Source: a virus | Lineage: Duplodnaviria > Heunggongvirae > Uroviricota > Caudoviricetes | Direction: 5' to 3' (one strand) | DNA length: 64,000 nt | Virus record (IMG/VR): IMGVR_UViG_3300028559_000005 | In this document: piece by piece, positions 1-64,000 of the stretch | Numbering within the stretch: position 1 is the stretch's first letter | How the letters are laid out: every line of letters begins with the position of its first letter | The notes under the pieces: model-generated | The model's database searches: none | Told to the model about the DNA's origin: nothing | Seen by the model: only the letters and a program-made list of their open reading frames with translations | Position numbers and translations under genes: made by a program

Positions 1-189
1 CGCTCTACTAGAGAGCCAGGGGGAGTAAAAGATATCCATTTTTCATGCCGTCTCACAGTGAATCCCAATTCACGTTTCAATACCCAACTTATAACAATAC
101 CGGCACCGTTATCAGCTAGTATTTTTTGCCAAACATCGTCCCAATGCTGAGTTGAGCAAAAGATAATGAGATTCTTTCTTACAATTATG

Positions 190-510
190 TTAGGTTTCAC
201 GGACATGACTCAAACTAAACCAGGACACTTCTTTGTCAGATGCCACATAGATACGATAGTCACGATATTCAGTCTGATATGCCCAATATGGATTTGATTC
301 TAGAGGAGCATTACGTGCCCTAGATTGCTTGTTCATTGTTACCTGCAACTCAGCTTCCTGTGCCCAGCCGTATGTTTCATTGAACCAACGCCGAGCTTGA
401 TCAAAGTCCAATGCGCCAGTGCCTGACGAATCACTCCTGAACTTAATCATGTAACGATATCTGTTTCGATGATTATGTCGATGATCTAGTTTGGCAATTT
501 CATATCGCAT
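190..510 (-). CDS. hypothetical protein (106 aa)
   Basis: Intact ORF directly downstream of the AAA+ ATPase gene on the same strand. No recognizable motif. Confidence 0.4.
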   Translation of the reverse strand: MRYEIAKLDHRHNHRNRYRYMIKFRSDSSGTGALDFDQARRWFNETYGWAQEAELQVTMNKQSRARNAPLESNPYWAYQTEYRDYRIYVASDKEVSWFSLSHVRET

Positions 511-545
511 GATGAAATATGGGGACCGTAGTCCCCATTCCTGTT

Positions 546-1631
546 TTAGCCTTGGGCTTGTAGCACGTACTTTCCAAACTTGCTGTGGAACTCATCAAAA
601 TGCTTGAGCTTTGTGGGTTTGAACGGCAAGTTGTAAGTGGTCAACGCAATGCGGGAACCCATCACAGTCAACTCAGTTTCAAAATTCCGCATCATGTAGC
701 TGAGGAAGTTATCAGCCATTTCGTGAAACTTCTTTTCATCCATTTTGCTTTCAACCGCAGCCTTGAGTTCGTAGCACATGGAAATAACCAGGCTATACAT
801 GGCGCTGATTTCTTTCACGTTCAAGTCCTTGACTTTGCCATTCAAAATATCAGCTGGATCAGGCATACGGCCCGACACCCTGCGATGAGCCATAAACTTC
901 ACTGCCAAGCCTTCACCAACAGTACCTGCTACCAAGTTGGTAAAGGTGTCGTCGTCGCCATCAGCGTCGTTCAACAGCTCGCTCACAAAGGTCCATGAGC
1001 GCGGAGTAGCAAATGCACGGCTTGAGCTCTTGGCATCAAAATCGTACAGGTCTTGTTTGGCAAAGCTCAAGTAACCAACCACGTCCTTGTGGATGTTGTT
1101 GAGCACTGCCCATTCTTGCCACGAAGCAAAGTCCACTTTCATTTCCTGGTGAATGAAACGATTTGCCAGCGGAGTGGGCATGCGATAAGTCACACCTTTA
1201 TCGCTTTCGCGGTTACCAGCTGCTACCATGACAACATTGTCCGGCAGCTTATATTTGCCAATGCGACGATTCAGAATCAGCTGATATGCAGCGGCCTGCA
1301 CACTGGCAGCGGCACTGTTAAGTTCGTCCAAGAACAGTACCACAATAGGATACTGACTAGCCAGTTCTTCGTCGGGCAGTTCCACAGGAGGTGCCCAATC
1401 CATCTTGCCAATTTCTTTGTTGTAAAAAGGAATACCACGAATGTCAGTGGGTTCCATCTGACCCAACCGCAGGTCAATCATATAACCGTTGAGGTCTCGA
1501 GTAATGCCTTCAACCAGCTCGCTCTTGCCAATGCCTGGGGGACCCCACAGGAACAAAGGACGCTTGACTTTGAATGCTTTGAGCAGGGATTTGTGCGCTT
1601 GGCGCGAAGTAACTGTACGTGATTCTGACAT
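546..1631 (-). CDS. AAA+ ATPase, MoxR/CobS-like
   Basis: Walker A LWGPPGIGKSE, Walker B VVLFLDELN, sensor AAGNRESDKG. The layout is typical of the MoxR/CbbQ/CobS family. An RBS-like GGAAAGGCACAGCCC-ATG sits upstream. Confidence 0.7.
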   Translation of the reverse strand: MSESRTVTSRQAHKSLLKAFKVKRPLFLWGPPGIGKSELVEGITRDLNGYMIDLRLGQMEPTDIRGIPFYNKEIGKMDWAPPVELPDEELASQYPIVVLFLDELNSAAASVQAAAYQLILNRRIGKYKLPDNVVMVAAGNRESDKGVTYRMPTPLANRFIHQEMKVDFASWQEWAVLNNIHKDVVGYLSFAKQDLYDFDAKSSSRAFATPRSWTFVSELLNDADGDDDTFTNLVAGTVGEGLAVKFMAHRRVSGRMPDPADILNGKVKDLNVKEISAMYSLVISMCYELKAAVESKMDEKKFHEMADNFLSYMMRNFETELTVMGSRIALTTYNLPFKPTKLKHFDEFHSKFGKYVLQAQG

Positions 1632-1700
1632 GGGCTGTGCCTTTCTAGGGTTGAAATTTAACTAACTAAGCTTCTATTGTAACAAAACACGATTTTTGTG

Positions 1701-1916
1701 TCAACTGTTAACTGTTGCAAAAGGGCTACAGTCTTCTTGGTCCTGGTTGACAGGATCTTCAGAAGGGTCTGCAACTTCATACACCCAATTGATGGGCACA
1801 TCAAGAAGTCGTGCAATAGTAACGGGCAGGTAGCCCTTGACTAACATATCGTCGATTTCAACGGCAAGACTGCTCATAGCACTCATAACTAACTCCTTTT
1901 TAACTACAATACACAT
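1701..1916 (-). CDS. hypothetical small protein (71 aa)
   Basis: ORF on the same strand between the ATPase and PP-loop genes. Weak support. Confidence 0.3.
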   Translation of the reverse strand: MCIVVKKELVMSAMSSLAVEIDDMLVKGYLPVTIARLLDVPINWVYEVADPSEDPVNQDQEDCSPFATVNS

Positions 1917-1937
1917 ATTATAGCAAAATGGCCATTA

Positions 1938-3080
1938 CTAGTCAACCTCTGTATCTATAGAGCCTAAACAATACATTCCGTCAACAAATCCTGTAAACCC
2001 TATAGGTTGACCATTGATTCTTTGGATGTAGCATTCGTTAATACTTTTTAATACATTTTTTACCCCGTACTCCCAGCTTTTTAAATATTTGAAATCAGAT
2101 GATTTTATATCCCACATCCACGTATCTGCTTCGTCGTAGATACAACTCGAGGCTTTTTTTGTTTGAAAAGCAGATAACTTTGTATAGTCATTGTAAATGA
2201 TATAACGAACCAGAGTGTCCCAGGTTTGTTTGCGTTGTTGTGTAAACGGAATGTTTCGATTGATTAATTTCAATGCATCTGGATTGGCTTGTAGATAGCG
2301 AAAAATTTCTCTAGATTGAGCCAATACTAACTCAGGCATATCAGGAGTCCAATAAAATAATTCACAGGTTCTCTTGAATGAATTTTGTGGATTGGTGTTT
2401 GCCAACTTATCTAAAAAATAGCAAAAAACTTTACCATTGTCATACCAAACCTGCGGCTTATCAATGCCAAAGATGATAGCTGTATTCTTGCCGGCATTTA
2501 TTGCGTCTAGCTCACTTTTTCCAATTGCATTAACTTTAAAATATACACCGGGATTAAGATGGTCTTGGGCATAGAACCAATCGTTGTCTGTTAGCTCTGC
2601 GTTTAAAATTTGATCACTCCAGTCTTGGATTTCAAATTTAGTGTTTGGTAATAGTTCTTTATATTTGTTAATCATTGGTAGGATTGTTAGTTCCCATTCG
2701 TTGATAACATTCGATGGGTGATCGCTAGTGCCTGTATTGTATTTTTTATAAGTTGCTTCGATTGGCCATCTTATAAAAATCTCGTCAATATGAGTATTAC
2801 TATCAATAAATGCTTTTAACACAGTCCAACTATCACTACCCCCACTAAAACTCAGTATTAGGTATTCGTATTTGTTTCTGAGTTGGCGGGCTCGCTGTTG
2901 ATAAAAATAGTCAAGACTGAATGGAACATCGTCTTGCCAATTTAATTTAGAGTATATTTCGTTATGAAAATGCCAAGTTGGTGTAACTCCTAATTGTGTG
3001 GCCCGGACCAAGGCCGAAGCCTTGTGTGTAAAAATTTCAGAGCCAACTTTGTAAAACCCAAATTGATATCGATCAGTCAT
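1938..3080 (-). CDS. PP-loop (adenine nucleotide alpha-hydrolase) superfamily ATP pyrophosphatase
   Basis: SGGxDS PP-loop motif (LILSFSGGSDSWTVL). 380 aa. No QueC-type Cys cluster, so it is not assigned to QueC. Confidence 0.55.
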   Translation of the reverse strand: MTDRYQFGFYKVGSEIFTHKASALVRATQLGVTPTWHFHNEIYSKLNWQDDVPFSLDYFYQQRARQLRNKYEYLILSFSGGSDSWTVLKAFIDSNTHIDEIFIRWPIEATYKKYNTGTSDHPSNVINEWELTILPMINKYKELLPNTKFEIQDWSDQILNAELTDNDWFYAQDHLNPGVYFKVNAIGKSELDAINAGKNTAIIFGIDKPQVWYDNGKVFCYFLDKLANTNPQNSFKRTCELFYWTPDMPELVLAQSREIFRYLQANPDALKLINRNIPFTQQRKQTWDTLVRYIIYNDYTKLSAFQTKKASSCIYDEADTWMWDIKSSDFKYLKSWEYGVKNVLKSINECYIQRINGQPIGFTGFVDGMYCLGSIDTEVD

Positions 3081-3084
3081 ACAA

Positions 3085-4014
3085 TTATTTGTTGCTTATA
3101 CGATTGACAAGAGGCCGAAATCTTATCAAGTCTCTTTTTATCAATGATACCAGTAAAGTTGAGTTTTGATCTGGTAATTGCAATCCTAAATTCAATAATT
3201 TTTCTTTAGTAATAGGGCGGTTTATACTTTTAACAATAAGATCATTGTAAAATTTTATCATATCATCTGGTGCGTTAGCTGGCAGACTAACCCCATACCA
3301 ACTATGTGTAACAATTCCCGGTAGATATTGATCAACAGTAATTTGATTGGCAGTTTTAGTATTAGTTGTTGCTAATACTTTTAGTTTGCCAGACTCAACA
3401 AATCGATTCAGTGGTGAAACTCCTGAGTCAACAACCAAGTCAATTCTACCCTCAACCAAGTCCGGTATTAACGGTACTGTACCGTTGTAAGAAACATGAG
3501 TGATAGGTTGTCTGATTTGATCTTCAATTAGCCTGATTACAAATTCACCACCTGCAAATGGTGATCCCCATGTGTAGTTTCTGCGACCACTGAGAATGTC
3601 ATTGATAACTTGTCTCATATCCCCAGGAACCTTGGTAGGATTGGCATAGATACGGTTTTCTACGGTGCCGATTGTTCTTAGATGACTAAAATCCTCAAGT
3701 ATATCATAAGTTGCACCTGGTTGTTGTAGAAGCTTACTATACAGGTTAGCGGTAGCAGTTAGCATCAGTGTGTATCCGTCTGGGCGAGAGGTAGCAACGC
3801 GATTTGCGGCAATTGCTCCAACAGCACCGGGTTGATTAACTACTATTGTAGAATATCCTTGAAGCGTAAAGCTCTCGGCCATGATTCGTGCTAGGTTGTC
3901 AACGGTACCGCCAACTGGGAATCCAACAACAATAGTAATTTCTTTTTTGGGCTCCCATGCATACAAAGAAGTCATAGAAAGAGTCAAAAAAATACTTAAT
4001 AAAAGTTTTTTCAT
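3085..4014 (-). CDS. TctC/Bug-family periplasmic solute-binding protein with signal peptide
   Basis: N-terminal signal MKKLLLSIFLTLSMTSLYA. Core IVVGFPVGGTVDNLARI...VVNQPGAVGAIAANRVATSRPDGYTLM matches the tripartite tricarboxylate transporter TctC / Bug family. Confidence 0.65.
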   Translation of the reverse strand: MKKLLLSIFLTLSMTSLYAWEPKKEITIVVGFPVGGTVDNLARIMAESFTLQGYSTIVVNQPGAVGAIAANRVATSRPDGYTLMLTATANLYSKLLQQPGATYDILEDFSHLRTIGTVENRIYANPTKVPGDMRQVINDILSGRRNYTWGSPFAGGEFVIRLIEDQIRQPITHVSYNGTVPLIPDLVEGRIDLVVDSGVSPLNRFVESGKLKVLATTNTKTANQITVDQYLPGIVTHSWYGVSLPANAPDDMIKFYNDLIVKSINRPITKEKLLNLGLQLPDQNSTLLVSLIKRDLIRFRPLVNRISNK

Positions 4015-4278
4015 TTTAAATCCTTGGTTATGTAATTTAAATGCTGGTAGAGGAACTCTACTTACGGTAGGCGTTCTGTAGTATAATACTACAGTAAAGA
4101 CATCTCAATGTCAAGCGTCTATTTTAATACCGACGTCGGAAGAACCCGGCGTTGCAATGGTACTTATCCTTTGAATTTTTGTCAAAAAAAAAACCCACCG
4201 AGGCAGGCTTTTGAGTTTCTGTTACAAGGTATGTCTTACCCCGAGCAGTGTTTAGGCTGCAATTTTACTCAGTCGAGA

Positions 4279-4440
4279 TTAATTTTCTGATGATTTTTTT
4301 CTAGGAGCAGCTTGGCGACCAACAAGATCAGCTTGGATCATGCTTCGGCGAATCTCGCCGCGTAGGTGAGGGTCTACAATAACTGCTAATTGACGTTTGA
4401 TGCTTTTGGGCATGCGATAATTTGGGCCTGGTTTAATCAT
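4279..4440 (-). CDS. small basic ORF (about 53 aa), translationally coupled
   Basis: ATG overlaps the stop of the upstream repeat protein (AAATGA). Hand-translated MIKPGPNYRMPKSIKRQLAVIVDPHLRGEIRR... It is below the ORF-track size cutoff. Confidence 0.25.
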   Translation of the reverse strand: MIKPGPNYRMPKSIKRQLAVIVDPHLRGEIRRSMIQADLVGRQAAPRKKSSEN

Positions 4441-6155
4441 TTATTTCCTTTGGGTTGTGCTTTTTCCATCTTTACTAATCTATCAGCTAAATCTATCAAT
4501 TTGTCCTGCACTGGTTTTGGCAATGCATCAAACGTGGCCTGATCGGGCACTGCTTTTTTGTAATTTGCTATTATGCGATCAAACTCAGCTTTATCTTCTG
4601 CGCTCATGGTGTTGGGTGCCATTGCTTTGGTCAGTTGATTCCAGGCTACATAGCCAATTCCTCCAACCATTGCTGCTTTTGTAGCTATGCTAGTGGCCGG
4701 AGCAATTATGTTGTTACCAATTCCTTTATAAATGTCTTGACCAGCTCGTCGAGCCGCTCTCCATGCAATCCGGCCTAGTCCTTCATCTACTATGTCACGA
4801 TCACGTGCCAGTTGTTCACTTAGTGTTTTGTATTCACGACTTTCAAAGTTATTTTTCTTTAATAACTTTTCAAGATCAGCTACAACAGTATTAACAGTTG
4901 GTACCGCTGCTGTTGCAGCTGGTGTAGCTGCCGGTGTAGCTGCTGTTGCAGCTGGTGTAGCTGCCGGTGTAGCTGCCGGTGTAGCTGCTGTTGCAGCTGG
5001 TGTAGCTGCCGGTGTAGCTGCCGGTGTTGCAGCTTGTTGTGTTGCCGTTGGTGTAGAATATCCTGTATCAACGGCTAGTTTTTCTAGATCTGTCAGAACT
5101 TTATGTATACGAGATTGTGTATCGGGCGGTAACGTATTTGCAATTTTAGGATCTTTGATAAAACTCATGACCACAGGAAGATTCTGTTTGACCACCGCTT
5201 GATCAGCATCATTCATGCCTTCTAGATTGTTGGAATCTTTGTATGCATCATACAGCATCTTACCTATATCCCAGACAGTGTATGCTGCACCAGCAGCGCC
5301 TATTAGTGGAGCAAGTGGACCTGATAATGCTGCGGCTCCTGCTGTTCGGGCACCTAATCCAGGCAATTTAGAAAGAATTTGTTGCCCGGCTTTAGATACC
5401 CAGCCGGATGGCTTTAGTTCTACAGCCTTTGCAGGTGCAGTTGGTGCACCGCTGGGTTTGTTGAATCGATCGTATACAGAAGGCTGAGCCGCTGCTGATG
5501 CTGCCGGAGGTTGAGCCGCTACTGCTGTAGGAGGAACATAGCCTCCTTTTTGTATCATTGGTTGCTGAAATCCTGGAGTTTCTTGAGCATCCAGATCTGG
5601 CGGAATTCTCTGTGCAATACGTGCTTGATATTCGTTTGGGGTTAGTTGGCGATCGACTTCGTAAATTCGACTTTCTGAAACTTTGATCTTGCCTTTGTAC
5701 TTGGCAACAATTGATTCAATGGCACTCAGTGCAGCATTCAATTTGCTAGTATCCACAGCAGGGGTAGCAGCTTGTGCAATACTGAGATCAGCATATTTGG
5801 CTGCAATGTTGGGATACTTGGCCATGGCAGCAGTGGTCAACGGGCCTATGTCACCGTCTATGCCATCACGATTTGCACCTGTGGCACCTAATTCAGCACC
5901 AGCAGCTTTGAGCTCTGCTTGCAATTTTTTAATACGACCCACATCGCCGCCACCTGTTGAACCACCTTGTGTCACTGGTGCAGGACGATCCGCTGCACCT
6001 CCGGCTACAAATTGATGTTTCAATGCCTGATGTTGACTTTGTGGTGTGCCACATACCACACAGCGAGGTTCTGAACTCGGTTGTGTAGGGTTAGATAATT
6101 CTGGATCTGCCTCATTCAAGAGATCAAGGTACCGACGAAATTGATTAGTGCTCAT
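4437..6155 (-). CDS. peptidoglycan-binding domain protein with Ala/Thr/Pro tandem-repeat linker
   Basis: PG_binding_1-like segment LQAELKAAGAELGATGANRDGIDGDIGPLTTAAMAKY. Long (ATPAATPAATPAATA)n tract encoded by the 15-bp tandem DNA repeat at 4905-5035. Lys-rich C-terminus. Confidence 0.55.
   Translation of the reverse strand: MSTNQFRRYLDLLNEADPELSNPTQPSSEPRCVVCGTPQSQHQALKHQFVAGGAADRPAPVTQGGSTGGGDVGRIKKLQAELKAAGAELGATGANRDGIDGDIGPLTTAAMAKYPNIAAKYADLSIAQAATPAVDTSKLNAALSAIESIVAKYKGKIKVSESRIYEVDRQLTPNEYQARIAQRIPPDLDAQETPGFQQPMIQKGGYVPPTAVAAQPPAASAAAQPSVYDRFNKPSGAPTAPAKAVELKPSGWVSKAGQQILSKLPGLGARTAGAAALSGPLAPLIGAAGAAYTVWDIGKMLYDAYKDSNNLEGMNDADQAVVKQNLPVVMSFIKDPKIANTLPPDTQSRIHKVLTDLEKLAVDTGYSTPTATQQAATPAATPAATPAATAATPAATPAATPAATAATPAATPAATAAVPTVNTVVADLEKLLKKNNFESREYKTLSEQLARDRDIVDEGLGRIAWRAARRAGQDIYKGIGNNIIAPATSIATKAAMVGGIGYVAWNQLTKAMAPNTMSAEDKAEFDRIIANYKKAVPDQATFDALPKPVQDKLIDLADRLVKMEKAQPKGNK
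4905..5035. repeat. in-frame 15-bp tandem repeat (gctgccggtgtagct / gctgttgcagctggt units)
   Basis: About 8-9 near-identical units are visible. They encode the ATPAATPAA linker of the 572-aa protein. Confidence 0.8.
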
Positions 6156-6191
6156 GCAGATATTTACCTTTTTTCACAAGCACTGTCTACA

Positions 6192-6425
6192 TCAATATTT
6201 CCTGTGATGGCTTTTGCTTGCAATGTCTTGAGGTTTATACAACCAGCTACGATTCACAAAACCTTGTTCAATTTCACGTAGAGCTGTGACTGCATGACTA
6301 GTCACGTTGGTTACTTTGGGCATGTCACCACGTGCCAGTTCTCGTGCTCGACGAGCTGCAATCAGTACCAAATCGTAACGGTTACCAATCATTGCTACTG
6401 CATCTTGACTAGTGAGTCTTGCCAT
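6192..6425 (-). CDS. rpoZ: RNA polymerase omega subunit (RpoZ) homolog
   Basis: MARLTSQDAVAMIGNRYDLVLIAARRARELA...ALREIEQGFVN aligns closely with E. coli RpoZ [31 protein letters not shown]...ALREIEEGLIN. The start is trimmed to the internal ATG preceded by AGGAGA. Confidence 0.6.
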   Translation of the reverse strand: MARLTSQDAVAMIGNRYDLVLIAARRARELARGDMPKVTNVTSHAVTALREIEQGFVNRSWLYKPQDIASKSHHRKY

Positions 6426-6577
6426 ATTTTTCTCCTGGGGGTTGTTGATAGTTACAGTATACAACGAATCACACACGTAGTCAAGTCAGAACTGTTTCAA
6501 TTTGGTGATATCCAATGCGTTCGAAGTATTCTGTTTGTGTGCCTATGCTAGTATATAGTGATTGAGAAATAACAGTC

Positions 6578-6615
6578 AAAAGAAAGCCCGCCGAAGCGGG
6601 CCTCTGTTATTTTTG
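6578..6615. terminator. bidirectional rho-independent terminator
   Basis: GC hairpin gcccgc-cgaa-gcgggc flanked by a T-run on the plus strand (ctctgttattttt) and a T-rich run on the minus strand (tttcttttg). It lies between tRNA-Thr and rpoZ. Confidence 0.55.
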
Positions 6616-6927
6616 GTTACAAGGTATAACTACCTCGTGGAGGTCACGCTGCTAGGCGTTCTTCTCCAAAGTATGCATCGTTTGCATTTAGGTTTTTTGT
6701 GTCTACGACCGGGTTACCCCAATCCTAACGGCTTCTACATTGCCGGACTGTCCAGTCAAATACTGCACCGACTGTCGAATCTAAGACCGGCCCATCATAA
6801 AAACACCGTATGCTCTTATGGTGGACCGGGCGGGGCACCGCCCCCCGCGTCCAGTCAATTGTTCTTTTTCCTTCATACAGTCTTAACTTACAGTATATAT
6901 TTATTTCTACATGCTGTCAAGTGAATT

Positions 6928-7002
6928 TGGTGCTGATAGCAGGATTTGAACCTACGACCTCTTTCATACCAAGAAAGCACACTACCTCTGTGTTATATCA
7001 GC
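6928..7002 (-). tRNA. tRNA-Thr (anticodon GGT)
   Basis: Acceptor GCTGATA/TATCAGC with discriminator A and encoded CCA. Anticodon arm CTTTC-TTGGTAT-GAAAG. T-arm GTAGG-TTCAAAT-CCTGC. Confidence 0.7.
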
Positions 7003-7063
7003 AAATTAATTTAGTGGAAGACCTCTTGCTGCTCTTCCGTTTCCTCTGTTTTTACCTTTCCAT

Positions 7064-7894
7064 GTGTCAGTAAAATATATATACACTATGGCCAAACTAA
7101 CAAACTTTCCCACAGTGAATTATATCACACTATACGAGAACATAGATCGAATGGAGTTTATGAATGCTCAATTGACTAGATATAGTATACGTTACATGCC
7201 ATGTTTGAATCACAGATATACTACATTTCAACATAAAGTTAATATTTTGTGGCCAGAAGTTGTCAAAGAGGATGCTGAAACATTTCAAGGATTCAGCCAT
7301 CCAGGTACGATTATTAGTTATTTGACTGCAATGAAAAATTGGTATGATACAACCAATGAAGAACATGTGATATTTTGTGATGACGACATGAGTTTTGAAT
7401 CTATTGACCATTGGAGTTTTACCTGGCAAGAGTTTGTAGATAACTTGCCCACTGATTGGGAAGCTGTACACTTAGTACGTATTAATAATTGGCATGTTGG
7501 ATTGATTAACAATGCTATCAAATTTGAAATACCATCACTGCAACTACGAAAAAAAGAATGGGACGATTTTGGTGGTGCCGGACTGTTCAAACGTGAATAC
7601 ATTAAAAAAATATTAGATCGACATTGGATAGATGCTTTAAATTATGATTTTAGAATACCCTATAATGACGGCTCCACAATGTTTTATTATGCAACTATTG
7701 AAAATACATTATTCAATGGATTATGTGATACAGTTTACAATATTCCACTATTGTTAGAATATCCTGGATTTCCAACCACAATGAACGTACAAAGAATGTT
7801 ATATTCTCATGACAGGTCCTACGAATACTATTCAACACTATGGAAAATGTACGGTAGAGATTTTCCACTGCGGTATATCATGAATCAAACATGA
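7064..7894 (+). CDS. hypothetical protein (276 aa), possible glycosyltransferase
   Basis: Plus-strand ORF in a minus-strand neighbourhood. Weak resemblance to GT25-type N-terminus (NYITLYENIDRMEFMNAQL). No decisive motif. Confidence 0.35.
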   Translation: MSVKYIYTMAKLTNFPTVNYITLYENIDRMEFMNAQLTRYSIRYMPCLNHRYTTFQHKVNILWPEVVKEDAETFQGFSHPGTIISYLTAMKNWYDTTNEEHVIFCDDDMSFESIDHWSFTWQEFVDNLPTDWEAVHLVRINNWHVGLINNAIKFEIPSLQLRKKEWDDFGGAGLFKREYIKKILDRHWIDALNYDFRIPYNDGSTMFYYATIENTLFNGLCDTVYNIPLLLEYPGFPTTMNVQRMLYSHDRSYEYYSTLWKMYGRDFPLRYIMNQT

Positions 7895-7901
7895 AATTTT
7901 A

Positions 7902-7979
7902 TGGAGCGACTGGCAGGACTCGAACCTGCATGAATCCTTTAGCTTTCTCTTGGTTCGAAGCCAAGCGGCATACAGTCGC
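7902..7979 (-). tRNA. tRNA-like gene, identity uncertain (possible anticodon TCG)
   Basis: Perfect acceptor GCGACTG/CAGTCGC, discriminator T, encoded CCA. T-arm GCAGG-TTCGAGT-CCTGC. The D-arm is abnormal or short. Candidate anticodon arm CTTGG-CTTCGAA-CCAAG. Confidence 0.45.
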
Positions 7980-8075
7980 AATCTATCCGTTGAACGCTCG
8001 GCCCTGAAGAAGAACCCTGCCGTATATAACAACTTCTGGGAGTGGCAGTTACACAGAGGGCAGGGCCGTGTTATC

Positions 8076-8167
8076 TGGCGGAGAGCAGAGGAGTCGAACC
8101 CCATCCCATTTCTGAGAACCTGGTTTTCAAGGCCAGTCGCAGGACCATCCCCGCTGCATTACTCTCC
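8076..8167 (-). tRNA. tRNA-Ser (anticodon TGA), type II
   Basis: 92 nt. Acceptor GGAGAGT/GCTCTCC with encoded CCA. Anticodon loop CTTGAAA. Long variable arm. T-arm GGGGTTCGACTCCTC. Confidence 0.55.
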
Positions 8168-8308
8168 AAATTGGTGGGATTCGTTTTGAGGCCGGTCCCG
8201 ATGAGTAGATCACTACTGCCTATTACGTTGTGTTTGTACCATTGCTTGCTCAAGGATTTACCGCGGTACCTTGTAACTCATACCAATAACGTAATCTATC
8301 TTCTGCTC

Positions 8309-8383
8309 TGGAGCGGACAGCGGGAATCGAACCCGCAATTTAACTTTGGCAAAGTTATGTGTTACCACTAGCACCATGCCCGC
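8309..8383 (-). tRNA. tRNA-Gly (anticodon GCC)
   Basis: Acceptor GCGGGCA/TGTCCGC, discriminator T, encoded CCA. Anticodon arm TAACT-TTGCCAA-AGTTA. T-arm GCGGG-TTCGATT-CCCGC. Confidence 0.65.
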
Positions 8384-8402
8384 TTATGTTGTTATTATAT
8401 AT

Positions 8403-9446
8403 TCAAACCAAATTGATGTCAATCTTCTTCACAGCATTGACTCTTCTCACACTGTGACTGATTCCGCAATATTGTCTACAAGGTCTCATGAGATTTCTTA
8501 TTGGTTCGGCACTGTTCCATAATCGTGTGAGATCACCAGGACTGCTAATCTTGAAACTGGGAAACTGATCAGAAAAACACAAACGGGCAATACCATCCAT
8601 GTTGACCATGATGTTGCGATCAAAACTATTGCATATGGCATCTTCAGTACCGTGTCCGTCCCATCCTGTCACAGCATCTGCATTTTTAAACACACTGCGA
8701 TGATATCGACGTACAGTTTCTATATATTCAGGATCTAGATTCAACTGATATTTTTCTGAACAATGATTCATGATCTCAAACAATGCTTCATGATCGCGGA
8801 TCACATTGTTGTCGTAAAATTTGTCTGGTCTTGGATCGCCATTCTTGTCTAACAATGTGCCAAATGTTGGCTGCAACCAATTCAATTTTAACTTATCTGC
8901 TCCGAGATCATTCAACACAAAGTGGTAAAACTGATCCAGGTCTCGATAGTTCTGTTCGCACATGACCGACATGGCATAGATGGGGGTGTTGCTGTTTAAT
9001 TCTTTTCTTGCCTGCAACAACAACCGAATAGCATTCACTGCCATATCAAATGATCCTGTGACTCCGCGAGTTGAATCATGTACTTCTGGAATGTAACTGT
9101 TTAGCGAAATTGTTATTTCACTAGGACCTTGTGTGATCAATTTCTTGGCAAACGCCAGATCTGTGACCATGGTGCCATTCATCACACTCAAACATTTTAA
9201 TCCTAACTCACGACATTGAGTGGTTATAGGCCAATATCTTTCGGGATTCATCAAGGCTTCGCCGCCACAGATTACCACGGCACCATACGGATTTAAGGAA
9301 CTGAATTCCGTGATGATATCACTGCGTTGTTCTATAGATATGTGTGTGGGTAATACAACTTCTTCTCTGGTCCAATACATGCAGGTCTTGCATTTGAGAT
9401 TGCATTGTAGGTTGATATCTAAGAACAAGAATTTGGGTGGTTGCAT
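8403..9446 (-). CDS. radical SAM domain protein (possible SPASM-type C-terminus)
   Basis: CxxxCxxC cluster CNLKCKTCMYW near the N-terminus. GGE motif VICGGEALMNPERY. Additional C-terminal Cys residues (CNSFDRN...CFSDQ...CRQYC). Confidence 0.65.
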   Translation of the reverse strand: MQPPKFLFLDINLQCNLKCKTCMYWTREEVVLPTHISIEQRSDIITEFSSLNPYGAVVICGGEALMNPERYWPITTQCRELGLKCLSVMNGTMVTDLAFAKKLITQGPSEITISLNSYIPEVHDSTRGVTGSFDMAVNAIRLLLQARKELNSNTPIYAMSVMCEQNYRDLDQFYHFVLNDLGADKLKLNWLQPTFGTLLDKNGDPRPDKFYDNNVIRDHEALFEIMNHCSEKYQLNLDPEYIETVRRYHRSVFKNADAVTGWDGHGTEDAICNSFDRNIMVNMDGIARLCFSDQFPSFKISSPGDLTRLWNSAEPIRNLMRPCRQYCGISHSVRRVNAVKKIDINLV

Positions 9447-10183
9447 TATCTATTTAACACAATATTCTCAGGTCGAACCCCGTGTTCACTGTTGCCGGAC
9501 AACAACCATGCCTTCTCATGTTGGACCTGAATCTGTGGATCTGCCCATACATTATATCCTGCATTTATAGCTCTGTGACAGAACCCTGTATCCTCTGATA
9601 AAAATGCAGTTGTATCATCATCAACTTTGTATTCGACGGGTCGGAAGAATGGGCATTCCATGGATTCAAATACACCTTTTTGCACAGCCATAAAACCCAT
9701 ACCTGTTGCGGCCACTTGGAATCTACTTCCGTTGATTTGTACTAGCTCTCGTGGTAACCACAACAGGTTGGTTTTGCTATCACCATGAATCACAGCCTGT
9801 GCATAAGTTTTATTGTCATGCTGTATATAAAGTCCAGTGACAATCTTGTGTTCGGGGTTGCTGATCAATTGTGCAAGATCAGCAGGTGTCCAGATATTAT
9901 CGTTGTCGATCCAGATGATCCAATCGTAATCTATTGTGCCGTTGAATGGCTGGAAAGTCCTGGGAGGATTGCCAGTGGCACCCAACAACATGTTTCGACA
10001 GTTGTAAATTACCGGCGAATATGCATTTATGGTTATGTATTCTATATTGTTTTTATAAAGCCAACGAATAGTGTCATTCCATGCGGCCATCCAATTTTTA
10101 CTGAATGATTGCCCTGGGAAACAAAAAATCAATTTCATTTTAAATATTAGCTCTATTATATATTTAAATTGATTTAGTACCAA
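9446..10183 (-). CDS. putative glycosyltransferase (GT-A-like)
   Basis: DxD-like WIDNDNIW and EDTGFCHRAINAGYNVW segments. Stop/start is coupled with the upstream radical SAM gene. Assignment is tentative. Confidence 0.35.
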   Translation of the reverse strand: MVLNQFKYIIELIFKMKLIFCFPGQSFSKNWMAAWNDTIRWLYKNNIEYITINAYSPVIYNCRNMLLGATGNPPRTFQPFNGTIDYDWIIWIDNDNIWTPADLAQLISNPEHKIVTGLYIQHDNKTYAQAVIHGDSKTNLLWLPRELVQINGSRFQVAATGMGFMAVQKGVFESMECPFFRPVEYKVDDDTTAFLSEDTGFCHRAINAGYNVWADPQIQVQHEKAWLLSGNSEHGVRPENIVLNR

Positions 10184-10198
10184 CTAATAAATATTCTT

Positions 10199-10501
10199 GT
10201 GCTACGAACAAAACAACATATACCATTAAATCTACGACGCAGGATCATTGAACGCGATGGCGTGTATTGTGTGTACTGTGATGAAGATCTCACAGATGCT
10301 GAGATCCATATGGATCATGTTATACCTGAATCTCGAGGTGGAGCAACCACTTACGACAATCTACAAGTGACTTGTCGTAAGTGTAATCTAGCAAAGGGTG
10401 TGCTGTCCGAAGCTGAATTCTCTAATAGATTGAGAACTCGGGCAATGAACATCCTTTACAGGCTTGGTCCTACAACAGACCTTCCGCAGTCAACACAGTG
10501 A
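10199..10501 (+). CDS. HNH endonuclease
   Basis: CVYCDEDL...HMDHVIPESRGGATTYDNLQVTCRKCNLAKG is a classic HNH motif. Small plus-strand ORF inserted among minus-strand genes. Confidence 0.8.
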   Translation: MLRTKQHIPLNLRRRIIERDGVYCVYCDEDLTDAEIHMDHVIPESRGGATTYDNLQVTCRKCNLAKGVLSEAEFSNRLRTRAMNILYRLGPTTDLPQSTQ

Positions 10502-11054
10502 CCACATCTGCACTGAGTTCGATTTCAGTGCGAACGTTGATTTCCAACAATTCATCTTGCAATTTTTGTTTGGCTTTCTTGCCCATACTCACTGCTGTAC
10601 GGAATCCAGCAATGTCTTCCGCTGTGAAGATAGAAGTATCCACAGTGACATCATGTCCGTAATACAAACTACGAGCGTCTTCCTTGCGATTACGAATTTT
10701 TTCTATCTTACCGGCAACAACCTCCATGCTATCACGTGTACTTTTACCAGCCAATTCGGCAAGATACTGAATCTTTTTGTCCAGCAGGGCCACATCAGCC
10801 AATTTGATATCAACACCCTGGGCACTGTTAGCCTGGCTCACAGCCTTACGGATATCATACAGACTGTTTAGCAGCCCACGATGGCGGTCTTGCTTGATAG
10901 CAAAATCCTGACGATAGTTGGCGATTACATCTTCGGCAACTTGGAATTCGTTGATTTTGACTTCAGTGTCAAATTTAATACTTTTGATTGCATCCTGGAT
11001 AGACAGTTGCAATGCGTTAGCTTTGCGTAGATTGATTTTCATAATTTCTTTCAT
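10470..11054 (-). CDS. hypothetical protein (194 aa)
   Basis: Long coiled-coil-like ORF on the dominant strand. No motif. Confidence 0.4.
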   Translation of the reverse strand: MKEIMKINLRKANALQLSIQDAIKSIKFDTEVKINEFQVAEDVIANYRQDFAIKQDRHRGLLNSLYDIRKAVSQANSAQGVDIKLADVALLDKKIQYLAELAGKSTRDSMEVVAGKIEKIRNRKEDARSLYYGHDVTVDTSIFTAEDIAGFRTAVSMGKKAKQKLQDELLEINVRTEIELSADVVTVLTAEGLL

Positions 11055-11359
11055 TAAACAATAAGGGCGGCAAGACCCAAGTCAAGTCACAGACTAAGCA
11101 AGGTGCAATATGCAACATGCAAAGTACAAACCACAGTGGCCTGCGTATGTCCGGTTATCAAAGTGCAAATGTCTATAATAAGTCCGGTTCACACAAGCAC
11201 GATCCAAGTTTCCTTGGAGGCCAATTTTGTTCAGCTGTTCAGGCTGGTGTTGGCATGAAGCCAACGTTTGTCTGTGCTAATCTACTTGGTTCTTGCCAGT
11301 CAACTCGCGTTGACAAAAACAATTATATACAAAACAGCGATGTAAATCAACTGTTTTGG

Positions 11360-11842
11360 TTAAGCTGCTCGACGATTGCTCAACACCCAATCCATCCTAT
11401 CTGCTGCATAGCTAGCAGCAAAGGCCCGGGGCTTGACCATTGGAATCACATTGCAAGTGCCTTTGATGTAACCAATTGCTTGGTTTACCACCACAGAACT
11501 TTTGTGCATCTGATCTGGATTGATGTCCAAGTGTACTTCCACAAGACGGTCTTCAAGTACATCACTCATCTTTTGGAACAGTTCGGAAACTTTGTATACT
11601 TCGTTCATGAGTCGCATGGCAGGTTTGTCGCTGCGTTGATCCCAGTCACGTTCACGTTGTACTTCACCAAAGATTTTGCAACCATGGCAGCTATCAATGT
11701 GTACAACCACTGCCAGAGCATAGTCTGCGTACCATACGCCATTGACCTTTACTCGTTCGCTGTCGCAACCCAGATAGACCGCAGTTTCTGGACTTTGAGC
11801 AGTGATAAATTCTTTGACCTCGGTCATGTCCATTTTTTTCAT
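11360..11842 (-). CDS. hypothetical protein (160 aa)
   Basis: Minus-strand ORF preferred over the overlapping plus-strand 292-aa shadow ORF. Weak RNase H-like/DUF458-like impression only. Confidence 0.4.
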   Translation of the reverse strand: MKKMDMTEVKEFITAQSPETAVYLGCDSERVKVNGVWYADYALAVVVHIDSCHGCKIFGEVQRERDWDQRSDKPAMRLMNEVYKVSELFQKMSDVLEDRLVEVHLDINPDQMHKSSVVVNQAIGYIKGTCNVIPMVKPRAFAASYAADRMDWVLSNRRAA

Positions 11843-11859
11843 GATTCACTTTCTTTGAT

Positions 11860-11936
11860 TGGCGCACCGTGTACGATTCGAACGTACAACATTTGGTTTT
11901 GGAGACCAACGTTCTGCCAATTGGAACTAACGATGC
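11860..11936 (-). tRNA. tRNA-Trp (anticodon CCA)
   Basis: GCATCGT acceptor. Anticodon loop CTCCAAA. T-loop TTCGAAT. Encoded CCA. Confidence 0.7.
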
Positions 11937-11943
11937 ATATTTT

Positions 11944-12035
11944 TGGTACCAGCGGAGAGACTCGAACTCTCTCAAGAACGCTAATCTGGCGCTAAAAGGC
12001 TTATAAGACCTCTCTGACTACCCAGTCTCGCTGGC
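11944..12035 (-). tRNA. type II (long variable arm) tRNA, apparent anticodon TAT, identity unresolved
   Basis: 92 nt. Acceptor GCCAGCG/CGCTGGT with encoded CCA. 3-bp D stem. Anticodon arm GAGGT-CTTATAA-GCCTT. About 20-nt variable arm. T-arm GAGAG-TTCGAGT-CTCTC. Confidence 0.45.
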
Positions 12036-12041
12036 ATTGTC

Positions 12042-12116
12042 TGGTGCGGCTAGCAGGAATCGAACCCACATTCACGGTGTAGAAGACCGCTGTATTATCC
12101 GTTATACTATAGCCGC
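12042..12116 (-). tRNA. tRNA-Arg (anticodon TCT)
   Basis: Anticodon arm GCGGT-CTTCTAC-ACCGT. T-loop TTCGATT. Encoded CCA. Confidence 0.65.
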
Positions 12117-12178
12117 AAATTTAATGAATGAACGCCAGATAAATTTACTTTGGTATCCTCTGTAAATTTACTTTGATA

Positions 12179-12221
12179 TTGGTACGAGAGACGGGATTCG
12201 AACCCGTACGCTCGAAACAAA
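12179..12221 (-). pseudogene. tRNA 3'-half remnant (T-arm, acceptor 3' strand, CCA) without a 5' half
   Basis: RNA-sense ACGGG-TTCGAAT-CCCGT-CTCTCGT-A-CCA, immediately 3' of tRNA-Leu(TAA). No D or anticodon arm. Confidence 0.45.
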
Positions 12222-12222
12222 A

Positions 12223-12306
12223 TGGTGCGACTGACCGGACTCGAACCGGTACGAGAAACTCGAGGGATTTTAAGTCCCTTGCGGCTACCAATTACGCCAC
12301 AGTCGC
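12223..12306 (-). tRNA. tRNA-Leu (anticodon TAA), type II
   Basis: Anticodon arm AGGGA-CTTAAAA-TCCCT. Variable arm CGAGTTTCTCGTA. T-arm CCGG-TTCGAGT-CCGG. Encoded CCA. Confidence 0.7.
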
Positions 12307-12312
12307 ATTGTT

Positions 12313-12387
12313 TGGTCTCGGTGGCAGAGCTCGAATCTGCCATTCATGGTCCCAAACCACGTGTGTCGCCATCAACACCTCACCGAG
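12313..12387 (-). tRNA. tRNA-Pro (anticodon TGG)
   Basis: Acceptor CTCGGTG/CACCGAG. Anticodon arm CGTGG-TTTGGGA-CCATG. Encoded CCA. Confidence 0.6.
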
Positions 12388-12394
12388 TATTAAC

Positions 12395-12472
12395 TGGAGC
12401 AACGGGAGGGATTTGAACCCCCGGTTTTCAGGATTTGCAATCCCGTGCATTGGACCTCTCTGCCACCGTTGC
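12395..12472 (-). tRNA. tRNA-Cys (anticodon GCA)
   Basis: Anticodon arm CGGGA-TTGCAAA-TCCTG. T-arm GGGGG-TTCAAAT-CCCTC. Encoded CCA. Overlaps the 3' end of the hldD ORF call. Confidence 0.65.
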
Positions 12473-13219
12473 GTTAAACTTGCTCATATCAGCACAGGTG
12501 TACTTTTGATATGAGTCTTTTAAATTGTCGGGCATGGGGATTGTTTCAACAGGTACGTTAAAACTTTTTGCCACATCCATAAAACTCATGGTCTTTCCAG
12601 TACCCAAGTTCCATAGGCCACTAGGTGTATTATACAAGAAATCCAAGTGTGTGTCGACTAGTTTAGACACATGAACAAAGTCTCTTAGATAATATTCACT
12701 GCCTTCGAAAACTTGTATACAGCCGTTTGTTTCAGCTTGGCGTTTAAATTGCATAAACGGACTAGCTTGATTGCCTTTGTGTTCTTCGCCTTCAGGTCCG
12801 TACACATTAAAATAACGGAAACCTTGTACAACACTCCCACTTGGATGATCGCGTACATAACGTTCAAACAAGTATTTGCTCCACGCATAAGGAGTACGTG
12901 GGTCAACCGGAGCGTCTTCTCTAAATGTACTGGTTAACCCGTAAACACTTGCACTGCTTGCGTATTGGAAATTAACGCCATATGTTTTACAAGCATCGTA
13001 TAGTTGTCGACTAAAATCAAAATTTTGTCGCATTACTTTGTCTATGTCTCTTTCGGTAGTGCTGCTGATAGCACCAAGGTGAATCACCCAATCTTGTTCC
13101 ATCACGCTGGGCAAACTGTCTCCCCAGTCGTATGTTGATACACAGTGTCCAGCAGCCTCCAGTGCTGTCAGCACATGACTACCAATAAAACCTTTATAGC
13201 CGGTTAACAGTATGTTCAT
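12428..13219 (-). CDS. hldD: ADP-L-glycero-D-manno-heptose 6-epimerase (HldD/RfaD-like)
   Basis: NILLTGYKGFIGSH Rossmann motif. ASSASVYG, YAWSKYLFE (YxxxK) and GFRYFNVYGP...HKG segments align with E. coli HldD. Confidence 0.7.
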   Translation of the reverse strand: MNILLTGYKGFIGSHVLTALEAAGHCVSTYDWGDSLPSVMEQDWVIHLGAISSTTERDIDKVMRQNFDFSRQLYDACKTYGVNFQYASSASVYGLTSTFREDAPVDPRTPYAWSKYLFERYVRDHPSGSVVQGFRYFNVYGPEGEEHKGNQASPFMQFKRQAETNGCIQVFEGSEYYLRDFVHVSKLVDTHLDFLYNTPSGLWNLGTGKTMSFMDVAKSFNVPVETIPMPDNLKDSYQKYTCADMSKFNATVAERSNARDCKS

Positions 13220-13575
13220 TTTTGATTGTCGCCTTTGCCCACACGATAGTTGTCTTCCACACTGTCTGCTGTGCTGACTTCAATAACTGTGCCTTCTTCG
13301 ATGCATATCAACTGATGAGGCGCTAACGGTTTGTTGCGCCAAGTGTCGCCTGGTTTAAGTGTTGTGGTTGTTTGATCAGCATTTGTAGTGTCAATACTGA
13401 TCACAGTGAACAATCCGTCCAACACATACCATGTTTCGTCTTTGATAGCATGAAAATGCATGCTGAACTTGGCACCTTTGTTAAACTTCATAAGTTTGCC
13501 ACAGTATAGGTCGTTAGTGGCCCAAATTAGTTCGTGGCCCCATCCCTTTGCTACATAACCTTGTAATTGTGTCAT
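13216..13575 (-). CDS. cupin-domain protein (119 aa)
   Basis: Cupin His motif GAKFSMHFHAIKDETWYVLDG. Sits inside the heptose gene block. Possibly a sugar isomerase or epimerase. Confidence 0.45.
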   Translation of the reverse strand: MTQLQGYVAKGWGHELIWATNDLYCGKLMKFNKGAKFSMHFHAIKDETWYVLDGLFTVISIDTTNADQTTTTLKPGDTWRNKPLAPHQLICIEEGTVIEVSTADSVEDNYRVGKGDNQK

Positions 13576-14333
13576 CCTATTTCCTTTAATGTTGGAGCAT
13601 AAACCCCTGAATGCTGCACAGTAACCGCACTCGCCAGGTTGGCAAATTTAATTGCTTTTTCAATGTCTCCAGTGTCAAGGTACTGATAAGTTAACGCTGC
13701 TAGAAAGGTATCACCTGCTCCAGTTACATCTACTACTTCTACACTGTGCGAAGATACATCTATACTATGATGTATTGCACTAGCACCTCGACTGCCTCGT
13801 GTGACGATTAGACCTGAACATTCACTTTTAATTTTGCTATGTTCTAATTCGTTGATCTTGACCCATGCGCCTTGGAATCTCTCAAGGTCAGATTTCTTAG
13901 TATCGATAAAGATAGGAATACTCAATGCAATAAGTTCTTCAATTAGTTCGTAACTAACAGTTCCTTTATTATAATCACTGATTACAATAGCATCGTACAT
14001 GTCGGGGATATCTGTATCAAATGTAATGGGAGTTGACTGAACGTCTCTATCTATACGAACAATCTGTTGTTTACTACGCTCGTCGATAAGTCTAGTTTTA
14101 ACACTTGTTTCACCGTGCAAGTAGTCAACATAGCAACCCAGTGCTTTTAAGTTGTTAGCTACATTACCAGCCATGCCAGCACGTTCTTCTGTACGAGTAG
14201 GAACAAATACAGGAACAGGTGCTTCGGGACTTAACCTATCAATAGTACCATATTGGTACACATCAGTACAGTTATCGCCTATTAGCAATATCTTGAATTG
14301 TTTTTGTTGTTGAGTATTCACCGACTCTATCAT
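13572..14333 (-). CDS. D-glycero-beta-D-manno-heptose-7-phosphate kinase domain (HldE N-terminal / HldA-like, PfkB family)
   Basis: ISPEAPVPV and DVTGAGDT motifs. FKILLIGDNCTDVY N-terminus parallels the HldE kinase domain. Confidence 0.7.
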   Translation of the reverse strand: MIESVNTQQQKQFKILLIGDNCTDVYQYGTIDRLSPEAPVPVFVPTRTEERAGMAGNVANNLKALGCYVDYLHGETSVKTRLIDERSKQQIVRIDRDVQSTPITFDTDIPDMYDAIVISDYNKGTVSYELIEELIALSIPIFIDTKKSDLERFQGAWVKINELEHSKIKSECSGLIVTRGSRGASAIHHSIDVSSHSVEVVDVTGAGDTFLAALTYQYLDTGDIEKAIKFANLASAVTVQHSGVYAPTLKEIG

Positions 14334-14724
14334 AAAATATCACTTGATTAACATGTTCTTGTGCCACTACGCTCTTACCTTGCCAGTCACTGCCTTTGAC
14401 CATGATGTCTGGTTTATATTCTTTCATTATATCTATCAGTTGTTCTTTGCTATCAAAGAAGTAAACAGTGTTAACACATTTTAAACTTTCTAACATATAT
14501 CGTCTATCATCTTGATTATTAATAGGCCGATTTTCACCTTTAAGTTCTTTTACTCTTCGATCTGTATCAATTGCCACTAACAGATGATCGCCGAGACTTT
14601 TTGCGTGTTGTAACATCATTAGATGTCCACGATGCAATATATCAAATGTTCCGTTTACTATTACTTTGGTCATGTTATTTGGTACCTGGTGACGGGATCG
14701 AACCGCCCACACCCGGATTTTCAA
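14272..14724 (-). CDS. D-glycero-beta-D-manno-heptose-1-phosphate adenylyltransferase domain (HldE C-terminal / HldC-like cytidylyltransferase fold)
   Basis: NGTFDILHRGHLMMLQHAKSLGDHLLVAIDTD...GENRPIN matches the HldE domain II (GCFDILHAGH...SRP) pattern. Confidence 0.7.
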   Translation of the reverse strand: MKIRVWAVRSRHQVPNNMTKVIVNGTFDILHRGHLMMLQHAKSLGDHLLVAIDTDRRVKELKGENRPINNQDDRRYMLESLKCVNTVYFFDSKEQLIDIMKEYKPDIMVKGSDWQGKSVVAQEHVNQVIFYDRVGEYSTTKTIQDIANRR

Positions 14725-14755
14725 TCCGGTGCTCTACCTACTGAGCTATCTTGGC
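14680..14755 (-). tRNA. tRNA-Phe (anticodon GAA), acceptor stem poorly paired
   Basis: GCCAAGATAGCTCAGTAGGTAGAGC 5' half is E. coli Phe-like. Anticodon arm CCGGA-TTGAAAA-TCCGG. The 3' strand ACCAGGT-A-CCA mispairs at 3 of 7 positions, so it may be degenerate. Confidence 0.5.
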
Positions 14756-14761
14756 AATATT

Positions 14762-14835
14762 TGGTACCTCGTTGGAGAATCGAACTCCCGTATCCACCGT
14801 GTAAGGATGGCGTTCTACCATTAAACTACCGAGGC
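14762..14835 (-). tRNA. tRNA-Val (anticodon TAC)
   Basis: Anticodon arm CCATC-CTTACAC-GGTGG. T-loop TTCGATT. Encoded CCA. Confidence 0.55.
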
Positions 14836-15342
14836 CTTGTACTCTCTCAAATACGAATTTCTTTTCGTATTCTTTTTATATCTACTTCCTTGTCCGGCAT
14901 TGCCAAATGTTTCTGTTTGTGTATGACAATTAGGACACAATAATCTTAAATTACTCAATTGATTATTATCGCTGTTACCATCTATGTGATCTAATTGTAA
15001 TACAAGCGGCTTGCTATTCCAGGTATTTTCTTGCCCACATTCAACACAACTATCTCCGCATTTTTCTTTAAGATATCGCTTATAGTTTCCACCAAGTCCT
15101 TGTTCAATTTTAGGAATTGAGACAAACTCCCATTGATATTTTCCAGAACATTCAACTGAACAAAACTTATTTTCAGTGCTATTACTGTGCTCAAACTCTG
15201 CATTACAATACCCACACTCATACAGTCTTTGATTTTTTTTCCTACTCATTGAGTAGCGACTAGGTTTATCTTTGTGTGCTATTTGATGAGCATTTCTAGC
15301 ACGATGATTTTCAAATTCTTTCCCACAGTGGCATTTATACAT
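14821..15342 (-). CDS. HNH homing endonuclease
   Basis: Zn-finger-like CHCGKEF...CGYCNAEF plus HNH motif LQLDHIDGNSDNNQLSNLRLLCPNCH. Embedded in the tRNA array. Confidence 0.75.
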   Translation of the reverse strand: MYKCHCGKEFENHRARNAHQIAHKDKPSRYSMSRKKNQRLYECGYCNAEFEHSNSTENKFCSVECSGKYQWEFVSIPKIEQGLGGNYKRYLKEKCGDSCVECGQENTWNSKPLVLQLDHIDGNSDNNQLSNLRLLCPNCHTQTETFGNAGQGSRYKKNTKRNSYLREYKASVV

Positions 15343-15837
15343 AATATTTCCTTGCTCAACTATTTAGCATGATTGAACAAAAATACTCTCTACCCCTGAG
15401 CTAACCAGGCAGGCTATTCTGAAACACACTCATCACACACCGTATTATAAGCGATCAACCTTATAACCTTATAGGCATCAAAATGTGCTTTAGAATAGTG
15501 GAGGACTGAGAATACATCCTTACCGAGTAACACCTCAGACATTATAGTAAACCTTGCGAGTCTACCTTCTTCTGACTTCCACTAAATCCATATTGCTATG
15601 TAATCTAGTCTGTTACCAACATCGCCGTTTAAAGACAGGCATTAGTCTTGACATCGTATGCTATTCTACGCTTTCTATCCCGTTGACCTTTAGAGCCATT
15701 CACAGTCGCTAAACTGTTACGAAACTTCCTGCATAAACAGATTTCACCTTGCGAGTTACGTCTGACTTGATTACCTTGCGGCTCAAGTATTAGATGCTTT
15801 TCACATACGACCGAGTCAGTCTTTGCATTTTAATCGT

Positions 15838-16160
15838 TAGCGGGAGTTGAACCCGCAGTCGACTCCTTAACAGGGAGTTAGCTTACCATTAGCTTATAAC
15901 AACCTACTGCGATGTGCTGACTCAGTTGCTGCATACTCTTTTGGAATACACAATACAACACACCACGTTCCTTTTGTCTTGCGAACTACTCAGACGTTTT
16001 TTGCGACCAATGTCTGCATATTGCTACGCATCCATCAACCACTTAAACTGCATACAAGCCCTTGAGTGCAACCTCTCGGACACGTACACTACCCTTTCTC
16101 ATACCAATTAACTGGACTGGTTTTGTTGTGAGGTCAGCACCACCTGTTACTCTCTAATGA
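15838..16160 (-). ncRNA. candidate tmRNA-like / structured RNA in a 1.1-kb ORF-free gap (boundaries tentative)
   Basis: Minus-sense ...GACUGCGGGUUCAACUCCCGCUAACGAU carries a T-arm identical over 17 nt to E. coli ssrA (GCGGGUUCAACUCCCGC). A possible 5' partner GUCAUUA lies about 320 nt upstream. A possible tag ORF reads ...ALKGLYAV*. The region 15343-16440 has no ORF of 60 aa or more. Confidence 0.3.
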
Positions 16161-16505
16161 CTTGCGTTACCCTTGCAGGCGCTTGAGCCACTAATTCTTT
16201 CCACAACATCCAGCGTCATTGTTACAACCACCGGTCTTATCAGTGATCGGATCCTCACGGACCTGAATCAGGCTTGCTTAAACGAACTATCTCTAGCGGA
16301 GTTATGTAGGCATACCTCCTTTGGCTGTGTCACCACAGTTATTCTTCATAAACCAGCAAGCTAGCTTATAGGACGTTAAACCGCCCTTGAATCTTATTAT
16401 AACACTGACTGCTGAACTAGTCAACAATCAATGTTACCAAATTTTTATATCCACATACACTGTGCAGGAATCAAACCCGCCGACCAAGCCATAGGCCTAG
16501 CAACT

Positions 16506-16589
16506 TGGTGCCCCAGGTCGGACTCGAACCGACACGCCTTTCGGCACTGGCTTCTAAGACCAGCGTGGCTGCCATTACACCACCGGGGC
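16506..16589 (-). tRNA. tRNA-Leu (anticodon TAG), type II
   Basis: GCCCCGGTGGTGTAATGG... Anticodon loop CTTAGAA. Variable arm GTGCCGAAAGGCGTGT. T-arm CGG-TTCGAGT-CCG. Encoded CCA. Confidence 0.7.
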
Positions 16590-16597
16590 AAATTTCT

Positions 16598-16672
16598 TGG
16601 TGGTCATGGTTGGTATCGATCCAACCTCCTCGCCTTATGAGGGCGGTGCGCATCCATCTACGCCACATGACC
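16598..16672 (-). tRNA. tRNA-Met (anticodon CAT), elongator-like
   Basis: Acceptor GGTCATG/CATGACC. Anticodon loop CTCATAA. T-loop ATCGATA-like. Encoded CCA. Confidence 0.6.
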
Positions 16673-16852
16673 AATAAATACTTGTGTGAGACGCTATCAA
16701 AATCTAACACCACAGGGCTTGAATTTCTATCTAAGCCTAAGTGATCGCGGTGTTTGCTACATCATTGTTTACGATGTGTTTAATGCCCAAGCTCAAATGC
16801 GTTATTTTACCAACGTGAATCTAGCTTTGCGTTTTATAAACAATCTTTAATT

Positions 16853-16929
16853 TGGGGTGTCTGATGGGGATCGAACCCACGCATATCGGAATCACAACCC
16901 GAGGCCTTACCACTTGGCGACAAACACCA
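16853..16929 (-). tRNA. tRNA-His (anticodon GTG) with the extra 5' G at position -1
   Basis: G-GTGTTTG acceptor. Anticodon arm TCGGG-TTGTGAT-TCCGA. T-arm GTGGG-TTCGATC-CCCAT. Encoded CCA. Confidence 0.65.
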
Positions 16930-16933
16930 TAAA

Positions 16934-17019
16934 CCATATAGAAACACACTCTGCATTTGAAATGCCGACTCCTTTTGCCAAGGTTGTAAACATCGCATTG
17001 CCAATGTGTTTTTATATGG
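16934..17019. repeat. hairpin element copy 1 (terminal inverted repeat CCATATAGAAACACAC ... GTGTTTTTATATGG)
   Basis: A 14-16-bp terminal stem encloses about 55 nt. A second copy with the same termini but a different interior is 240 bp away. Confidence 0.6.
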
Positions 17020-17172
17020 AGAGTCAAGCCAACTTGCCTTTCGTGCGCCTTACTAAGCAAATTATTGATGAACGTTGGGACCCGAACCCTTGCCTCATCT
17101 AGTCTCGCCGCTTATCTTGTCTTACTGCTACAATCCTTTTCGAAGGGATGTTTTCTTTTCGGATGCGACTTA

Positions 17173-17255
17173 CCATATAGAAACACACTAGTCGGAAACG
17201 ACTTAGAGACCTACTTGCCCACAGTCACGAAGGCTTCTAATATGTTTTTATATGG
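17173..17255. repeat. hairpin element copy 2 (same terminal inverted repeat)
   Basis: ccatatagaaacacac...tgtttttatatgg. Its end overlaps the ATG of plus-strand ORF 17252..17914. Confidence 0.6.
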
Positions 17256-17914
17256 TTAAAAATATTTTTAATCTGATAAATAACTATATGATAATACAAA
17301 ACTTTCTTAAAAGTCAATTCTATAAAAACAAATCACCTAACTTGATTAAGCTAGGATTTAACTATGATAATAGTGCCGAGACTGAATTTTTAAAAATTCA
17401 GTCTATGCTATATACTGAATATCATATTAAATGCGAATCTATGCTAACACTTATGAAACAATTTAGCATACCTAGTTCAAGAACTATGGACATTATTTTT
17501 AGACTGTTTGATATCGAGGCACGATCATTTTCAGAAAGTCAATCAAATGCAATAACAACTAATAGAGTTGTTATGCCAAGTAATACTAGATTCAAACATA
17601 TTTTCCATACTGCTTGGTTTGGAGAAATATTTTGTCTAAGATCATCATACGAAGAAGATTATGCCAAACTCCTCGATCAATCGCAAACAAAATATTTTGT
17701 AGAACACTTACGAATAAAATATTTTAACTCTAATCAGCAACGCTACAGAATAGCAATACCTGATTTTTATCTACCCGAAACTAACACTATCGTAGAAGTT
17801 AAATCTACTTACTGGTTAGACGAAACTGAAATGCGTGATAAGAAAGAAGCATATACCGCACTTGGATATAAATTCATTCTCAATCTAGAACATCGGTTAT
17901 TAGAAAATTGGTAG
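17252..17914 (+). CDS. hypothetical protein (220 aa), possible mobile nuclease
   Basis: Very AT-rich, opposite strand, inside the tRNA array. Weak PD-(D/E)xK-like IVEVKSTYW near the C-terminus. Confidence 0.35.
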   Translation: MVKNIFNLINNYMIIQNFLKSQFYKNKSPNLIKLGFNYDNSAETEFLKIQSMLYTEYHIKCESMLTLMKQFSIPSSRTMDIIFRLFDIEARSFSESQSNAITTNRVVMPSNTRFKHIFHTAWFGEIFCLRSSYEEDYAKLLDQSQTKYFVEHLRIKYFNSNQQRYRIAIPDFYLPETNTIVEVKSTYWLDETEMRDKKEAYTALGYKFILNLEHRLLENW

Positions 17915-17985
17915 GACCACTCGGATTCGAACCGAGAGCTTACACCTTAAAAGGGTGATGTTTTAACCGTTAAACTATGATCCCA
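17910..17985 (-). tRNA. tRNA-Lys (anticodon TTT)
   Basis: GGGATCATAGTTTAACGG... Anticodon arm CACCC-TTTTAAG-GGTG. T-arm CTCGG-TTCGAAT-CCGAG. Encoded CCA. Confidence 0.65.
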
Positions 17986-17988
17986 TAT

Positions 17989-18066
17989 TGGTCCCACACC
18001 ACGGGAATGATCCGTGTTCTTTCGGTTAAGAGCCGAGTGCATCACCTTAATGCTTGTGAGGGTTAG
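17989..18066 (-). tRNA. degenerate tRNA-like element (possible anticodon CTT), likely a pseudo-tRNA
   Basis: Acceptor CCCTCAC/GTGTGGG-A-CCA pairs at 6 of 7 positions. D stem GCAT/ATGC. The T-loop ATCATTC is non-canonical. The anticodon stem is imperfect. Confidence 0.3.
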
Positions 18067-18210
18067 TTGTATTAAATTGATTTAATGTGCCAACCCTAGA
18101 CCAATACGGGATCTAGAGCGACACTAGCGTTTTGCACGTTTCATGTCATTACCTCTTTGTGTTTAAGTTTATATTATACAACCTTTTACAGTAGTTGTCA
18201 ACTGTTTTTT

Positions 18211-18285
18211 TGGTTGCCACGGACAATTTCGAAATGTCGACTTATCGCTTATCAAGCGATTACTCTACCTCTGAGTTACGCGGCA
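18211..18285 (-). tRNA. tRNA-Ile (anticodon GAT)
   Basis: Acceptor TGCCGCG/CGTGGCA. Anticodon arm ATCGC-TTGATAA-GCGAT. Encoded CCA. Confidence 0.65.
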
Positions 18286-18290
18286 ATATT

Positions 18291-18368
18291 TGGCACCACC
18301 TGAGAGATTCGAACTCCCAACCCCTGCGTTCGTAGCACAGTGCTCTGATCCAATTGAGCTAAAGCGGT
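18291..18368 (-). tRNA. tRNA-Arg (anticodon ACG)
   Basis: Strong similarity to E. coli tRNA-Arg(ACG): TAGCTCAATTGGATCAGAGC, anticodon loop CTACGAA, T-arm GGGAG-TTCGAAT-CTCTC. Encoded CCA. Confidence 0.7.
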
Positions 18369-18444
18369 AAAGAAACAGTCCAGAGGCTCTCTAAATCTAA
18401 TAGAGCAAACACTCAGTCAAAGTGAGTGACGCATGGACATGACT

Positions 18445-18523
18445 TGGTTGCGGGGGGAGGATTCGCACCTCCGATCTCCAGCTTATGAGACTGGCGGGGA
18501 CGACTAGACTCCCCTACCCCGCG
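18445..18523 (-). tRNA. initiator tRNA-fMet (anticodon CAT)
   Basis: CGCGGGG...CCCCGCAACCA acceptor with the hallmark C1xA72 mismatch, as in E. coli tRNAfMet. Anticodon loop CTCATAA. Confidence 0.65.
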
Positions 18524-18529
18524 ATAACT

Positions 18530-18603
18530 TGGTGCCCCATGAGAGAATCGAACTCCCGCCAACGGATTACAAAACCGTCATAATGCCATTATACTAATGG
18601 GGC
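18530..18603 (-). tRNA. tRNA-Thr (anticodon TGT)
   Basis: GCCCCATTAGTATAATGG... Anticodon arm ACGGT-TTTGTAA-TCCGT. T-arm GGGAG-TTCGATT-CTCTC. Encoded CCA. Confidence 0.65.
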
Positions 18604-18608
18604 TTGTT

Positions 18609-18687
18609 TGGCTCCGCATCTGGGTGACGATCCCAGCTAACCATGGATTAACAGTCCAGCCCATGCACCACGCTCGGGTTCTGCGGA
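18609..18687 (-). tRNA. tRNA-like, probable tRNA-Asn (anticodon GTT), with atypical D and T loops
   Basis: Acceptor TCCGCAG/ATGCGGA-G-CCA. Anticodon loop CTGTTAA. The T-loop ATCGTCA is non-canonical. Confidence 0.4.
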
Positions 18688-18983
18688 ATAGTATTTTATA
18701 TATCTCTTGAGTGGTGATACAGAAAATTTCAGTCACTGTGCTGACATCAACTATATCTCCATATTGAATTTGTAAGTTGTTCCACCACATTATAGGAACC
18801 ATTCACCCGAATTAACAAGCTCGAGCGGGATTCGGTACGTTACTTGGGATTCATCCAGCATGTCCACCGTTTGGAACTAACTCCCTTTCGAGGGCCGGGG
18901 ATTCGAACCCCTTACCTTTTACTATATTGGTCCTTCGAAGTAACCTTTATAGCGTGACTTCACTTGCTAACACTTACAAAACT

Positions 18984-19059
18984 TGGTACACCCTGTTGGA
19001 ATTGAACCAACTTCCACGGCTCTTCAGGCCGCCGCTATGACCACATCAGCTAAAGGTGC
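18984..19059 (-). tRNA. tRNA with anticodon GAA (second Phe-like copy)
   Basis: Acceptor GCACCTT/AGGGTGT-A-CCA. Anticodon arm GCGGC-CTGAAGA-GCCGT. T-arm GTTGG-TTCAATT-CCAAC. Confidence 0.5.
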
Positions 19060-19066
19060 ATTATAT

Positions 19067-19156
19067 TGGCGGAACGACTGAGACTCGAACTCAGAAGCCC
19101 ACTTTCGTGAGCCGACAGATTAGCAATCTGCTCCGATACCATTACGGGACCGTTCC
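19067..19156 (-). tRNA. tRNA-Ser (anticodon GCT), type II
   Basis: 90 nt. 3-bp D stem. Anticodon arm GCAGA-TTGCTAA-TCTGT. Long variable arm. T-arm TCTGAGTTCGAGTCTCAG. Encoded CCA. Confidence 0.65.
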
Positions 19157-19161
19157 TTAAT

Positions 19162-19238
19162 TGGTCTGCGCTGTAGGATTCGAACCTACGACCCCTTGGT
19201 TCCAGGCCAAGAACTCTACCAGACTGAGCTAAACACAG
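19162..19238 (-). tRNA. tRNA, anticodon ambiguous (TGG or CTG; loop CCTGGAA lacks U33)
   Basis: Acceptor CTGTGTT/AGCGCAG-A-CCA. D arm GCTCAGTCTGGTAGAGT. T-arm GTAGG-TTCGAAT-CCTAC. Confidence 0.45.
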
Positions 19239-19246
19239 ATTAAACT

Positions 19247-19320
19247 TGGAGCGGGATATCAGAATCGAACTGATGACGGAAGATTGGAAATCTACAGTTT
19301 TACCATTAAACTAATCCCGC
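19247..19320 (-). tRNA. tRNA-Gly (anticodon TCC)
   Basis: GCGGGAT...ATCCCGC-T-CCA acceptor. Anticodon loop TTTCCAA. Resembles E. coli tRNA-Gly(UCC). Confidence 0.65.
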
Positions 19321-19327
19321 ATAAACT

Positions 19328-19402
19328 TGGTGGACCGTAAGAGAATCGAACTCTTACCTGAGACGTGCAAAGCCCCTGTGCTACCATTATCACTAACAGC
19401 CC
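19328..19402 (-). tRNA. tRNA-Ala (anticodon TGC)
   Basis: Acceptor GGGCTGT with G3:U70. Anticodon arm GGGGC-TTTGCAC-GTCTC. T-loop TTCGATT. Encoded CCA. Confidence 0.6.
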
Positions 19403-19683
19403 ATTATTGAAACACATTTGAACCTTTCTTCAGTGCTGTGGACACTATCTCCCATTCCAAGAGGGCGTTAGGTATGTGCTTCAATAATGGTGCTGGTTAC
19501 TTTCTCCAGCGTACACTAACGGGGTACAGTCTTATTCATCCGGACGCCAGGCAGGAACAACCCTTGCCATAACCGTTTGCGACTAACGGACCTAAGGTGG
19601 TTTTGGCGGTCTTAGGGGGTAACGATCCCCACTCTTACGGCGTGACAAGCCGTCGTGCGTCCATGAACACTTTAAGACCAAAT

Positions 19684-19768
19684 TGGTGGAGAATACTGGG
19701 ATCGAACCAGTCATGACCTAAGTCGGAGGATTTACAGTCCCCTGCCACACCATTGCGGCGGATTCTCC
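19684..19768 (-). tRNA. tRNA-Tyr (anticodon GTA), type II
   Basis: Acceptor GGAGAAT/ATTCTCC. Anticodon arm GGGGA-CTGTAAA-TCCTC. Long variable arm. T-arm ACTGG-TTCGATC-CCAGT. Encoded CCA. Confidence 0.65.
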
Positions 19769-19850
19769 ATGTACTAATGACAGGACGCGGCTCCGTAGGC
19801 CCTTCGTTTAAGAGTACGCATGGACTCGACTGCGACTCTCCTATAAAACT

Positions 19851-19925
19851 TGGTAGAGCATAGCGGAATCGAACCGCTCTTAGTGGACTGAAAACCCACT
19901 GTCCTAACCGATAGACGAATGCTCC
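19851..19925 (-). tRNA. tRNA-Glu (anticodon TTC)
   Basis: Acceptor GGAGCAT/ATGCTCT. Anticodon arm GTGGG-TTTTCAG-TCCAC. T-arm GAGCGGTTCGATTCCGCT. Encoded CCA. Confidence 0.6.
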
Positions 19926-20257
19926 ACTATATGAAAACAAACAAGGAACCATTGTGCATCTTCGTCTACCCTATGCAACGTCTACATAGGGCCTGCACGG
20001 TCATCACTGCCTACATTCTCCGCCGCTACTCCGAACTCCCCGGCACTAAATCCGGATCAACGTCCTGCTTCATGAACTCTGACTATTGAGCGTGGGCGGC
20101 CCCACGTTGCTCGCACAAAGTTCCTAACGGTGTAGGTAACCTTATTTGTTTACATATAGTGCCCGGGTCTGACCCGAGTACACTATACAAAAAATTAACT
20201 TTTTAAGGAACATACAAAGTAGTCTCTATCAACTGTCTTTGTTTCTAACTAGTCTCT

Positions 20258-20286
20258 AGTATAACACCTAGTGCGATACTGGTCAA
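20258..20286 (-). promoter_or_regulatory. sigma70-type promoter, copy 1 of a tandem pair, firing into the tRNA array
   Basis: Minus strand reads TTGACC-(17 nt)-TATACT. It sits within the 48-bp direct repeat 20248-20295. Confidence 0.5.
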
Positions 20287-20352
20287 CTTGTTTTGCAAAA
20301 CCCTACAACTTGGAAGGACTTTGCAACTCTTGTTGCTTTCTGACTAGTCTCT

Positions 20353-20381
20353 AGTATAACACCTAGTGCGATACTGGTCAA
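20353..20381 (-). promoter_or_regulatory. sigma70-type promoter, copy 2 of the tandem pair
   Basis: Identical TTGACC-N17-TATACT inside the second copy of the direct repeat (20343-20390). Confidence 0.5.
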
Positions 20382-20426
20382 CTTGTTTTGTAATGCCCTT
20401 TCAATATAAAGGGTCTTTGTTGTTTG

Positions 20427-20466
20427 GCAGACGTGCCAGGGCTCGAACCTAGAACGAATAATGGCA
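20427..20466 (-). pseudogene. tRNA 3'-half remnant (T-arm, acceptor 3' strand, CCA)
   Basis: RNA-sense CTAGG-TTCGAGC-CCTGG-CACGTCT-G-CCA directly 3' of tRNA-Gln. No 5' half. Confidence 0.4.
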
Positions 20467-20534
20467 GAGGGTAATGGAATCGAACCATTAATAGCGGAAT
20501 CAAAATCCGCTGTTATACCATTTAACTAACCCCC
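20462..20534 (-). tRNA. tRNA-Gln (anticodon TTG)
   Basis: Acceptor GGGGGTT/ACCCTCT-G-CCA. Anticodon arm GCGGA-TTTTGAT-TCCGC. T-arm AATGG-TTCGATT-CCATT. Confidence 0.6.
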
Positions 20535-20558
20535 AACAGAACAATTATCAAAATGCCA

Positions 20559-21323
20559 TCAGAGCATTTTTTTTCTTGGATGAAATACCACTGGCTCGAA
20601 ATCAAATACGCCAGGGCAAAATTCACATTGATCAATGTGTTGATGTCTTGTATTAACAAAGTCCACTAACTGTTGCTCAGTACAGTCAGCATTTAATGGT
20701 TGATACTGTGACAACAACTGTTCTTGCCTTGAATCCATGATTACTGATTGTTGTGTACGAAATTCTGGCAACACTGCCATCACAGGACACTTATACAGTT
20801 GTCCTTTGAATATAGTGTGACTATGCCGCATGGTACAGGCATTAAATGCAGTTATTGGATCACTGTTATGCACAGCAAATACATCACCTTGCGGGATTAT
20901 TGCAGCCGGGGTAAATTCTGTATTGTCAATGAGGTTACCCCATTGTCGTTCCAATGCAGGACGCATCTCTGGTCGATGTAAACTTACACCCCATCCCACA
21001 CGGTATTTACTATAAGAGACAAGACTTTTTGCTACCTTTGTGTTGGTACCATTACTCTGTATCATGATTGTGGTTTCTGGCCACAATCTACGAAGATTTA
21101 CTATCCAAGTTTCTAGTTCAGGATGCAAGCTGGGCTCACCACCAATGATAGTAATCATTGGTGCATTAATCCTCTGACTCCAGGCAGTTACAGCATCAGC
21201 TGAATCTTCCCAATAGTAGTGACCACGAAAATCGTGATCATTGAATCTATTACAGTTAGTACAGGCTAAATTGCATTGATTAGTGATGTAAAACTCTATC
21301 ACCGAGTTTAAGAATACGGGCAT
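20559..21323 (-). CDS. radical SAM domain protein (254 aa)
   Basis: CNLACTNC CxxxCxxC cluster at the N-terminus. IIGGEPSLHPE GGE motif. C-terminal Cys pairs (CEFCPG). Confidence 0.6.
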   Translation of the reverse strand: MPVFLNSVIEFYITNQCNLACTNCNRFNDHDFRGHYYWEDSADAVTAWSQRINAPMITIIGGEPSLHPELETWIVNLRRLWPETTIMIQSNGTNTKVAKSLVSYSKYRVGWGVSLHRPEMRPALERQWGNLIDNTEFTPAAIIPQGDVFAVHNSDPITAFNACTMRHSHTIFKGQLYKCPVMAVLPEFRTQQSVIMDSRQEQLLSQYQPLNADCTEQQLVDFVNTRHQHIDQCEFCPGVFDFEPVVFHPRKKML

Positions 21324-21549
21324 TGATTATTTACGCATTCTCAATAGGAATGCGTATATTAAAACAAACTGTCATCACCACCATACTTCTCCGTTTTACA
21401 GGAGACATGTCTGTCCAGTTTGCTTTAATATGACGAATTTTTTTATCTACAAGAAGATAAGCCATCCTCGCCACCGCCCGTTTGCCCCGTGTTTAAAGTG
21501 CAGGGCCCAGTCCTCGTTACTGGTATACTTCACACTATTTTTACTACTC

Positions 21550-21587
21550 TACAAAACAAAAAACCCCAGGGTGTTTAGTCCTGGGGT
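21550..21587 (-). terminator. rho-independent terminator (minus strand)
   Basis: Perfect 8-bp stem ACCCCAGG/CCTGGGGT with a 9-nt loop, followed on the minus strand by TTTTTTGTTTTGT. Confidence 0.6.
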
Positions 21588-21830
21588 CCTTGGATGTTGA
21601 GTATGCTATTTTGTTATACTCGGTCTCCTTGGACCCAGGCCCCACGATCATAATTCATCTCAATCGCAAACCACAAGGCGGGGCAGGTGCCCTGACTTGG
21701 TGTCAGTGATTTGAGTGTTAAATGATGTATCGAGTGTGTCATAGCATGTATTTTATATGTTTATTTATACCTTGTCAACCTTTAAGATTACTTTTTTTAG
21801 CGTTTTTTGGCAAAAAAGTTACGAATATTT

Positions 21831-22037
21831 TTATTTTGACTCTGCTGCTTCTAACGCATCAGCAGCTTCTTCCAGCAGATCAGCAATGCGGTCAGGCGCA
21901 CCTTCCGCGACACTTTTACGTGAACTGATCTGCCGACGAATCTCAGCTCGCTTGCGCAGACGAAAAATCAAACTTTGTTCACTCACAGGCAAATGGCTTT
22001 CATCTTTCATGCTGCCTCCAGATAGTTGCGTACCCAC
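21831..22037 (-). CDS. hypothetical small protein (68 aa)
   Basis: ORF only. Overlaps the downstream ligase-like gene by 31 nt. Confidence 0.3.
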   Translation of the reverse strand: MGTQLSGGSMKDESHLPVSEQSLIFRLRKRAEIRRQISSRKSVAEGAPDRIADLLEEAADALEAAESK

Positions 22038-22909
22038 GTCAGTCGTTCTTGTTCAGTCTTTGCAGTATATGCTTCTATATCTGCTTGGATGGCAGCAAGC
22101 AAAGGATAATATTCTTCTTCAATTTGCTGCTTGAAATCCTCACGCATCAACTTGTCAGTGTTGGGATTACGAGCAACCCACTTCGAAGTCAAGTAGTAAG
22201 GACTCTTGATTTTGGCACTCACGCCATCTTGGGTATAGAATACATAACCTTCGTGACGACATTCTTTAGTCATCTGTTTGAGTTCCCCTAGACTAACTCT
22301 ATATACTTCGGGAACATAGCAGTTGAATACAGTTCCCATTATTTTGAGAACTTCAGGGCTGTGTCCAATACGACTACACCATTTGTTGTCACGAAGACCT
22401 AGTACATACATACCAGCCTTTTCAGGACAGATGTGCGGATCGTCAGGATGAACACACTCAAACATTACAGTTAGTCCTTGCATGTCGGCACTGGCAAACG
22501 CCAACTGCCAATCAGCCCATGACATGTGAGTTAGCATCATTTCCTTGGCCAGGCCAACAAATGGGCTGTCGGTACTACCGGTAGTAGAAACTAATACATC
22601 ACCGTTAACCCACGTACAAGCAACCATAAAGCCGTTAACTTTACGGTATGCGATTACTTCAGTGTTATCTGACAGCACAGGTGATTCTTTTTCAATACCA
22701 TAGTTGTAGATCTTTGTAAATGGATATGTAACTAGGTTAAAATCCTTGTCTACAATAGATCCACGACATTCGGCAATATATTTGTTCCACAGGTTCTTAT
22801 AAAATACAGTTTTTTTGTATTTCAAAACAAAGATACCGTCACCAGCTGGTTTCATCGAAACCAACTTAGGATTGTCGGCTACATATTGCTTCAATTCATC
22901 TTTAAACAT
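22007..22909 (-). CDS. putative RNA ligase / nucleotidyltransferase-superfamily protein
   Basis: Candidate KxNG motif I (AYRKVNGFMV) and later acidic/His segments. Sits within the RNA-repair neighbourhood. Assignment is tentative. Confidence 0.35.
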   Translation of the reverse strand: MFKDELKQYVADNPKLVSMKPAGDGIFVLKYKKTVFYKNLWNKYIAECRGSIVDKDFNLVTYPFTKIYNYGIEKESPVLSDNTEVIAYRKVNGFMVACTWVNGDVLVSTTGSTDSPFVGLAKEMMLTHMSWADWQLAFASADMQGLTVMFECVHPDDPHICPEKAGMYVLGLRDNKWCSRIGHSPEVLKIMGTVFNCYVPEVYRVSLGELKQMTKECRHEGYVFYTQDGVSAKIKSPYYLTSKWVARNPNTDKLMREDFKQQIEEEYYPLLAAIQADIEAYTAKTEQERLTWVRNYLEAA

Positions 22910-22910
22910 T

Positions 22911-23114
22911 TTATCTACCTACAGTAATCATTCGAACCCGTAATGCGTTCAGATTAGTTTGGATATCAGTCAACTCAGTCAATGCTTTGGTGTAATGACC
23001 ATTGGGGTGTTTGTCGTGTCCTAGTTTGCGATCCACACCCATGGCCATCTTTGTCGCGGCAATAGCTGTGTCAACTGCTTCAATACGTGCTTCAAGTTTT
23101 TCTAAATCTGTCAT
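22911..23114 (-). CDS. hypothetical small protein (67 aa)
   Basis: Preceded by the conserved GGAGTTGAAGAATG initiation motif. Confidence 0.4.
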   Translation of the reverse strand: MTDLEKLEARIEAVDTAIAATKMAMGVDRKLGHDKHPNGHYTKALTELTDIQTNLNALRVRMITVGR

Positions 23115-23144
23115 TCTTCAACTCCAAAATGTTTTCTGATCGTA

Positions 23145-23447
23145 TTAAAGTTTATCATAATAATCTCTAATAGCACTTAGGCCAGTCTTGGCTGGTCCGC
23201 CTTTTTTAGTCTCACTAAGTGATAATGCACTTAATACATCTTCCTCACTGAGGTTGTACTTTTTCATGATCTCCTGAGATTCAGTTCGTGCTTGAAAAAT
23301 CAAAATCTCTCGTGCCTGCGCTTTTTCAATTTGAACAGTCAGGGCCGCTGCCTTTTCTGTAGAAGCCTTGATGTTTGCCTTAAGGACTTCAAGAGCAGTG
23401 TTCATCTCTCTTAAAGATGGTATGGAATTCATGTTAGTATTGTTCAT
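23145..23447 (-). CDS. hypothetical small protein (100 aa)
   Basis: Preceded by the conserved initiation motif. Coiled-coil-like. Confidence 0.4.
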   Translation of the reverse strand: MNNTNMNSIPSLREMNTALEVLKANIKASTEKAAALTVQIEKAQAREILIFQARTESQEIMKKYNLSEEDVLSALSLSETKKGGPAKTGLSAIRDYYDKL

Positions 23448-23479
23448 TCTTCAACTCCGAAATCTAATTCATTTTGTTC

Positions 23480-23639
23480 ATTAGCCTTGGAATCCAGTGA
23501 CTTGTTCAAATAGTTCCAGAAAGTCTAGGTCACTGAGTGTGGCAATCTCGTCCGGGCTGATGCTAAACTCTGTGGCCAGAGTGGTGTCATCTACGGAGAA
23601 CAGGATACGCTCAGTCATCATTTCACGCAGTGTCATTCT
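23480..23639 (-). CDS. hypothetical small acidic protein (about 52 aa)
   Basis: Hand-translated MTLREMMTERILFSVDDTT...GFQG. Starts at the ATGA junction with the upstream paralog. Below the ORF-track cutoff. Confidence 0.3.
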
Positions 23640-23854
23640 TCAACTCCAAAATGTTGTTTTAACGCATTAACATATTGACCATGTATCTCACCATCATCAA
23701 TATTCCAATATACTCGGGCACATTCCCGCACAATCAACTCGGCGAACTTTTCCAAATCTCTCTCACTAAAATACACAGCAGACGGCATATTCCAATCGCC
23801 ATGCTCCCAATGTGCTCCAGCCTTGACAGCAAGTTTACCAATTCGTTCGTTCAT
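23633..23854 (-). CDS. small paralog family member P1 (MNERIGKLA...KFAELIVRECA...HFGVEE)
   Basis: Shares N-terminal, central and C-terminal signatures with seven other ORFs in this window. Confidence 0.55.
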   Translation of the reverse strand: MNERIGKLAVKAGAHWEHGDWNMPSAVYFSERDLEKFAELIVRECARVYWNIDDGEIHGQYVNALKQHFGVEE

Positions 23855-23855
23855 A

Positions 23856-24362
23856 CTATGCTCCTACAATGCTGCGGGCTTGCGCCATCAATGTGGCATC
23901 ACCGCGGGTTAATACTTCTAACAACATACGCTTTTCTTCCAAATACACTTTTGCGAATGCAGGGTCGTGTGCCATGATGCTGCGGCTGTTGGCAATTAAG
24001 TCGGCCAACTTCACTGTAGCTGCCGCTGCAGGTGCCATTGCAGTATGTTCACGGTCGATGGCTTTGCGAACAGCCCTGTTGCCTTGTTCTGGAGTACTGA
24101 CATCAGTCAACCACCCAACTAACTCAGCAACTTCGTTGCCAAACTCTGCTTGGATATCCACAATGGTCACACCAGTATCTTCCACGGTGTCGTGCAACCA
24201 AGCAGCAGCCAACATCTCATCAGTATGAGGCACAGTGGCAACAATACTGGCAACTTCAGCAGGATGCACAATGTAAGATTCAAATGTGTACTTTCGTACT
24301 TGTTTAACCGCAGCATGAGCAGCGGTAGCAAATACTCGGGCTCGCTCTACTATGGTCATCAC
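23856..24362 (-). CDS. HD-domain phosphohydrolase, RelA/SpoT-type (p)ppGpp hydrolase-like
   Basis: HD motif [14 protein letters not shown] matches the SpoT/Mesh1 hydrolase signature (LHDxxEDT). 168 aa single-domain protein. Confidence 0.55.
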
Positions 24363-24388
24363 GTGCTCCTTTGTTGGTCTATGTGTGT

Positions 24389-24417
24389 ATTATAACAAAA
24401 CGAGCAATACCGGTCAA
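24389..24417 (-). promoter_or_regulatory. sigma70 consensus promoter (TTGACC-N17-TATAAT) for the HD hydrolase gene
   Basis: Minus strand: TTGACCGGTATTGCTCGTTTTGTTATAATA, followed by AAAGGAG and ATG. Confidence 0.6.
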
Positions 24418-24427
24418 CCAAAATTAT

Positions 24428-24976
24428 TCACACATGATGACCTTTGATTGCGCCCTTTAGACCAATTCGAATAGCTTCGTCCATAGAGATAGCAATCATA
24501 CCAGTTGCGTCCATGCCCACATCCACACAACGATATCGTTCCATTCCGCTGATGCCACCGTGCAGGTGTCCATGCAAGTGAACCGCACCGCGATGCATTT
24601 GATCCCATTCTGCAATAGGATAATGAAACATCACAACTTTGGTTTCGTTGAACTGCACATCCAGATACTTGTGGATTTCTGTGAAACAGTTGCGAAACGC
24701 AGAATCTTGTAAAGTCTTGCGGTCGTGGTTGCCTTCGACCAAGATCTTATATCCATTGCACCTCTGCATGTATTCTGCTGCTTTTTGAGCAGGCAAGAAT
24801 GCCACATCGCCTAGAATGTATACAGTGTCTTCAGGAGCAATCAAGTCGTTCCATTCTTTAACCATTTGCTCGTTCATATAGTTTACGTCATTGCGAAACC
24901 TTGCACGTGACTGGGGACAAAAACTCATGATATTTTTATGCCCGAAATGGAGATCACTGGTTATCCAATTTTTCAT
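24428..24976 (-). CDS. calcineurin-like metallophosphoesterase
   Basis: SDLHFGH and VEGNHD metallophosphatase motifs. The start is taken at the internal MKNW (ATGA overlap with the upstream ORF). The ORF track extends it to 25081. Confidence 0.6.
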   Translation of the reverse strand: MKNWITSDLHFGHKNIMSFCPQSRARFRNDVNYMNEQMVKEWNDLIAPEDTVYILGDVAFLPAQKAAEYMQRCNGYKILVEGNHDRKTLQDSAFRNCFTEIHKYLDVQFNETKVVMFHYPIAEWDQMHRGAVHLHGHLHGGISGMERYRCVDVGMDATGMIAISMDEAIRIGLKGAIKGHHV

Positions 24977-24977
24977 A

Positions 24978-25229
24978 TTATTTCCTTTTGACCTGGCCGA
25001 TACGACTGGATTTGTTCCAGGTGTAATCCACACCGTCGGGGGTCTTGCCGTTGACCACAGCGTCCACACCCGGCTTGCCAACTTGATTTAAATCTTCCGC
25101 TACCATGGTAACAAAGACCATGCCCAACTTGCGAAATTCTTCGGTATAACGAAGTGCTTCAGTCAAAGTGTCAGCATTGTGTGCGTGACTCCAATCTGTC
25201 ACCGGATCTGTGTAGTAGATTTTAAACAT
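24978..25229 (-). CDS. hypothetical protein (83 aa)
   Basis: ORF downstream of a promoter-like element at 25236-25265. Confidence 0.4.
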   Translation of the reverse strand: MFKIYYTDPVTDWSHAHNADTLTEALRYTEEFRKLGMVFVTMVAEDLNQVGKPGVDAVVNGKTPDGVDYTWNKSSRIGQVKRK

Positions 25230-25235
25230 AGTGCT

Positions 25236-25265
25236 ATTATATAGTACGGATGATATTCAGGTCAA
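25236..25265 (-). promoter_or_regulatory. sigma70-like promoter (TTGACC-N18-TATAAT)
   Basis: Minus strand: TTGACCTGAATATCATCCGTACTATATAAT. Confidence 0.45.
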
Positions 25266-25274
25266 TAGGAGTTG

Positions 25275-25658
25275 TTATATAAATCCATCATCGGGATAGG
25301 GTTGTACCGTCCACCCTATGGCAAACAAGTCTTGACGGATCTCATCAGTAACAAAACTCTCACCCACATAAGAATCATTATTGCTGTTCCGGTTGCTGGG
25401 TGCTATCGTGCCCGAGCAGTACCAATCCATGTAGTCGCCTTGATTGCGTATATCGGCAATGATTCCACCAGCAGATCTCCAGGTACACGACCAGTAGAGA
25501 TCAGCAATTCTGGGCCATACATCGTTTTTTTGGAATAAATTATTGCATATGGCTGCATAGAGATTTTGAGCGTAAGTGTCGCTGTCAATTATTTTTTGTG
25601 CCATCCATTTGCTGGCCACAATGTCTTGTTCAAGATCATTGACAGGATCGTCTTTCAT
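25275..25658 (-). CDS. hypothetical protein (127 aa)
   Basis: ORF only. Confidence 0.4.
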   Translation of the reverse strand: MKDDPVNDLEQDIVASKWMAQKIIDSDTYAQNLYAAICNNLFQKNDVWPRIADLYWSCTWRSAGGIIADIRNQGDYMDWYCSGTIAPSNRNSNNDSYVGESFVTDEIRQDLFAIGWTVQPYPDDGFI

Positions 25659-25858
25659 TGCAAAGTACGTGGCGGGTTAAGAAGATCGGATTGCAAGTGT
25701 TCTGGGAGATCTGCAAAATCAACTTTTCTGCTTTGCGCAGCAATTTCTTCAGAAGTCATGGATTCAAACGTTTCTTCAATTTCTGCTTTCAAAGCATCCA
25801 GTTCTTCTTGGGTGCCATCAAAATTATCAAATGCTCCAGGTGCAAATTGTACTTTCAT
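25655..25858 (-). CDS. hypothetical acidic small protein (67 aa)
   Basis: ORF only. Stop/start coupled with the downstream ORF. Confidence 0.35.
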   Translation of the reverse strand: MKVQFAPGAFDNFDGTQEELDALKAEIEETFESMTSEEIAAQSRKVDFADLPEHLQSDLLNPPRTLQ

Positions 25859-25892
25859 AGTGTGTCCTTGAAAAAAATGGTAGGATGTTTTG

Positions 25893-25965
25893 TTGGACCC
25901 TCCGGACTCGAACCGGAACCTTACAAATTATGAGTTTGCGGCACTAACCATTATGCTAGAGTCCA
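25893..25965 (-). tRNA. tRNA with anticodon CAT (third CAT species; possibly Ile2 or elongator Met), CCA not encoded
   Basis: Acceptor TGGACTC/GGGTCCA-A. Anticodon arm GCAAA-CTCATAA-TTTGT. T-arm TCCGG-TTCGAGT-CCGGA. Confidence 0.5.
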
Positions 25966-26050
25966 ACAAAACACCCTTTCCTAAGTGTTTATTATAGTTG
26001 ATATTTATTTAACCGTCAAGTGCTTTTTACCACTAGCCAGGATATTATTC

Positions 26051-27022
26051 TTATTTTGTTGTAAAATTGGGAAGCAAAAATTCTTGTACTCTTGGTAACG
26101 TAAACAGTATGGGAGGCAGTTGATCCACTGGAAATCGTTTCAAAATTGATTCTGGTTCCCAGGACAAACTCTCACCTTCTTCAAATTTGAATCCTTGACT
26201 TCTATGCCGTTGATGCCCTTGATTTGGTGCATGTGCATATGATCGGCTTTTGATTTGATTTCTAGCATCGCCGCCCATCCAACTAAAATGCCATCCAAAG
26301 TTATCAAATATTTCTCCTCCTATTGTGGGAGTAATTATCTGTGCCGGAACATGATACTTGCATCTAATGCGATGCGGAGTTGTTTGGCTTACTATGGATT
26401 TTTTACAAATACTCATGGCTGTACGCCAAACAAATGGCCACCCTGCACGAGCATATGGTCGTAAGTCAGCTCTACCATACAGATTGATCAATGGCAACTT
26501 CACAACCGTATCAGGATTATTACGGGCCACATTCAATGCAAATTCAATATGGTTGGGATTGATAATTTCATCAATATCGCTCATCAAAAACCAATCGGTA
26601 TCATCAAATTTGTAAAGTACCTTCTGCAATGCATTACGTTGAATGCGTTCTCGTGCCACCGCTTGTATAGATATAATATCTGCACGATCCTCGGGAAACT
26701 GTGCATCAAAGTCATGTTGTTCCAACTGCAAATCAACGTCATCGGCTATACGAACTTCAATCACAGTGATTTTTTCTACAGGGAGCCCCAACTCAGCAAT
26801 CAAGTTTTTTAACTCAAATTGCCTAGGCAACCCGCTGAAAGTTTTATTGGCTTCTGAGATCACAAAATGATCCACGTGATCTTTCAATAGGTTGATCCTT
26901 AATTCTAACAACTCACGTTCGTTGAAGTAGGGGAAATAATCAATAAGTCGATCTGCCACGATTACCTTTCTTGTTGTTTTAAGATCCACATAGTCAAGTC
27001 CGGTCCACCAATCAACACACAT
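26051..27022 (-). CDS. glycosyltransferase, GT17-like (beta-1,4-GlcNAc-transferase family fold)
   Basis: LIDYFPYFNERELLELRINLLKDHVDHFVISEANKTFSG matches the Glyco_transf_17 N-terminal signature (CFLFNNExDLLExRL...VDxFVIVES). Confidence 0.55.
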   Translation of the reverse strand: MCVDWWTGLDYVDLKTTRKVIVADRLIDYFPYFNERELLELRINLLKDHVDHFVISEANKTFSGLPRQFELKNLIAELGLPVEKITVIEVRIADDVDLQLEQHDFDAQFPEDRADIISIQAVARERIQRNALQKVLYKFDDTDWFLMSDIDEIINPNHIEFALNVARNNPDTVVKLPLINLYGRADLRPYARAGWPFVWRTAMSICKKSIVSQTTPHRIRCKYHVPAQIITPTIGGEIFDNFGWHFSWMGGDARNQIKSRSYAHAPNQGHQRHRSQGFKFEEGESLSWEPESILKRFPVDQLPPILFTLPRVQEFLLPNFTTK

Positions 27023-27267
27023 TGATTAGTGTACTTGAGGTAGCCTGATTCCCTACGATACCCTGTTGTCATTAGTGGGATCACACGCACCTGTTTGGGT
27101 GTGATCTTGACCACTTTGCCCACCATCAAAGAATTCTGATGCGTGAATGCAACTGCATCCCCTTCAACCACGTCACGACCCAAAAGATCGTTATGTAATT
27201 CAACTTCAACTTGCATTCCAAACTTCCTTGAACCCTTCTTCTTCAGTTGGATCTTCCCAACTTGCAA
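26962..27267 (-). CDS. hypothetical protein (101 aa)
   Basis: ORF only. Confidence 0.35.
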   Translation of the reverse strand: MQVGKIQLKKKGSRKFGMQVEVELHNDLLGRDVVEGDAVAFTHQNSLMVGKVVKITPKQVRVIPLMTTGYRRESGYLKYTNQCVLIGGPDLTMWILKQQER

Positions 27268-27667
27268 TCATACTGGCAACAACATGATCCGGAATGTCTT
27301 TTCCAGGTCGGCTCATCAATCGACGCATAAGTTCTGTATGTTCCGGTGTCTTAAACACCACAGCAATATGCTCGTAGTCGGGCAACATGTTGAATTTCTT
27401 CTTGCGGCTTTTGACTGTAGTGCTGGTTTGATCCCAAATGATATCATGCCCGTGCTCTCGAGCATGAACAACCGCTTTGACCATTAGATCTACCGCTGTG
27501 GGCATATAGTCAACAAACACTTCAGAATAAGTTTTACCTTGTTCCTTGGCGTATGCTTCTACAAAATTATCTGTGCTAACCACAGTTAGGCCCAATGCCC
27601 AATCTTGGCTCTTAATCCAGGTGCTTTTGCCCGAACCTGGCACTCCCACTAATACGTAAACTTTTGG
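27206..27667 (-). CDS. P-loop polynucleotide kinase-like protein (T4 Pnk kinase-domain-like)
   Basis: VLVGVPGSGKSTWIK is nearly identical to the T4 Pnk Walker A (GCPGSGKSTWAR). No phosphatase domain. The start is trimmed to the internal MPKVYVL. Confidence 0.6.
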   Translation of the reverse strand, partial: PKVYVLVGVPGSGKSTWIKSQDWALGLTVVSTDNFVEAYAKEQGKTYSEVFVDYMPTAVDLMVKAVVHAREHGHDIIWDQTSTTVKSRKKKFNMLPDYEHIAVVFKTPEHTELMRRLMSRPGKDIPDHVVASMIASWEDPTEEEGFKEVWNAS

Positions 27668-28170
27668 CATTATTTTCCTACAACTTGATATTGGCTCAGT
27701 GGGTAGCGTTTTTGTAACCATTCCACTAGACCTGGCTCCCAGGGCAATTTAATTGATCCGTTACGATTGATAATGTATTTCATTTCTCAGGTACTTCATT
27801 TAAGATATCTTCGCACATCTTCAATCCGCGTTCCCATCGAGCCATCATTTCACGGAAGGCGGCAATGTTAGCACGATTGTGGAACAAGTCTCCACTCCAA
27901 ACAGCAGCATCAATCTCGTCCATTGCACCATCTTCAAGACGTTTGTAGTGATCAATCATTGTTCATGTCCTAGTGTTGCTGGACTGTGATCCAGTCGATT
28001 CTGATTTGTATCTGTATAAAAGAACGCATCAGAATCAGTTATTGTAACACACAAATCACTATGGGTCAAATCATAGTCCACAAAGTCCGTGCCATTGTAC
28101 ACACGAAAATAATAGTTACCATCAAAGGAACAAATCAAATGTCCTTCTACACCGTTAGCCGACTTTGGTT

Positions 28171-28425
28171 TCATAGTGCAACTCCGAAATGTTTTACAAT
28201 CTCTATCACACAATCCCTGCGAAACACATCCTCAATTTGATCTCTATAATCTTTATATCCAGGAGAAAGGTTTTCTACAATACCAACACATTCCGCCACC
28301 ATCAACTCGGCGAACTTTCGTGCCTTGACAACACTTTCGTGATCGGGTGTTCTAGCACCCGAAGGCAGAGTGTCCCATTGAATAAGATCGGCCTGTTTAG
28401 CAAGTTCAAAAATTCGTTCGTTCAT
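28171..28425 (-). CDS. small paralog family member P2
   Basis: MNERIFELAK...ARKFAELMVAECVG...KHFGVAL. A divergent copy located 5 kb from the main cluster. Confidence 0.45.
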   Translation of the reverse strand: MNERIFELAKQADLIQWDTLPSGARTPDHESVVKARKFAELMVAECVGIVENLSPGYKDYRDQIEDVFRRDCVIEIVKHFGVAL

Positions 28426-28429
28426 TATA

Positions 28430-28660
28430 TTACCCACTTGTTTTGATTACTTCTAGTATTGTGATTTCGAGTACCCTGTGATTCCGTAAACTCATAAATG
28501 TCACAAACTTGGCTTCGACATCACTTTGACTGTATTGTTTATGATATGGCATTGTTGCAACATCCTCATACGGTTCTTCATTTTCATCCAACGCAATGAA
28601 ACTTAACTTTACTATACCATGCTCGGGTTCTTTGAATATGTCAATTAGCTTATTAAACAT
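28430..28660 (-). CDS. hypothetical small protein (76 aa)
   Basis: ORF only. Confidence 0.3.
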   Translation of the reverse strand: MFNKLIDIFKEPEHGIVKLSFIALDENEEPYEDVATMPYHKQYSQSDVEAKFVTFMSLRNHRVLEITILEVIKTSG

Positions 28661-28695
28661 TTATCTACCTACTGCAATTATTCAAATTTGTTTGT

Positions 28696-29055
28696 TCATT
28701 CTTTGTGCCAATTACCTTGCAAACAATGCAAGAACTCATGTCCAGCTGTACGCATATCCACCTTCTCGGGCAAGATCATCACGCAACGGTCCTTTTGATA
28801 CCATGTGCATGCCAGTGCTCCGTTAGGGAATCCATTGAAGCCGAACTTGCGACTTTGAGCATCACACACGGCTTGTATCTCGGAAGCCTTGGCATACCGT
28901 ATCTCCACTTGTGTGTTGTTGGTGAGATTCTGTTTCATATCAAACAACCGCCAGGGGGAGTTGTCAAACTCCCATGATCCATGGTTGTCGTTTTGGTCCT
29001 GGCCGCAGCCTGCAACCATAGTCAATAACACACATACAAAAAGACTTTTCAACAT
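28696..29055 (-). CDS. small lipoprotein with HExxH metallopeptidase-like motif
   Basis: Lipobox LLTMVAGC after an N-terminal signal. HEFLHC motif near the C-terminus. 119 aa. Confidence 0.45.
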   Translation of the reverse strand: MLKSLFVCVLLTMVAGCGQDQNDNHGSWEFDNSPWRLFDMKQNLTNNTQVEIRYAKASEIQAVCDAQSRKFGFNGFPNGALACTWYQKDRCVMILPEKVDMRTAGHEFLHCLQGNWHKE

Positions 29056-29058
29056 AAA

Positions 29059-30087
29059 TTATTTCTCGCCCAACAGGTACTTGTTAGAAATAGCTTTGAA
29101 AGACATCCCGCCACAAACTTCCTTGAACACAATACCTTCACGCTGTACTGTAGAATTCAATATTGACATGTCCTCTGCCCATTGCAGAATTTCTTCTACA
29201 GAGCCAACACCAAGGTCTTTATCGACAGAGATAAAGGGAACATGCAGTAGACCCAATGATTTAACCATGGCACGACGGAATGCTGGATCAACATAAGCAC
29301 CACTATGAATATTGTACACATCAAACACACGAAACTCTGGTTGAGACAGCTTGTAGATGTTGTTTTGAATTCCAGGACCAATCAACTCACCTTGAATTGC
29401 AACGTTGTCGTAATTGTTGTTACGCAGCTTTTCTTCAATTTGCTCTCTGCGAGCAACTTGCCAGAATGTGTTATCAGCAGTTTCTTTCAAGTCCAAGTTA
29501 CGTGAGCAAACACCAAATTCTCCATCAATCAGGTACACAGTCATTGAAGAGCCTTCTAGCTTTTCGGTAATCTCAAATTGAGTACCAGCTTGTGCAGCCG
29601 CAAGGATTTCTTCAACAAGATTTTGCGCACGTTCCTGATCAGTCTTGGGAATCAACGATGGGAAGTTACCTTTAGCCAGGCCAGCCAGCTGAGCATTCAT
29701 TGGGCGTTCCCACTTGACAATACCAAGTGTTTCAGACACGTCATCACCTTCCACAAAAGAATTAGTTTGTGGAATAGCAAAGTCAAGATTCAGCAGCAAG
29801 CCTTGTGACAGTTGTCCACGTAGTTTTACAGTGCGTAGACGTTCTCCGCGGATGCCTTCAAACTCGCGAGGCTCTTTGCCTTTGGATAGGAATGGTGCAA
29901 GCTCTGTAGGGATCCATGAGTCAATTTCGCAATAGACCGCACGATCGCCAACTGAGAATTCACCTTTCTTGACCACCACCTTCCACCCGCCAATGGTAGC
30001 GCATTCAATAGCATCTGCACCCTCGATAGGGGTTAGTGCATCAATCTGACGAATAGTTGCCATTTTACGCATTTTATTTCCTTCCAA
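29059..30087 (-). CDS. putative RNA ligase (Rnl1-like nucleotidyltransferase)
   Basis: ITEKLEGSSMTVYLIDGEF resembles the T4 Rnl1 motif I (TKEDGSL). 342 aa. Assignment is tentative. Confidence 0.4.
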   Translation of the reverse strand: MEGNKMRKMATIRQIDALTPIEGADAIECATIGGWKVVVKKGEFSVGDRAVYCEIDSWIPTELAPFLSKGKEPREFEGIRGERLRTVKLRGQLSQGLLLNLDFAIPQTNSFVEGDDVSETLGIVKWERPMNAQLAGLAKGNFPSLIPKTDQERAQNLVEEILAAAQAGTQFEITEKLEGSSMTVYLIDGEFGVCSRNLDLKETADNTFWQVARREQIEEKLRNNNYDNVAIQGELIGPGIQNNIYKLSQPEFRVFDVYNIHSGAYVDPAFRRAMVKSLGLLHVPFISVDKDLGVGSVEEILQWAEDMSILNSTVQREGIVFKEVCGGMSFKAISNKYLLGEK

Positions 30088-30280
30088 TCTTTGAAACTAC
30101 ATTGGCCTTGCTTGATTGCAGTTGATACAGGAACCTACGGTATGTGCGCAGTGCTGCAATACTCATTGGATCTTGTTTGCCTTCAAGCTCGGAAATCTTT
30201 GCTTCCAACTCTTGCTCTTTTGCACGGTGGCGCTCGATATCTGCATTAAGTCCTTTTGCTTTGTTCCAAAAGTATTTCAT
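30074..30280 (-). CDS. hypothetical small protein (68 aa)
   Basis: ATG preceded by AGGAGAA and the promoter at 30304-30332. Confidence 0.4.
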   Translation of the reverse strand: MKYFWNKAKGLNADIERHRAKEQELEAKISELEGKQDPMSIAALRTYRRFLYQLQSSKANVVSKIGRK

Positions 30281-30303
30281 ACTGTTCTCCTGTCTATGGG
30301 TGT

Positions 30304-30332
30304 ATTATACGACCAAAACAATAACCGGTCAA
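30304..30332 (-). promoter_or_regulatory. sigma70 consensus promoter (TTGACC-N17-TATAAT)
   Basis: Minus strand: TTGACCGGTTATTGTTTTGGTCGTATAAT. Confidence 0.6.
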
Positions 30333-30344
30333 CCAGTAGGGGTT

Positions 30345-30842
30345 TCAGCTACCTGTACTCAGCACCAGTGTGCGAGGATCTTCTGCATCTGTTGTAAAGT
30401 CTTCAATGAACATATGATGGGCATCACCACTGTCACGGATACAGGTGTTGGCTGCAATCCACAAAGCTGACCAAGTCAGGCCATTGATGCCACAGCTCAC
30501 AGGATTCTTGCCCCAGTGATTCTTGTAGACCACACGATCAGCACCCTCGTAGGGGTGGCGATCAGAGAGATTATCCACCTCATACACACTCCATTCACTA
30601 TTGTCCATGCCTAGTTGCCGACCTACGTCACTGTAATGATTGGACTTGCGATCCATAGAGTCATTGTCCTCTTGGTAGGCACGATCAAGGCCTCGACGAA
30701 TTTCGCTGGCACCGTGAGCCAATCGTTTGTACAGTTCGGGATTGATCACTTGTTCAAGACGCTGAACGGCACTTTCAAGTTCACAAAGGCCGTTGTGAAT
30801 AGTCTTAAATTCTTCAGCGGTAAGAGTAGGATTACAATACAT
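30345..30842 (-). CDS. hypothetical protein (165 aa)
   Basis: ORF only. Confidence 0.4.
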   Translation of the reverse strand: MYCNPTLTAEEFKTIHNGLCELESAVQRLEQVINPELYKRLAHGASEIRRGLDRAYQEDNDSMDRKSNHYSDVGRQLGMDNSEWSVYEVDNLSDRHPYEGADRVVYKNHWGKNPVSCGINGLTWSALWIAANTCIRDSGDAHHMFIEDFTTDAEDPRTLVLSTGS

Positions 30843-30863
30843 TTTGGCTCCTGGATTATAAAA

Positions 30864-31118
30864 TTAATTGTAGTCTGTATCAAGCTCAAATTGACCATCG
30901 TACCAGGAATCTTCCGCTGTGAGCACACGGTTGATCTCTGTGACACTGACCAGGACTGTGTCGCGAACAGCACCGTAGACTTTGAAAGGCTTGTCTACCT
31001 TGACGGTGTACTGAACATCACCGCCGTACTTGACACGGCTTTCAGTGACCAAGCCACTGTAGGGGAACAGGCCCATGTACAGTCCATTGATTCGATCACC
31101 AGTTAGATCCCATTTCAT
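30864..31118 (-). CDS. hypothetical protein (84 aa)
   Basis: ORF downstream of the PeSL-like promoter at 31145-31173. Confidence 0.4.
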   Translation of the reverse strand: MKWDLTGDRINGLYMGLFPYSGLVTESRVKYGGDVQYTVKVDKPFKVYGAVRDTVLVSVTEINRVLTAEDSWYDGQFELDTDYN

Positions 31119-31144
31119 TGCCTGCTCCTTGTTGCGATGTATGT

Positions 31145-31199
31145 ATTATAACAGCATTTGGATAACCCGTCAACCTGACGGGTTATTTTTGTTTTTTCT
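31145..31199. promoter_or_regulatory. PeSL-like cassette: sigma70 promoter (minus, TTGACG-N17-TATAAT) overlapping a hairpin that is a plus-strand terminator
   Basis: Inverted repeat ataacccgtca-acc-tgacgggttat followed by tttttgtttttt on the plus strand. Minus strand: TTGACGGGTTATCCAAATGCTGTTATAAT. Confidence 0.55.
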
Positions 31200-31568
31200 T
31201 ATTTTTCACGTAAAAGTCCGACTCTTCTTTGGGATTATTCCTGGTTTTTTATTATCTATATCAAGTTAACTACCAGTAATAATATTGTTATTAATAATAC
31301 ATGATAATCTATCATTTTCTAATCCATGCAATATACCCGCCATTGGTATCGCTCCAGGGACAGTGTTGCTCCCACAGTGCCAGAGCCTCAGCTTTATCGG
31401 TGTGAGTTTTCATAAGATTATCAATCGTGGGTCTAGTGAGATATCCCTGATAACCCCAGTTGTGTGTGTTCAATGCAGTTTCGAGTTCATTCATATTTTC
31501 TCACTTCTAGTTTATATTATAACACAAAAGAAAAGGGCCTCATGGCCCTTTTACTTCTTTTTATCTAA

Positions 31569-32363
31569 TCACTTCATCATCAATGCGTTGAAGTTCGAAG
31601 GAACAACAATAGTCTGTACCTTACCAGCCTTGATACCTTCAGAGATATTCAACATAGCCTGGGCTTGCATGAATGCGATAGAGCTACCTGAGTTGTTTGC
31701 AAGTGCTGCCATTCTGCGAGATTCAGCCTCAGCAGTCTTAACTTCAACTTCTTTTTGCTTCAATTCATTCTTTGAACGAACCAATGCATTAGCAGATTCA
31801 ACTACAGTATCACTTGGCAACACATTACGAATCATAACCTGGTTGATAGTAATTGAACCATCAAGTTTTTCCTCAGCAAGATTTCGCTGAATTTCATCCT
31901 TGATGTAGTTTTCCATCTCAGTACGATTGTCTGCCATATCCAATGCCTCATACTTTCGTGCGGCTTTGTAGATAGCATTACGAGCATTTTGCACGATGTA
32001 GTTATACATCACATAAGTATCGCCCTTAAACTCAGCGTGGAAGCTTTTGTTCTTAGTTGAATACAATTCGGACACTTGACTTGAATTGATGTTATAGACA
32101 ACTACCGCATCAAGGTCTTTCATGGTCGAGTTGTCTTTAGCAACAGGAGTCATATTCTCCAAGACCACGTTAACATCCTTCACGGGGAAAGTCAACACAT
32201 CACCGATGAAGGTTTGATTGAATGAGCCGGGCATCAGTTCACCGGGTTTGACTTGTTTGTCAAAGCCGACACGAACACCGACCTCACCAGTCTCGATACG
32301 AGTACATGCAGAGGTCAATGCAACTGCGGCGATAAGAAAACCAACTTTGAAAAAACGATTCAT
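31569..32363 (-). CDS. SPFH/band-7 (prohibitin/HflC-like) domain lipoprotein
   Basis: Signal plus lipobox ALTSAC. Long Ala/Glu/Lys-rich helix AEAESRRMAALANN...AFMQAQAMLNISEGIKAGKVQTIVVP is typical of the SPFH C-terminus. Confidence 0.45.
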   Translation of the reverse strand: MNRFFKVGFLIAAVALTSACTRIETGEVGVRVGFDKQVKPGELMPGSFNQTFIGDVLTFPVKDVNVVLENMTPVAKDNSTMKDLDAVVVYNINSSQVSELYSTKNKSFHAEFKGDTYVMYNYIVQNARNAIYKAARKYEALDMADNRTEMENYIKDEIQRNLAEEKLDGSITINQVMIRNVLPSDTVVESANALVRSKNELKQKEVEVKTAEAESRRMAALANNSGSSIAFMQAQAMLNISEGIKAGKVQTIVVPSNFNALMMK

Positions 32364-33165
32364 TTTAAATAACTCCATAAAGAAAAAGATTAGCACACAC
32401 GAGAAAACCAAGTACAAAATACAAAGGTCTCAGAAGAAAGTCAGGGAACATAATAGTCCTTAAAAGACAACAACGATTGAAATTAACACTGCAATCGTCA
32501 ACAGTGAACACAGTATACTATAACCTAGAATTTTTGTCAAGGCCAGCGCCTCTTTTCCATTCAAAGTTCTTAGTGCATGGATGCCCATAAAGAACCCTGC
32601 GAACAACAATCCAAAAATTAACAACATCTTAATCATAACTTCTTAATCCTTTCAATCAGTTCATTTGCTTCCTTGAAGTCAGTCACATCGACCGTTTCTT
32701 CAACTGTCCGTACAACCCATTCAGTGTAAGGTTGAGACCATCGTACTTTATATGAAATATTCATATTATTTCCTAAGTATATCAAGCATTTCCTGCTTGT
32801 GTTGGTTGATGTATCCTTGCGCTACTTTAATCATGAATTCAGCATGTTCTAAACTTGATGGGAGAACGACCTTTTCACCACGCTCTAGTTCTTGTAGCAA
32901 AAGTCTACATTCATAGTCAGTATAGGGAATCATTTAACACCATAACGCTTTCTGATTTGTTCTAGTTTTTGTTCATACTCAATGTCAATCTCTTTGTTTC
33001 GTTTATGAAAACGATAAAAAACGACCATCATAGGAATGTACACTAAAACAAATACTAAGATACCTGCAGTCCAATTCATTTAAACTCCCGTAGCCATCAA
33101 CCGGCCCAGTAAAGCAAGACAGCCCAGCATAGTCAGCGCCATAACAAATACAAGCAAAAATTCTG

Positions 33166-33399
33166 TCATTCTTCAACTCCGAAATGTTCCTTGATAGTAT
33201 CTTCTACGCCGCCCCAAGGAAGTGTATCATTATACTGTTTCTTAGTAACCAAGAGACATTCTCGCACAATCAACTCGGCGAACTTTTCTTTGTCAAAAAA
33301 TTCTACTTGTTCTGTATAACCTTTGCCCCTATAACCCTCATGCTTTACCTCAATAGTTCTAACAGCCTCTTTAGCCAGTTCTCTAATTCGTTCGTTCAT
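33166..33399 (-). CDS. small paralog family member P3
   Basis: MNERIRELAK...EKFAELIVRECLL...EHFGVEE. Confidence 0.55.
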   Translation of the reverse strand: MNERIRELAKEAVRTIEVKHEGYRGKGYTEQVEFFDKEKFAELIVRECLLVTKKQYNDTLPWGGVEDTIKEHFGVEE

Positions 33400-33486
33400 G
33401 TTAGTTCCATAAATAGAGTCGTATAATTTCACCAAGTACCAAAATGATACAAATAGTGAATGCTTCCTTTATCCCGGCCTTTGTCA

Positions 33487-33750
33487 TTATTCAACTCCGA
33501 AATGTTTTTCTAATCGTATGTACATATGTGTCGCAATGACCTCTTTGGAATGATATTTATAGAATTCGGCATCTTTATCCATTTCTCGTCCCAACAAAAT
33601 TAGGGGTCGGGCACATTCCCGAACAATCAACTCGGCGAACTTACCACGAACGATGCTGTGGTAGATGTCATTGTATCGATCGTTGGCAGGCACCTTGCTG
33701 TCAGCATAGGCAATGGCCTCTAGTTCAAGTTCTCTAATTTGTGCGTTCAT
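33487..33750 (-). CDS. small paralog family member P4
   Basis: MNAQIRELE...GKFAELIVRECAR...KHFGVE. Confidence 0.55.
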   Translation of the reverse strand: MNAQIRELELEAIAYADSKVPANDRYNDIYHSIVRGKFAELIVRECARPLILLGREMDKDAEFYKYHSKEVIATHMYIRLEKHFGVE

Positions 33751-33856
33751 TTTTGTTGCAATAAAAAAGCAGTTAAATCAGGGCCTTCAACTTTTACAAG
33801 TTGGTCGCCGGCTATGTTACAGAGTGCAGTCTTTGCGTCTTGAAAGAAATGCCGGT

Positions 33857-34084
33857 TCATTCTTCAACTCCGAAATGTTGGTTGATCTCGTCAATACATT
33901 GTGTGCCACCATTCAACCAAGTGTCTACACTTTCTGGAACAGGATCACTGATAACTTGTTCGCAACATCCAATACATTCCCGAACAATCAACTCGGCGAA
34001 CTTTTCCTTACTAAAGATTAACTCGCCATCATGCTCGATAAGACTCTGTGCGGCAAACCGTTCTAACATTGGTATCTTGTTCAT
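33857..34084 (-). CDS. small paralog family member P5
   Basis: ...EKFAELIVRECIGC...QHFGVEE. Confidence 0.5.
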   Translation of the reverse strand: MNKIPMLERFAAQSLIEHDGELIFSKEKFAELIVRECIGCCEQVISDPVPESVDTWLNGGTQCIDEINQHFGVEE

Positions 34085-34154
34085 TGTTCAGCCCAGCCCT
34101 GCTCACCACCCTGTTCATCGTAGTCCTGGGGTTTGAAGAACGGAGTAGATCCCA

Positions 34155-34433
34155 TCATTCTTCAACTCCGAAATGTTCTCGAATCTCGTCAACAGCATCT
34201 TCCTTCAAACGATATGCGGCAAACAATGCCCCACTTGCGTTATGTGCTTGTCCTCGGGGCGGGTTTCGGGCAAACTCGTGCCAACTTTCGCCCATTTCAA
34301 CCAACTTGGAGCAACATTCCTTCACAATCAACTCGGCGAACTTTTGATAAGAAAAATCATCATAATAAACCCAATGTGCTGTTTCAATCTTGGCACCTGC
34401 TTGAATGGCAAGTTCATCAATTCGATTGTTCAT
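34155..34433 (-). CDS. small paralog family member P6
   Basis: MNNRIDELA...QKFAELIVKECCS...EHFGVEE. Confidence 0.55.
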   Translation of the reverse strand: MNNRIDELAIQAGAKIETAHWVYYDDFSYQKFAELIVKECCSKLVEMGESWHEFARNPPRGQAHNASGALFAAYRLKEDAVDEIREHFGVEE

Positions 34434-34698
34434 TTGTCTAATCCTCGAACAAATAGACTGCCCACCATTGCCAGCAAGAATAACAATCCAAGACCGATAG
34501 CATAAACTATTAAAAATTCAATCATTCTTCAACTCCGAAATGTTGTTTAATCTTCTAATTCAACATAGTAATAATCGTCGCCTTGAGTGCGGTTCAAGGT
34601 ATCGGCATAATCTTCTGCGTTTTTTCTTGATTCAAAAGACTGAACATATTCTGAGTATGTTTCATTATTTGAATCTACCGTATGTTTTACAATGTATT

Positions 34699-34947
34699 TC
34701 ATTGTTCAACTCCGAAAAAGGTCTTGTGTAATGCTTCAAGATAATCGTCTGTGCCCATGTGTAGATTACCGTTGTCAATCTTGCTGTAGATGCCAGCACA
34801 TTCCCGCACAATCAACTCGGCGAACTTGTCCATGAAGTTTACCTGAGTTTCCCAAGAGTTATTCTGCCCACTTGGATATGCGGCTGAGGCAGTAGCAGCC
34901 TTTTCCCAAAGTTCTTTAATTTTATCGTGCATCTGGATCTTTCTCAT
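34699..34947 (-). CDS. small paralog family member P7
   Basis: ...DKFAELIVRECAGI...TFFGVEQ. Confidence 0.5.
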   Translation of the reverse strand: MRKIQMHDKIKELWEKAATASAAYPSGQNNSWETQVNFMDKFAELIVRECAGIYSKIDNGNLHMGTDDYLEALHKTFFGVEQ

Positions 34948-35122
34948 AACAAGTTAAACATACTGCATCATATCTCGGACCCATACAATGATAAATTGCA
35001 CCATTGCAATACTTGCAAAGAATAAATGCGTGAGTAACAATATAGCCTTCTCCGGGAGCATACATGGGATAGAATCCTTCTTCTCGTTCTGTATAACCGA
35101 TTAGTTTTCGTTCTTCGTTCAT
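34922..35122 (-). CDS. hypothetical Cys-rich small protein (66 aa)
   Basis: CKYCNG...CMGPRYDAVCLTC suggests a Zn-binding fold. Confidence 0.35.
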   Translation of the reverse strand: MNEERKLIGYTEREEGFYPMYAPGEGYIVTHAFILCKYCNGAIYHCMGPRYDAVCLTCYEKDPDAR

Positions 35123-35309
35123 TCTTCAACTCCTAACCAAATCAATACATCTGCCTGTCCAGTGAATACCATCCAAGCGGCGGTAATTCTTTTTCGTAGG
35201 TTTATTCCTGGCCAACTCATAGGTCTTGCCTGAGTCCATAATCCATTCTTTCCAGCGGATTGAACTTCCCAGCATTTGATTTGGTCCGCAGAATATACCA
35301 TAGGTGTTC

Positions 35310-35528
35310 TCATTCTTCAACTCCGAAATGTTGTTTAATCTTGCTACCGATATTATAATCGGTCCCTTCGTTTAGTTCCATATGCTCACACGCAATATTA
35401 GCACATTCCCTAACAATCAACTCTGCGAACTTTTTACGGAAAATAAATTCCCATTCATCTAAGTCAGTTGTTTCTCGACTAGCATATTGACTAGCCTGGT
35501 CTTCAAGTTCTCGAATTCGTTCGTTCAT
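35310..35528 (-). CDS. small paralog family member P8
   Basis: MNERIRELEDQA...KKFAELIVRECAN...QHFGVEE. Confidence 0.55.
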   Translation of the reverse strand: MNERIRELEDQASQYASRETTDLDEWEFIFRKKFAELIVRECANIACEHMELNEGTDYNIGSKIKQHFGVEE

Positions 35529-35969
35529 TTGTATTCCTTCACCAAGCGATCCATTTCGCGGTCAAACCCAACAATGGCCCAGGCCTTGGCCTTGAGGCTC
35601 TTACGAAGAGCACGTTCACGTTCTGCTTCACCGTCTGCTGTACGGGCAAAGTCTGCCCAGGCATCACTGGCTCTGAAATCACCATCGACCCAACCCAGAG
35701 CAATGGAGTACATTGATAGCAGTTTCATTTCTGGTTTCATTCTTGTTCCTTAAATTAACGAACGGACAAACGCTTGAACACTGCCATGATCTCAGGCTTG
35801 TTCATCAGCTTGTCGAATGCTTCCTGTGGGTTGTAGAACTCACCAGTCTTACGGTCCTGAACCATAGGTGCGTTGAGCTTGTGAATGTTATCGCTAACAT
35901 ACTGGTCAGTCCACTCTTTGAACGATTTAGTGTCTTTGCTCATTGTGTGCTCCTGTTCAACATGTATGT

Positions 35970-35998
35970 ATTATAACGCCGAATCAAAGACCTGTCAA
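35970..35998 (-). promoter_or_regulatory. sigma70 consensus promoter (TTGACA-N17-TATAAT)
   Basis: Minus strand: TTGACAGGTCTTTGATTCGGCGTTATAAT, then CAGGAGCACACA-ATG of ORF 35755..35943. Confidence 0.6.
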
Positions 35999-36225
35999 CC
36001 TCTAGGGTTATTCAGCTTGTTCAGTGCTTCGAGGTGCTCAGCCTTGCTCAGTTCCAACTCATAGATCATGTGGATCAAGTAGAGCATCATGATCACTGCG
36101 GCTCCGATGCCAATGTAGGGCAAGGGCACGAAGATCAATAAGGTGCTGGTTAGGGTACCAGCCAGTACAGCCACACCGAATACCTTGGCCATGTTGCGAA
36201 TTGCGGTTTGTTTGGGAGTCATCAT
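35995..36225 (-). CDS. small membrane protein (76 aa)
   Basis: Two hydrophobic segments (AVLAGTLTSTLLIFVPLPYIGIGAAVIMMLYLI). Confidence 0.4.
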   Translation of the reverse strand: MMTPKQTAIRNMAKVFGVAVLAGTLTSTLLIFVPLPYIGIGAAVIMMLYLIHMIYELELSKAEHLEALNKLNNPRG

Positions 36226-36264
36226 ATTTCCTTTGTGTCTATGTATGTATTATAGCAAAACGGT

Positions 36265-36609
36265 TTAACCGTTTTGCTTGACCCGCACATCAGTATTCAG
36301 TGCAGGCATGTACTGAGCAATCAGCTGTCGTTCCAACTTATGTGCAACTTCTTTGCCACGCACAATGTCAACTATGGTTGACACTATGCTATCAGTACCG
36401 GCATTACGAATTGCTTCGTACAAAGCCCAGCTCTTGTCTTCAGTGCGGCTGCGATAGATGTGCTTGTTTACACGGCTACGCAGGCTCATCAACACAGTAC
36501 GCTGAGTCTTGGCAGTGATACCAATGTAAGTCTCGAACCCGATATGCAAAGCATATACAATATGAGTGCGATCAACACGCTTTTTACGAGTGGCTTTTTT
36601 TGCTTCCAT
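36265..36609 (-). CDS. possible GIY-YIG-like nuclease (114 aa)
   Basis: [17 protein letters not shown]...R...KHIY loosely fits GIYxI...YIGxT...R. Weak. Confidence 0.35.
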
Positions 36610-36615
36610 ACATGT

Positions 36616-36644
36616 ATTATAGCCGATTTGACGATTTTGGTCAA
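36616..36644 (-). promoter_or_regulatory. sigma70 consensus promoter (TTGACC-N17-TATAAT)
   Basis: Minus strand: TTGACCAAAATCGTCAAATCGGCTATAAT, then ATG of ORF 36265..36609. Confidence 0.6.
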
Positions 36645-37633
36645 CCGTTTTGCCGGGTAAAAAAGCCTACTTTTTTGTGGCGTTTTTACAACAAATTTAG
36701 TGTGAGTTTCTCACAACATATAATATTATCAATTATTATTGAGTATAATTCTCGAGAAACTGATTTAAATCCCCATAAAGATTAGCTAAAAATGCTTCTT
36801 TTGATCCGTAGAATTTAATGCTGGGATTTTTTCTATCTATATTAAGATAATATGGATCTTGTAATCGTTGATCCAATTGTACTAATAGTTTGGGACGTAT
36901 TTGTTCAGGTCGAATATCAAAATTATAATGCTCGATATTCATTCGTTGCATTGCAATATAACCATGAGCACTGAGACGCATACCTGCACCTTGACGAGAA
37001 TTTCGCCACCATGTTTGCATGGCCCAATCTAATCCTGGACGCTGAGATTCAGGAAACTGCCTGATCAGTGCTTCAGTAATGGCTTGTTTATTTCGCATTG
37101 GGGTATATTTTATCCCCTTGTTTGAGCAATACTACAGAAAACTTATCAGTGCGAAACTGAATGTTTAGTTTTCTAGCCAAATTGATTGCATGTCCTTTAT
37201 TTGAAAAAGATACTTTTTTATACTTGGGACCTGGATACTGAGTGAGTAAATTTGAAGTCTTGAGATTGATTGGTCGATTATCAAAGAACACTGCCCAGAT
37301 ACCTTCGCTGGCCAATACCTGTTCAGTTTTATAGGTCTGCTTGTTGGTGTTCTCTATTAACACTGATGGTTTGGGGCGGCTCATCCATTATACTCCTACA
37401 TTTATTTATGCAAAAATGTAGGAGTATTTAGAAGTCTTTCCCGCCCAGTTCCACAGTAATAACTTGTTCTTTTTGTGCAGTCAACAGCTGAGTTTGCAGT
37501 TCTGTTATGGCCAACAACATCTTGGTTATGTCAGCATGCAAGTCCTTGGCATCTCGAATTGGCATCATGAATTCACGTTGTCCACGTGCTTCATGTGCCT
37601 TTACTGAATCAATGAATCGATTAATGTGTATAC

Positions 37634-38173
37634 TCATTTTTTAATACCATAAAAATATAAATCTTGAAGTTCCCAATTTACTGTTCTAAAATTCCATTCA
37701 TTGAAATGAAGATTAAAATCAATCTTGCTGGTAAAATCTTCGGCAGTTAAATTTTTGTAGTATTCCCATCCGATACTGGTAGTTAACGAGTGCGTGGGCG
37801 ATGTTCTTGATGTACCGTGTTCTTCACGGCCAGTAGTGGCACAAGTGAATATCACTATCCCATTATGTTTGCACATTCTTATCATGTTGATGAATGTTTC
37901 TAACCAATAAGGATTGTGCTCAAAACATTCTGCAGAAATTACCACATCAAAATGATTTGATGGACCATCAAACTCCTGCCCGCCTACAACTATATCTACT
38001 CCGTTACCAGGAGCAACATCTAATCCAATGTGCTGCGATGTATTTTGAATTATAGATCGAATTGACCCATTTACATCATAGCTTCCTACTTCTAAAAGTT
38101 TTGGAAATTTAAAGAAATCAGGAAATCGATCTCTAATTTCCTCAACGAATTTTTGTTGTAATGAATGCGACAT
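37634..38173 (-). CDS. class I SAM-dependent methyltransferase-like
   Basis: GLDVAPGNG glycine-rich motif I. FDVVISAECFEH resembles the methyltransferase type 11 motif. Confidence 0.45.
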   Translation of the reverse strand: MSHSLQQKFVEEIRDRFPDFFKFPKLLEVGSYDVNGSIRSIIQNTSQHIGLDVAPGNGVDIVVGGQEFDGPSNHFDVVISAECFEHNPYWLETFINMIRMCKHNGIVIFTCATTGREEHGTSRTSPTHSLTTSIGWEYYKNLTAEDFTSKIDFNLHFNEWNFRTVNWELQDLYFYGIKK

Positions 38174-38178
38174 AATTA

Positions 38179-38565
38179 TCAGGAGAACTTGTTAAAAGCA
38201 CCCTTCTTTTTCAAGAATGGTTTCAAGTTTGGTGGTTCCCATCCTTGTGGTTTGAGTACTTTACCATCTTCACGCTTGCGCACCTTGCCTGTTCCTTTAT
38301 CGATCTTGGCAAAGTTAGTAGCCATAACTTCTTTCCAAGCACCTTCGGCATCCCAACCTGCGCTGTGTATAGCACCAATTGTAACAACTAGGATATCAAT
38401 AAGTGCATCTAGCGTTTCGATATCGTCGTCTGCATCTTTGAGCTCTTGGTATTCCTCATCGATTAGATCCATATACATATCGAACTGTGCTTGATCGCCT
38501 GTGACATTTTGGTCACAGGCTTTCATAAATTTTTCTTGGTCACGGAAGAGGTTTGACATTGGCTT
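38179..38565 (-). CDS. MazG-like nucleotide pyrophosphohydrolase domain protein
   Basis: LIDEEYQELKDAD...DALIDILVVTIGAIHSAG fits the all-alpha NTP-PPase EExxE/D motifs. The start is trimmed to the internal MSNLF. Confidence 0.5.
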   Translation of the reverse strand, partial: KPMSNLFRDQEKFMKACDQNVTGDQAQFDMYMDLIDEEYQELKDADDDIETLDALIDILVVTIGAIHSAGWDAEGAWKEVMATNFAKIDKGTGKVRKREDGKVLKPQGWEPPNLKPFLKKKGAFNKFS

Positions 38566-38998
38566 CTTCTTTGGTATAAAATGGACCTTGATACGGATAA
38601 CGTTCCAAGGTAATGAGTTTAGGGCTTTGTACAATGCACCAAGTTCGGCGTTGTTTGACCTGATACCAGCCAGCTGCAAACCACGAACGTGACTTGCGAT
38701 TCTTGGTATACAATGGCAATTTATGTTGCACATCCCAGATGGGATTGTACACTCGAGATCCAGACGGATATCCTTGTACTTGATAGCTAGCAGGTTCCTG
38801 GTTAGGTTTGTTTCCTACTGCTGGAAATTCAATATCGACCTGTTTGCGGATCATTGCAATGGTCTTAAATGGCATGACCTTGTCATTAATACGCACTGCA
38901 AAGCCATCTCCTGTGGCTTCAATATTACCAATTTTTTTATTATCCTGTGTAAGGATGTAAAACTGATCCTTGATCACGGGTTTAGCTATGATGCTCAT
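38540..38998 (-). CDS. hypothetical protein (152 aa)
   Basis: ORF only. Confidence 0.4.
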   Translation of the reverse strand: MSIIAKPVIKDQFYILTQDNKKIGNIEATGDGFAVRINDKVMPFKTIAMIRKQVDIEFPAVGNKPNQEPASYQVQGYPSGSRVYNPIWDVQHKLPLYTKNRKSRSWFAAGWYQVKQRRTWCIVQSPKLITLERYPYQGPFYTKEEANVKPLP

Positions 38999-39992
38999 CT
39001 AGTGTTCCTTTATATGTTTCGTTGAGCCAACGAGCATATTGCTCTGCTGACTCGGATATCTTGTTGAGGTCGTATTTGCCACAGAACTTCATAAATCTCA
39101 CACCAACTTGACCAATGTCTTTGTGGCTGATCTGTTCACGTATTGCACCGTCCACTTTGGCTTTGATATCTTCTGGCTGTGCAGTTAAATCAATCAACAC
39201 ACGATTGCGTTCGTAGTCGTCCTTTACACGATGCTCCTCACCGTTGTGATCAGACCATCTTTGTAACATGAGATTATTCCACGAATAGCCTTTACTGTTA
39301 CGATCTTCAAATGCTTCTTGCAAGCCAACTTTGTTTTTGGTGCCTTTGGTTCGCACACCAGGATATGCACTAAAGACGTTGTCTGAGGTGTCGCCGCGCA
39401 TACATTTTTCAAACAGCAACCATTCGGGATCAGGAATAGTTTTGTCTGTCTTGGTCTTTTTATCTTGCACACGTCGGCCCTTGGCATCAAATATACCAGT
39501 GATTGTGTGAAGCTCGTCAGTGATGCCATTATATTGGCTAACGTTGGGTGCCAGCAATTGTATAAAATCAGTGTCTGATGAAATGATATAGTGCTCGTCT
39601 TGCGGGTGCAAAGCTATCCAGCGAGCAATAACGTCGTCGGCTTCGGCTTCTGGATGTCGGATAACGCTACAATTAGTACCGTCAGCCAAATATTTAGTGA
39701 GACTATCGTAAGTCTCCCAAAACAATTTATCCTCTTCTTGTTCTGTGTCGGACAATGCGGCACGAGCCACAGCACGATTCTTCTTGTAAGGCGCATAAAA
39801 GTCCTTGCGCCATGAGCGACCTTCTAAACAGAACACCACGTGGTCTGCTTGAAATTGTTTGTGTACTTTGTTTACACTGCTCATCACAATATGTAAAGCA
39901 TATCCTACTTTTTCCCATGCATCGGCAGCACGGAAAACAGAGTGTCGAGCACGAAAAAAAGTGTTAGCTGTATCAATCAAAAGATATCGCAT
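38982..39992 (-). CDS. 5'-3' exonuclease / flap endonuclease (T4 RNase H-like)
   Basis: N-terminal YLLIDTANTFFRARH matches the FEN/5'-nuclease LLIDGxxLxxRA motif. Later acidic clusters (SSDTDFIQLL, GDTSDNV). Confidence 0.65.
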   Translation of the reverse strand: MRYLLIDTANTFFRARHSVFRAADAWEKVGYALHIVMSSVNKVHKQFQADHVVFCLEGRSWRKDFYAPYKKNRAVARAALSDTEQEEDKLFWETYDSLTKYLADGTNCSVIRHPEAEADDVIARWIALHPQDEHYIISSDTDFIQLLAPNVSQYNGITDELHTITGIFDAKGRRVQDKKTKTDKTIPDPEWLLFEKCMRGDTSDNVFSAYPGVRTKGTKNKVGLQEAFEDRNSKGYSWNNLMLQRWSDHNGEEHRVKDDYERNRVLIDLTAQPEDIKAKVDGAIREQISHKDIGQVGVRFMKFCGKYDLNKISESAEQYARWLNETYKGTLDEHHS

Positions 39993-40689
39993 TGGGATCC
40001 AATATATTGTTTTCTATACAGTATTGTAACACAAATTCAGCCCAAAAGCAATGAGCGTCTTTACCAAAATGCCAAGAGCCGGCGCTGACAGGTTCAAATT
40101 GATCACGCAGAATCTCATTGTAAGTGAATTCTGAATACGGTGCTATGTATGAATCTTTCCAATCCAGCTGGCGGGTAACACGGTCAAACGAATTGTTGCC
40201 GTTGAAAAACACATGTGGTATCTTCATAGCATCCAGTTCCTGATGCAGTTGCCAAATCTCTTGATGCCAGTATTGTTGACGCTGATTCCAATCCACATTA
40301 ACTACAAAATGTCGATACTGATCTTGCAACTGTTCAGGAACCCAATCTAGTCCTGAGCTACCTACTTGCAAGTATTTGCCATTATGCATCCACTCTTCTC
40401 GTTCCCACGTGCTCCACTGTATGATTGCCACAGCTGATTCCCAAGGATGCAAACTTTGCATCCAAGCTCGCGTGGTGCGTAGAATTCTGTAGTTAGAAGC
40501 AGCAGATTCAGCATCACAAATTAGTTCAACACCTAACTTGTTGGCCAATTGTTGCCCCCAGCTTACAGCTAAGTTAGCAGGATGTGGTCGGCGTCCTAGT
40601 TCAGGATAGCCGTCGTCCTCAGCAAATGCAGCAGGTGACACTGCTTCGGCACCTGCTGTATGGCTGTCACCGTTCACGTATAGTTTCAC
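39973..40689 (-). CDS. SGNH/GDSL-like hydrolase
   Basis: MKLYVNGDSHTAG is the block I GDSxT motif. Confidence 0.5.
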   Translation of the reverse strand: MKLYVNGDSHTAGAEAVSPAAFAEDDGYPELGRRPHPANLAVSWGQQLANKLGVELICDAESAASNYRILRTTRAWMQSLHPWESAVAIIQWSTWEREEWMHNGKYLQVGSSGLDWVPEQLQDQYRHFVVNVDWNQRQQYWHQEIWQLHQELDAMKIPHVFFNGNNSFDRVTRQLDWKDSYIAPYSEFTYNEILRDQFEPVSAGSWHFGKDAHCFWAEFVLQYCIENNILDPNAISFD

Positions 40690-41117
40690 GATACTTCAGT
40701 TCGACCGTTGCCAACATCGGTGCTGCGTACCCACATACCACTCTTGGCCATGGCTTCTTCTTGTTCCCAAGTTTCCATTACCACATGTCGACACACATTT
40801 TGAAACCATCGATCCACTATTTCAGCATCGGTATCATCCTTCTTGATCATGTATCCAGCTTTGACCAGCCGCGCTACAAAAATCTCATTCCAGTCCAGTT
40901 CAAATGCACCTTGATGCAAGTTGTCTAGATCCACATCCATGCTGAGAATGTTCACATAGGGCAAGTTATTCTCAGTGGCCTGTTGCTTGGCTGTTTTGGA
41001 TTCTTCCTTAGCAGGGCCTGTTCGAGCTCGAGCCTTAGGCGGAGTCACTGCAGGCCCAGGCGGCTTGGGTTCTGCAACGGTGTTGGGTTTCTTTCGAAAC
41101 ATATCAAAAAATGCCAT
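40686..41117 (-). CDS. hypothetical protein (143 aa)
   Basis: ORF only. Basic N-terminus. Confidence 0.35.
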   Translation of the reverse strand: MAFFDMFRKKPNTVAEPKPPGPAVTPPKARARTGPAKEESKTAKQQATENNLPYVNILSMDVDLDNLHQGAFELDWNEIFVARLVKAGYMIKKDDTDAEIVDRWFQNVCRHVVMETWEQEEAMAKSGMWVRSTDVGNGRTEVS

Positions 41118-41118
41118 A

Positions 41119-41586
41119 TTATTCCTCTTTTACTTCTACCCAGGTATAATCGCCCAGCCACTTGACTTGGGTAATATATTCGTAATTTTTAGGAGCACTG
41201 CTGCTCCAGTCATTGGGGCCTAATTTAGCCAAGATGGTTTTGTTTTTGTTAGTATCAAACGCCAACCAGTAGGTCTGACCGTGATAAGTCTGGAACTGAT
41301 ATTCGGCAGCATGAACTGCATCTGTTATTTCTAATCGACGTTTAATTTCTTGTGCTTGTGATTCTAACACTCGAACCAGATCCATGATGCGATTGTATTC
41401 TTGTTGAGAATGCATTCTGGCAACATTGAGCATGATGTCCTTTTGTTTTTCAACAGGCACAAGATCAAACTTAGGACCCAGGGTGGACGTGGCGTACGGC
41501 GTTACATTTCTGTTGAGGAAATGTATCAGCGAACCAGTTGATTCACTATCAAAACTGCTGACACCATTGGCTGAATTCTTGGTCAT
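41119..41586 (-). CDS. hypothetical protein (155 aa)
   Basis: ORF only. Confidence 0.35.
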   Translation of the reverse strand: MTKNSANGVSSFDSESTGSLIHFLNRNVTPYATSTLGPKFDLVPVEKQKDIMLNVARMHSQQEYNRIMDLVRVLESQAQEIKRRLEITDAVHAAEYQFQTYHGQTYWLAFDTNKNKTILAKLGPNDWSSSAPKNYEYITQVKWLGDYTWVEVKEE

Positions 41587-41846
41587 TTTGATATATGTCC
41601 ACTTTTTCTATTATCGTTTTATTTGCCACAACAAATATTCAAATTTGCTTATGTAGTATACATCATCAATTGGGTCGCCGGGTCCTGAGATAATTCTAGA
41701 TCCTTTGTAACACCAAGTAAGCCATAGTCGATCTCTAGAAAAGTAACAATTTCTTGGCCATAAACAAAAATTCAAACGCCAGTTGCGTATTTGATTTAGG
41801 CCCCATTCTTGATATTGAAACTCTTGACTCACCGGGTGATCAAGCA

Positions 41847-42707
41847 TTAAGTACCCCACTCGTTCTTGAACAATGGTACTTGCAATCGGTCACTGTAACG
41901 TAAACCTGCGTTCATGGCCATAATAGCCACAGCCTTGTTATTCAATGAGTAAACACTTTCTACACCGCCCACTGGCATCAAGTACACATGTCCTTTGAAT
42001 CCTGCAGAACGGAATGCAGCAATAGCACACTCAGCATCAGCAAAGTCTTGTTCGGTAGCAATAACAAATTTCAAATATGTTGTACCAACAGATTCATACT
42101 CACACACAATTTCTGGGCAGATAGCATCTTCCCACTTCTCACCACTACAAGGAAGTTTAGCACTAACTGAGAATGTGATCTCACGAGATGTAAATGGAGG
42201 ATTTGTACCCCACTGTTTTAGAAACTCTTTAAACTCCGGAGAGAGCTTTTGAGTACCATTTGTTTCAAAAGTAATTTCTTTCAGCTTCAACATCTTTTCG
42301 TGATTCAACAAGTCTGGATAAGCACGTTGCCAACCTAGCAATGGCTCACCACCGGTGATAACAAGATGCTCATCCTTCCATTCCCCGTGCGGAATGATTT
42401 CCACAATACGATCTACAATGGCTTCGCTGGTTAGCATGGGACTCAACTCTTTAAAGTCTGGATGCCAACTAGCATAACTGTCACATCCTGTGCTAACCAG
42501 CGGAAGTTCATTATACTCTTTAAATGGATGCATGGCATGCATGACTGCAATTTCTTCTGTTTCCTTGCTTAGTTTGCCTCGTGGCATACCAAATCCTGCA
42601 CATTTGAAGTTGCATCCAAACACACGCAAGAACACACTGGGCACCCCCATATAACGCCCCTCACCTTGGATACTATAAAACAGTTCAGCTACTTTAAGTT
42701 TACTCAT
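41847..42707 (-). CDS. queE: 7-carboxy-7-deazaguanine synthase (QueE-like radical SAM)
   Basis: ELFYSIQGEGRYMGVPSVFLRVFGCNFKCAGF matches the QueE N-terminus (IQGEG...G.P..F.R..GCN..C). Confidence 0.7.
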   Translation of the reverse strand: MSKLKVAELFYSIQGEGRYMGVPSVFLRVFGCNFKCAGFGMPRGKLSKETEEIAVMHAMHPFKEYNELPLVSTGCDSYASWHPDFKELSPMLTSEAIVDRIVEIIPHGEWKDEHLVITGGEPLLGWQRAYPDLLNHEKMLKLKEITFETNGTQKLSPEFKEFLKQWGTNPPFTSREITFSVSAKLPCSGEKWEDAICPEIVCEYESVGTTYLKFVIATEQDFADAECAIAAFRSAGFKGHVYLMPVGGVESVYSLNNKAVAIMAMNAGLRYSDRLQVPLFKNEWGT

Positions 42708-43489
42708 ATTTTTTGTGCTTTAATTAACAAATGCCAACCCAGGTATTCTTTAACTGTTGCTCGCATCTCTTCTGACATCGCAGCAAACCAGGGCTCTAAT
42801 TCATACTCGCCGTTGCGGTACTTAGGTACATTATACATGAAACAATGATCTTGCCTAATTCTCAGCACTCGAAATTTTTCCTCCAACAGGTCATAAATTT
42901 CTTCCTTGCTGTAGGCTTTGGCATACGGACAATCTGATTGTGCTTCGAATTGATCCAGGCCTTTTTGGATCATTGCATACTTCCAGGAGTTCTTTGCGTA
43001 TACCAACATACGAAATTCCCCATTGGGCACCAGAGCATTATGGATATTATTCAAACATGCAGTCATGTCTGGATAGTGATGCAATACTCCGCAACTGTAT
43101 ACTAGATCAAATTTGCCCAAACAGTCCACTGCTGCACTGTCTGCGCCATCCATCACATGAAATTTGCCATTGAGTCCAAATAGATCAAATCGTTGTCGAC
43201 TCATGGCTACAGATTCTGCTGAAAGATCAATGCCCACATAGTCAGCACCATGACGTGCAAACTCCACAGCATCAGATCCAATACCGGATCCTATCTCTAA
43301 TACACGTTTGCCACGCCACAGATGAAAACTAGCAAAATCACGCAGGTGAGGTTCTACAAAGAATCTACGTTCGGTAACTTCGTTCCAATATTGTTCTGTG
43401 CCTGGCTCGCTAAGGCTGTGTTTGACATTACAAGGTTGTGTATTCCAGTAATGTTTAATTTTGTCTATAAGGTCAGTTGTCAAGGTCAA
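42704..43489 (-). CDS. class I SAM-dependent methyltransferase
   Basis: Motif I VLEIGSGIGSDAVEFARHGADYVGIDLS. Acidic motif II. Confidence 0.6.
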   Translation of the reverse strand: MTLTTDLIDKIKHYWNTQPCNVKHSLSEPGTEQYWNEVTERRFFVEPHLRDFASFHLWRGKRVLEIGSGIGSDAVEFARHGADYVGIDLSAESVAMSRQRFDLFGLNGKFHVMDGADSAAVDCLGKFDLVYSCGVLHHYPDMTACLNNIHNALVPNGEFRMLVYAKNSWKYAMIQKGLDQFEAQSDCPYAKAYSKEEIYDLLEEKFRVLRIRQDHCFMYNVPKYRNGEYELEPWFAAMSEEMRATVKEYLGWHLLIKAQKI

Positions 43490-44315
43490 TACTACTCCAT
43501 GATTTCATTAGACCTTTGGGATCTAATTTCAACATCTTATGCCAGATGTCAATTTTGTTTTCTATGCCCAATTTAAAATGTTCAAGATCGTACCCTAACG
43601 GTATTAGATAGTTGGCAATTTTCATAGCCTCTTGCATACGGCGGGTGCGCCATGACACATGATTAAAATCTCTAGGGTGATTAGGATTGCCCTCTAGCAT
43701 GGGGCGATTCCTAAACACATCATCGCCATTCTTACCTGTGAGGTCAAAACGTTCATGCTCAATCATTACAGGTATAGTAATTACAATATCCAACATCCAG
43801 CCAATCTGACTGGTCCACGCATCATTGATCTGATGAGGTGATATGTTACCTGTAATTTCTACCCACTTGCGTGGCAAGATTGGAAAGATGGCATATGGAT
43901 GTTCATGATTGGTTTCAGCTCGCAACAACGCAAAACGATCATTATACTCACGAATAACATCGTCCCACCCAGTAGTGGTCATTACAGCATCATCGTTCCA
44001 GAAAAACAGCCATGAACCGGTGCTGTGATTGGCCAACTCATTGAGGTATTCATTGAGACGAAGGTAACCCAATCGTTTGAATTGCATAGCACTATAGGTT
44101 ACACCTTTGGAATCAAGATATGGTGCAATCACATCAATGAAATATTCTATAGTATCTGTATCATCATCATCAAATGCTATCAATACTTCGATACGTTCAG
44201 GACTAGTAGCAGTATCAATCAATGTGTGCAAACATTGATCCATTGGAATTGGCCTTGCACGTACCGGTAACAGTACACTGATATCAATATTGGGGTTTTG
44301 TACGGGTAAACTCAT
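43473..44315 (-). CDS. GT-A-like putative glycosyltransferase, paralog A
   Basis: ISVLLPVRARP, FDDDDTD and GSWLFFWNDDAVMTTTGWDD...HPYAIFPILPRKWVEITGNISPH. Paralogous to 46234..47061. Confidence 0.35.
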   Translation of the reverse strand: MSLPVQNPNIDISVLLPVRARPIPMDQCLHTLIDTATSPERIEVLIAFDDDDTDTIEYFIDVIAPYLDSKGVTYSAMQFKRLGYLRLNEYLNELANHSTGSWLFFWNDDAVMTTTGWDDVIREYNDRFALLRAETNHEHPYAIFPILPRKWVEITGNISPHQINDAWTSQIGWMLDIVITIPVMIEHERFDLTGKNGDDVFRNRPMLEGNPNHPRDFNHVSWRTRRMQEAMKIANYLIPLGYDLEHFKLGIENKIDIWHKMLKLDPKGLMKSWSSIDLDN

Positions 44316-46237
44316 TGTGTTATACGTGTGATATTAGTTTTTCCAAAGTTGCGTTTTCTACCAAAATACATATTTTCCAGGAAACGGTCTTCACTCATGT
44401 TAGGATCTTCAACAGTATCAAATTGATAAACTGTGGGGGTTTTCAATGCAGCATTGTCTTGGATGTAACCAAGAAAGTCATAATCAAATGATTGTGTGAC
44501 TGGCAAGTTTCCTAAGTCTCTGTAGTCAATTACATAATTTCTTTGGAACTGTAACAGTTGATTTTTCACTTGCAAATCAATATTATAATGACTCTGCAAG
44601 AATTTGTCAAGTGAATCAAACACATAGTTGATCATTTGGTCTTTGACCATGTACAGTGTGGTTCTGTGCATAAGGTTCCACCCAAACACTTCAATGTTGC
44701 CGATACGGGGATGATCAATGCGCCCTTTGGTCATCCAGTTTTCAAAGTAACTACGAGTTTCTAAAAACTGCAAGCGGAACCAAGAATCTTTCTGTACCCA
44801 TGCATATAAATCTTCGTAGAACTTGCTGTAGTCAATATCTTGTTGTTTAGCTAGATATCTAGCTATGTACGTGCTGAGTCCGTTGATATGGAATGTTTGA
44901 ATAAAACTACTCCATACCAGTGTATCCAACATAGTATCTCGCGGTATGGTCTTGGTACTTACAACTACATCAATGCTTTCGTTAAGATCTACATCGCCGT
45001 AACTACCACTCATGTAGTCGTATACTGGTACAGACTCCAGTTTATACAAACGTTTTTGCAAAAGATTCATTTCAGCATTTTCCAGCAGCTGACATTGTAG
45101 GATGTTAATGCCGCCATGATTGCCTGCTCGAAAGATTTTCCAAAAAGCTTCTTTCCAAGATTCTACTGTTTCTCCAGGCAACCCCAAGATCAATTCCGTA
45201 TATACTGGAATATTATTTTTGTCGCACAAGGCAAAGATCTCATCAATTTTGTGTTGATCAAGATTACGACGTTTTATATTCTCTAGCACATCGTTGTCCA
45301 TGCTTTGCACACTCACGGTAAGACCTTGACCAAAGTTGGGTGATTCGTCAATCAGTTTCTTAACAATATCTACAACTTCGTTCTTTTGATTCTTGGCCCA
45401 GGTCATGGAAAAACTTTCCAGTTTGCCCCAACGCTTTTGTACTTGGATCAGTTTGTCTACAATCATGTTGTCACGTTCCACAAACATACCAAAGTTAGCA
45501 TCGGTAATGGTAACAAATCCACAATGTTCTCCAATCCAGTCTAACTCGTCGTAAACACGTTGCAGTTCAAACTTCTTGACCTTGTTGTATGTTAGACTAC
45601 CCCAATCGCAAAATGTACATTGGTAAGGACAACCACGATTGGTTTCTAATGTGGCATTCCAAATCACTTTGGGATTTTCAGTCATAATACGATCAAAAAT
45701 GCCTGTGAGATACGGACTTGGCACCTCGTCTAGATCATTGATACGTTTGGGATCTCCGGTGTTGATCAATCCTGTAGAACTGTTGATTAATAGTCCTGGA
45801 ATATGAGTGTAGTCAGATCCATGATCTTCGAGAATATTTCTAAAAGTCATTTCTCCTTCCATCTTGATCACTAGATCCATGAATGGTTCTTTTTCAAACA
45901 ACTCGGGATCTTCAATAGCTGGTTCAGGTCCACCAAACACAATCAAGCAGTTGGGATTGAGTGTTTTTACAAGTCGAGCTAGTTTATAATTGTATCGATG
46001 ATTCCACACATAGGTTGAGAATGCTACCACATCACTGGTGCTTAGTTTCAACGCCAGTGCTTCAATGGGTGCTCTACGCCATACCAAGTGATCAATTTCC
46101 CATGCTGCGTTGACTTTTTCTGAAGCAAGTGCATAACTCAGTATAACTCCTGCAGAATAAGGTAGGTAGTACGCATTAAATTCTTTAGGACCTTGTTGGA
46201 AGTTGGGCTGAACAAAGCTGATTTTCTTTTTTGTCAT
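44312..46237 (-). CDS. B12-binding-domain radical SAM enzyme (641 aa)
   Basis: Radical SAM cluster TNRGCPYQCTFCDWGS. Long N-terminal region consistent with a cobalamin-binding domain. Flanked by GT-A-like paralogs. Confidence 0.55.
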   Translation of the reverse strand: MTKKKISFVQPNFQQGPKEFNAYYLPYSAGVILSYALASEKVNAAWEIDHLVWRRAPIEALALKLSTSDVVAFSTYVWNHRYNYKLARLVKTLNPNCLIVFGGPEPAIEDPELFEKEPFMDLVIKMEGEMTFRNILEDHGSDYTHIPGLLINSSTGLINTGDPKRINDLDEVPSPYLTGIFDRIMTENPKVIWNATLETNRGCPYQCTFCDWGSLTYNKVKKFELQRVYDELDWIGEHCGFVTITDANFGMFVERDNMIVDKLIQVQKRWGKLESFSMTWAKNQKNEVVDIVKKLIDESPNFGQGLTVSVQSMDNDVLENIKRRNLDQHKIDEIFALCDKNNIPVYTELILGLPGETVESWKEAFWKIFRAGNHGGINILQCQLLENAEMNLLQKRLYKLESVPVYDYMSGSYGDVDLNESIDVVVSTKTIPRDTMLDTLVWSSFIQTFHINGLSTYIARYLAKQQDIDYSKFYEDLYAWVQKDSWFRLQFLETRSYFENWMTKGRIDHPRIGNIEVFGWNLMHRTTLYMVKDQMINYVFDSLDKFLQSHYNIDLQVKNQLLQFQRNYVIDYRDLGNLPVTQSFDYDFLGYIQDNAALKTPTVYQFDTVEDPNMSEDRFLENMYFGRKRNFGKTNITRITQ

Positions 46238-47061
46238 TCAGTATTTACTTGTTTAACAGTGGCGTCAACTTGATTGTTGGTATCGTTGGCCCGCATCTTG
46301 ATCCAAGGATCTTGTCGCCCTTCCCACGCATCAACAAAAAATGTTAGATCAAGTCCTTGATCCTGCATCCACGTGGCTAACTTGGCAACATCATCAGTAC
46401 GTATTTTGACCATGTCGGGGTGATTTAGGTCTCCAGGTTGGCTGGGATCACCTTCCATAATACGACGTTGCTGATAAGTTGCGTCATTGTTTATACCAGT
46501 GATGTCATATCGATTGTGATCACAATGTACATCAATACGTTCAAAAATATCCAGGTAATACGCCAGCTGACTTACATATGCATCATTGCTGCTGTGTTGA
46601 CTGATATGCCCTAGTATTTCAAACCATTGCCGTGGCAAAATAGGAAAGATGCTGTACGGATGATCGTTGTGCGTATACACACTCAGCAGTCGGAACTCAC
46701 CTGTGCGCTCGCGTATACGTACATCCCATGCTGCGGTTTTCATCACAGCATCGTCGTTCCAGAAAAACAGCCAGGACCCTTGACTGTGTTCAGCTAGGCC
46801 ATTTACATAACGGTGCAAGTTATTGTAGCCTTGTGGATCAAACACCAAAATCTTGTGTTTGATATTGTTTTGTTCAATCCAGGGACAGACGTTGTGTAGT
46901 ATGTTTTCCATACCCACCACGTCATCATTATCTACGCCAAACAATATTTCAATTGAGTCAAAATCCTCAGCCAGTGTATAGAGACTTTGTATGCTACTCA
47001 TTAACGCTTGTGCCCGACCACGAGTGGGCAGCAAGATACTGATATCAATTTTGTTGTTCAT
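46234..47061 (-). CDS. GT-A-like putative glycosyltransferase, paralog B
   Basis: ISILLPTRGRAQ, GVDNDD and GSWLFFWNDDAVMKTAAWD...HPYSIFPILPRQWFEILGHISQH. Confidence 0.35.
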   Translation of the reverse strand: MNNKIDISILLPTRGRAQALMSSIQSLYTLAEDFDSIEILFGVDNDDVVGMENILHNVCPWIEQNNIKHKILVFDPQGYNNLHRYVNGLAEHSQGSWLFFWNDDAVMKTAAWDVRIRERTGEFRLLSVYTHNDHPYSIFPILPRQWFEILGHISQHSSNDAYVSQLAYYLDIFERIDVHCDHNRYDITGINNDATYQQRRIMEGDPSQPGDLNHPDMVKIRTDDVAKLATWMQDQGLDLTFFVDAWEGRQDPWIKMRANDTNNQVDATVKQVNTE

Positions 47062-47221
47062 TTTAATTTACCAGTGATGTATAACACCTGCCACAATAAA
47101 GCAGTTGGTCACAATATAACATAATATAATGCAAGTTCTAATGCAGGCAACACAATTTGCTTCTGCATCTGTGTTGCCTGATTTCTCGCCCAGGGCCTTG
47201 GCCCAAAGACGCCACATTTTA

Positions 47222-47698
47222 TTAAAACTCGTTGTCTTCACGATGACCTTGACGGCCAGCCATGTTTGAATCAGTCTCACGCACTTCTACCTTGCAACAC
47301 CAAACTCGTGCAGCTTCTTCACTACCGCAGTTGGGCAAGAAGATTGTGTTAACGTATTCGTACAAGAAGTCAGCAATACCTTCGCACCCGGTCTTTTCTA
47401 CTTCTGTGATCTTGGCCAGTTTGAGTCTGCCCAATTCCAGCAAGTGTTCACGCATGGGATCATCTTGTGCAACCAGCAAAGTGTGATCAAACCAATCTTC
47501 TAGATTTGCCTTGAGTGGTTTTAGGCCGCCAAAGTCTGTACACCAGTTACGTGCATCCAGGGTATCACATTCAAATTCAAAGTGAAAGCTCATTGCGTAA
47601 CCGTGTATGAGATTGCAGTGACTCTGAGCACGCCACTGGCGATACGCTACAGGTCCAATTTGCTTGTAAGTTTTTGTTGAAAAGTATTTTTTTGCCAT
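47222..47698 (-). CDS. queD: 6-carboxy-5,6,7,8-tetrahydropterin synthase (QueD-like)
   Basis: CNLIHGY (CxxxHGH-type) catalytic motif. Size of about 158 aa is typical of QueD/PTPS. Confidence 0.65.
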   Translation of the reverse strand: MAKKYFSTKTYKQIGPVAYRQWRAQSHCNLIHGYAMSFHFEFECDTLDARNWCTDFGGLKPLKANLEDWFDHTLLVAQDDPMREHLLELGRLKLAKITEVEKTGCEGIADFLYEYVNTIFLPNCGSEEAARVWCCKVEVRETDSNMAGRQGHREDNEF

Positions 47699-47776
47699 GA
47701 TTTTCTCCTATGTTGATTATAGCATAGGCAGCAGAGTTTGTAAAGCGGGAATGACGCCCAAGACCGCTATGAATAT

Positions 47777-48181
47777 TTATACTGGTAGTTGGTAGCCTGT
47801 GGCCTTATAGTCGGCTTGCCCAAATATAACTCCACGTACTCCGCCAATAGGATTAGCAGTGTCGTTCACTCGACGTGGAATCAAATGCACATGTGGATAC
47901 ATTACCGTTTGTCCAGCAGCGGGTCCCATATTGATACCAATGTTGAATCCGTCACATTTGCCATCGGCTACCATGTGACGGCCATATCGCATAGCTGATT
48001 CCATACAGTCAATGATCACCGCATCAGTGTTGTAGTTAGGCACAAACAGCAAATGACCACGGGTCACTGGATAACGATCTTCAAACACAGTGACGTGAAA
48101 ATCACTTAACTCTTGTACTTTTAGATCCCACGGTGCTACACCGGCAGCATGGGCTTGATCTAATGTTTCGTAATTGATCAT
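47777..48181 (-). CDS. HIT-family hydrolase
   Basis: Histidine triad YPHVHLIP (HxHxHxx) near the C-terminus. Confidence 0.55.
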   Translation of the reverse strand: MINYETLDQAHAAGVAPWDLKVQELSDFHVTVFEDRYPVTRGHLLFVPNYNTDAVIIDCMESAMRYGRHMVADGKCDGFNIGINMGPAAGQTVMYPHVHLIPRRVNDTANPIGGVRGVIFGQADYKATGYQLPV

Positions 48182-48205
48182 CTTGGTGCAAATTCCTGTT
48201 GTAGT

Positions 48206-48952
48206 TTGATACCACTATTTTTACAGCAACCAGTTTTAAGTTTTATCATAAATAAATTATACAGCAATTTTATAGGAAAGTCAATGTTTTTAGATAACAG
48301 ATACACCAAAGTTTATTACCAAATTATTAATAGAGCATTAACAAGGCCATACAAAAAAGTAAAAAATGATGGGTATCAAAAACATCATATTGTTCCAAAA
48401 TGTATTGGCGGCACCAATTCCACTGATAATCTTGTAATACTTAGTTATAAAGAACATAGAGTGTGCCATTGTTTATTAATCAAAATCCAACTTACAACAT
48501 CAGCAGAAATCAAAATGCGACACGCCTATGGATTTTTTAATAAGAGTAGCAGATATAATGGCCCGCGATATAAAAGAGGAAAAGACAATGTATTCTCTAC
48601 TCCAGAAATTATCGAACAAGTCCGCTGGCGTATGATTAATAATAATCCTATGAAGGACCCACTTTCTCAACAAAAAAGAGTCGATACCTGGCGAGCAAAT
48701 AGAGCCGCGCAAAATTGCATTCCTCGGAGAATACTTAAGGATAAGTTTATCACACCATTGGGTATATTCAAAACTAAAAAAGAAATACAGAAAGTTCTAA
48801 ACATACCCGAATGGACATTAAATACTATCTACAACGATTTAGATGCCCTTCCTACTCCTGACGGAAGGGGTAGTAAAAAGATCACTCATCTAAATATTGA
48901 CATAAGCAAGACCTGGAGAGACAATGGATTTGACTTACTTGCCGTTTCTTGA
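48206..48952 (+). CDS. HNH homing endonuclease
   Basis: QKHHIVPKCIGGTNSTDNLVILSYKEHRVCH HNH core. Plus-strand, AT-rich insertion between HIT and FolE. Confidence 0.7.
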   Translation: MIPLFLQQPVLSFIINKLYSNFIGKSMFLDNRYTKVYYQIINRALTRPYKKVKNDGYQKHHIVPKCIGGTNSTDNLVILSYKEHRVCHCLLIKIQLTTSAEIKMRHAYGFFNKSSRYNGPRYKRGKDNVFSTPEIIEQVRWRMINNNPMKDPLSQQKRVDTWRANRAAQNCIPRRILKDKFITPLGIFKTKKEIQKVLNIPEWTLNTIYNDLDALPTPDGRGSKKITHLNIDISKTWRDNGFDLLAVS

Positions 48953-49723
48953 CTGAAGTAGGATATTATCAAAGAATTCTTTCTTAGTACCCATGTCAGT
49001 GTTAAATGCACCTTTAAGCACTGTTGTCTGTGTTAAACTACTATGTGCCATTATGCCCCTATTGGTACAACACCCATGTTCCGCTTCAAGGTAGACCCCA
49101 ACATTCTCACTACCAGTGGCCTTCATGATTTCTCTTGCAATGTCGTTACAGAGTTCTTCTTGCAAAGTACCTCGACGGGCACACCACTGTGCAATACGAG
49201 TATACTTACTGAGACCAATCAGTTTCTCTGCCGCAATAATGCCAATATAAGCAACCCCAGTAACGGGTTGGTGATGATGACTACACATACTACGAAGTTC
49301 ACTGCGAACCACGAGCATGCCTTCATAACGGTCTGCTGAATCATTTGGGAACGCTGTTGCGTCTGGTGCTGGTTCATATCGCCCTTCCATTATCTCGTTA
49401 AAGTACATCTTGGCCAAACGTCTTGCTGTGCCTTTGCTATTGGGATCATTCTCACGATCGATTAGCAAAGTATCTAATACTTGTTCAAATGCTTGTGTTG
49501 CTTCGTTGATCAAATGTTCTTTATCACTATCATGTAGATAGTCACTGATGTTGTCGCCTGCCCAAAATCTCTTACCATCTGCTCGCATACGCTCGCGAAT
49601 TGCTGTGCTTAGATACTTGCCTTGATCTACGTCTTGTTTTTTAACATACAAGTTTTTCCCCTCCAACGAAACAAATTCTTCTGATTGTGGGTGTATGATT
49701 GGGTCTGGTTTAAATTTTAACAT
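48935..49723 (-). CDS. folE: GTP cyclohydrolase I (FolE)
   Basis: GTARRLAKMYFNEI and SMCSHHHQPVTGVAYIGI match the FolE signatures (GTPxRxAKMY, SMCEHH). Confidence 0.75.
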   Translation of the reverse strand: MLKFKPDPIIHPQSEEFVSLEGKNLYVKKQDVDQGKYLSTAIRERMRADGKRFWAGDNISDYLHDSDKEHLINEATQAFEQVLDTLLIDRENDPNSKGTARRLAKMYFNEIMEGRYEPAPDATAFPNDSADRYEGMLVVRSELRSMCSHHHQPVTGVAYIGIIAAEKLIGLSKYTRIAQWCARRGTLQEELCNDIAREIMKATGSENVGVYLEAEHGCCTNRGIMAHSSLTQTTVLKGAFNTDMGTKKEFFDNILLQSRNGK

Positions 49724-49724
49724 G

Positions 49725-50321
49725 TTATTCCTTAATGGTTATGTTTCGCAAATCTGGATACTGTACAAACTTGGGTTCTTGAGGTGCAGACTTGTACTGC
49801 TCCAACAACTCTAACCCACGTTCAGCATCTTCTATTGCAGGCCTGTAGTGATATCCCAACTGGAATGTTTTCTGTGTGTTCCAGGGTGAGATATTTAGGT
49901 CGCGACCATCATATCGTTGTTTTATCATCACTTCATAGGCTTGCTTGTTATCTAACAGTATAGCACCACCATGCCCTATTTGTAAAGGCTTGTCATGCCC
50001 AAAACTCAAACACTGCATCTGCCCTGTACGATACATGCCGGGTTCTAATCTTCTAGCACTGTCCCAAACTCTGGTATACACAAAATTGTATTCCCCAGAC
50101 CATGTTTGTTCACGCTCATCCAAGTACACATAGTCGATGCCCAACTTGTGCATGGTCATAGGAACACTCAAGTAAGTGTAAGGAGTCATCTTGAGACCCT
50201 TTACTCGCTCATACCTCAAGCACATCTCTATAGCATGTGTACAGCAATCGGTCATGATTGCAGCAGGAGCACCAGTGAACTCGGCCAGTGCCTGTTCAAA
50301 CTCAAGAATTTTTTTGAACAT
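49725..50321 (-). CDS. DegT/DnrJ/EryC1-like PLP-dependent aminotransferase (short form)
   Basis: SFGHDKPLQIGHGGAIL resembles the DegT PLP-lysine motif (SFHxxKxxxxGEGG). At 198 aa it may be truncated. Confidence 0.4.
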   Translation of the reverse strand: MFKKILEFEQALAEFTGAPAAIMTDCCTHAIEMCLRYERVKGLKMTPYTYLSVPMTMHKLGIDYVYLDEREQTWSGEYNFVYTRVWDSARRLEPGMYRTGQMQCLSFGHDKPLQIGHGGAILLDNKQAYEVMIKQRYDGRDLNISPWNTQKTFQLGYHYRPAIEDAERGLELLEQYKSAPQEPKFVQYPDLRNITIKE

Positions 50322-51255
50322 ACCAAGCCCATGCGTGTTGAATCATATCATCTAGTGTGTATTGACGCCAGTTCGGCATCAATTTATTAAACTTTGTTGC
50401 ACTGGCAGTGAGCACAGCAGGATCACCGGTCCGTCGGGGCTCTAGCAATACAGATACAGAACCTGCAATTGCAGCAGCATGGGTTAAGATCTCTTTCACA
50501 CTGGTACCAGTATTTGATCCTAGATTGTAAACACCTGATAGCACAGCAGTATCCAACGCACACACATGAGCATGAGCAATGTCTTCCACATGCACATAGT
50601 CACGTACACAAGTTCCGTCGGGTGTTTCGTAATCATCACCATACAAGGAAAACTGTTTGTTATCACGAGTGGCTTCTAAGATTCTAGCAATCACATGAGA
50701 GGCCCCGGGTGCCTGTCCATGTCGCCCCTGACGATCTGCACCACATGCATTGAAGTAACGGAACGCTACATAGTCAAGATTGTATGCTCGATGATAGCTG
50801 GCTAACACTTGTTCAATCATGCGTTTGCTTTCGCCATATGGGCTTATTGGCTCACATGGATCAACTTCTGAACATGAATCTAGTATCGGCTCGCCATACA
50901 CAGATGCACTTGAACTAAAAATAACTCTAGTTTTAGGCAGGGCATGAACCACAAGATCCAGCATATATATGGTCTTGATCACATTGTTGTGGTAGTAGTC
51001 TGAAGGATATTTAACGCTGGGTCCTACCAAACTGGTACCAGCACAATGAATGATGGCGCCGGGTTGTACCTGTATCAATTTTATTTTGGCTTGATCGCTA
51101 TCAAAGTCCGCCTGTACAAACTGATCGAACACATCTTTTAAACGTGCAGCACACGGTCTACGGTCAATGCCAATCACTCTGTGTCCAGCATCACACAAAG
51201 CCAATGCCACTTGTCCACCAATATATCCTGAAGCTCCAGTTACTACCACATCCAT
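50302..51255 (-). CDS. NAD-dependent sugar epimerase/dehydratase (GalE-like SDR)
   Basis: VVVTGASGYIGG Rossmann motif. YGESKRMIEQVL (YxxxK). The start is trimmed to the internal MDVVV. Confidence 0.6.
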   Translation of the reverse strand: MDVVVTGASGYIGGQVALALCDAGHRVIGIDRRPCAARLKDVFDQFVQADFDSDQAKIKLIQVQPGAIIHCAGTSLVGPSVKYPSDYYHNNVIKTIYMLDLVVHALPKTRVIFSSSASVYGEPILDSCSEVDPCEPISPYGESKRMIEQVLASYHRAYNLDYVAFRYFNACGADRQGRHGQAPGASHVIARILEATRDNKQFSLYGDDYETPDGTCVRDYVHVEDIAHAHVCALDTAVLSGVYNLGSNTGTSVKEILTHAAAIAGSVSVLLEPRRTGDPAVLTASATKFNKLMPNWRQYTLDDMIQHAWAWYVQKNS

Positions 51256-51256
51256 T

Positions 51257-52471
51257 TTAGAATTTTCCTTCTCGGGTATGTTTCCTATAATCCACACCCA
51301 TACGCAACATATCCTCGCCATTGCCTTGCATGATATCTAACACACGATCAATTGTGCCGTCGTTGCGATTGCTAATTTGTCCCATGCGTGGATGTTGCCA
51401 AGTTAGTAGTATTTCTAACTTGTTTAGGGCATCTTCTATTGACCAAGGAACATAAAGTCTGGAATGGTCATTAGAAAAAGTTTCAGGGAAAGACCTATAA
51501 GCAGGGTATAGAACATTACACCCAAGAGCATCTGCTTCACTGACTGTGTTGGAAACCCAATCTTGAAGGGCGCAATTAAACACAACACGACTATCATTAA
51601 CGATATTATAGTAATCATTCTTTTCCAAATCTTCGTAGATCACCAGTTTGCCTGCTGCTTGTAGATCACGGGTACGTTGCATGTAGCTTTCGCTATTTGA
51701 TTTCAACTTGCCGCCACTGCAAACTGCAAACTCCACAGCTATTTTAGGATGATGTTTGTACCATGATTCAATCAGATCCATGTAGAAATCAGGTTGCTTT
51801 TCTTGATCCCACCGTGCTGAGAATACCACACGCGATTTACGCTCTCTCCAGGGTTTAATACCAGGAACACGTGATTGTACTTCTGCTTTGCCAAATGCCA
51901 GGCCAGAGATATTGTAGATTGGAGCTTTCCAACCTGCAATCTTCATATGCATTACCATTTCCTCATTGGTGGCCAATACACCATCCACAAATGAATCCAC
52001 CATGCGTTCATAGTGACCCATAAAATCGCCCATGCCCCATACATGTACAAAATCATCAGGATCAATTGACTGAGCAAGACAGCGAACAAAGATCTTTGGG
52101 CGCAATGACTCCGGAATTTGTTTAAGGATGTAAGGTAAAGATTCAATGCCTGGTTGAAACATGTCTTCGAAGTAGATAATGTCTTCGTTGGAACATTCTC
52201 CTGCTTTCATCATCCGTATTAGATTCATCAGCTGGCTCATACCAAAGTATGTGCGGCCATGTGCATCTAGAACTTGTCCAGTTACAATAGCTTGATCATT
52301 GCTGAGTGTTTCGCCGGGTACTACTACATAGTCAATACCACGGCGATCAAACACCGCAGTGTTCCAATCTTGCAATTGTAGCGTGTAACGTGCTTTATAG
52401 GGCTCTAGGCCCATGTAAAACAACTTTCTCATGCACGGTATCCAGCCAGTCGACGAGTGTCTTCGTCCCAC
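51257..52471 (-). CDS. putative glycosyltransferase (GT-B / group 1-like)
   Basis: C-terminal ...VIYEDLEKNDYYNIVNDSRVVFNCALQDWVSNTVSEADALGCNVLYP is GT4-like. Tentative. Confidence 0.35.
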   Translation of the reverse strand: MGRRHSSTGWIPCMRKLFYMGLEPYKARYTLQLQDWNTAVFDRRGIDYVVVPGETLSNDQAIVTGQVLDAHGRTYFGMSQLMNLIRMMKAGECSNEDIIYFEDMFQPGIESLPYILKQIPESLRPKIFVRCLAQSIDPDDFVHVWGMGDFMGHYERMVDSFVDGVLATNEEMVMHMKIAGWKAPIYNISGLAFGKAEVQSRVPGIKPWRERKSRVVFSARWDQEKQPDFYMDLIESWYKHHPKIAVEFAVCSGGKLKSNSESYMQRTRDLQAAGKLVIYEDLEKNDYYNIVNDSRVVFNCALQDWVSNTVSEADALGCNVLYPAYRSFPETFSNDHSRLYVPWSIEDALNKLEILLTWQHPRMGQISNRNDGTIDRVLDIMQGNGEDMLRMGVDYRKHTREGKF

Positions 52472-52938
52472 ATGTTCTTGGCCGGCTTGCCCTGGCTGTG
52501 TTTGTTGAATTGTTGGAATGCATAACTGCGGAAGTTATACAGATCCGACTCGTTGAATTTGTATCCGTAATCGACACAGAACTCACGATATTGGTCCAGA
52601 TCCTCCCAAGTTTGTTCAGTGCGGGGGTTGTGTTTGATGATGACTTTGGCCATGGTGTTTCCTTATTTGTTATCTTCAATATAAACTAACGTGTTGTTGG
52701 GCATACCAAGAAAGGTGCCACAACTAACAACTTCTCCTTGCTCATCAATCTGAACGTCTCGACGCCCAATATTGATACTCAATACTTTGGTGCCGTCATC
52801 GTCTATGATTTCGGCCAATACTCCATCTTTTGCCAAATAAGGTTCACCAAAATTTTCATTGATGACCCCACATAATTTTTCTAAAGAGAGACTCATTTTG
52901 TTTCCTATGCTAAATAAATGATGATAGAGAGATAAGTT

Positions 52939-53523
52939 ATGCCTAAGTTAACCAACCCTACCACTAATGATACTTGTTTTTTGTGCGGATGTCAAGCACA
53001 TTGGATAAGTTTCAATTCTAAACAGATGCGATGTGTTGAGAAGATTACTCGATGTATTGGCTTTGTCAAAAAAGCTGAGGCAGCCCGGCAACAAAATATG
53101 TCTAAAGAGTTGCGCAGGAATCATATGAAGCAAATGAGCATTAGTGGTAATAAGCGACTTGCTGAACTTCACACTGATGAGCAATGGCGCCGCAGCAAGG
53201 GCAATAATATTTCTAAGGCTAAATCCACTATTTCTGTTGAACAACAGTCTGATTGGGGTATTTACGAAAGCATAGTTGATCGTATTACACGAGAAAGTTG
53301 GTTGTATCATAATGATAAAATCAATCCTGAAAACTTACCAAGAGGCCATGAGTATGAGTTGGATCACAAGTATAGTAAACATCAAGGTTTTTTAAATAAT
53401 GTTCCGCCAGAAGTAATAGGGCATTACTTAAACTTGCAAATGCTTCCGCGGCACTCTAATCGTAAAAAATACAACAAGTGTTCTATATCCATTGATGAAC
53501 TGTACGAGAGCATCAATATTTAA
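52939..53523 (+). CDS. HNH-like endonuclease (194 aa)
   Basis: N-terminal Cys cluster CFLCGC...RC...RC. HEYELDHKYSKHQGF HNH-like core. Plus-strand insertion. Confidence 0.45.
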   Translation: MPKLTNPTTNDTCFLCGCQAHWISFNSKQMRCVEKITRCIGFVKKAEAARQQNMSKELRRNHMKQMSISGNKRLAELHTDEQWRRSKGNNISKAKSTISVEQQSDWGIYESIVDRITRESWLYHNDKINPENLPRGHEYELDHKYSKHQGFLNNVPPEVIGHYLNLQMLPRHSNRKKYNKCSISIDELYESINI

Positions 53524-53965
53524 TTGACTGTGCCGAGTAAGTTAGTTTAAATTTTATTAAACAACCATTCTCGCCATCTTCACTAACTTCAATCCATATT
53601 TCTTTGTCTGGATATTTTGCAGCGATTTGATCGTAAAGATCCTCGGCCATCATTTCACAACTTTTGTAGTCAAGTTGCAAGGTTCCGTCTTGATATAGAT
53701 TCTCAAGCCAGCGTTTGAATTGAATGAACTCTATGGCCCTATCTGAATGTTCGACATCAATCCACACCCTGAAATGAAAGATGTGACGGTGAGCAGTAGC
53801 AAGAAACGATACATCATATTCATCTCCAGTGGCCAATGCAGGATCTGTGGCAGCAGCTGGATATTTATGGATGCCTTCTTTGCGGAATGTGACCCAGATC
53901 TTGCGATCTGCACGAGAGCGAACTCGCTCTCGTTGTTCTAGCAATGCTTGTTCGCGTTCGTTCAT
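53513..53965 (-). CDS. hypothetical protein
   Basis: ORF. Probable start at the internal MNEREQALL. Confidence 0.35.
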   Translation of the reverse strand: MNEREQALLEQRERVRSRADRKIWVTFRKEGIHKYPAAATDPALATGDEYDVSFLATAHRHIFHFRVWIDVEHSDRAIEFIQFKRWLENLYQDGTLQLDYKSCEMMAEDLYDQIAAKYPDKEIWIEVSEDGENGCLIKFKLTYSAQSIKY

Positions 53966-53969
53966 AACA

Positions 53970-54527
53970 TTATTCCAAAGTAAAAAGTTTGTGGAAAGTA
54001 GATTGAGACATAGCCTCAAGTTTCTTCATAGCACCATCTGTAAATCTAAACTGATATGATCTAGGACCGTTGGCCTGTCTCTCAAAAAACCCATAGTAGC
54101 CTCCTAGGATATAATCACTTTGATCACCTTGGATGATTTTCTGTCTAGCTGCTTCGTAACACTTTTCAATTTTTTCTTGTATGTGTAGTATTGAAAAATT
54201 ATACACTTCTGCTGAGACTATGACTTGATCTTTGGTCTTGACTCGATATTGTCGCTGTAATTTGCCATAGATCACAGATTCTCTGTACGGAGTCAATTTA
54301 ATATCCTCGGGAGTCATCCTACCAACTGTGTGTGCTGAAACAGCATCAAGATCTCTTGATTTGACTTCTGTTTCGATCTCCGGTATATCTGGCCCGGGCG
54401 CATTAGACATAGGATAGCCTTGCTCGCCAAGTTCCTTTTCAATATATCGACCAGCGGCGCCACCAAAATTTGATGGGACCAATTTACCAACCATGTTTGC
54501 TTTGAGTCTAACAACTTTAGCTTTCAT
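53970..54527 (-). CDS. hypothetical protein (185 aa)
   Basis: ORF only. Confidence 0.35.
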   Translation of the reverse strand: MKAKVVRLKANMVGKLVPSNFGGAAGRYIEKELGEQGYPMSNAPGPDIPEIETEVKSRDLDAVSAHTVGRMTPEDIKLTPYRESVIYGKLQRQYRVKTKDQVIVSAEVYNFSILHIQEKIEKCYEAARQKIIQGDQSDYILGGYYGFFERQANGPRSYQFRFTDGAMKKLEAMSQSTFHKLFTLE

Positions 54528-55030
54528 AATGTTTCGTCCTTGGTATATTTAGACCAGTCAGTAAAGTGGTCTCGATTTTGTAGTTCATGTATGCTATGAC
54601 ACCAAACACCAGGATTGGTAGCAGCAAAGTCCTTGTCGTCTATTTTGAGTGTGGCATTATAGCCTAACAGTTTGATATATGGTAGTTTGACTGAGATCAT
54701 TGGAATAAAATTATGATCTTCAGTTAGGCTAGATTCCAATAATCCTTCCACACACTTGACATCAATATCAAGTGTACACAGGTACCCTTTTTGCAAAAAG
54801 TATAGAATCATATTTTCCCACTGCGACCACTTTACGTAGTCGTTGGTATCAATATTTGGAAAACTTTGATTGGCACCAAAATAGATATGCTCACATCCTT
54901 GTATATTGGCGGCAATATCATCTGCTGATTGTACCCCAACTACAAATAATGTCTTTTTACCAAATGCAGGTGTGTGTTCTACTTCAGTTCCATAAAAGAA
55001 CTTGATGTTCTCGTGGCCTTCTCGATTCAT
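54524..55030 (-). CDS. hypothetical protein (168 aa)
   Basis: ORF only. Adjacent to the transglycosylase-like gene. Confidence 0.35.
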   Translation of the reverse strand: MNREGHENIKFFYGTEVEHTPAFGKKTLFVVGVQSADDIAANIQGCEHIYFGANQSFPNIDTNDYVKWSQWENMILYFLQKGYLCTLDIDVKCVEGLLESSLTEDHNFIPMISVKLPYIKLLGYNATLKIDDKDFAATNPGVWCHSIHELQNRDHFTDWSKYTKDETL

Positions 55031-56571
55031 ACTTGATCCTGTTCGAGTTGTTGTAATGCTTCAAAGTTTAACAGATCTTCGGGCTCAGAGTCAACCTCTA
55101 CCACATCAAATAATGCCGAAAACTGTGTATTGGCATTCTTGGTCTTTTTGCCCTTGAATCCTCGAGTACCAATAATATCCATCCAGTATCGGTCATACTT
55201 TTCAATAATAGCTTCAGACTCTGCACGATTGGATGTTGCAAATATAGCCTCTACAATATCTGCAAAGTGAGTGTGATCACCATTCTCATGCCACATCATG
55301 TAAGGCCACGACCCTGAATCAAATGTTCTATTGGCACGTTGCACCGCTTCCAAATGCATCCAAACATTGTGCCCCATCAGCAATGCATATGAGAATGAAT
55401 CCCAAGATGTCTTGCCTTCTTTGCCAATCTTGTTCAAGTCGCCAGGCTTGTAGATGCACACATCCTTCATAGTCAGCAATCGACTGAGCGGGCTTTCATC
55501 AAAGTGATCCACCAATCCGTCGGCTACCACAGCCGACCCATAAGGTCTAGTGTCTGTGCTGTATTTCTTGTCATCGGCAATGGGACTCATTCTATAGCAC
55601 CATTTTTCGTTGTGTGCCAAATCTATATGATGATATACTTGCCCATTAGCAGTGGCCAGGAATGGACTTGCACAATCAAACGAAATAGTAAAATCAGGGT
55701 TAACATACTTTCTAACAGCACGTTGAATCACAGTAAGCAATACTGCCCATTCTAGTTTTGATGTACCCAAAAAGTGCATCCAATCATGCTTGCCCTGTTG
55801 TAGCAAGTTATCATGTCGCAATGCCACTAGGCGTTTAAGCACCAAATGTACGTCGCACATGTTCTGACCACCCATACTCCATCCATCAAAATGTGTGGTA
55901 GGGTACTTGACAGGGTCACAAAAGTCTTTCATTTCCTGATACCATTGTTCAGCACTGGTGTGATTGTCACCTTGCAACACGTTTAAGAACTTGGCACCAC
56001 CATTTTCTTTGCCCTTGCGATGAGCCATGAAATATTCATTGTTGAACTTAGTAGCATCTACTGCCTCTTGTAGTGTGGTAATCTGACAGGCTTTGCTTGC
56101 TTTCTTGTCGTGGATCACCCAAGTAGGAATATCCAAGATCATGCCGTAGTCACTCACACTGTCCAACCATGCAAGCACTGCTGAACGTTTTTTCTGTGCT
56201 TTGGCACAACCTGAGTTGGCCTTCCAATCGCCTTCCCACAGTCCTTTGGCAATTTGGAATCCGCCTGAGTCACCAAGTATAAAGCTACCTGGTTCTCTAT
56301 TGCGAACCATATCCTCAGACCAGTCTTGTTTGTTGAGATCCAAGTTGGCATGTCCACCTGAATACAAACTCCACCGATACGGAAACAATGCTTTTTGACT
56401 GTTAAGCCAATTCATCATCTCCATATCAGTAAGTCCGGCAGGCATACGTCCAGGATCTACATATGGTTCGTTACGTTGTTTGCCCACGAACGTAGCATAA
56501 AATCCCGAGATGGCTGGAAGGAACACAGCATAGTCGTTCTGCTTGGCTGTGAGATTGTCTTGATTGATCAC
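55027..56571 (-). CDS. dpdA: tRNA-guanine-transglycosylase-superfamily protein (DpdA-like DNA 7-deazaguanine transglycosylase)
   Basis: ILGDSGGFQIAKG carries the TGT-family DSGGFQ catalytic motif. 514 aa. It co-occurs with FolE, QueD and QueE in this window. Confidence 0.6.
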   Translation of the reverse strand: MINQDNLTAKQNDYAVFLPAISGFYATFVGKQRNEPYVDPGRMPAGLTDMEMMNWLNSQKALFPYRWSLYSGGHANLDLNKQDWSEDMVRNREPGSFILGDSGGFQIAKGLWEGDWKANSGCAKAQKKRSAVLAWLDSVSDYGMILDIPTWVIHDKKASKACQITTLQEAVDATKFNNEYFMAHRKGKENGGAKFLNVLQGDNHTSAEQWYQEMKDFCDPVKYPTTHFDGWSMGGQNMCDVHLVLKRLVALRHDNLLQQGKHDWMHFLGTSKLEWAVLLTVIQRAVRKYVNPDFTISFDCASPFLATANGQVYHHIDLAHNEKWCYRMSPIADDKKYSTDTRPYGSAVVADGLVDHFDESPLSRLLTMKDVCIYKPGDLNKIGKEGKTSWDSFSYALLMGHNVWMHLEAVQRANRTFDSGSWPYMMWHENGDHTHFADIVEAIFATSNRAESEAIIEKYDRYWMDIIGTRGFKGKKTKNANTQFSALFDVVEVDSEPEDLLNFEALQQLEQDQV

Positions 56572-57290
56572 TTGGTTTGTGCAGGTAAAATGTAATTGTA
56601 AACAGCCATACCGGAGTCCACAGTGATCTGCATACAGCCATCATCACTGATCTTCATGGTCTTGTCACCTACCAAGCACAGTATACTGATCACTTGCGAA
56701 ATAGGCCATGACCAGGTGCGTTTGAGACTGCCAGTTACATCATGTTGAAACACAAAGTTACCGCTGTGTGTAGAATGATCTCCAAAGAAAAACTTTAGAT
56801 GCTTGTCTTCAACTTTGACTTGAAAGTTAGTTTCTTCTGAGTTGGCCTGCCACTGCATTTTCAAACGCTGAATAGCTGCCACTGTGGGTTCAAATGTGAT
56901 ATGCCAGTTTACACCTTTGAATTTCAAAGTCTTGAGTTTGTCATTCACAACTTCACTGGCCATGAACCTGTAGTTGTTGCGAAAGTCTCCTGCTTTGTTT
57001 TCGAAGTTGATGCCATCTGGTTCGCCAGTGCTTCTACGTGTGATAGTCAACTTGGCATCTTCACGATATTCTTGCAAGTTAATCAAAGTCTTGAGTTTGC
57101 CAAGATTAGGCATACCAAACGTGCCGATAAAATCAGCAACAGGGTTGGCAAACTGTGCTTCCACAATAACTGAATTGTCAGCGGCCAGTCCGTTTACTGC
57201 TGTGGCTGCATCTGTGCCGGTGACTTTGATCAAGTCGATACAGCCAAGATCAAATGTGTGTTGCACTAGGTCTAAGAGATTGTCTTTCAT
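56568..57290 (-). CDS. hypothetical protein (240 aa), possible sliding-clamp-like
   Basis: Size and N-terminal pattern are loosely reminiscent of T4 gp45. No firm motif. Confidence 0.25.
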   Translation of the reverse strand: MKDNLLDLVQHTFDLGCIDLIKVTGTDAATAVNGLAADNSVIVEAQFANPVADFIGTFGMPNLGKLKTLINLQEYREDAKLTITRRSTGEPDGINFENKAGDFRNNYRFMASEVVNDKLKTLKFKGVNWHITFEPTVAAIQRLKMQWQANSEETNFQVKVEDKHLKFFFGDHSTHSGNFVFQHDVTGSLKRTWSWPISQVISILCLVGDKTMKISDDGCMQITVDSGMAVYNYILPAQTK

Positions 57291-58480
57291 TTTTGGGTCC
57301 TTTTAAATAATTTTCTCAATTGGTCTTCTGAAAAGTTTTGCTGTTCCAGAAATGCTTCTATAGTTCTTCGAACTTTTTTGATATTGTACATGCGTTTGGT
57401 AGTGGCATTTGAAATATCCACACCCAACATTTCAGCCAGTTTAATCAATTGGTCTAAGTCTAAACTATTATAGAGTTGTTTGATAGGAATGTCAACTACT
57501 TCTGGTGGAATTTCTTTTATCGTCACTGGGTCAGGTAGTACTGGCACAGATTTTCTATAAATCCCAGCCAAACATTGTCCACCTCGAATGCTAGTCAACT
57601 GCCCAGGCTTTTTTAATTCTACCCAGGTGCTTGCACTATTAATAATCTCTTTACGAACAATTTCATATCCTACTTCAACTGCATGTTCATATATTAATCT
57701 TGCTGGTGTGTAGCAGCAAAAATGATTTTCAGTCAATTCTACTCCACCTTGCCGATCACAATCATTGAAGTTGAAAAAGAACGTACCACCACCACGCAGT
57801 AATCTAAATACTTCCAACAGATATTTTTTTATAACTTCCAAGGGGCGGAAATTAAAATAGTCAAAGCTGTAAACAAATCCAAACTGCTGTTGCGGTAATG
57901 CTTCAAATATAGGTTGGTTATTGAATTCATCAATCACATAACATCGTAATCTACGTTGATATTCGGGAGGAAATTGACTAGTAACAGGAGCCATCAGGTC
58001 TTTATGAGTATCTATAAAATACATGGGATCCAGTGCTACTAAATCCTCCACCCAGGGACTGTGCGAAGGCCTTATTACTAATCCAGGATATTTCCAATCA
58101 GTGTAGGTTTGCAATCTACCACGCAACTGCAATTTCTTAGCAGGATCTATAGGTCGAATTCTTTGCAGAATGTATTCAACAGTTTCATGTTGCATAGACT
58201 GATACAGTTTGGTACTGTGGTCAAAATATACAGATTCATTATGTTTGATTAGGTCCTGAACATGTTGGCGTATGTTATGCAAAGTTTGATCATACTGCTG
58301 TAAGTACAGTTTGACTTGATCCTGAGTTGCGAGTAATCGATCTGTCAACTGTGGAAATTGTATCTGACTGTTTTGTATTACATAACTGATACCAGCCAAT
58401 TCTGCGTTGACACTCACAGCTGATTCTACACCAAGTGTATCTAAATGATTTAGGTATCCAACTAAGTCACTAAGTATCAT
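57287..58480 (-). CDS. hypothetical protein (397 aa)
   Basis: ORF only. Coupled to the DNA polymerase gene. Confidence 0.4.
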   Translation of the reverse strand: MILSDLVGYLNHLDTLGVESAVSVNAELAGISYVIQNSQIQFPQLTDRLLATQDQVKLYLQQYDQTLHNIRQHVQDLIKHNESVYFDHSTKLYQSMQHETVEYILQRIRPIDPAKKLQLRGRLQTYTDWKYPGLVIRPSHSPWVEDLVALDPMYFIDTHKDLMAPVTSQFPPEYQRRLRCYVIDEFNNQPIFEALPQQQFGFVYSFDYFNFRPLEVIKKYLLEVFRLLRGGGTFFFNFNDCDRQGGVELTENHFCCYTPARLIYEHAVEVGYEIVRKEIINSASTWVELKKPGQLTSIRGGQCLAGIYRKSVPVLPDPVTIKEIPPEVVDIPIKQLYNSLDLDQLIKLAEMLGVDISNATTKRMYNIKKVRRTIEAFLEQQNFSEDQLRKLFKRTQK

Positions 58481-61143
58481 TCAAATGAAAATAAGCTAGT
58501 AAATGTATTTGCTGTGTTGGTACTTGATTGCAAGTTCCACGACAACACACCCAAAAGATTGTCAATTTTTTGATCCACCACAGTGGCTTCCATGTTGGCA
58601 TCGTCAAACGGCAGTTCTTTAAACCATGTTGGCAAATGATGTTCGTCTGTGGGATATCCAATACTGGTCCACCCTAGCGCATTGCTTTTGAGCTTGCACA
58701 CAATGGTCTTCATACCATCCACAATTTGCATCGAGTAATTGTCCGAGTTCATGCGTCGCAATGTATTCCAGTTCAATGCAGCTCGCACATGCCCAGGCAT
58801 GTTGGACTTGCCGTTCTTCTCTTCTAAATTGCCATATTTGGTCAAGTTATTCACACGCTTGGGTGAGCCTTTTTCCCAACCTGGGCGTTCAATAAATTTG
58901 TATTTGAATTCTCTAATACATTCTACAATTTCTTCTCTCTGTGTTCCTGTTAGGACCTTATTTAGAAGATCGCTAAGGAACTCTTGAATAACCACTGGAG
59001 TATCACTGCGCTTCAAATCCAGGCCCATGGCCTTTACCTTGCCTGGTTTGCCATTCACATCCACACGTTTGTTTTCTTTGTCAATGTACAGCACAGCATA
59101 CCGCTTCTTGGTAATAAACAAGCCAGTACGTGCCACAATTTCTCGACCACCACGAATCACAGATCCCATATCTCGTGGACAATGAAATGCCTGTTCCATG
59201 AATCCAGGAAACGAATCATTTACTTGATCAGCTATGGAGTTATACAATGCAATACAAGTTTCGGCAGACCACTCCATTCTGCCATCTTCGACTTCAGCTT
59301 GAACCATGGGCCATGCTGAGAAGTAACAAGAGTCAGTGTCACCATAGATAATGCTTTTGCCACTGTGATCATATTCGCCAGTGATGCATTCATTCACATA
59401 TGCATCCATGTGTTTGGCAATACTGCGACCCACAAGGGTAGTTGATTGTCCAATACGTTTATCAAAAAATCTACAACCTGGATTCAAGATAGCACCATAC
59501 AAGCTGTTTAGATTAATCTTCTTGACCAATTGACGTTTATCCCAGTATTCAAACTGCACATCGTCTTTGCCTTCAAACTCTCGTGCTTTCTTCTGCATGT
59601 CTTTACGTTCGGCATACCAGCGTTTGAGCAAGCCTGGAATCACACCTTCTTTTTCATAGGTGAATATAGTGCCATTGGCACTGAGAATCCACGGTTGATT
59701 AGAATCAAACAGCATTTTCCAAATCTCAGCAGCTGAGTGAACAGTTTCCTCACCATCTTGCCAGTCTATTGTGATCTCTGTACCACGTTGCTGTTCCATC
59801 ACGGCTGTGTATTCCAAGCTGGCAAACAATCCTTCCCATGCAGCAGCAAAGCTATCTCCACCAGCTATTTTGTCTTGGATCAACCGATCAGTCATTGTGG
59901 GTCTGAGTTGACCAACAATGGTTTCTGGGCCCATGTTAAGGGCCCGAATAGCACTGGGATAGAGCGAGTTGATGTCGATGCTACCAATCCAGTCGTGGAT
60001 TCCTTTTTTGGGATAAGCAACATAGGCACCTGCGGCTTGCGTGTCTTCATCTGTGAATCTTTCTTTACGGTTAGGAACTACCATACCACGTTCGTGAGCT
60101 TCAATAATAATAGCTTGCTCAGTCACGGCCACTGCACCCATTGTGGTTTGCAACAGCACGGTATTTTCATGTGCTAGTGTATTGGCCAAGCTGAGAAATT
60201 TAAGTTTCTTATCCAGCTTGCCAATTAGCATTGTGTCTTGACGGTTGTAATCAATAAAGATTTTGAAGTTCTGGTTGTATAGTTGATCCAGTGTGCCTTC
60301 GAATGCAGTCTTGCGACCAATTTCTTCGTATTCGCCAATGGCGTCTAACGCATAGCTATGACGTTCTTCATAAGTGTATTTGCGGTACAATTGCATATAG
60401 TCCATATGCACTCGTCCTACCAAATCATAAGTTTGATTCTCTGCACCAAAGCGTTCAAACACACGTGGTTTGGGAAACTGGTTCCACAAACACATGCGTC
60501 TGGTATCATCTTTGCTGAGCACTCTGGTGATTCGATTCACTGTGTACGGAATGTCATAGCCTTCTGAATTCCATCCAGTGAGAATGTCTGCATCTTCAAT
60601 CAAGTCTAGGAATGTGTTCAGCATGTCTGCTTCTTTTTCAAACATAAAGCAGTTGTCAAATTCAGCAGCAATTTCTCTAGCTGTGTCCATGCTCATGTGG
60701 CGTGGCGGCACTGCCAGCGTCACAATCTGATCCAGCCAATCCATGTATACAGATATGGCTGTGATTGGATTAAACGGATCAGTCACCGGTGAGAAACCAC
60801 GATTTGGATCAAAGTCTACTTCGATGTCATAGAATGCTGTGTGCAGTTGAGGGCCGTCTTTGCCTTTGTAGTTGTCTTCTAAACAACGAAAGATAGGATT
60901 GATATCACTTTCGTAGAGTTTCTTACTGGAGTGCATACGCACTTCTTTTCGAAACTCTTTGTTGTTGCGTGAGGAAAATCTACTTACCGGTGTGTCGTAT
61001 ATGCTACGAAACTTGCCTTTAGGGTCGTCATAGTAAAGCACATAGTTGACCGGATACTCTTGGTATACCCGCTGACCATTTCGGCGTTCTACCACGTGAA
61101 TTCGATCGTGTGCTCGGTCATATAACGCATCAACATATGACAT
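58477..61143 (-). CDS. DNA polymerase, family B (T4 gp43-like)
   Basis: Exo motif FYDIEVDF. Motif A DINSLYPSAI. Motif C IIYGDTDSCYF. 888 aa. gp43-like N-terminus. Confidence 0.85.
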   Translation of the reverse strand: MSYVDALYDRAHDRIHVVERRNGQRVYQEYPVNYVLYYDDPKGKFRSIYDTPVSRFSSRNNKEFRKEVRMHSSKKLYESDINPIFRCLEDNYKGKDGPQLHTAFYDIEVDFDPNRGFSPVTDPFNPITAISVYMDWLDQIVTLAVPPRHMSMDTAREIAAEFDNCFMFEKEADMLNTFLDLIEDADILTGWNSEGYDIPYTVNRITRVLSKDDTRRMCLWNQFPKPRVFERFGAENQTYDLVGRVHMDYMQLYRKYTYEERHSYALDAIGEYEEIGRKTAFEGTLDQLYNQNFKIFIDYNRQDTMLIGKLDKKLKFLSLANTLAHENTVLLQTTMGAVAVTEQAIIIEAHERGMVVPNRKERFTDEDTQAAGAYVAYPKKGIHDWIGSIDINSLYPSAIRALNMGPETIVGQLRPTMTDRLIQDKIAGGDSFAAAWEGLFASLEYTAVMEQQRGTEITIDWQDGEETVHSAAEIWKMLFDSNQPWILSANGTIFTYEKEGVIPGLLKRWYAERKDMQKKAREFEGKDDVQFEYWDKRQLVKKINLNSLYGAILNPGCRFFDKRIGQSTTLVGRSIAKHMDAYVNECITGEYDHSGKSIIYGDTDSCYFSAWPMVQAEVEDGRMEWSAETCIALYNSIADQVNDSFPGFMEQAFHCPRDMGSVIRGGREIVARTGLFITKKRYAVLYIDKENKRVDVNGKPGKVKAMGLDLKRSDTPVVIQEFLSDLLNKVLTGTQREEIVECIREFKYKFIERPGWEKGSPKRVNNLTKYGNLEEKNGKSNMPGHVRAALNWNTLRRMNSDNYSMQIVDGMKTIVCKLKSNALGWTSIGYPTDEHHLPTWFKELPFDDANMEATVVDQKIDNLLGVLSWNLQSSTNTANTFTSLFSFE

Positions 61144-61203
61144 GAAAATTTTCCTTTTTAAGTATCAGCTTATTACTCGCTGGGTTCGAGGCGTCAAAGT
61201 AAC

Positions 61204-61779
61204 TCATTGATCTCCAATATTATTAATAACTTTATTGTACAATACTTGATCATCGTCGAGCATAAAAAATAGCCCAGTTGACATGTAGTGATGTTTTTCG
61301 CAAATTTTTCTAATACGATCTAATATATTTTTTTTATCTGGCGGGCTAATGTTCATATTTGGTATTTGATCTTCTGTTATTACAATTCCATGTTTACGCA
61401 AAAAAGAACATGTTATTGTGTTACTTTGAATAGTTGGATGATCCAATGGCAACCATTTTATTTTTTTAATATTATCACCAAACATTAGAGTCAGCGGATA
61501 CGAATGATGATCAAAATATCCCGACGACAAGAATTTTTCAAATCTTGGATCGTTGATGACTGACGTCAACTGATTTTGATATAAAAATTGTGTTGTCCCA
61601 CGTAGGTGTCTTTCATAAGGATTGGATATGTGAGCAAATACAGTATCGTTTGACCAGTCAATATCCTCTGATAAGAAGGTGGGCCAATTCAGTGTGTTGC
61701 CAAACAGCACTTCATAAGAAGTTGCGGCATTCTTATAAATTGGTATATAGACCAGGTGCTTAAAACGATATGCTCTCAT
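61204..61779 (-). CDS. hypothetical protein (191 aa)
   Basis: ORF only. Confidence 0.4.
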   Translation of the reverse strand: MRAYRFKHLVYIPIYKNAATSYEVLFGNTLNWPTFLSEDIDWSNDTVFAHISNPYERHLRGTTQFLYQNQLTSVINDPRFEKFLSSGYFDHHSYPLTLMFGDNIKKIKWLPLDHPTIQSNTITCSFLRKHGIVITEDQIPNMNISPPDKKNILDRIRKICEKHHYMSTGLFFMLDDDQVLYNKVINNIGDQ

Positions 61780-61834
61780 TATTTTCCATTTGTGGCTGGT
61801 TAACCATGATTCATGTTCTTAAAGTGAACGACTC

Positions 61835-62143
61835 TCAATTGCCTTGTATCAGCAATTTTATCAGCCCTGCGCTGTCAATAATACTTAGTATCAAATAATT
61901 ACCTAGGATGCCAAAGCTACCACGAGTGTATGAACACCAGGCCATGATCAAACAACCCGTGATAAATGCCATATACAAAGGGATAAATGGCAAGTTAGGC
62001 ACAGTGATAGCATAGGTTAGACTACAACCCAGCGATATCACCCACCCTAGCATTTCCAAACAAAAACGCAGTGGGTGGGCATTGAAATCAGATTGAATGT
62101 AGTGGACTATATTGCTGCGCCACTCTTGAAATCTAGTGGTCAA
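61835..62143 (-). CDS. small membrane protein (102 aa)
   Basis: Three hydrophobic segments. Confidence 0.4.
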   Translation of the reverse strand: MTTRFQEWRSNIVHYIQSDFNAHPLRFCLEMLGWVISLGCSLTYAITVPNLPFIPLYMAFITGCLIMAWCSYTRGSFGILGNYLILSIIDSAGLIKLLIQGN

Positions 62144-62403
62144 AGTGTTTTGCCTACAGTTTCCAGAATAGTTTCCAGCAATTCGTGATCTTGTTTGGCT
62201 TTACCAAACTCGGCTTTGTGTGCTAGCTTGATAGCTTTTTTCAGCACACCGGGTTTGATTTCTAATTCTTCGGCAATGGCCTTGATGGTATCATTGAGTC
62301 CGCCAGTGAGTGTTTCAATCTCTTGTGTGACCTGCATACCTTCCGTGATGATCTGAATCAGTTTGATCTTTTGGTCGCCGTTGAATGTTTTTTGATTGTT
62401 CAT
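62140..62403 (-). CDS. hypothetical protein (87 aa)
   Basis: ORF only. Confidence 0.35.
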   Translation of the reverse strand: MNNQKTFNGDQKIKLIQIITEGMQVTQEIETLTGGLNDTIKAIAEELEIKPGVLKKAIKLAHKAEFGKAKQDHELLETILETVGKTL

Positions 62404-62468
62404 AGAGTTCTCCAGTAAAAATACATTATAGCAACTGTGTTGACTATATGCAAGTAGTTTTGGTTAAC

Positions 62469-63917
62469 TCAACGGCTGTTTAGCATCTGTGCCATCAGTG
62501 CTCGACGTTTCACACGACTTTCACTTACGGTCTTTGGTCCAGTGTCCGTTTTTTTAGGTTCAGGAGTAGACTTAGGAATTGAGCTAGGAGTTCTACGCAA
62601 ACTGGCATCACTTTTAGCACGTTGTTTGTCCCAGGCCATGCTCAATCGTTGTGCAGCACTCATACGTGCCTCCGCTACACTTTCGTTCTTGCCTGATAGT
62701 CCTGCACGAGCTTCGGCTTTTGTCATTTTATATTGTGCTTGAAATTCAGCATCAGTTAGCTCTCGTAAATCCGTTATTAATTCTTTAACACGGCCTTCTG
62801 AAATACCTTTTTTCTTGGCTTCTTCTACATCATACTTGGGCATGGGTCTTTGACCAGCTCGACCTTTGACTCCACGCTTCTCTGTGCTTGGTGGTTTTGT
62901 TGGTGGAACGATATCACCTTGGTATCTAACCTTAGTTGGTTCTGGCTTCTTTAGTCTGTCGGCTCTGGGCATTACTACAATAGGAGCACCTTCCGCCACA
63001 CCTTGCTCACCAACTAAATGTTTGGCGTCTTTGCCCCATTTCTTCCACATCCGTTTACCCCAGGTACTTTGATGGGGACTTGGTTTAACATCGTTGCCTA
63101 AACTTTTAGCAAAAGCATACATCATGGCAGCAACGCCTCGGCTCATATAATCGTCATCCACTTCGGTCCATTCACTTTCCAACCATTGATTACCTTTTTC
63201 ATCAGATTTCACAACGAAGTGTGCCCAACCAATTACATTTTGACGATCATGTGCTGTTATAGATAATCCTATATCATTCAGATTACCATGTCCAAGAATT
63301 CTACCCCTAAATGGACGGGCTTTGAACTCAAAGTCATCCATGCGGACTTTCTCAGTTGGTTCGTTCGAAATGTGTTTGTCGAAAATATCTGGGTGTACTA
63401 CTTCTTTTATAGCCTTCTTCATATATTTCTTACGCAATTCTGAGCCTTCCACCACACCTTGCTCTTTCATATACTTCTTACGTAATTTTAAGTCTGATGG
63501 CGTTGCTTTTCTGATTAAATTCAAATATTTGTTTACTGGAATTTCTTTTATCTCAATGGGTTTGATTCCTTCTACTCCAGGAATAGAATGAAACTCTCTG
63601 CTATTGCCACCTTGAACAAACTGTGGTTTTTCATCTGGACCATTGAATGGTAATTTATGTAGATACACATATTCACCTTTTCTAATCTTGCCACTGAACA
63701 AAACCATTTGTGGATCATTGGGGAACATACCTGTGTCTGACCCAGCAGTAGTTAGACCCATTGCTATAGCAACTTTAGGGTCGGAGGTAGCATAGATAGC
63801 ATTTTGATTACTACCAGCCGCACCACCTGTATCTACCGATTGTCTTGGCTCTAGCATAGGAATCTTTTGTCTTGACCCATGCCAAAGATAGGTATTAATA
63901 ACTTTGCCTTCCGCCAC
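62469..63917 (-). CDS. hypothetical protein (482 aa), Lys-rich C-terminus
   Basis: Long ORF. No motif recognised. Confidence 0.45.
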   Translation of the reverse strand: MAEGKVINTYLWHGSRQKIPMLEPRQSVDTGGAAGSNQNAIYATSDPKVAIAMGLTTAGSDTGMFPNDPQMVLFSGKIRKGEYVYLHKLPFNGPDEKPQFVQGGNSREFHSIPGVEGIKPIEIKEIPVNKYLNLIRKATPSDLKLRKKYMKEQGVVEGSELRKKYMKKAIKEVVHPDIFDKHISNEPTEKVRMDDFEFKARPFRGRILGHGNLNDIGLSITAHDRQNVIGWAHFVVKSDEKGNQWLESEWTEVDDDYMSRGVAAMMYAFAKSLGNDVKPSPHQSTWGKRMWKKWGKDAKHLVGEQGVAEGAPIVVMPRADRLKKPEPTKVRYQGDIVPPTKPPSTEKRGVKGRAGQRPMPKYDVEEAKKKGISEGRVKELITDLRELTDAEFQAQYKMTKAEARAGLSGKNESVAEARMSAAQRLSMAWDKQRAKSDASLRRTPSSIPKSTPEPKKTDTGPKTVSESRVKRRALMAQMLNSR

Positions 63918-64000
63918 ACCTTCGTTAAACTCACCATCATCGCCCCATGGTTCTCCATAGATTTTTCCCCAGTCTTGGTTAAGTGGTAAATCATTTTCTA

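Follow-up and report, generated by a model that had tools for sequence, protein, structure and literature searches.

Eight small minus-strand genes in a 64,000-nt stretch of phage DNA (the window, taken at its full length) carry the same short motifs, separated by segments that differ from gene to gene. The original prediction described the genes as a family of small paralogs in an early region, with variable loops typical of diversifying host-takeover or anti-defence proteins.

The eight genes and their family

All eight ORFs are present in the window at their predicted coordinates on the minus strand. The conserved MNERI-type start is an internal ATG, and gene coordinates are given here from this homologous ATG; upstream alternative starts begin three of the ORFs as listed earlier (28437, GTG; 33435, TTG; 34947, ATG). 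Counted from the homologous ATG, the proteins are 72-92 aa long, close to the proposed 70-90 aa. An alignment of the eight confirms the shared MNERI..., KFAELIVREC and HFGVEE motifs, with K-F-A-E-L-x-V-x-E-C and F-G-V invariant and HFGVEE exact in 5/8 members (variants HFGVAL, HFGVE and FFGVEQ). Six copies are clustered at 33166-35528 with mini-ORFs interleaved, as predicted, and an HMM built from the eight found no further window member at E ≤ 1e-3. The region does look early, as predicted, with near-consensus sigma-70 promoters immediately ahead of genes on the coding strand. One site upstream of the six-member array (35970..35998, minus strand) matches the sigma-70 consensus TTGACA-17-TATAAT perfectly at 12/12 positions and is likely the early promoter of the operon. 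RNA-repair-like genes are also found nearby.

The eight are members of a very large, unnamed family found in uncultured phages of freshwater. Its proposed expansion is real, with 7,284 clusters at 50% identity in metagenomes. No copies were found among 50,697 phage records, and a set of 185,579 species genomes of bacteria holds hardly any (16 MAG contigs). The motifs could not be assigned to a known family when they were first noticed, and the database searches agree. There was no significant match in Pfam (best E 0.016), PHROGs (best E 0.045) or PDB sequences (best E 0.23), NCBIfam gave zero matches, and PADLOC gave a single weak match to Csm2 for 1/8 members (E 0.0016). Two predicted folds searched against the PDB with Foldseek had no neighbour among solved structures (best E 1.6 and 4.1), and all that BFVD yielded were uncharacterised proteins from uncultured Caudovirales. 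AlphaFold predicts confident small helical folds, with AF2 pLDDT values of 82.6 for m33857 and 91.8 for m35310 (three helices), and places the shared motifs in the helices. The family proteins are acidic, with a median net charge of -6, which is only moderately unusual: equal acidity is seen in 16% of other small, recurrent clusters of ORFs.

Three blocks conserved as DNA

Each gene has the architecture B1-V1-B2-V2-B3, in which B1 (ATGAACGAACGAATT...GAACTT) is the start block, B2 (GAAAAGTTCGCCGAGTTGATTGTnnnnGAATGT) is a 30-nt core and B3 (AACATTTCGGAGTTGAAGAATGA) is the 3' end. The three blocks are kept as DNA, silent positions included, in thousands of otherwise unrelated family members. The B2 core has eight occurrences in the window at ≤3 mismatches versus 0 in 100 shuffles, and AAG TTC GCC GAG TTG ATT ... 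GAA TGT is used by 8/8 window copies. Codons that are rare in the genome appear in the motifs, the genomic shares among synonymous codons being 21% for GCC, 25% for GAG, 29% for TTC and 3.9% for CGG. Codon usage was compared with background in 261 members with a GC content of 31-55%, from loci found by protein pattern and hence unbiased with respect to codons. AAG is used in 84% (background 41%), TTC in 76% (35%), GCC in 80% (25%), GAG in 89% (29%) and TTG in 88% (24%), while CGG makes up 54% of Arg codons (7%) and 94% of copies have GAA for the second Glu. Between random family pairs, the silent-codon mismatch is 0.27 in B1, 0.29 in B2 and 0.14 in B3, against an expectation of 0.53-0.62 from background usage; these values are as low as those of modules shared by the closest relatives (0.28-0.41). 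Blocks within a genome are no more similar to each other than blocks from different genomes, so local gene conversion fails to explain their uniformity.

B3 doubles as a strong Shine-Dalgarno site, consisting of GGAG, 7 nt and an ATG that overlaps the TGA of the family gene; the downstream ORF, whichever it is, is thereby translationally coupled. ATGA ends 228 of about 304 family genes, and the consensus upstream of family ATGs is B3 as well. Within the array, all on the minus strand, m35310 (35310..35528, 72 aa; B1 35514-35528, B2 core 35403-35432, B3 35310-35330) provides the RBS and ATGA start of ORF 35119-35313. The B3 of m34699 (34699..34932, 77 aa; core 34798-34827, B3 34699-34719) is the start of ORF 34547-34702, that of m34155 (34155..34433, 92 aa; core 34314-34343, B3 34155-34175) the start of mini-ORF 34081-34158, and that of m33857 (33857..34084, 75 aa; core 33974-34003, B3 33857-33877) the start of mini-ORF 33747-33860. 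In m33487 (33487..33750, 87 aa; core 33613-33642), B3 lies at 33484-33504 with a TAATGA junction and starts mini-ORF 33401-33487, and m33166 (33166..33399, 77 aa from the MNERI start; core 33256-33285, B3 33166-33186) starts a hydrophobic downstream ORF. The two outlying members, also on the minus strand, are m28171 (28171..28425, 84 aa; core 28288-28317 with 3 mismatches), whose B3 at 28171-28191 is degenerate (HFGVAL), and m23633 (23633..23854, 73 aa; core 23720-23749 with 0 mismatches), whose B3 at 23633-23653 is the start of ORF 23481-23636.

Four of the 12 B3 copies in the window are outside family genes, all on the minus strand. The copy at 35119..35136 ends the non-family ORF 35119-35313 in frame (...LGVEE and stop) and supplies ORF 34922-35122 with its RBS and start. 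A second, at 34522..34552, is identical over 31 nt to the 3' end of m35310; it holds the stop codon of ORF 34547-34702 in another frame and serves as RBS and start of mini-ORF 34430-34525. The remaining two are intergenic, with 23444..23461 as RBS and start of ORF 23145-23447, and 23111..23131 (ACATTTTGGAGTTGAAGAATGA) as RBS and start of ORF 22911-23114. Across loci, 92 of 432 B3 copies are away from family gene ends. It had been considered that the shared motifs might derive from a conserved DNA element read in a different frame. This stands in part: the motifs are conserved as DNA, and B3 is a translation-initiation element found also in non-coding positions and in another frame, but constraint at the protein level is real too.

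Reassorting modules and their probable exchange

The segments between the blocks are discrete half-gene modules, V1 and V2, in near-complete linkage equilibrium. Among 454 unique proteins, with a pair called discordant when the other half is <35% identical, 173/178 pairs sharing V1 are discordant in V2 and 148/155 pairs sharing V2 are discordant in V1; the Spearman correlation of V1 and V2 identity is 0.008. A replicate on database proteins gave 1110/1215 and 2486/2665 discordant pairs, respectively, and control families from the same loci gave 0/82. The window members themselves take part in this mosaicism; two have identical counterparts (m35310 in P0025, m34699 in P0026). The V2 module of m33857 is found with 51 distinct V1 clusters, including the V1 of three other window members, and P0002 joins the V1 of m34699 to a V2 of the m33857 type. 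P0066 consists of the m28171 V1 and the m23633 V2; the former also occurs with other V2 modules in P0085 and P0001, and the latter is common to L120, L121, L122 and P0066. Likewise, the m33487 V1 is combined with a different V2 in P0103, the m33166 V1 type is common to L088, L158 and P0009 with a different V2 in each, and the m34155 V2 is shared with L007 (91%).

The limits of similarity are sharp. HSPs over a shared V1 start at a median of 0 from the ATG and end at a median of 0 from the end of the core; those over a shared V2 start at a median of -3 from the start of the core and end at a median of 0 from the stop. The flanks show no similarity. Where two genomes are collinear (86-98% identity) on only one side, the match breaks off within B1 or precisely at the final codon of the core, and in other cases begins at B3. 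No module swap in an isogenic background was seen among 73 locus pairs with both flanks similar, in which the modules are identical throughout, and module sharing within a locus is no commoner than between loci (about 0.2-0.3% of pairs). It should be mentioned that the data are metagenome assemblies, in which individual contigs could, though improbably, have been joined falsely at a 30-nt repeat. With dN/dS values of 0.10 for V1 and 0.125 for V2, the modules are under purifying selection, which contradicts the reading of the variable loops as diversifying. The description of these segments as highly divergent is correct in that they differ in length and are unalignable; they are, however, discrete modules re-assorted by recombination.

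We consider it probable that the eight genes represent a combinatorial cassette family, residing in an early-type operon, whose parts are exchanged at conserved DNA joints by homologous recombination. The recombination would be of the general type and take place between co-infecting phages, the identical blocks of 20-30 nt providing the minimal homology. Exchange at B1 and B2 would swap V1, exchange at B2 and B3 would swap V2, and exchange at B3/B1 would swap whole genes along with the mini-ORFs between them. Exchange across the family could then account for the uniformity of silent sites in the blocks, together, in B3 and B1, with their role in translation initiation.

The blocks might instead be cis-acting nucleic-acid signals (translation initiation, a regulator or RNase site, RNA structure), with recombination as a by-product. 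B3 is clearly an extended Shine-Dalgarno sequence plus start that acts as such in non-coding positions, and B1 spans the first codons, where codon choice influences translation initiation. The lack of homogenisation within genomes also fits family-wide selection on the sequence itself, and the B2 nucleotide sequence may be under direct selection for some further function. Nothing was found for B2, however: none of B1, B2 and B3 overlaps a site resembling a promoter or terminator, the MFE z-scores of the eight genes range from -1.0 to +1.2, B1 and B2 show no compensatory change, and an Rfam search was negative. Breakpoints fall exactly at the B2 edge, and recombination there therefore stands under either reading. 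Overlapping and compatible with cassette shuffling as it is, this account appears unlikely as the primary one.

A nuclease could also drive the exchange, in the manner of intron-less homing acting on a gene family: a small GIY-YIG-like protein would make a cut at or close to one of the conserved blocks, and the neighbouring module would be converted when the break is repaired from a co-infecting genome. A candidate is encoded 740 bp upstream of the array by ORF 36265-36609 (114 aa), which matches PHROGs of GIY-YIG homing endonucleases (5.7e-7). No other non-family gene neighbours the family as often as its homologs do: they occur at 39/213 loci, the runner-up among real families at 22. Without exception they share the strand of the family genes, at a median distance of 860 bp, and in 31/39 loci they lie 5' of them. 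Such co-occurrence could be plain synteny in one phage lineage. The gene is missing from 82% of loci (each locus covering only about 6 kb on either side), and its presence is uncorrelated with family density (p = 0.96). The 114-aa protein is limited to the catalytic domain; a DNA-binding domain is not recognisable in it, its Pfam search was negative, and targets of a homing nuclease would be expected to mutate away rather than remain uniform. We regard this mechanism as quite improbable.

The initial picture of ordinary paralogs, in which duplication and fast loop divergence leave only essential protein motifs, agrees with the tandem expansion and with the position of the motifs in predicted helices. 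It is contradicted by the silent positions conserved with rare codons, the uncorrelated V1 and V2 identities, the sharp similarity limits at the blocks, the purifying rather than diversifying selection on the modules and the different behaviour of the control families, and has very little probability left. Least credible of all is an artefact of short-read assembly at the repeated blocks, or a diversity-generating retroelement, given that the same chimeric proteins recur on as many as 40 independent contigs drawn from several sources, that a chimeric origin would need two false joins in every gene, the flanks being unshared on both sides of the shared half-gene, that blocks of 20-30 nt would be shorter than the sequencing reads, that the modules are under purifying selection and differ by indels to the point of being unalignable instead of by A-biased point variants, and that no reverse transcriptase domain (Pfam) was found in 44 window ORFs scanned, including all 34 of at least 200 aa.

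A function may be proposed more tentatively. The acidic helical proteins of ~75 aa would be putative early-expressed binders, with the conserved helices as scaffold and the two modules conferring specificity, so that each phage might hold a repertoire (eight here) against putative host or defence targets. The predicted host-takeover or anti-defence role may be correct; the circumstantial evidence consists of the early-type operon, the small size and acidity of the proteins, the near absence from bacterial genomes and the neighbouring RNA-repair-like genes.

Comparison with known shuffling systems

The family is a variation on known conserved-joint shuffling, as in the T-even gp38 motifs and the PeSL cassettes. 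In the gp38 adhesins of T-even phages, virion proteins for receptor recognition, glycine-rich motifs (GRMs) separate four hypervariable segments (HVSs); the structural core is built from these short motifs, which are conserved, and recombination within them swaps the segments, which are independent and readily interchanged (Trojet et al. 2011, PMC3157838). Similarly, the present family consists of small phage proteins in which conserved motifs separate independently assorting segments (173/178 and 148/155 discordant pairs, breakpoints at the blocks). In contrast to gp38, it has two modules and several copies per genome, its proteins are acidic, helical and from an early-type region with sigma-70 promoters, and one joint (B3) is also the RBS of the next gene. 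No homology to gp38 was found in sequence or fold, with Pfam and PHROG searches negative.

The promoter-early stem-loop (PeSL) cassettes of T4-type phages are scattered conserved elements with an expression function, each an intergenic sigma-70 promoter with a terminator stem-loop, that act as recombination joints shuffling small non-essential early ORFan genes; mini-circles were shown experimentally (Arbiol et al. 2010, PMC2839356; Comeau et al. 2014, PMC4122927). B3 likewise is a repeated DNA element serving as a joint between small early genes (12 copies in the window, 432 in the loci), and B3 and B1 are where collinear genomes begin or cease to be similar. However, B3 is a translational signal, mostly inside coding sequence and without promoter or stem-loop, and B1 and B2 are inside coding sequence, so that half-genes are shuffled and not only whole genes. 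In the present family, the shuffling is inferred from sequence comparison.

Two further systems share the principle. In the pilE/pilS antigenic variation of Neisseria, conserved DNA flanks variable minicassettes, and homologous recombination makes new combinations of an expressed small protein. Conversion there is unidirectional, from silent copies to one expression locus in one genome, whereas all copies of the present family appear to be expressed in the predicted operon, blocks are no more alike within genomes, and module sharing within a locus is not raised. For lambdoid mosaicism, short conserved boundary or linker sequences have been proposed as crossover points between diverged genomes in relaxed homologous recombination. 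That concept concerns the gene or module boundaries of whole functional regions, while the joints described here are at and within a gene of ~230 bp, with hundreds of mapped breakpoints in one family.

Family members and their setting in the window

The eight minus-strand ORFs at 23633, 28171, 33166, 33487, 33857, 34155, 34699 and 35310 (m23633 to m35310, named by coordinate) are present at the positions given in the original prediction. Their alignment also confirms the three shared motifs: a helix at the N-terminus (MNERIxEL), an invariant core (K-F-A-E-L-x-V-x-E-C) and (H)FGVE(E) at the C-terminus. The members are 72-92 aa long (n=8) when aligned from the homologous ATG. The 30-nt core occurs eight times in the window at ≤3 mismatches, compared to none in 100 shuffles, and an HMM built on the eight found no ninth member in the 64-kb window. 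ORFs carrying NQLGELF on the + strand (23675-23977, 28189-28446, 33184-33426, 33713-34021 and 34173-34505) were rejected as genes, being the core read in reverse complement; the same spurious 'family' turns up in 30 loci.

Six members lie within 33166-35528, interleaved with mini-ORFs as had been described; these are 25-66 aa long. Nearly all junctions in this array are ATGA (or TAATG) stop/start overlaps, and the array is therefore one tightly coupled operon. Each of four minus-strand mini-ORFs occupies exactly the gap between two family genes, and their junctions either overlap (stop/start) or nearly abut. These are 34430-34525 (31 aa), 34081-34158 (25 aa), 33747-33860 (37 aa) and 33401-33487 (28 aa). 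Two of the four are hydrophobic and resemble single transmembrane peptides; across loci, a hydrophobic stretch of that type is found in 43 of the 281 non-family ORFs starting at the 3'-end block, B3. The array also holds the minus-strand non-family ORFs 34922-35122 and 35119-35313. The 66-aa ORF of this pair is zinc-ribbon-like (CxxC...CxxC), has an MNEER start on a sequence resembling the start block, B1, and has homologs in 11 loci. The 64-aa ORF (35119-35313) is a member of phrog_21988, and its final residues LGVEE come from an in-frame B3.

Nine sigma-70 promoter-like sites, matching 11 or 12 of 12 consensus positions, were found within 24389-36644, all on the coding (minus) strand (36644, 35998, 32540, 31173, 30883, 30332, 26019, 25265 and 24417) and mostly directly 5' of ORFs or of a tRNA gene. 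The consensus promoters on the coding strand, including a perfect one at 35998, suggest early expression of the family. A bidirectional terminator-like hairpin is located at 31531-31552.

The two outlying members, m23633 and m28171, are interspersed with an RNA-repair-like gene set (22007-30087, minus). Two RNA ligases belong to it, one of T4 Rnl1 type (22007-22909) and one with a PHA02142 OB domain (29059-30087). The other genes are those of an HD_4 protein (23856-24362) and an AAA_33/zeta-toxin-like kinase (27206-27721), a metallophosphoesterase-like ORF (24428-25081, recognised by eye, with no Pfam match) and the tRNA gene (25893-25965), which has a consensus promoter of its own at 26019; all are on the minus strand. 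T4 uses a toolkit of kinase, phosphatase and ligase against anticodon nucleases, and the set in the window is similar to it. The auxiliary-enzyme load of the window is unusual as well (ORFs 8403-9446, 20559-21323, 41847-42707, 44312-46237, 48935-49723, 12428-13219, 50302-51321 and 42704-43489). There are four radical-SAM ORFs, one of them weak (below the Pfam cut-off) and one with a B12-binding domain, together with GTP cyclohydrolase I, two NAD-dependent sugar epimerases/dehydratases and a methyltransferase; further genes encode glycosyltransferases, a PfkB kinase and a TctC-like binding protein (3085-4014). The auxiliary enzymes may serve nucleotide or sugar modification. The gene content of the window (family-B DNA polymerase, 5'-3' exonuclease, two RNA ligases, several radical-SAM and sugar-modifying enzymes) and the identity of three of its proteins to database entries from a 255,929-bp contig indicate that the source is a large uncultured phage. 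The closest relative of the window RNA ligase is a Limnohabitans phage homolog (56% identity), a match that makes Limnohabitans or other freshwater Burkholderiales tentative candidate hosts.

No described family matches in Pfam, PHROGs, NCBIfam, PADLOC or the PDB sequences, and 50,697 records of known phages, compared with the array by megablast and with two members by tblastn, gave no match even at E≤1, which leaves no cultured relative available. A full-text search of the literature found the motifs in no paper. In metagenomes the family numbers ≥7,995 clusters at 90% identity and ≥7,284 at 50%, all 'hypothetical' and free of Pfam domains, and the exact DNA core is present in >119 IMG/VR contigs. 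Among bacteria and archaea (one genome per species, 185,579 species) the family is confined to 16 contigs, all of them freshwater MAG contigs. It ranks with the larger ones among the unnamed protein families of uncultured freshwater phages, and each genome holds several members, placed in early-type operons. On other uncultured phage contigs (the IMG/VR loci L003, L029 and others) the arrays are even larger, reaching 14 family genes per locus of up to 15 kb, and some database proteins resemble tandem fusions of two family units, such as P0156 (154 aa, two matched stretches).

AlphaFold2 confidently predicts small folds for two members. The m33857 model (pLDDT 82.6) has a helix, a beta-hairpin formed by the first variable segment, a long core helix and a C-terminal helix; that of m35310 (pLDDT 91.8) has three helices, with the same segment helical. 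Neither model has a solved-structure neighbour, and the neighbours among viral models are all uncharacterised proteins of uncultured Caudovirales. The family proteins are acidic, with a median net charge of -6. A metal-binding CxxxC...C...H site was rejected as a family trait, with the full pattern in ~8% of members and no extra Cys in 54%.

Conservation of the blocks as DNA

In the DNA alignment of the window members, third codon positions are nearly invariant in both the core AAGTTCGCCGAGTTGATTGTnCGGGAATGT and the 3' block CATTTCGGAGTTGAAGAATGA. The core codons are minority codons in the genome (GCC 21%, GAG 25%, TTC 29%, TTG 33%, AAG 35% and CGG 3.9%). Codon choice was also evaluated in 261 family members from loci with a GC content of 31-55%, which were fetched via degenerate back-translation of the peptide pattern to avoid DNA-based ascertainment. 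The core percentages, with background in brackets, are 84% (41%) for AAG, 76% (35%) for TTC, 80% (25%) for GCC, 89% (29%) for GAG, 88% (24%) for TTG and, among Arg codons, 54% (7%) for CGG. For the second Glu of the core motif, 94% of copies use GAA; the third position of the core Val is free.

Nucleotide profiles delimit three blocks, with the consensus ATGAACGAACGAATT..GAACTTGC for B1, GAAAAGTTCGCCGAGTTGATTGT....GAATGT for the core block B2 and A.AACATTTcGGAGTTGAAGAATGA for B3, which appears again as the consensus 5' of family start codons. It should be mentioned that NG86 pS on the 11-codon core was dropped, since two-fold codons dominate the block and make it misleading. It was replaced by the codon mismatch, the share of identical residues with different codons, in random pairs of members whose variable parts are unalignable. 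This value is 0.27 for B1, 0.29 for B2 and 0.14 for B3, compared to 0.53-0.62 expected from background usage, and is as low as in the shared variable modules of the closest relatives (0.28-0.41). Blocks from the same genome are no more alike than those from different genomes, and module sharing within a locus is no commoner than between loci. The uniformity of the blocks is therefore family-wide, and intragenomic concerted evolution was rejected as its cause.

A purely cis-acting nucleic-acid role could in principle explain such conservation, and it is true for B3. The layout of B3 is GGAG, 7 nt and an ATG that overlaps the TGA of the family gene; of 304 family genes, ~228 have an ATGA ending. 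Twelve copies of TTCGGAGTTGAAGAATGA at ≤3 mismatches are present in the window (0.03 expected), and eight of them close family genes. The other four comprise intergenic copies before unrelated ORFs at 23111 and 23444, the copy at 35119 closing a non-family ORF in frame as ...LGVEE, and a 31-nt copy at 34522-34552, identical to the end of m35310, that holds the stop of ORF 34547-34702 in another frame. The 213 loci and the window together contain 432 B3 blocks, 340 of them at the ends of family genes and 92 in other places. B3 thus acts as a translation signal of the downstream gene. The original prediction had taken a DNA element behind the shared motifs as an argument against its own reading, and for HFGVEE this applies in part, B3 being the ribosome-binding site of the next gene in non-coding and other-frame copies too. 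For B2 no such signal was detected. No promoter was found within the core, and an RNA structure was rejected: MFE z-scores are near zero for all eight genes, the complementary hexamers GAACTT in B1 and AAGTTC in B2 lack compensatory covariation, and the only Rfam match is a tRNA elsewhere.

Independent assortment of the variable modules

The segments V1 (B1 to B2) and V2 (B2 to B3) were compared among 454 unique family proteins from the window and the 213 loci. Of the 178 pairs with V1 ≥70% identical, 173 have V2 <35% identical and only 2 have V2 ≥70%; the scarcity of pairs sharing both halves is partly due to the removal of identical proteins. Conversely, V1 is <35% identical in 148 of the 155 pairs with V2 ≥70% identical. 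By rank, V1 identity correlates with V2 identity at 0.008. The nine members of the largest V1 cluster are paired with 9 different V2 clusters, and the converse is true too. An independent replicate with 263 database proteins gave 1110 discordant pairs among 1215 sharing V1 and 2486 among 2665 sharing V2, while seven ordinary families from the same loci, given the same treatment, yielded 0 of 82. The V2 module of m33857 is found in 72 database proteins, joined to 51 different V1 clusters that include those of m34699, m28171 and, more distantly, m33166; database protein P0066 is the V1 of m28171 fused to the V2 of m23633.

The dN/dS values in shared modules are 0.10 for V1 (167 pairs) and 0.125 for V2 (110 pairs), so the modules encode functional, conserved protein that is under purifying selection and is not hypermutated. 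The variable segments had been viewed as diversifying loops of paralogs; they prove to be discrete modules that assort independently within a B1-V1-B2-V2-B3 architecture.

Breakpoints were mapped by comparing module-sharing pairs with 1.5 kb of flank per side. The shared modules are 76-97% identical in nucleotides, and the neighbour genes are not in common. HSPs of V1-sharing pairs start at the ATG (median 0, 5-95% range -26 to +24) and end at the last core codon (median 0, -13 to +8), and those of V2-sharing pairs run from the first core codon (median -3) to the stop codon (median 0). Some collinear genome pairs have a flank 86-98% identical on only one side of the family gene. Followed from upstream, similarity in such pairs ends inside B1, for example directly after ATGAACGAACGAATT, or exactly at the core end (locus pairs L033/L133 and L065/L069); from downstream, it starts at B3, with AACATTTCGGAGTTGAAGAATGA. 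The breakpoints fall at the blocks, which are therefore the observed junctions for both half-gene and whole-gene exchange. No swap in an isogenic background was seen among 73 locus pairs with both flanks similar; both modules are the same in all of them, as expected for orthologs.

Possible routes of exchange and relation to known systems

We propose that the modules are exchanged by general homologous recombination between co-infecting phages, for which the identical blocks of 20-30 nt would provide the minimal homology. Being common to every member, the blocks would be exchanged family-wide and in this way kept uniform, and the modules would survive as numerous deep lineages. Translation initiation would place a further constraint on B3 and probably on B1. 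With B3 as its boundary, a cassette would bring its own ribosome-binding site and an intact stop/start overlap, and this ready-made coupling may account for the unrelated mini-ORFs carried between family genes.

A less likely alternative is exchange driven by a nuclease, for which a GIY-YIG-like ORF of 114 aa (36265-36609, minus) is a candidate. It lies 740 bp upstream of the array and matches homing-endonuclease PHROGs (E 5.7e-7) but no Pfam family. Its homologs are the commonest non-family neighbour, occurring in 39 of 213 loci and 5' of family genes in 31 of the 39. However, the gene is missing from most loci, its presence shows no correlation with family density, and the protein has no DNA-binding domain. 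Three further alternatives, namely simple paralog divergence, chimeric assembly and mutagenesis by a retroelement, conflict with the data on silent sites, breakpoints, recurrence and domains.

Homologous exchange at the blocks leaves room for a stronger reading, which we regard as unlikely: that the blocks are selected, programmed recombination joints and the family a combinatorial V1 x V2 system that diversifies early proteins of the phage, with a population-level repertoire of two-module binders for the arms race against host defences, perhaps stimulated by the GIY-YIG-like protein. If true, it would be a phage counterpart of antigenic-variation cassettes needing no dedicated site-specific recombinase. 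With less certainty than the exchange itself, the family proteins may be regarded as early-expressed, acidic, two-module candidate binders of host or defence components, in line with the host-takeover or anti-defence role originally suggested. If they do bind such targets, the two-module design would be a ready-made combinatorial library, and the family would also be a candidate scaffold for engineering.

It is a long-standing question whether phage mosaicism arises by homologous exchange at short conserved boundaries or by random illegitimate joins followed by selection. The family offers a very large natural data set on this question, with hundreds of module-sharing pairs and breakpoints mappable to the nucleotide; its joints are 20-30 nt and the exchanged half-genes ~70-100 nt. 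A translation-initiation element (Shine-Dalgarno plus ATGA overlap) doubles as the cassette boundary, and because B3 is both boundary and start signal, swapped pieces arrive coupled to their neighbours.

The same logic of conserved joints and swapped pieces is known from T4-type phages. The gp38 adhesins have interchangeable hypervariable segments set apart by conserved glycine-rich motifs (PMC3157838), and the PeSL cassettes are short regulatory DNA elements through which small early genes are shuffled as modules (PMC2839356, PMC4122927). The present family belongs to neither: it is not homologous to gp38 and lacks an adhesin context, and its joints, unlike PeSL, contain no promoter or stem-loop. 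What is new compared to both systems is that the exchange unit is a half-gene, that one joint is a translational-coupling signal, that the two halves are in near-complete linkage equilibrium, and that the family is very large and unnamed.

What the first reader, a model, noticed from the sequence alone, without database searches (positions are those of the whole stretch)
41847..56571. 7-deazaguanine (preQ0-type) DNA-modification gene set with unusual accessory enzymes and no visible QueC
FolE (48935-49723), QueD (47222-47698), QueE (41847-42707) and a DSGGFQ-motif TGT-superfamily protein (DpdA-like, 55027-56571) are all present.
Together they form the phage pathway that replaces guanine in DNA with 7-deazaguanine derivatives, a known anti-restriction modification.
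This cluster additionally interleaves several other enzymes:
- a SAM methyltransferase (42704-43489)
- a B12-binding radical SAM enzyme (44312-46237)
- two paralogous GT-A-like proteins flanking the radical SAM enzyme
- a HIT hydrolase
- a short DegT-like aminotransferase, a GalE-like epimerase and a GT-B candidate
No QueC (preQ0 synthase) or Gat-QueC is recognisable in the window.
The combination suggests either a further, possibly novel, elaboration of the 7-deazaguanine base (methylated, glycosylated or amino-sugar decorated), or reliance on host preQ0.
Basis: partly seen in the sequence, partly recalled or inferred. Interest (0 to 1): 0.75.

Follow-up and report, generated by a model that had tools for sequence, protein, structure and literature searches.

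The report
Phage 7-deazaguanine DNA-modification cluster with glycosyltransferases
This uncultured jumbo phage carries genes to replace guanine in its DNA with 7-deazaguanine by a known QueC-independent route, plus a dedicated sugar-transferase gene that hints at an undescribed sugar-decorated form of that base.

Summary
FolE, QueD, QueE, the SAM methyltransferase, the B12 radical-SAM enzyme, two paralogous GT-A proteins, HIT, the short DegT-like protein, GalE and the GT-B all sit at the stated coordinates.

It carries the LxxxHRHxF signature and is 53% identical to the Acidovorax phage ACP17 protein. DpdL explains the missing QueC. This is the QueC-independent 7-deazaguanine (dDG) route described for Cellulophaga phage phiST, not a preQ0 route, so host preQ0 is not needed.

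What goes beyond published work:
- The transglycosylase belongs to a large unannotated family (968 clusters at 50% identity), most like DpdA2.
- A GT4-like GT-B lies inside this cluster in 35 of 35 related loci. It sits next to, or one gene from, DpdL in ACP17, PA5oct, Xanthomonas phage X1 and cyanophage BUCT-ZZ01. This suggests a glycosylated deazaguanine, which remains untested.

The GT-A/B12-rSAM/methyltransferase block is restricted to close relatives and moves around genomes. Its link to the DNA base is weak.

The parts
55027..56571 (-). Divergent DpdA-type guanine transglycosylase (514 aa). Invariant D101-S-G-G-x-Q106, D147, H266 and D299.
54524..55030 (-). Conserved 168-aa partner of unknown function (ACP17 gp122-like).
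53970..54527 (-). 185-aa ORF found only in the closest relatives; function unknown.
53513..53965 (-). DpdL, the proposed 7-carboxy-7-deazaguanine decarboxylase (a QueD paralogue).
   Evidence: Motif LATAHRHIF matches LxxxHRHxF. 53% identical to ACP17 gp125, 55% to PA5oct gp166 and 34% to phiST gp040. The motif and role are from PMC10516641.
52939..53523 (+). HNH-like ORF (probable homing endonuclease) inserted in the cluster.
   Evidence: No Pfam hit; read as HNH-like by eye from the translation. Absent from most relatives.
52429..52653 (-). Conserved 74-aa gene between DpdL and the GT-B.
   Evidence: Present in 30 of 35 related loci.
51257..52432 (-). GT4-like GT-B glycosyltransferase dedicated to this cluster.
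   Evidence: A profile hits WlaC 6eji at 3.4e-6. 64-67% identical in distant relatives and in cyanophage BUCT-ZZ01. 35 of 35 loci chosen by this gene carry the DpdA-like gene and DpdL.
50302..51255 (-). UDP-glucose 4-epimerase GalE.
   Evidence: NCBIfam TIGR01179, 287.7 bits against a cut-off of 262.3. Present in 20 of 35 related loci.
49725..50321 (-). Short (198 aa) DegT-like protein that retains an SFxxxK lysine motif.
   Evidence: Pfam DegT 2.2e-13. Same size and 50-92% identity in relatives.
48935..49723 (-). GTP cyclohydrolase I (FolE).
48206..48952 (+). Weak HNH-like ORF (probable homing endonuclease).
   Evidence: Pfam HNH and HNH_5 hits at E about 0.007-0.008, below the curated cut-offs.
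47777..48181 (-). HIT-family nucleotide hydrolase/transferase.
   Evidence: Pfam HIT 9.5e-10. In relatives it lies next to an XGPRT-like phosphoribosyltransferase.
47222..47698 (-). QueD (6-carboxytetrahydropterin synthase), phage CxxxHGY variant.
46234..47061 (-). GT-A (GT2-like) glycosyltransferase, paralogue b.
   Evidence: phrog_14945 at 2e-12. 42% identical to paralogue a.
44312..46237 (-). Cobalamin-dependent (class B) radical SAM enzyme, a probable C-methyltransferase.
   Evidence: Pfam B12-binding and Radical_SAM domains. NCBIfam KedN5 subfamily at 4.8e-73, but below the family cut-off.
43473..44315 (-). GT-A (GT2-like) glycosyltransferase, paralogue a.
42704..43489 (-). Class I SAM-dependent methyltransferase.
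   Evidence: 43.5% identical to a gene of Synechococcus phage Bellamy.
41847..42707 (-). QueE (7-carboxy-7-deazaguanine synthase).
   Evidence: phrog_2076 at 2.7e-49. Invariant C32, C36 and C75.
56568..57290 (-). Conserved 240-aa protein always upstream of the DpdA-like gene (PA5oct gp170-like).
   Evidence: 35 of 35 loci.

Best explanation
This is a phage system that replaces guanine in its own DNA with a 7-deazaguanine base, using the QueC-independent DpdL route.

Proposed pathway:
1. FolE, QueD and QueE convert GTP to 7-carboxy-7-deazaguanine (CDG). This follows from established family functions.
2. DpdL removes the carboxyl group to give 7-deazaguanine. This is inferred from homology to the phiST and ACP17 DpdL proteins. 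The activity itself is only predicted in the literature.
3. The 514-aa DpdA-type transglycosylase, encoded beside the DNA polymerase, exchanges guanine in phage DNA for that base. This is inferred from fold, conserved catalytic aspartates and gene context.
4. The cluster-dedicated GT4-like GT-B, supplied by the adjacent GalE with a UDP-hexose, probably adds a sugar to the deazaguanine in DNA. This rests on gene association only, and the attachment atom is unknown.

The GT-A pair, B12 radical-SAM enzyme, SAM methyltransferase and DegT-like protein form an insert found only in close relatives. They most likely build or tailor a sugar. Whether that sugar ends up on DNA is open.

The expected benefit is evasion of restriction and other DNA-targeting defences.
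For: Pathway genes:
- DpdL: motif plus 34-55% identity to DpdL of phiST, ACP17 and PA5oct.
- phiST has the same FolE/QueD/QueE/DpdL set without QueC, and its DNA is fully dDG (PMC10516641).

Transglycosylase:
- Viral structural neighbours are phage TGT/DpdA proteins.
- hhalign to DpdA2-type proteins gives probability 97.3 and aligns DSGGFQ, LDIPT, HFLG and SFDxxSP.
- ACP17 gp123 is listed as DpdA2 in Hutinet 2019 Supplementary Data 1.

Synteny and experiment:
- The order PolB / 240-aa protein / DpdA-like / 168-aa protein / DpdL / GT-B / GalE / FolE / HIT / QueD / QueE recurs in relatives and, in part, in PA5oct, ACP17, X1 and BUCT-ZZ01.
- PA5oct DNA resists restriction enzymes whose sites contain G. 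PA5oct is also restricted by END nucleases that in that study targeted only hypermodified phages, and by END^Mag, which there hit only G-modified phages (PMC12191111).

GT-B linkage:
- 35 of 35 full-flank loci chosen by the GT-B carry the DpdA-like gene and DpdL, and 34 carry QueE.
- The GT-B is 67% identical in a T4-like cyanophage that uses a different DpdA type.
Against: - No biochemical or mass-spectrometry data exist for this phage or for any phage carrying the GT-B.
- phiST makes plain dDG without a GT-B.
- The 514-aa protein fails every sequence model of TGT/DpdA and lacks the CxCxxC...H zinc motif.
- 7-deazaguanine has no obvious hydroxyl acceptor for a sugar.
- The B12-rSAM gene (85% identical) lies far from the deazaguanine cluster in another phage.
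- The methyltransferase and GT-A homologues in cultured phages were not found in any recognised deazaguanine context. The methyltransferase of phage Bellamy sits next to a NadE-like gene; the wider contexts were not examined.
- The window has many other glycan genes, so the sugar genes could serve another target.
Confidence: 0.7

Rival explanations
1. Plain dDG only. The core (FolE, QueD, QueE, DpdL, DpdA-like) makes unadorned 2'-deoxy-7-deazaguanosine as in phiST. All sugar enzymes (GT-B, GalE, GT-A pair, DegT-like, B12-rSAM, methyltransferase) serve another target, such as virion or host-surface glycans.
For: - phiST, and vibriophage VP1 as reported, have 100% dDG (PMC10516641; bioRxiv 10.1101/2025.10.29.685425).
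- The window holds further glycosyltransferases, ADP-heptose-type genes and radical SAM genes elsewhere.
- The B12-rSAM homologue sits in a separate rSAM/UDP-Glc dehydrogenase cluster in L036.
Against: - The GT-B family was never seen outside the deazaguanine cluster (35 of 35 loci).
- It keeps its place within one gene of DpdL in five unrelated phage lineages.
- It is more conserved than the DpdA-like protein: 64-67% against 44-46% identity.
Confidence: 0.3
2. Pre-replicative route. The free 7-deazaguanine base is converted to a nucleotide (phosphoribosyltransferase, kinases, RNR) and incorporated by the phage PolB. The TGT-like protein would have a secondary or different role.
For: - XGPRT-like phosphoribosyltransferase genes lie in the cluster of many relatives, often next to HIT.
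- A MazG-like pyrophosphatase lies near the cluster.
- Complete G replacement in dDG phages is easier to reach before replication (inference).
Against: - No phosphoribosyltransferase is present in this 64-kb window.
- The catalytic residues of the transglycosylase are invariant across 62-72 diverse homologues.
- The PRTase can equally be explained as salvage of the guanine released by base exchange.
Confidence: 0.1
3. tRNA modification. The TGT-like enzyme inserts a deazaguanine into phage-encoded tRNAs rather than into DNA.
For: - The window encodes 29 tRNAs, including the four GUN-anticodon tRNAs (Asn, His, Asp, Tyr) that are queuosine substrates.
Against: - PA5oct, which has the homologous genes, has restriction-resistant DNA.
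- The gene sits between the DNA polymerase and other replication genes in all relatives.
- Chromosomal homologues lie in islands, one of them beside type I R-M-like ORFs as read by eye from the translations.
- DpdL phages with measured DNA carry dDG.
Confidence: 0.06
4. Host-preQ0 dependence. The phage lacks QueC and imports or uses host preQ0 for DNA insertion.
For: No QueC among the ORFs scanned across the window.
Against: - DpdL is present and conserved.
- The phage encodes the whole route to CDG, which would be pointless if host preQ0 were used.
- No YhhQ-type transporter was found.
Confidence: 0.03

Closest known systems
Cellulophaga phage phiST dDG system (FolE, QueD, QueE, DpdL, DpdA3; Cui et al. 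2023, PMC10516641)
   Same: Same biosynthetic logic: FolE/QueD/QueE without QueC, plus DpdL with the LxxxHRHxF motif. The cluster lies next to the DNA polymerase. The QueD variant (CxxxHGY) is the same.
   Different: - phiST DpdA3 is 259 aa and only weakly related: hhalign probability 78.8, and tblastn with it does not reach this family.
- phiST has no GT-B, GalE, HIT, GT-A, B12-rSAM or methyltransferase in its cluster.
Acidovorax phage ACP17 cluster (QueD, FolE, gp122, DpdA2 gp123, gp124, DpdL gp125, QueE)
   Same: Homologues of QueD (69%), the 168-aa protein (about 30-33%), the GT-B (23%, E 1e-15), DpdL (53%) and QueE. The order DpdA / GT-B / DpdL is the same.
   Different: - The ACP17 transglycosylase is a 424-aa DpdA2, about 20% identical over the catalytic core.
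- It has no GalE, GT-A, B12-rSAM or methyltransferase block.
- Its DNA modification has not been determined. Co-expression of its DpdL and DpdA without gp124 gave no dDG (PMC10516641).
Pseudomonas jumbo phage PA5oct (Wroclawvirus) gp162-gp170
   Same: gp168 is 31.5% identical over 98% of the 514-aa protein. gp170, gp167 (GT-B), gp166 (DpdL) and gp162 (QueE) are syntenic homologues. gp168 follows the DNA polymerase genes after gp170 and gp169. Its DNA shows G-linked restriction resistance.
   Different: gp166-gp168 are annotated as hypothetical. No GalE-adjacent, GT-A, B12-rSAM or methyltransferase genes lie in that region. The chemical nature of the PA5oct modification is unpublished in the library searched.
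T4-type DNA glucosylation (GT-B alpha- and beta-glucosyltransferases acting on 5-hydroxymethylcytosine)
   Same: A working analogy only: a phage-encoded GT-B using a UDP-hexose to decorate an already modified base in DNA.
   Different: No sequence relationship was tested. The acceptor there is a hydroxymethyl group on a pyrimidine. Here the presumed acceptor is a deazapurine with no hydroxyl.
Bacterial Dpd system (DpdA/DpdB/DpdC; structure 7ui4)
   Different: No PADLOC, Pfam or NCBIfam model hit. 14% identity. No DpdB or DpdC partners. The substrate there is preQ0.

Membership tests
TGT/DpdA superfamily | TGT-type (beta/alpha)8 barrel fold | tested here: met
TGT/DpdA superfamily | Catalytic aspartates: Asp of the DSGG(F/Y)Q motif and the nucleophile Asp of the (F/Y)D(C/S) motif | tested here: met
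   D101-S-G-G-F-Q106 and D299 (SFDCASP) are invariant in 62 and 72 homologues. They align with DSGGLQ and SYDSTTH of DpdA2-type proteins. Equivalence to Zymomonas TGT Asp102/Asp280 rests on my own knowledge, not on a superposition.
TGT/DpdA superfamily | Zinc site CxCxxC...H | tested here: not met
   No such motif in the sequence. Only C372, H401 and H406 are conserved in the C-terminal part.
TGT/DpdA superfamily | Recognition by curated sequence models (Pfam PF01702 TGT, NCBIfam, PADLOC DpdA) | tested here: not met
   No hits. A profile of the family finds no PDB sequence. ACP17 DpdA2 and phiST DpdA3 also give no Pfam hit, so this criterion is weak for phage DpdAs.
TGT/DpdA superfamily | Base exchange on DNA rather than tRNA | not testable with these tools
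   Only context: the replication module, PA5oct DNA resistance, and chromosomal homologues in islands, one beside type I R-M-like ORFs read by eye.
DpdA2 subfamily (KVP40, nt-1, ACP17) | Sequence relatedness to DpdA2 proteins | tested here: inconclusive
   hhalign probability 97.3, E 2.2e-11 over 189 columns at 19% identity. BLAST E 0.004 between PA5oct gp168 and ACP17 gp123. Homologous, but far outside the subfamily's usual identity range.
DpdA3 subfamily (phiST, Campylobacter phages) | Sequence relatedness to phiST CGPG_00065 | tested here: inconclusive
   hhalign probability 78.8, E 1.7e-5 over 82 columns. tblastn with phiST DpdA3 finds no member of this family. The 2023 supplementary list of DpdA3 members was not available.
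DpdL (proposed CDG decarboxylase) | LxxxHRHxF motif replacing the QueD CxxxHGH, with loss of the catalytic Cys | tested here: met
   LATAHRHIF in the window protein. The HRH motif aligns in ACP17, phiST, BUCT-ZZ01 and L012; PA5oct has HFH. DpdL rows lack the HCxxxHG segment of QueD.
DpdL (proposed CDG decarboxylase) | Co-occurrence with FolE, QueD, QueE and a DpdA, without QueC | tested here: met
   no QueC among the scanned ORFs; relatives.
DpdL (proposed CDG decarboxylase) | Decarboxylation of CDG to 7-deazaguanine | not testable with these tools
   The activity is only predicted, even in the source paper.
   No Pfam QueC hit in the ORFs of about 98 aa or more scanned across the window. The only PP-loop-like ORF (1938-3080) shows no similarity to the QueC of Vibrio phage 2.275.O.
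GT-B / GT4 glycosyltransferases | C-terminal nucleotide-sugar-binding domain of Glycos_transf_1 type | tested here: met
   The profile hits WlaC (6eji) at 3.4e-6 and WbaZ at 0.022. The X1 homologue passes the Pfam Glycos_transf_1 cut-off. The window protein alone is below cut-off.
UDP-glucose 4-epimerase GalE | Score above the NCBIfam equivalog cut-off | tested here: met
   TIGR01179, 287.7 bits against 262.3.
Class B (cobalamin-dependent) radical SAM methylases | N-terminal B12-binding domain plus radical SAM domain | tested here: met
   PF02310 at 37.9 bits (cut-off 32.1) and PF04055 at 42.5 bits (cut-off 29.5).
KedN5 family C-methyltransferases | Score above the NCBIfam subfamily cut-off | tested here: not met
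   246 bits against a cut-off of 700. Only residues 14-368 match; the C-terminal 270 aa are unmatched.

The most novel reading that the evidence does not exclude
In this phage, and in PA5oct, ACP17, X1, BUCT-ZZ01 and thousands of uncultured relatives, the guanine replacement may not be plain 7-deazaguanine. It may be a glycosylated 7-deazaguanine made on DNA by the cluster-dedicated GT-B with a GalE-supplied hexose. Attachment could be a C-glycoside at the electron-rich pyrrole carbon that DpdL frees by decarboxylation. In the lineage of this window the adduct may be extended further by the GT-A pair and tailored by the B12 radical-SAM C-methylase and the SAM methyltransferase. To my knowledge, and in the library searched here, no sugar-decorated purine has been described in a natural DNA genome, so this would be the first.
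Probability: 0.3. Interest if true: 0.85.

Novelty: new variant of a known kind. Interest (0 to 1): 0.62.

Why it matters
- Deazaguanine DNA modifications blunt restriction enzymes and Cas9, and are themselves targets of newly found defences (END nucleases, Dag glycosylases).
- The 514-aa family is large: more than 7,000 proteins at 90% clustering and 968 clusters at 50%. It gets no hit in Pfam, NCBIfam, PHROGs or PADLOC, and the homologues seen in GenBank phage records are annotated as hypothetical. Recognising it as a DpdA-type enzyme assigns a DNA modification to a large group of aquatic jumbo phages and to the therapeutic-candidate PA5oct group.
- The strict linkage of a glycosyltransferase with DpdL gives a concrete prediction that can be tested on cultured phages. 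It may also explain why DpdL plus DpdA of ACP17 alone gave no dDG in E. coli.
- If the sugar adduct is real, it extends DNA glycosylation from pyrimidines to a purine analogue.

Tried and rejected
Searches that gave nothing useful:
- Megablast of the 16.5-kb region against GenBank phages: no match.
- Sequence searches of the 514-aa protein, alone or as a 62-sequence profile, against PDB, Pfam, NCBIfam, PHROGs and PADLOC: nothing. Only structure prediction resolved it.
- Literature searches for a glycosylated deazaguanine or for DNA chemistry of PA5oct, BUCT-ZZ01 or ACP17: none found.
- The supplementary table of the 2023 DpdA3 paper was not available, so I could not check whether its authors already filed this family under DpdA3.

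Ideas tested and dropped:
- PP-loop ORF 1938-3080 as a hidden QueC: no Pfam, PHROG or PDB hit and no similarity to a phage QueC or to the X1 PAPS-reductase-like protein. Not supported, but not resolved either.
- The gene after the DpdA-like gene in Vibrio phage 2.275.O as a GT-B: rejected (hhalign probability 0.3). The GT-B therefore tracks DpdL, not the transglycosylase type.
- B12-rSAM as an obligatory member of the deazaguanine cluster: rejected. Homologues 81-85% identical lie in other contexts (L035-L037, L065, L067). In the 303-kb contig of L036/L097 the gene is about 80 kb from the cluster, among six other radical SAM genes and a UDP-glucose dehydrogenase.
- A phosphoribosyltransferase or a second GT-B in this window: none.

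Full report
**Observation.**
The region 41.8-57.3 kb is a run of minus-strand genes with short overlaps.
- FolE: Pfam 4.4e-39.
- PTPS/QueD: 2.6e-15.
- Class I SAM methyltransferase.
- A protein with B12-binding and radical SAM domains, both above Pfam cut-offs.
- HIT.
- A 198-aa DegT-like protein.
- An SDR epimerase and a weak GT-B.
- QueE is clear against PHROGs at 2.7e-49. Its three cluster cysteines are invariant among phage QueEs, including that of phiST.
- The epimerase passes the NCBIfam GalE equivalog cut-off.
- The two GT-A-like proteins are 42% identical paralogues.

No QueC family hit appears in the ORFs of about 98 aa or more that were scanned across the 64 kb.

**The 514-aa protein.**
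It matches nothing in Pfam, NCBIfam, PHROGs, PADLOC or PDB sequences, even as a 62-sequence profile.

It belongs to a very large family. More than 7,000 proteins were found in the 90%-clustered collection, and 968 clusters at 50% identity reached E of 0.001 or better. Some sit on contigs over 300 kb.

Foldseek against viral models finds the Vibrio phage 2.275.O homologue first. Next come phage proteins named tRNA-guanine transglycosylase and the nt-1 protein.

Invariant residues are D101-S-G-G-x-Q106, D147, H266 and D299. Profile-profile alignment puts them on DSGGLQ, FDEIP, HLLGVG and SYDSTTH of the ACP17-type proteins (probability 97.3, E 2.2e-11). ACP17 gp123 is listed as DpdA2 by Hutinet et al. 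2019. The link to phiST DpdA3 is weaker (probability 78.8), and tblastn with DpdA3 does not reach this family.

The canonical zinc motif is absent.

I therefore file the protein as a TGT/DpdA-superfamily enzyme, closest to DpdA2 but outside any defined subfamily.

**Why QueC is missing.**
The ORF at 53513-53965 matched only phrog_17812, a family of unknown function. It carries LATAHRHIF, which is the LxxxHRHxF signature Cui et al. 2023 give for DpdL. DpdL is their proposed CDG decarboxylase, a QueD paralogue that has lost the catalytic cysteine.

The ORF is 53% identical to ACP17 gp125, 55% to PA5oct gp166 and 34% to phiST gp040. phiST has FolE, QueD, QueE, DpdL and DpdA3 but no QueC, and its DNA contains dDG in place of all dG.

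So the pathway here stops at CDG and turns to 7-deazaguanine. The 'preQ0-type' label and the host-preQ0 alternative are not needed.

**Context and relatives.**
The exact 514-aa protein occurs on 17 metagenome contigs, six of them in the 0.2-1 Mb class, with the same gene order. Relatives whose transglycosylase is only 44-46% identical keep this order: PolB, 240-aa protein, DpdA-like, 168-aa protein, DpdL, GT-B, GalE, FolE, then HIT, QueD and QueE.

Cultured phages share parts of it:
- PA5oct: gp170, gp168, gp167 (GT-B), gp166 (DpdL) and gp162 (QueE), downstream of the polymerase genes.
- ACP17: gp122-gp126.
- Xanthomonas phage X1: GT-B, a gene annotated 'queuine tRNA-ribosyltransferase', DpdL, QueE.
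- The T4-like cyanophage BUCT-ZZ01: QueE, XGPRT, QueD, FolE, a second GT-B-like protein (GT4-type motifs, not confirmed by hhalign), DpdA2-type, DpdL, and a GT-B 67% identical to the window's.

[quoted passage not shown] PA5oct is restricted by END nucleases, which in that study targeted only hypermodified phages, and by END^Mag, which there hit only phages with modified G. That paper noted only QueE and a PTPS gene (PMC12191111). This is the best experimental support that the gene set modifies DNA.

**The glycosyltransferase link.**
A profile of the GT-B hits the GT4 enzyme WlaC (3.4e-6). The X1 homologue passes the Pfam Glycos_transf_1 cut-off.

I chose 35 full-flank IMG/VR loci by the GT-B gene alone. 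Their content was:
- the DpdA-like gene and the 240-aa gene: all 35;
- DpdL: all 35;
- QueE: 34;
- FolE: 30;
- QueD: 28;
- GalE: 20;
- a second GT-B: 17.

MAG-binned phage contigs show the same pattern. In Vibrio phage 2.275.O the homologous transglycosylase accompanies QueC, QueF and Gat but no DpdL, and the neighbouring gene is not a GT-B.

The GT-B therefore tracks DpdL across phage lineages and across two transglycosylase types. It is also more conserved than the transglycosylase. The simplest reading is that it acts on the product of the pathway, most likely the deazaguanine in DNA. This is association, not proof.
- phiST makes plain dDG without a GT-B.
- 7-deazaguanine offers no hydroxyl. 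A C- or N-glycoside would be required.

Cui et al. report that ACP17 DpdL plus DpdA gave no dDG in E. coli and that other enzymes may be needed. The omitted gp124 (GT-B) and gp122 (168-aa homologue) are obvious candidates.

**The remaining accessory genes.**
The block GT-A, B12-rSAM, GT-A, methyltransferase lies between QueD and QueE in about two dozen close relatives, with variants lacking one GT-A or the methyltransferase. It is rare in the wider set: one or two of 35 loci.

B12-rSAM genes 81-85% identical occur in other contexts. In the 303-kb contig that also holds a GT-B/deazaguanine cluster (L097), the B12-rSAM lies about 80 kb away (L036). There it sits among six other radical SAM genes and a UDP-glucose dehydrogenase.

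The methyltransferase and GT-A have their only cultured-phage homologues in Synechococcus phage Bellamy and Pelagibacter phage HTVC008M.

The B12-rSAM scores well below the KedN5 cut-off and has an unmatched 270-aa C-terminal region.

I read this block as a mobile sugar-building or sugar-tailoring module. Its target may or may not be the DNA adduct.

HIT sits beside an XGPRT-like phosphoribosyltransferase in several relatives. That points to nucleotide or guanine salvage rather than sugar chemistry. This window has no such transferase.

**Rivals.**
- A tRNA role is raised by the 29 tRNA genes, including all four GUN-anticodon species. The PA5oct DNA data, the replication-module position and the island context of chromosomal homologues argue against it.
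- A pre-replicative nucleotide route is suggested by the phosphoribosyltransferases and a MazG-like gene. It is not favoured, because the catalytic residues of the transglycosylase are invariant.
- The 'plain dDG, sugars unrelated' reading remains a serious alternative for the accessory genes.

**Verdict.**
This is a real, well-supported deazaguanine DNA-modification cluster of the known DpdL type. It carries a previously unannotated DpdA-like family and a dedicated glycosyltransferase. It is a new variant of a known kind, and it makes a concrete prediction that can be tested on cultured phages.

Noticed in passing
window 6928-25965: 29 tRNA genes, all on the minus strand, covering most amino acids and including Asn, His, Asp and Tyr GUN anticodons.
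   Followed up: partly
window 12428-14724: ADP-heptose-type nucleotide-sugar genes set among the tRNA genes: an HldD-like epimerase, a cupin, an HldE kinase domain and an HldE adenylyltransferase domain as separate ORFs.
   Followed up: partly
window 7064-7894 (+), 9446-10183 (-), 26051-27022 (-), 8403-9446 (-), 20559-21323 (-): Further glycosyltransferase-like genes (phrog_2835 glucosyltransferase, GT2-like, GT17-like) and two more radical SAM enzymes outside the cluster. The phage has a broad glycan and radical-SAM repertoire.
   Followed up: partly
window 1938-3080 (-): A 380-aa ORF with a canonical PP-loop motif (SFSGGSDS). It has no hit in Pfam, PHROGs or PDB and no similarity to a phage QueC. 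A 28%-identical homologue lies 8 kb from the B12-rSAM gene in L076.
   Followed up: partly
window 48206-48952 (+) and 52939-53523 (+): Two plus-strand HNH-like ORFs, likely homing endonucleases, interrupt the minus-strand cluster and are absent from most relatives. The first has only sub-threshold Pfam HNH hits; the second has none and was read by eye.
   Followed up: no
window 37634-39992: A MazG-like (PRA-PH) pyrophosphatase (38179-38733), a small methyltransferase-like ORF (37634-38173) and a FEN/5'-3' exonuclease (38982-39992) lie downstream of QueE. They are syntenic in relatives. phiST also has a MazG-like gene beside DpdL.
   Followed up: partly
L182-L207 (bacterial genome contigs): Homologues of the DpdA-like protein, 27-37% identical, lie in chromosomes of Limnohabitans, Polynucleobacter, Sphingobium, Novosphingobium and others. 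Judging by eye from the translated ORFs, the islands carry integrase-, type I R-M- or ParB-like genes. In 20 of the roughly 25 loci one of three unrelated 510-590-aa partner families is found, lying directly upstream in the three loci inspected. None of the phage Que-gene queries hits within 8 kb, and there is no PADLOC hit.
   Followed up: partly
L036 1392-19285: In a 303-kb phage contig the B12-rSAM homologue (85% identical) sits in a cluster with a second B12-binding rSAM, five more radical SAM or SPASM proteins and a UDP-glucose dehydrogenase.
   Followed up: partly
L011 17973-19821; L012 17501-18076; L084 9093-9554; L170, L173, L176, L180, L181, L203: Relatives often carry an XGPRT-like phosphoribosyltransferase inside the deazaguanine cluster, frequently next to HIT. 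It could salvage guanine released by base exchange, or it could make a deazaguanine nucleotide.
   Followed up: partly
L018 and L033, around 3129-3713: In some relatives the GT-B appears as a roughly 194-aa fragment with extra sequence between the 74-aa gene and the GT-B. This may be an intron or homing-endonuclease insertion, or an artefact of my ORF extraction.
   Followed up: no
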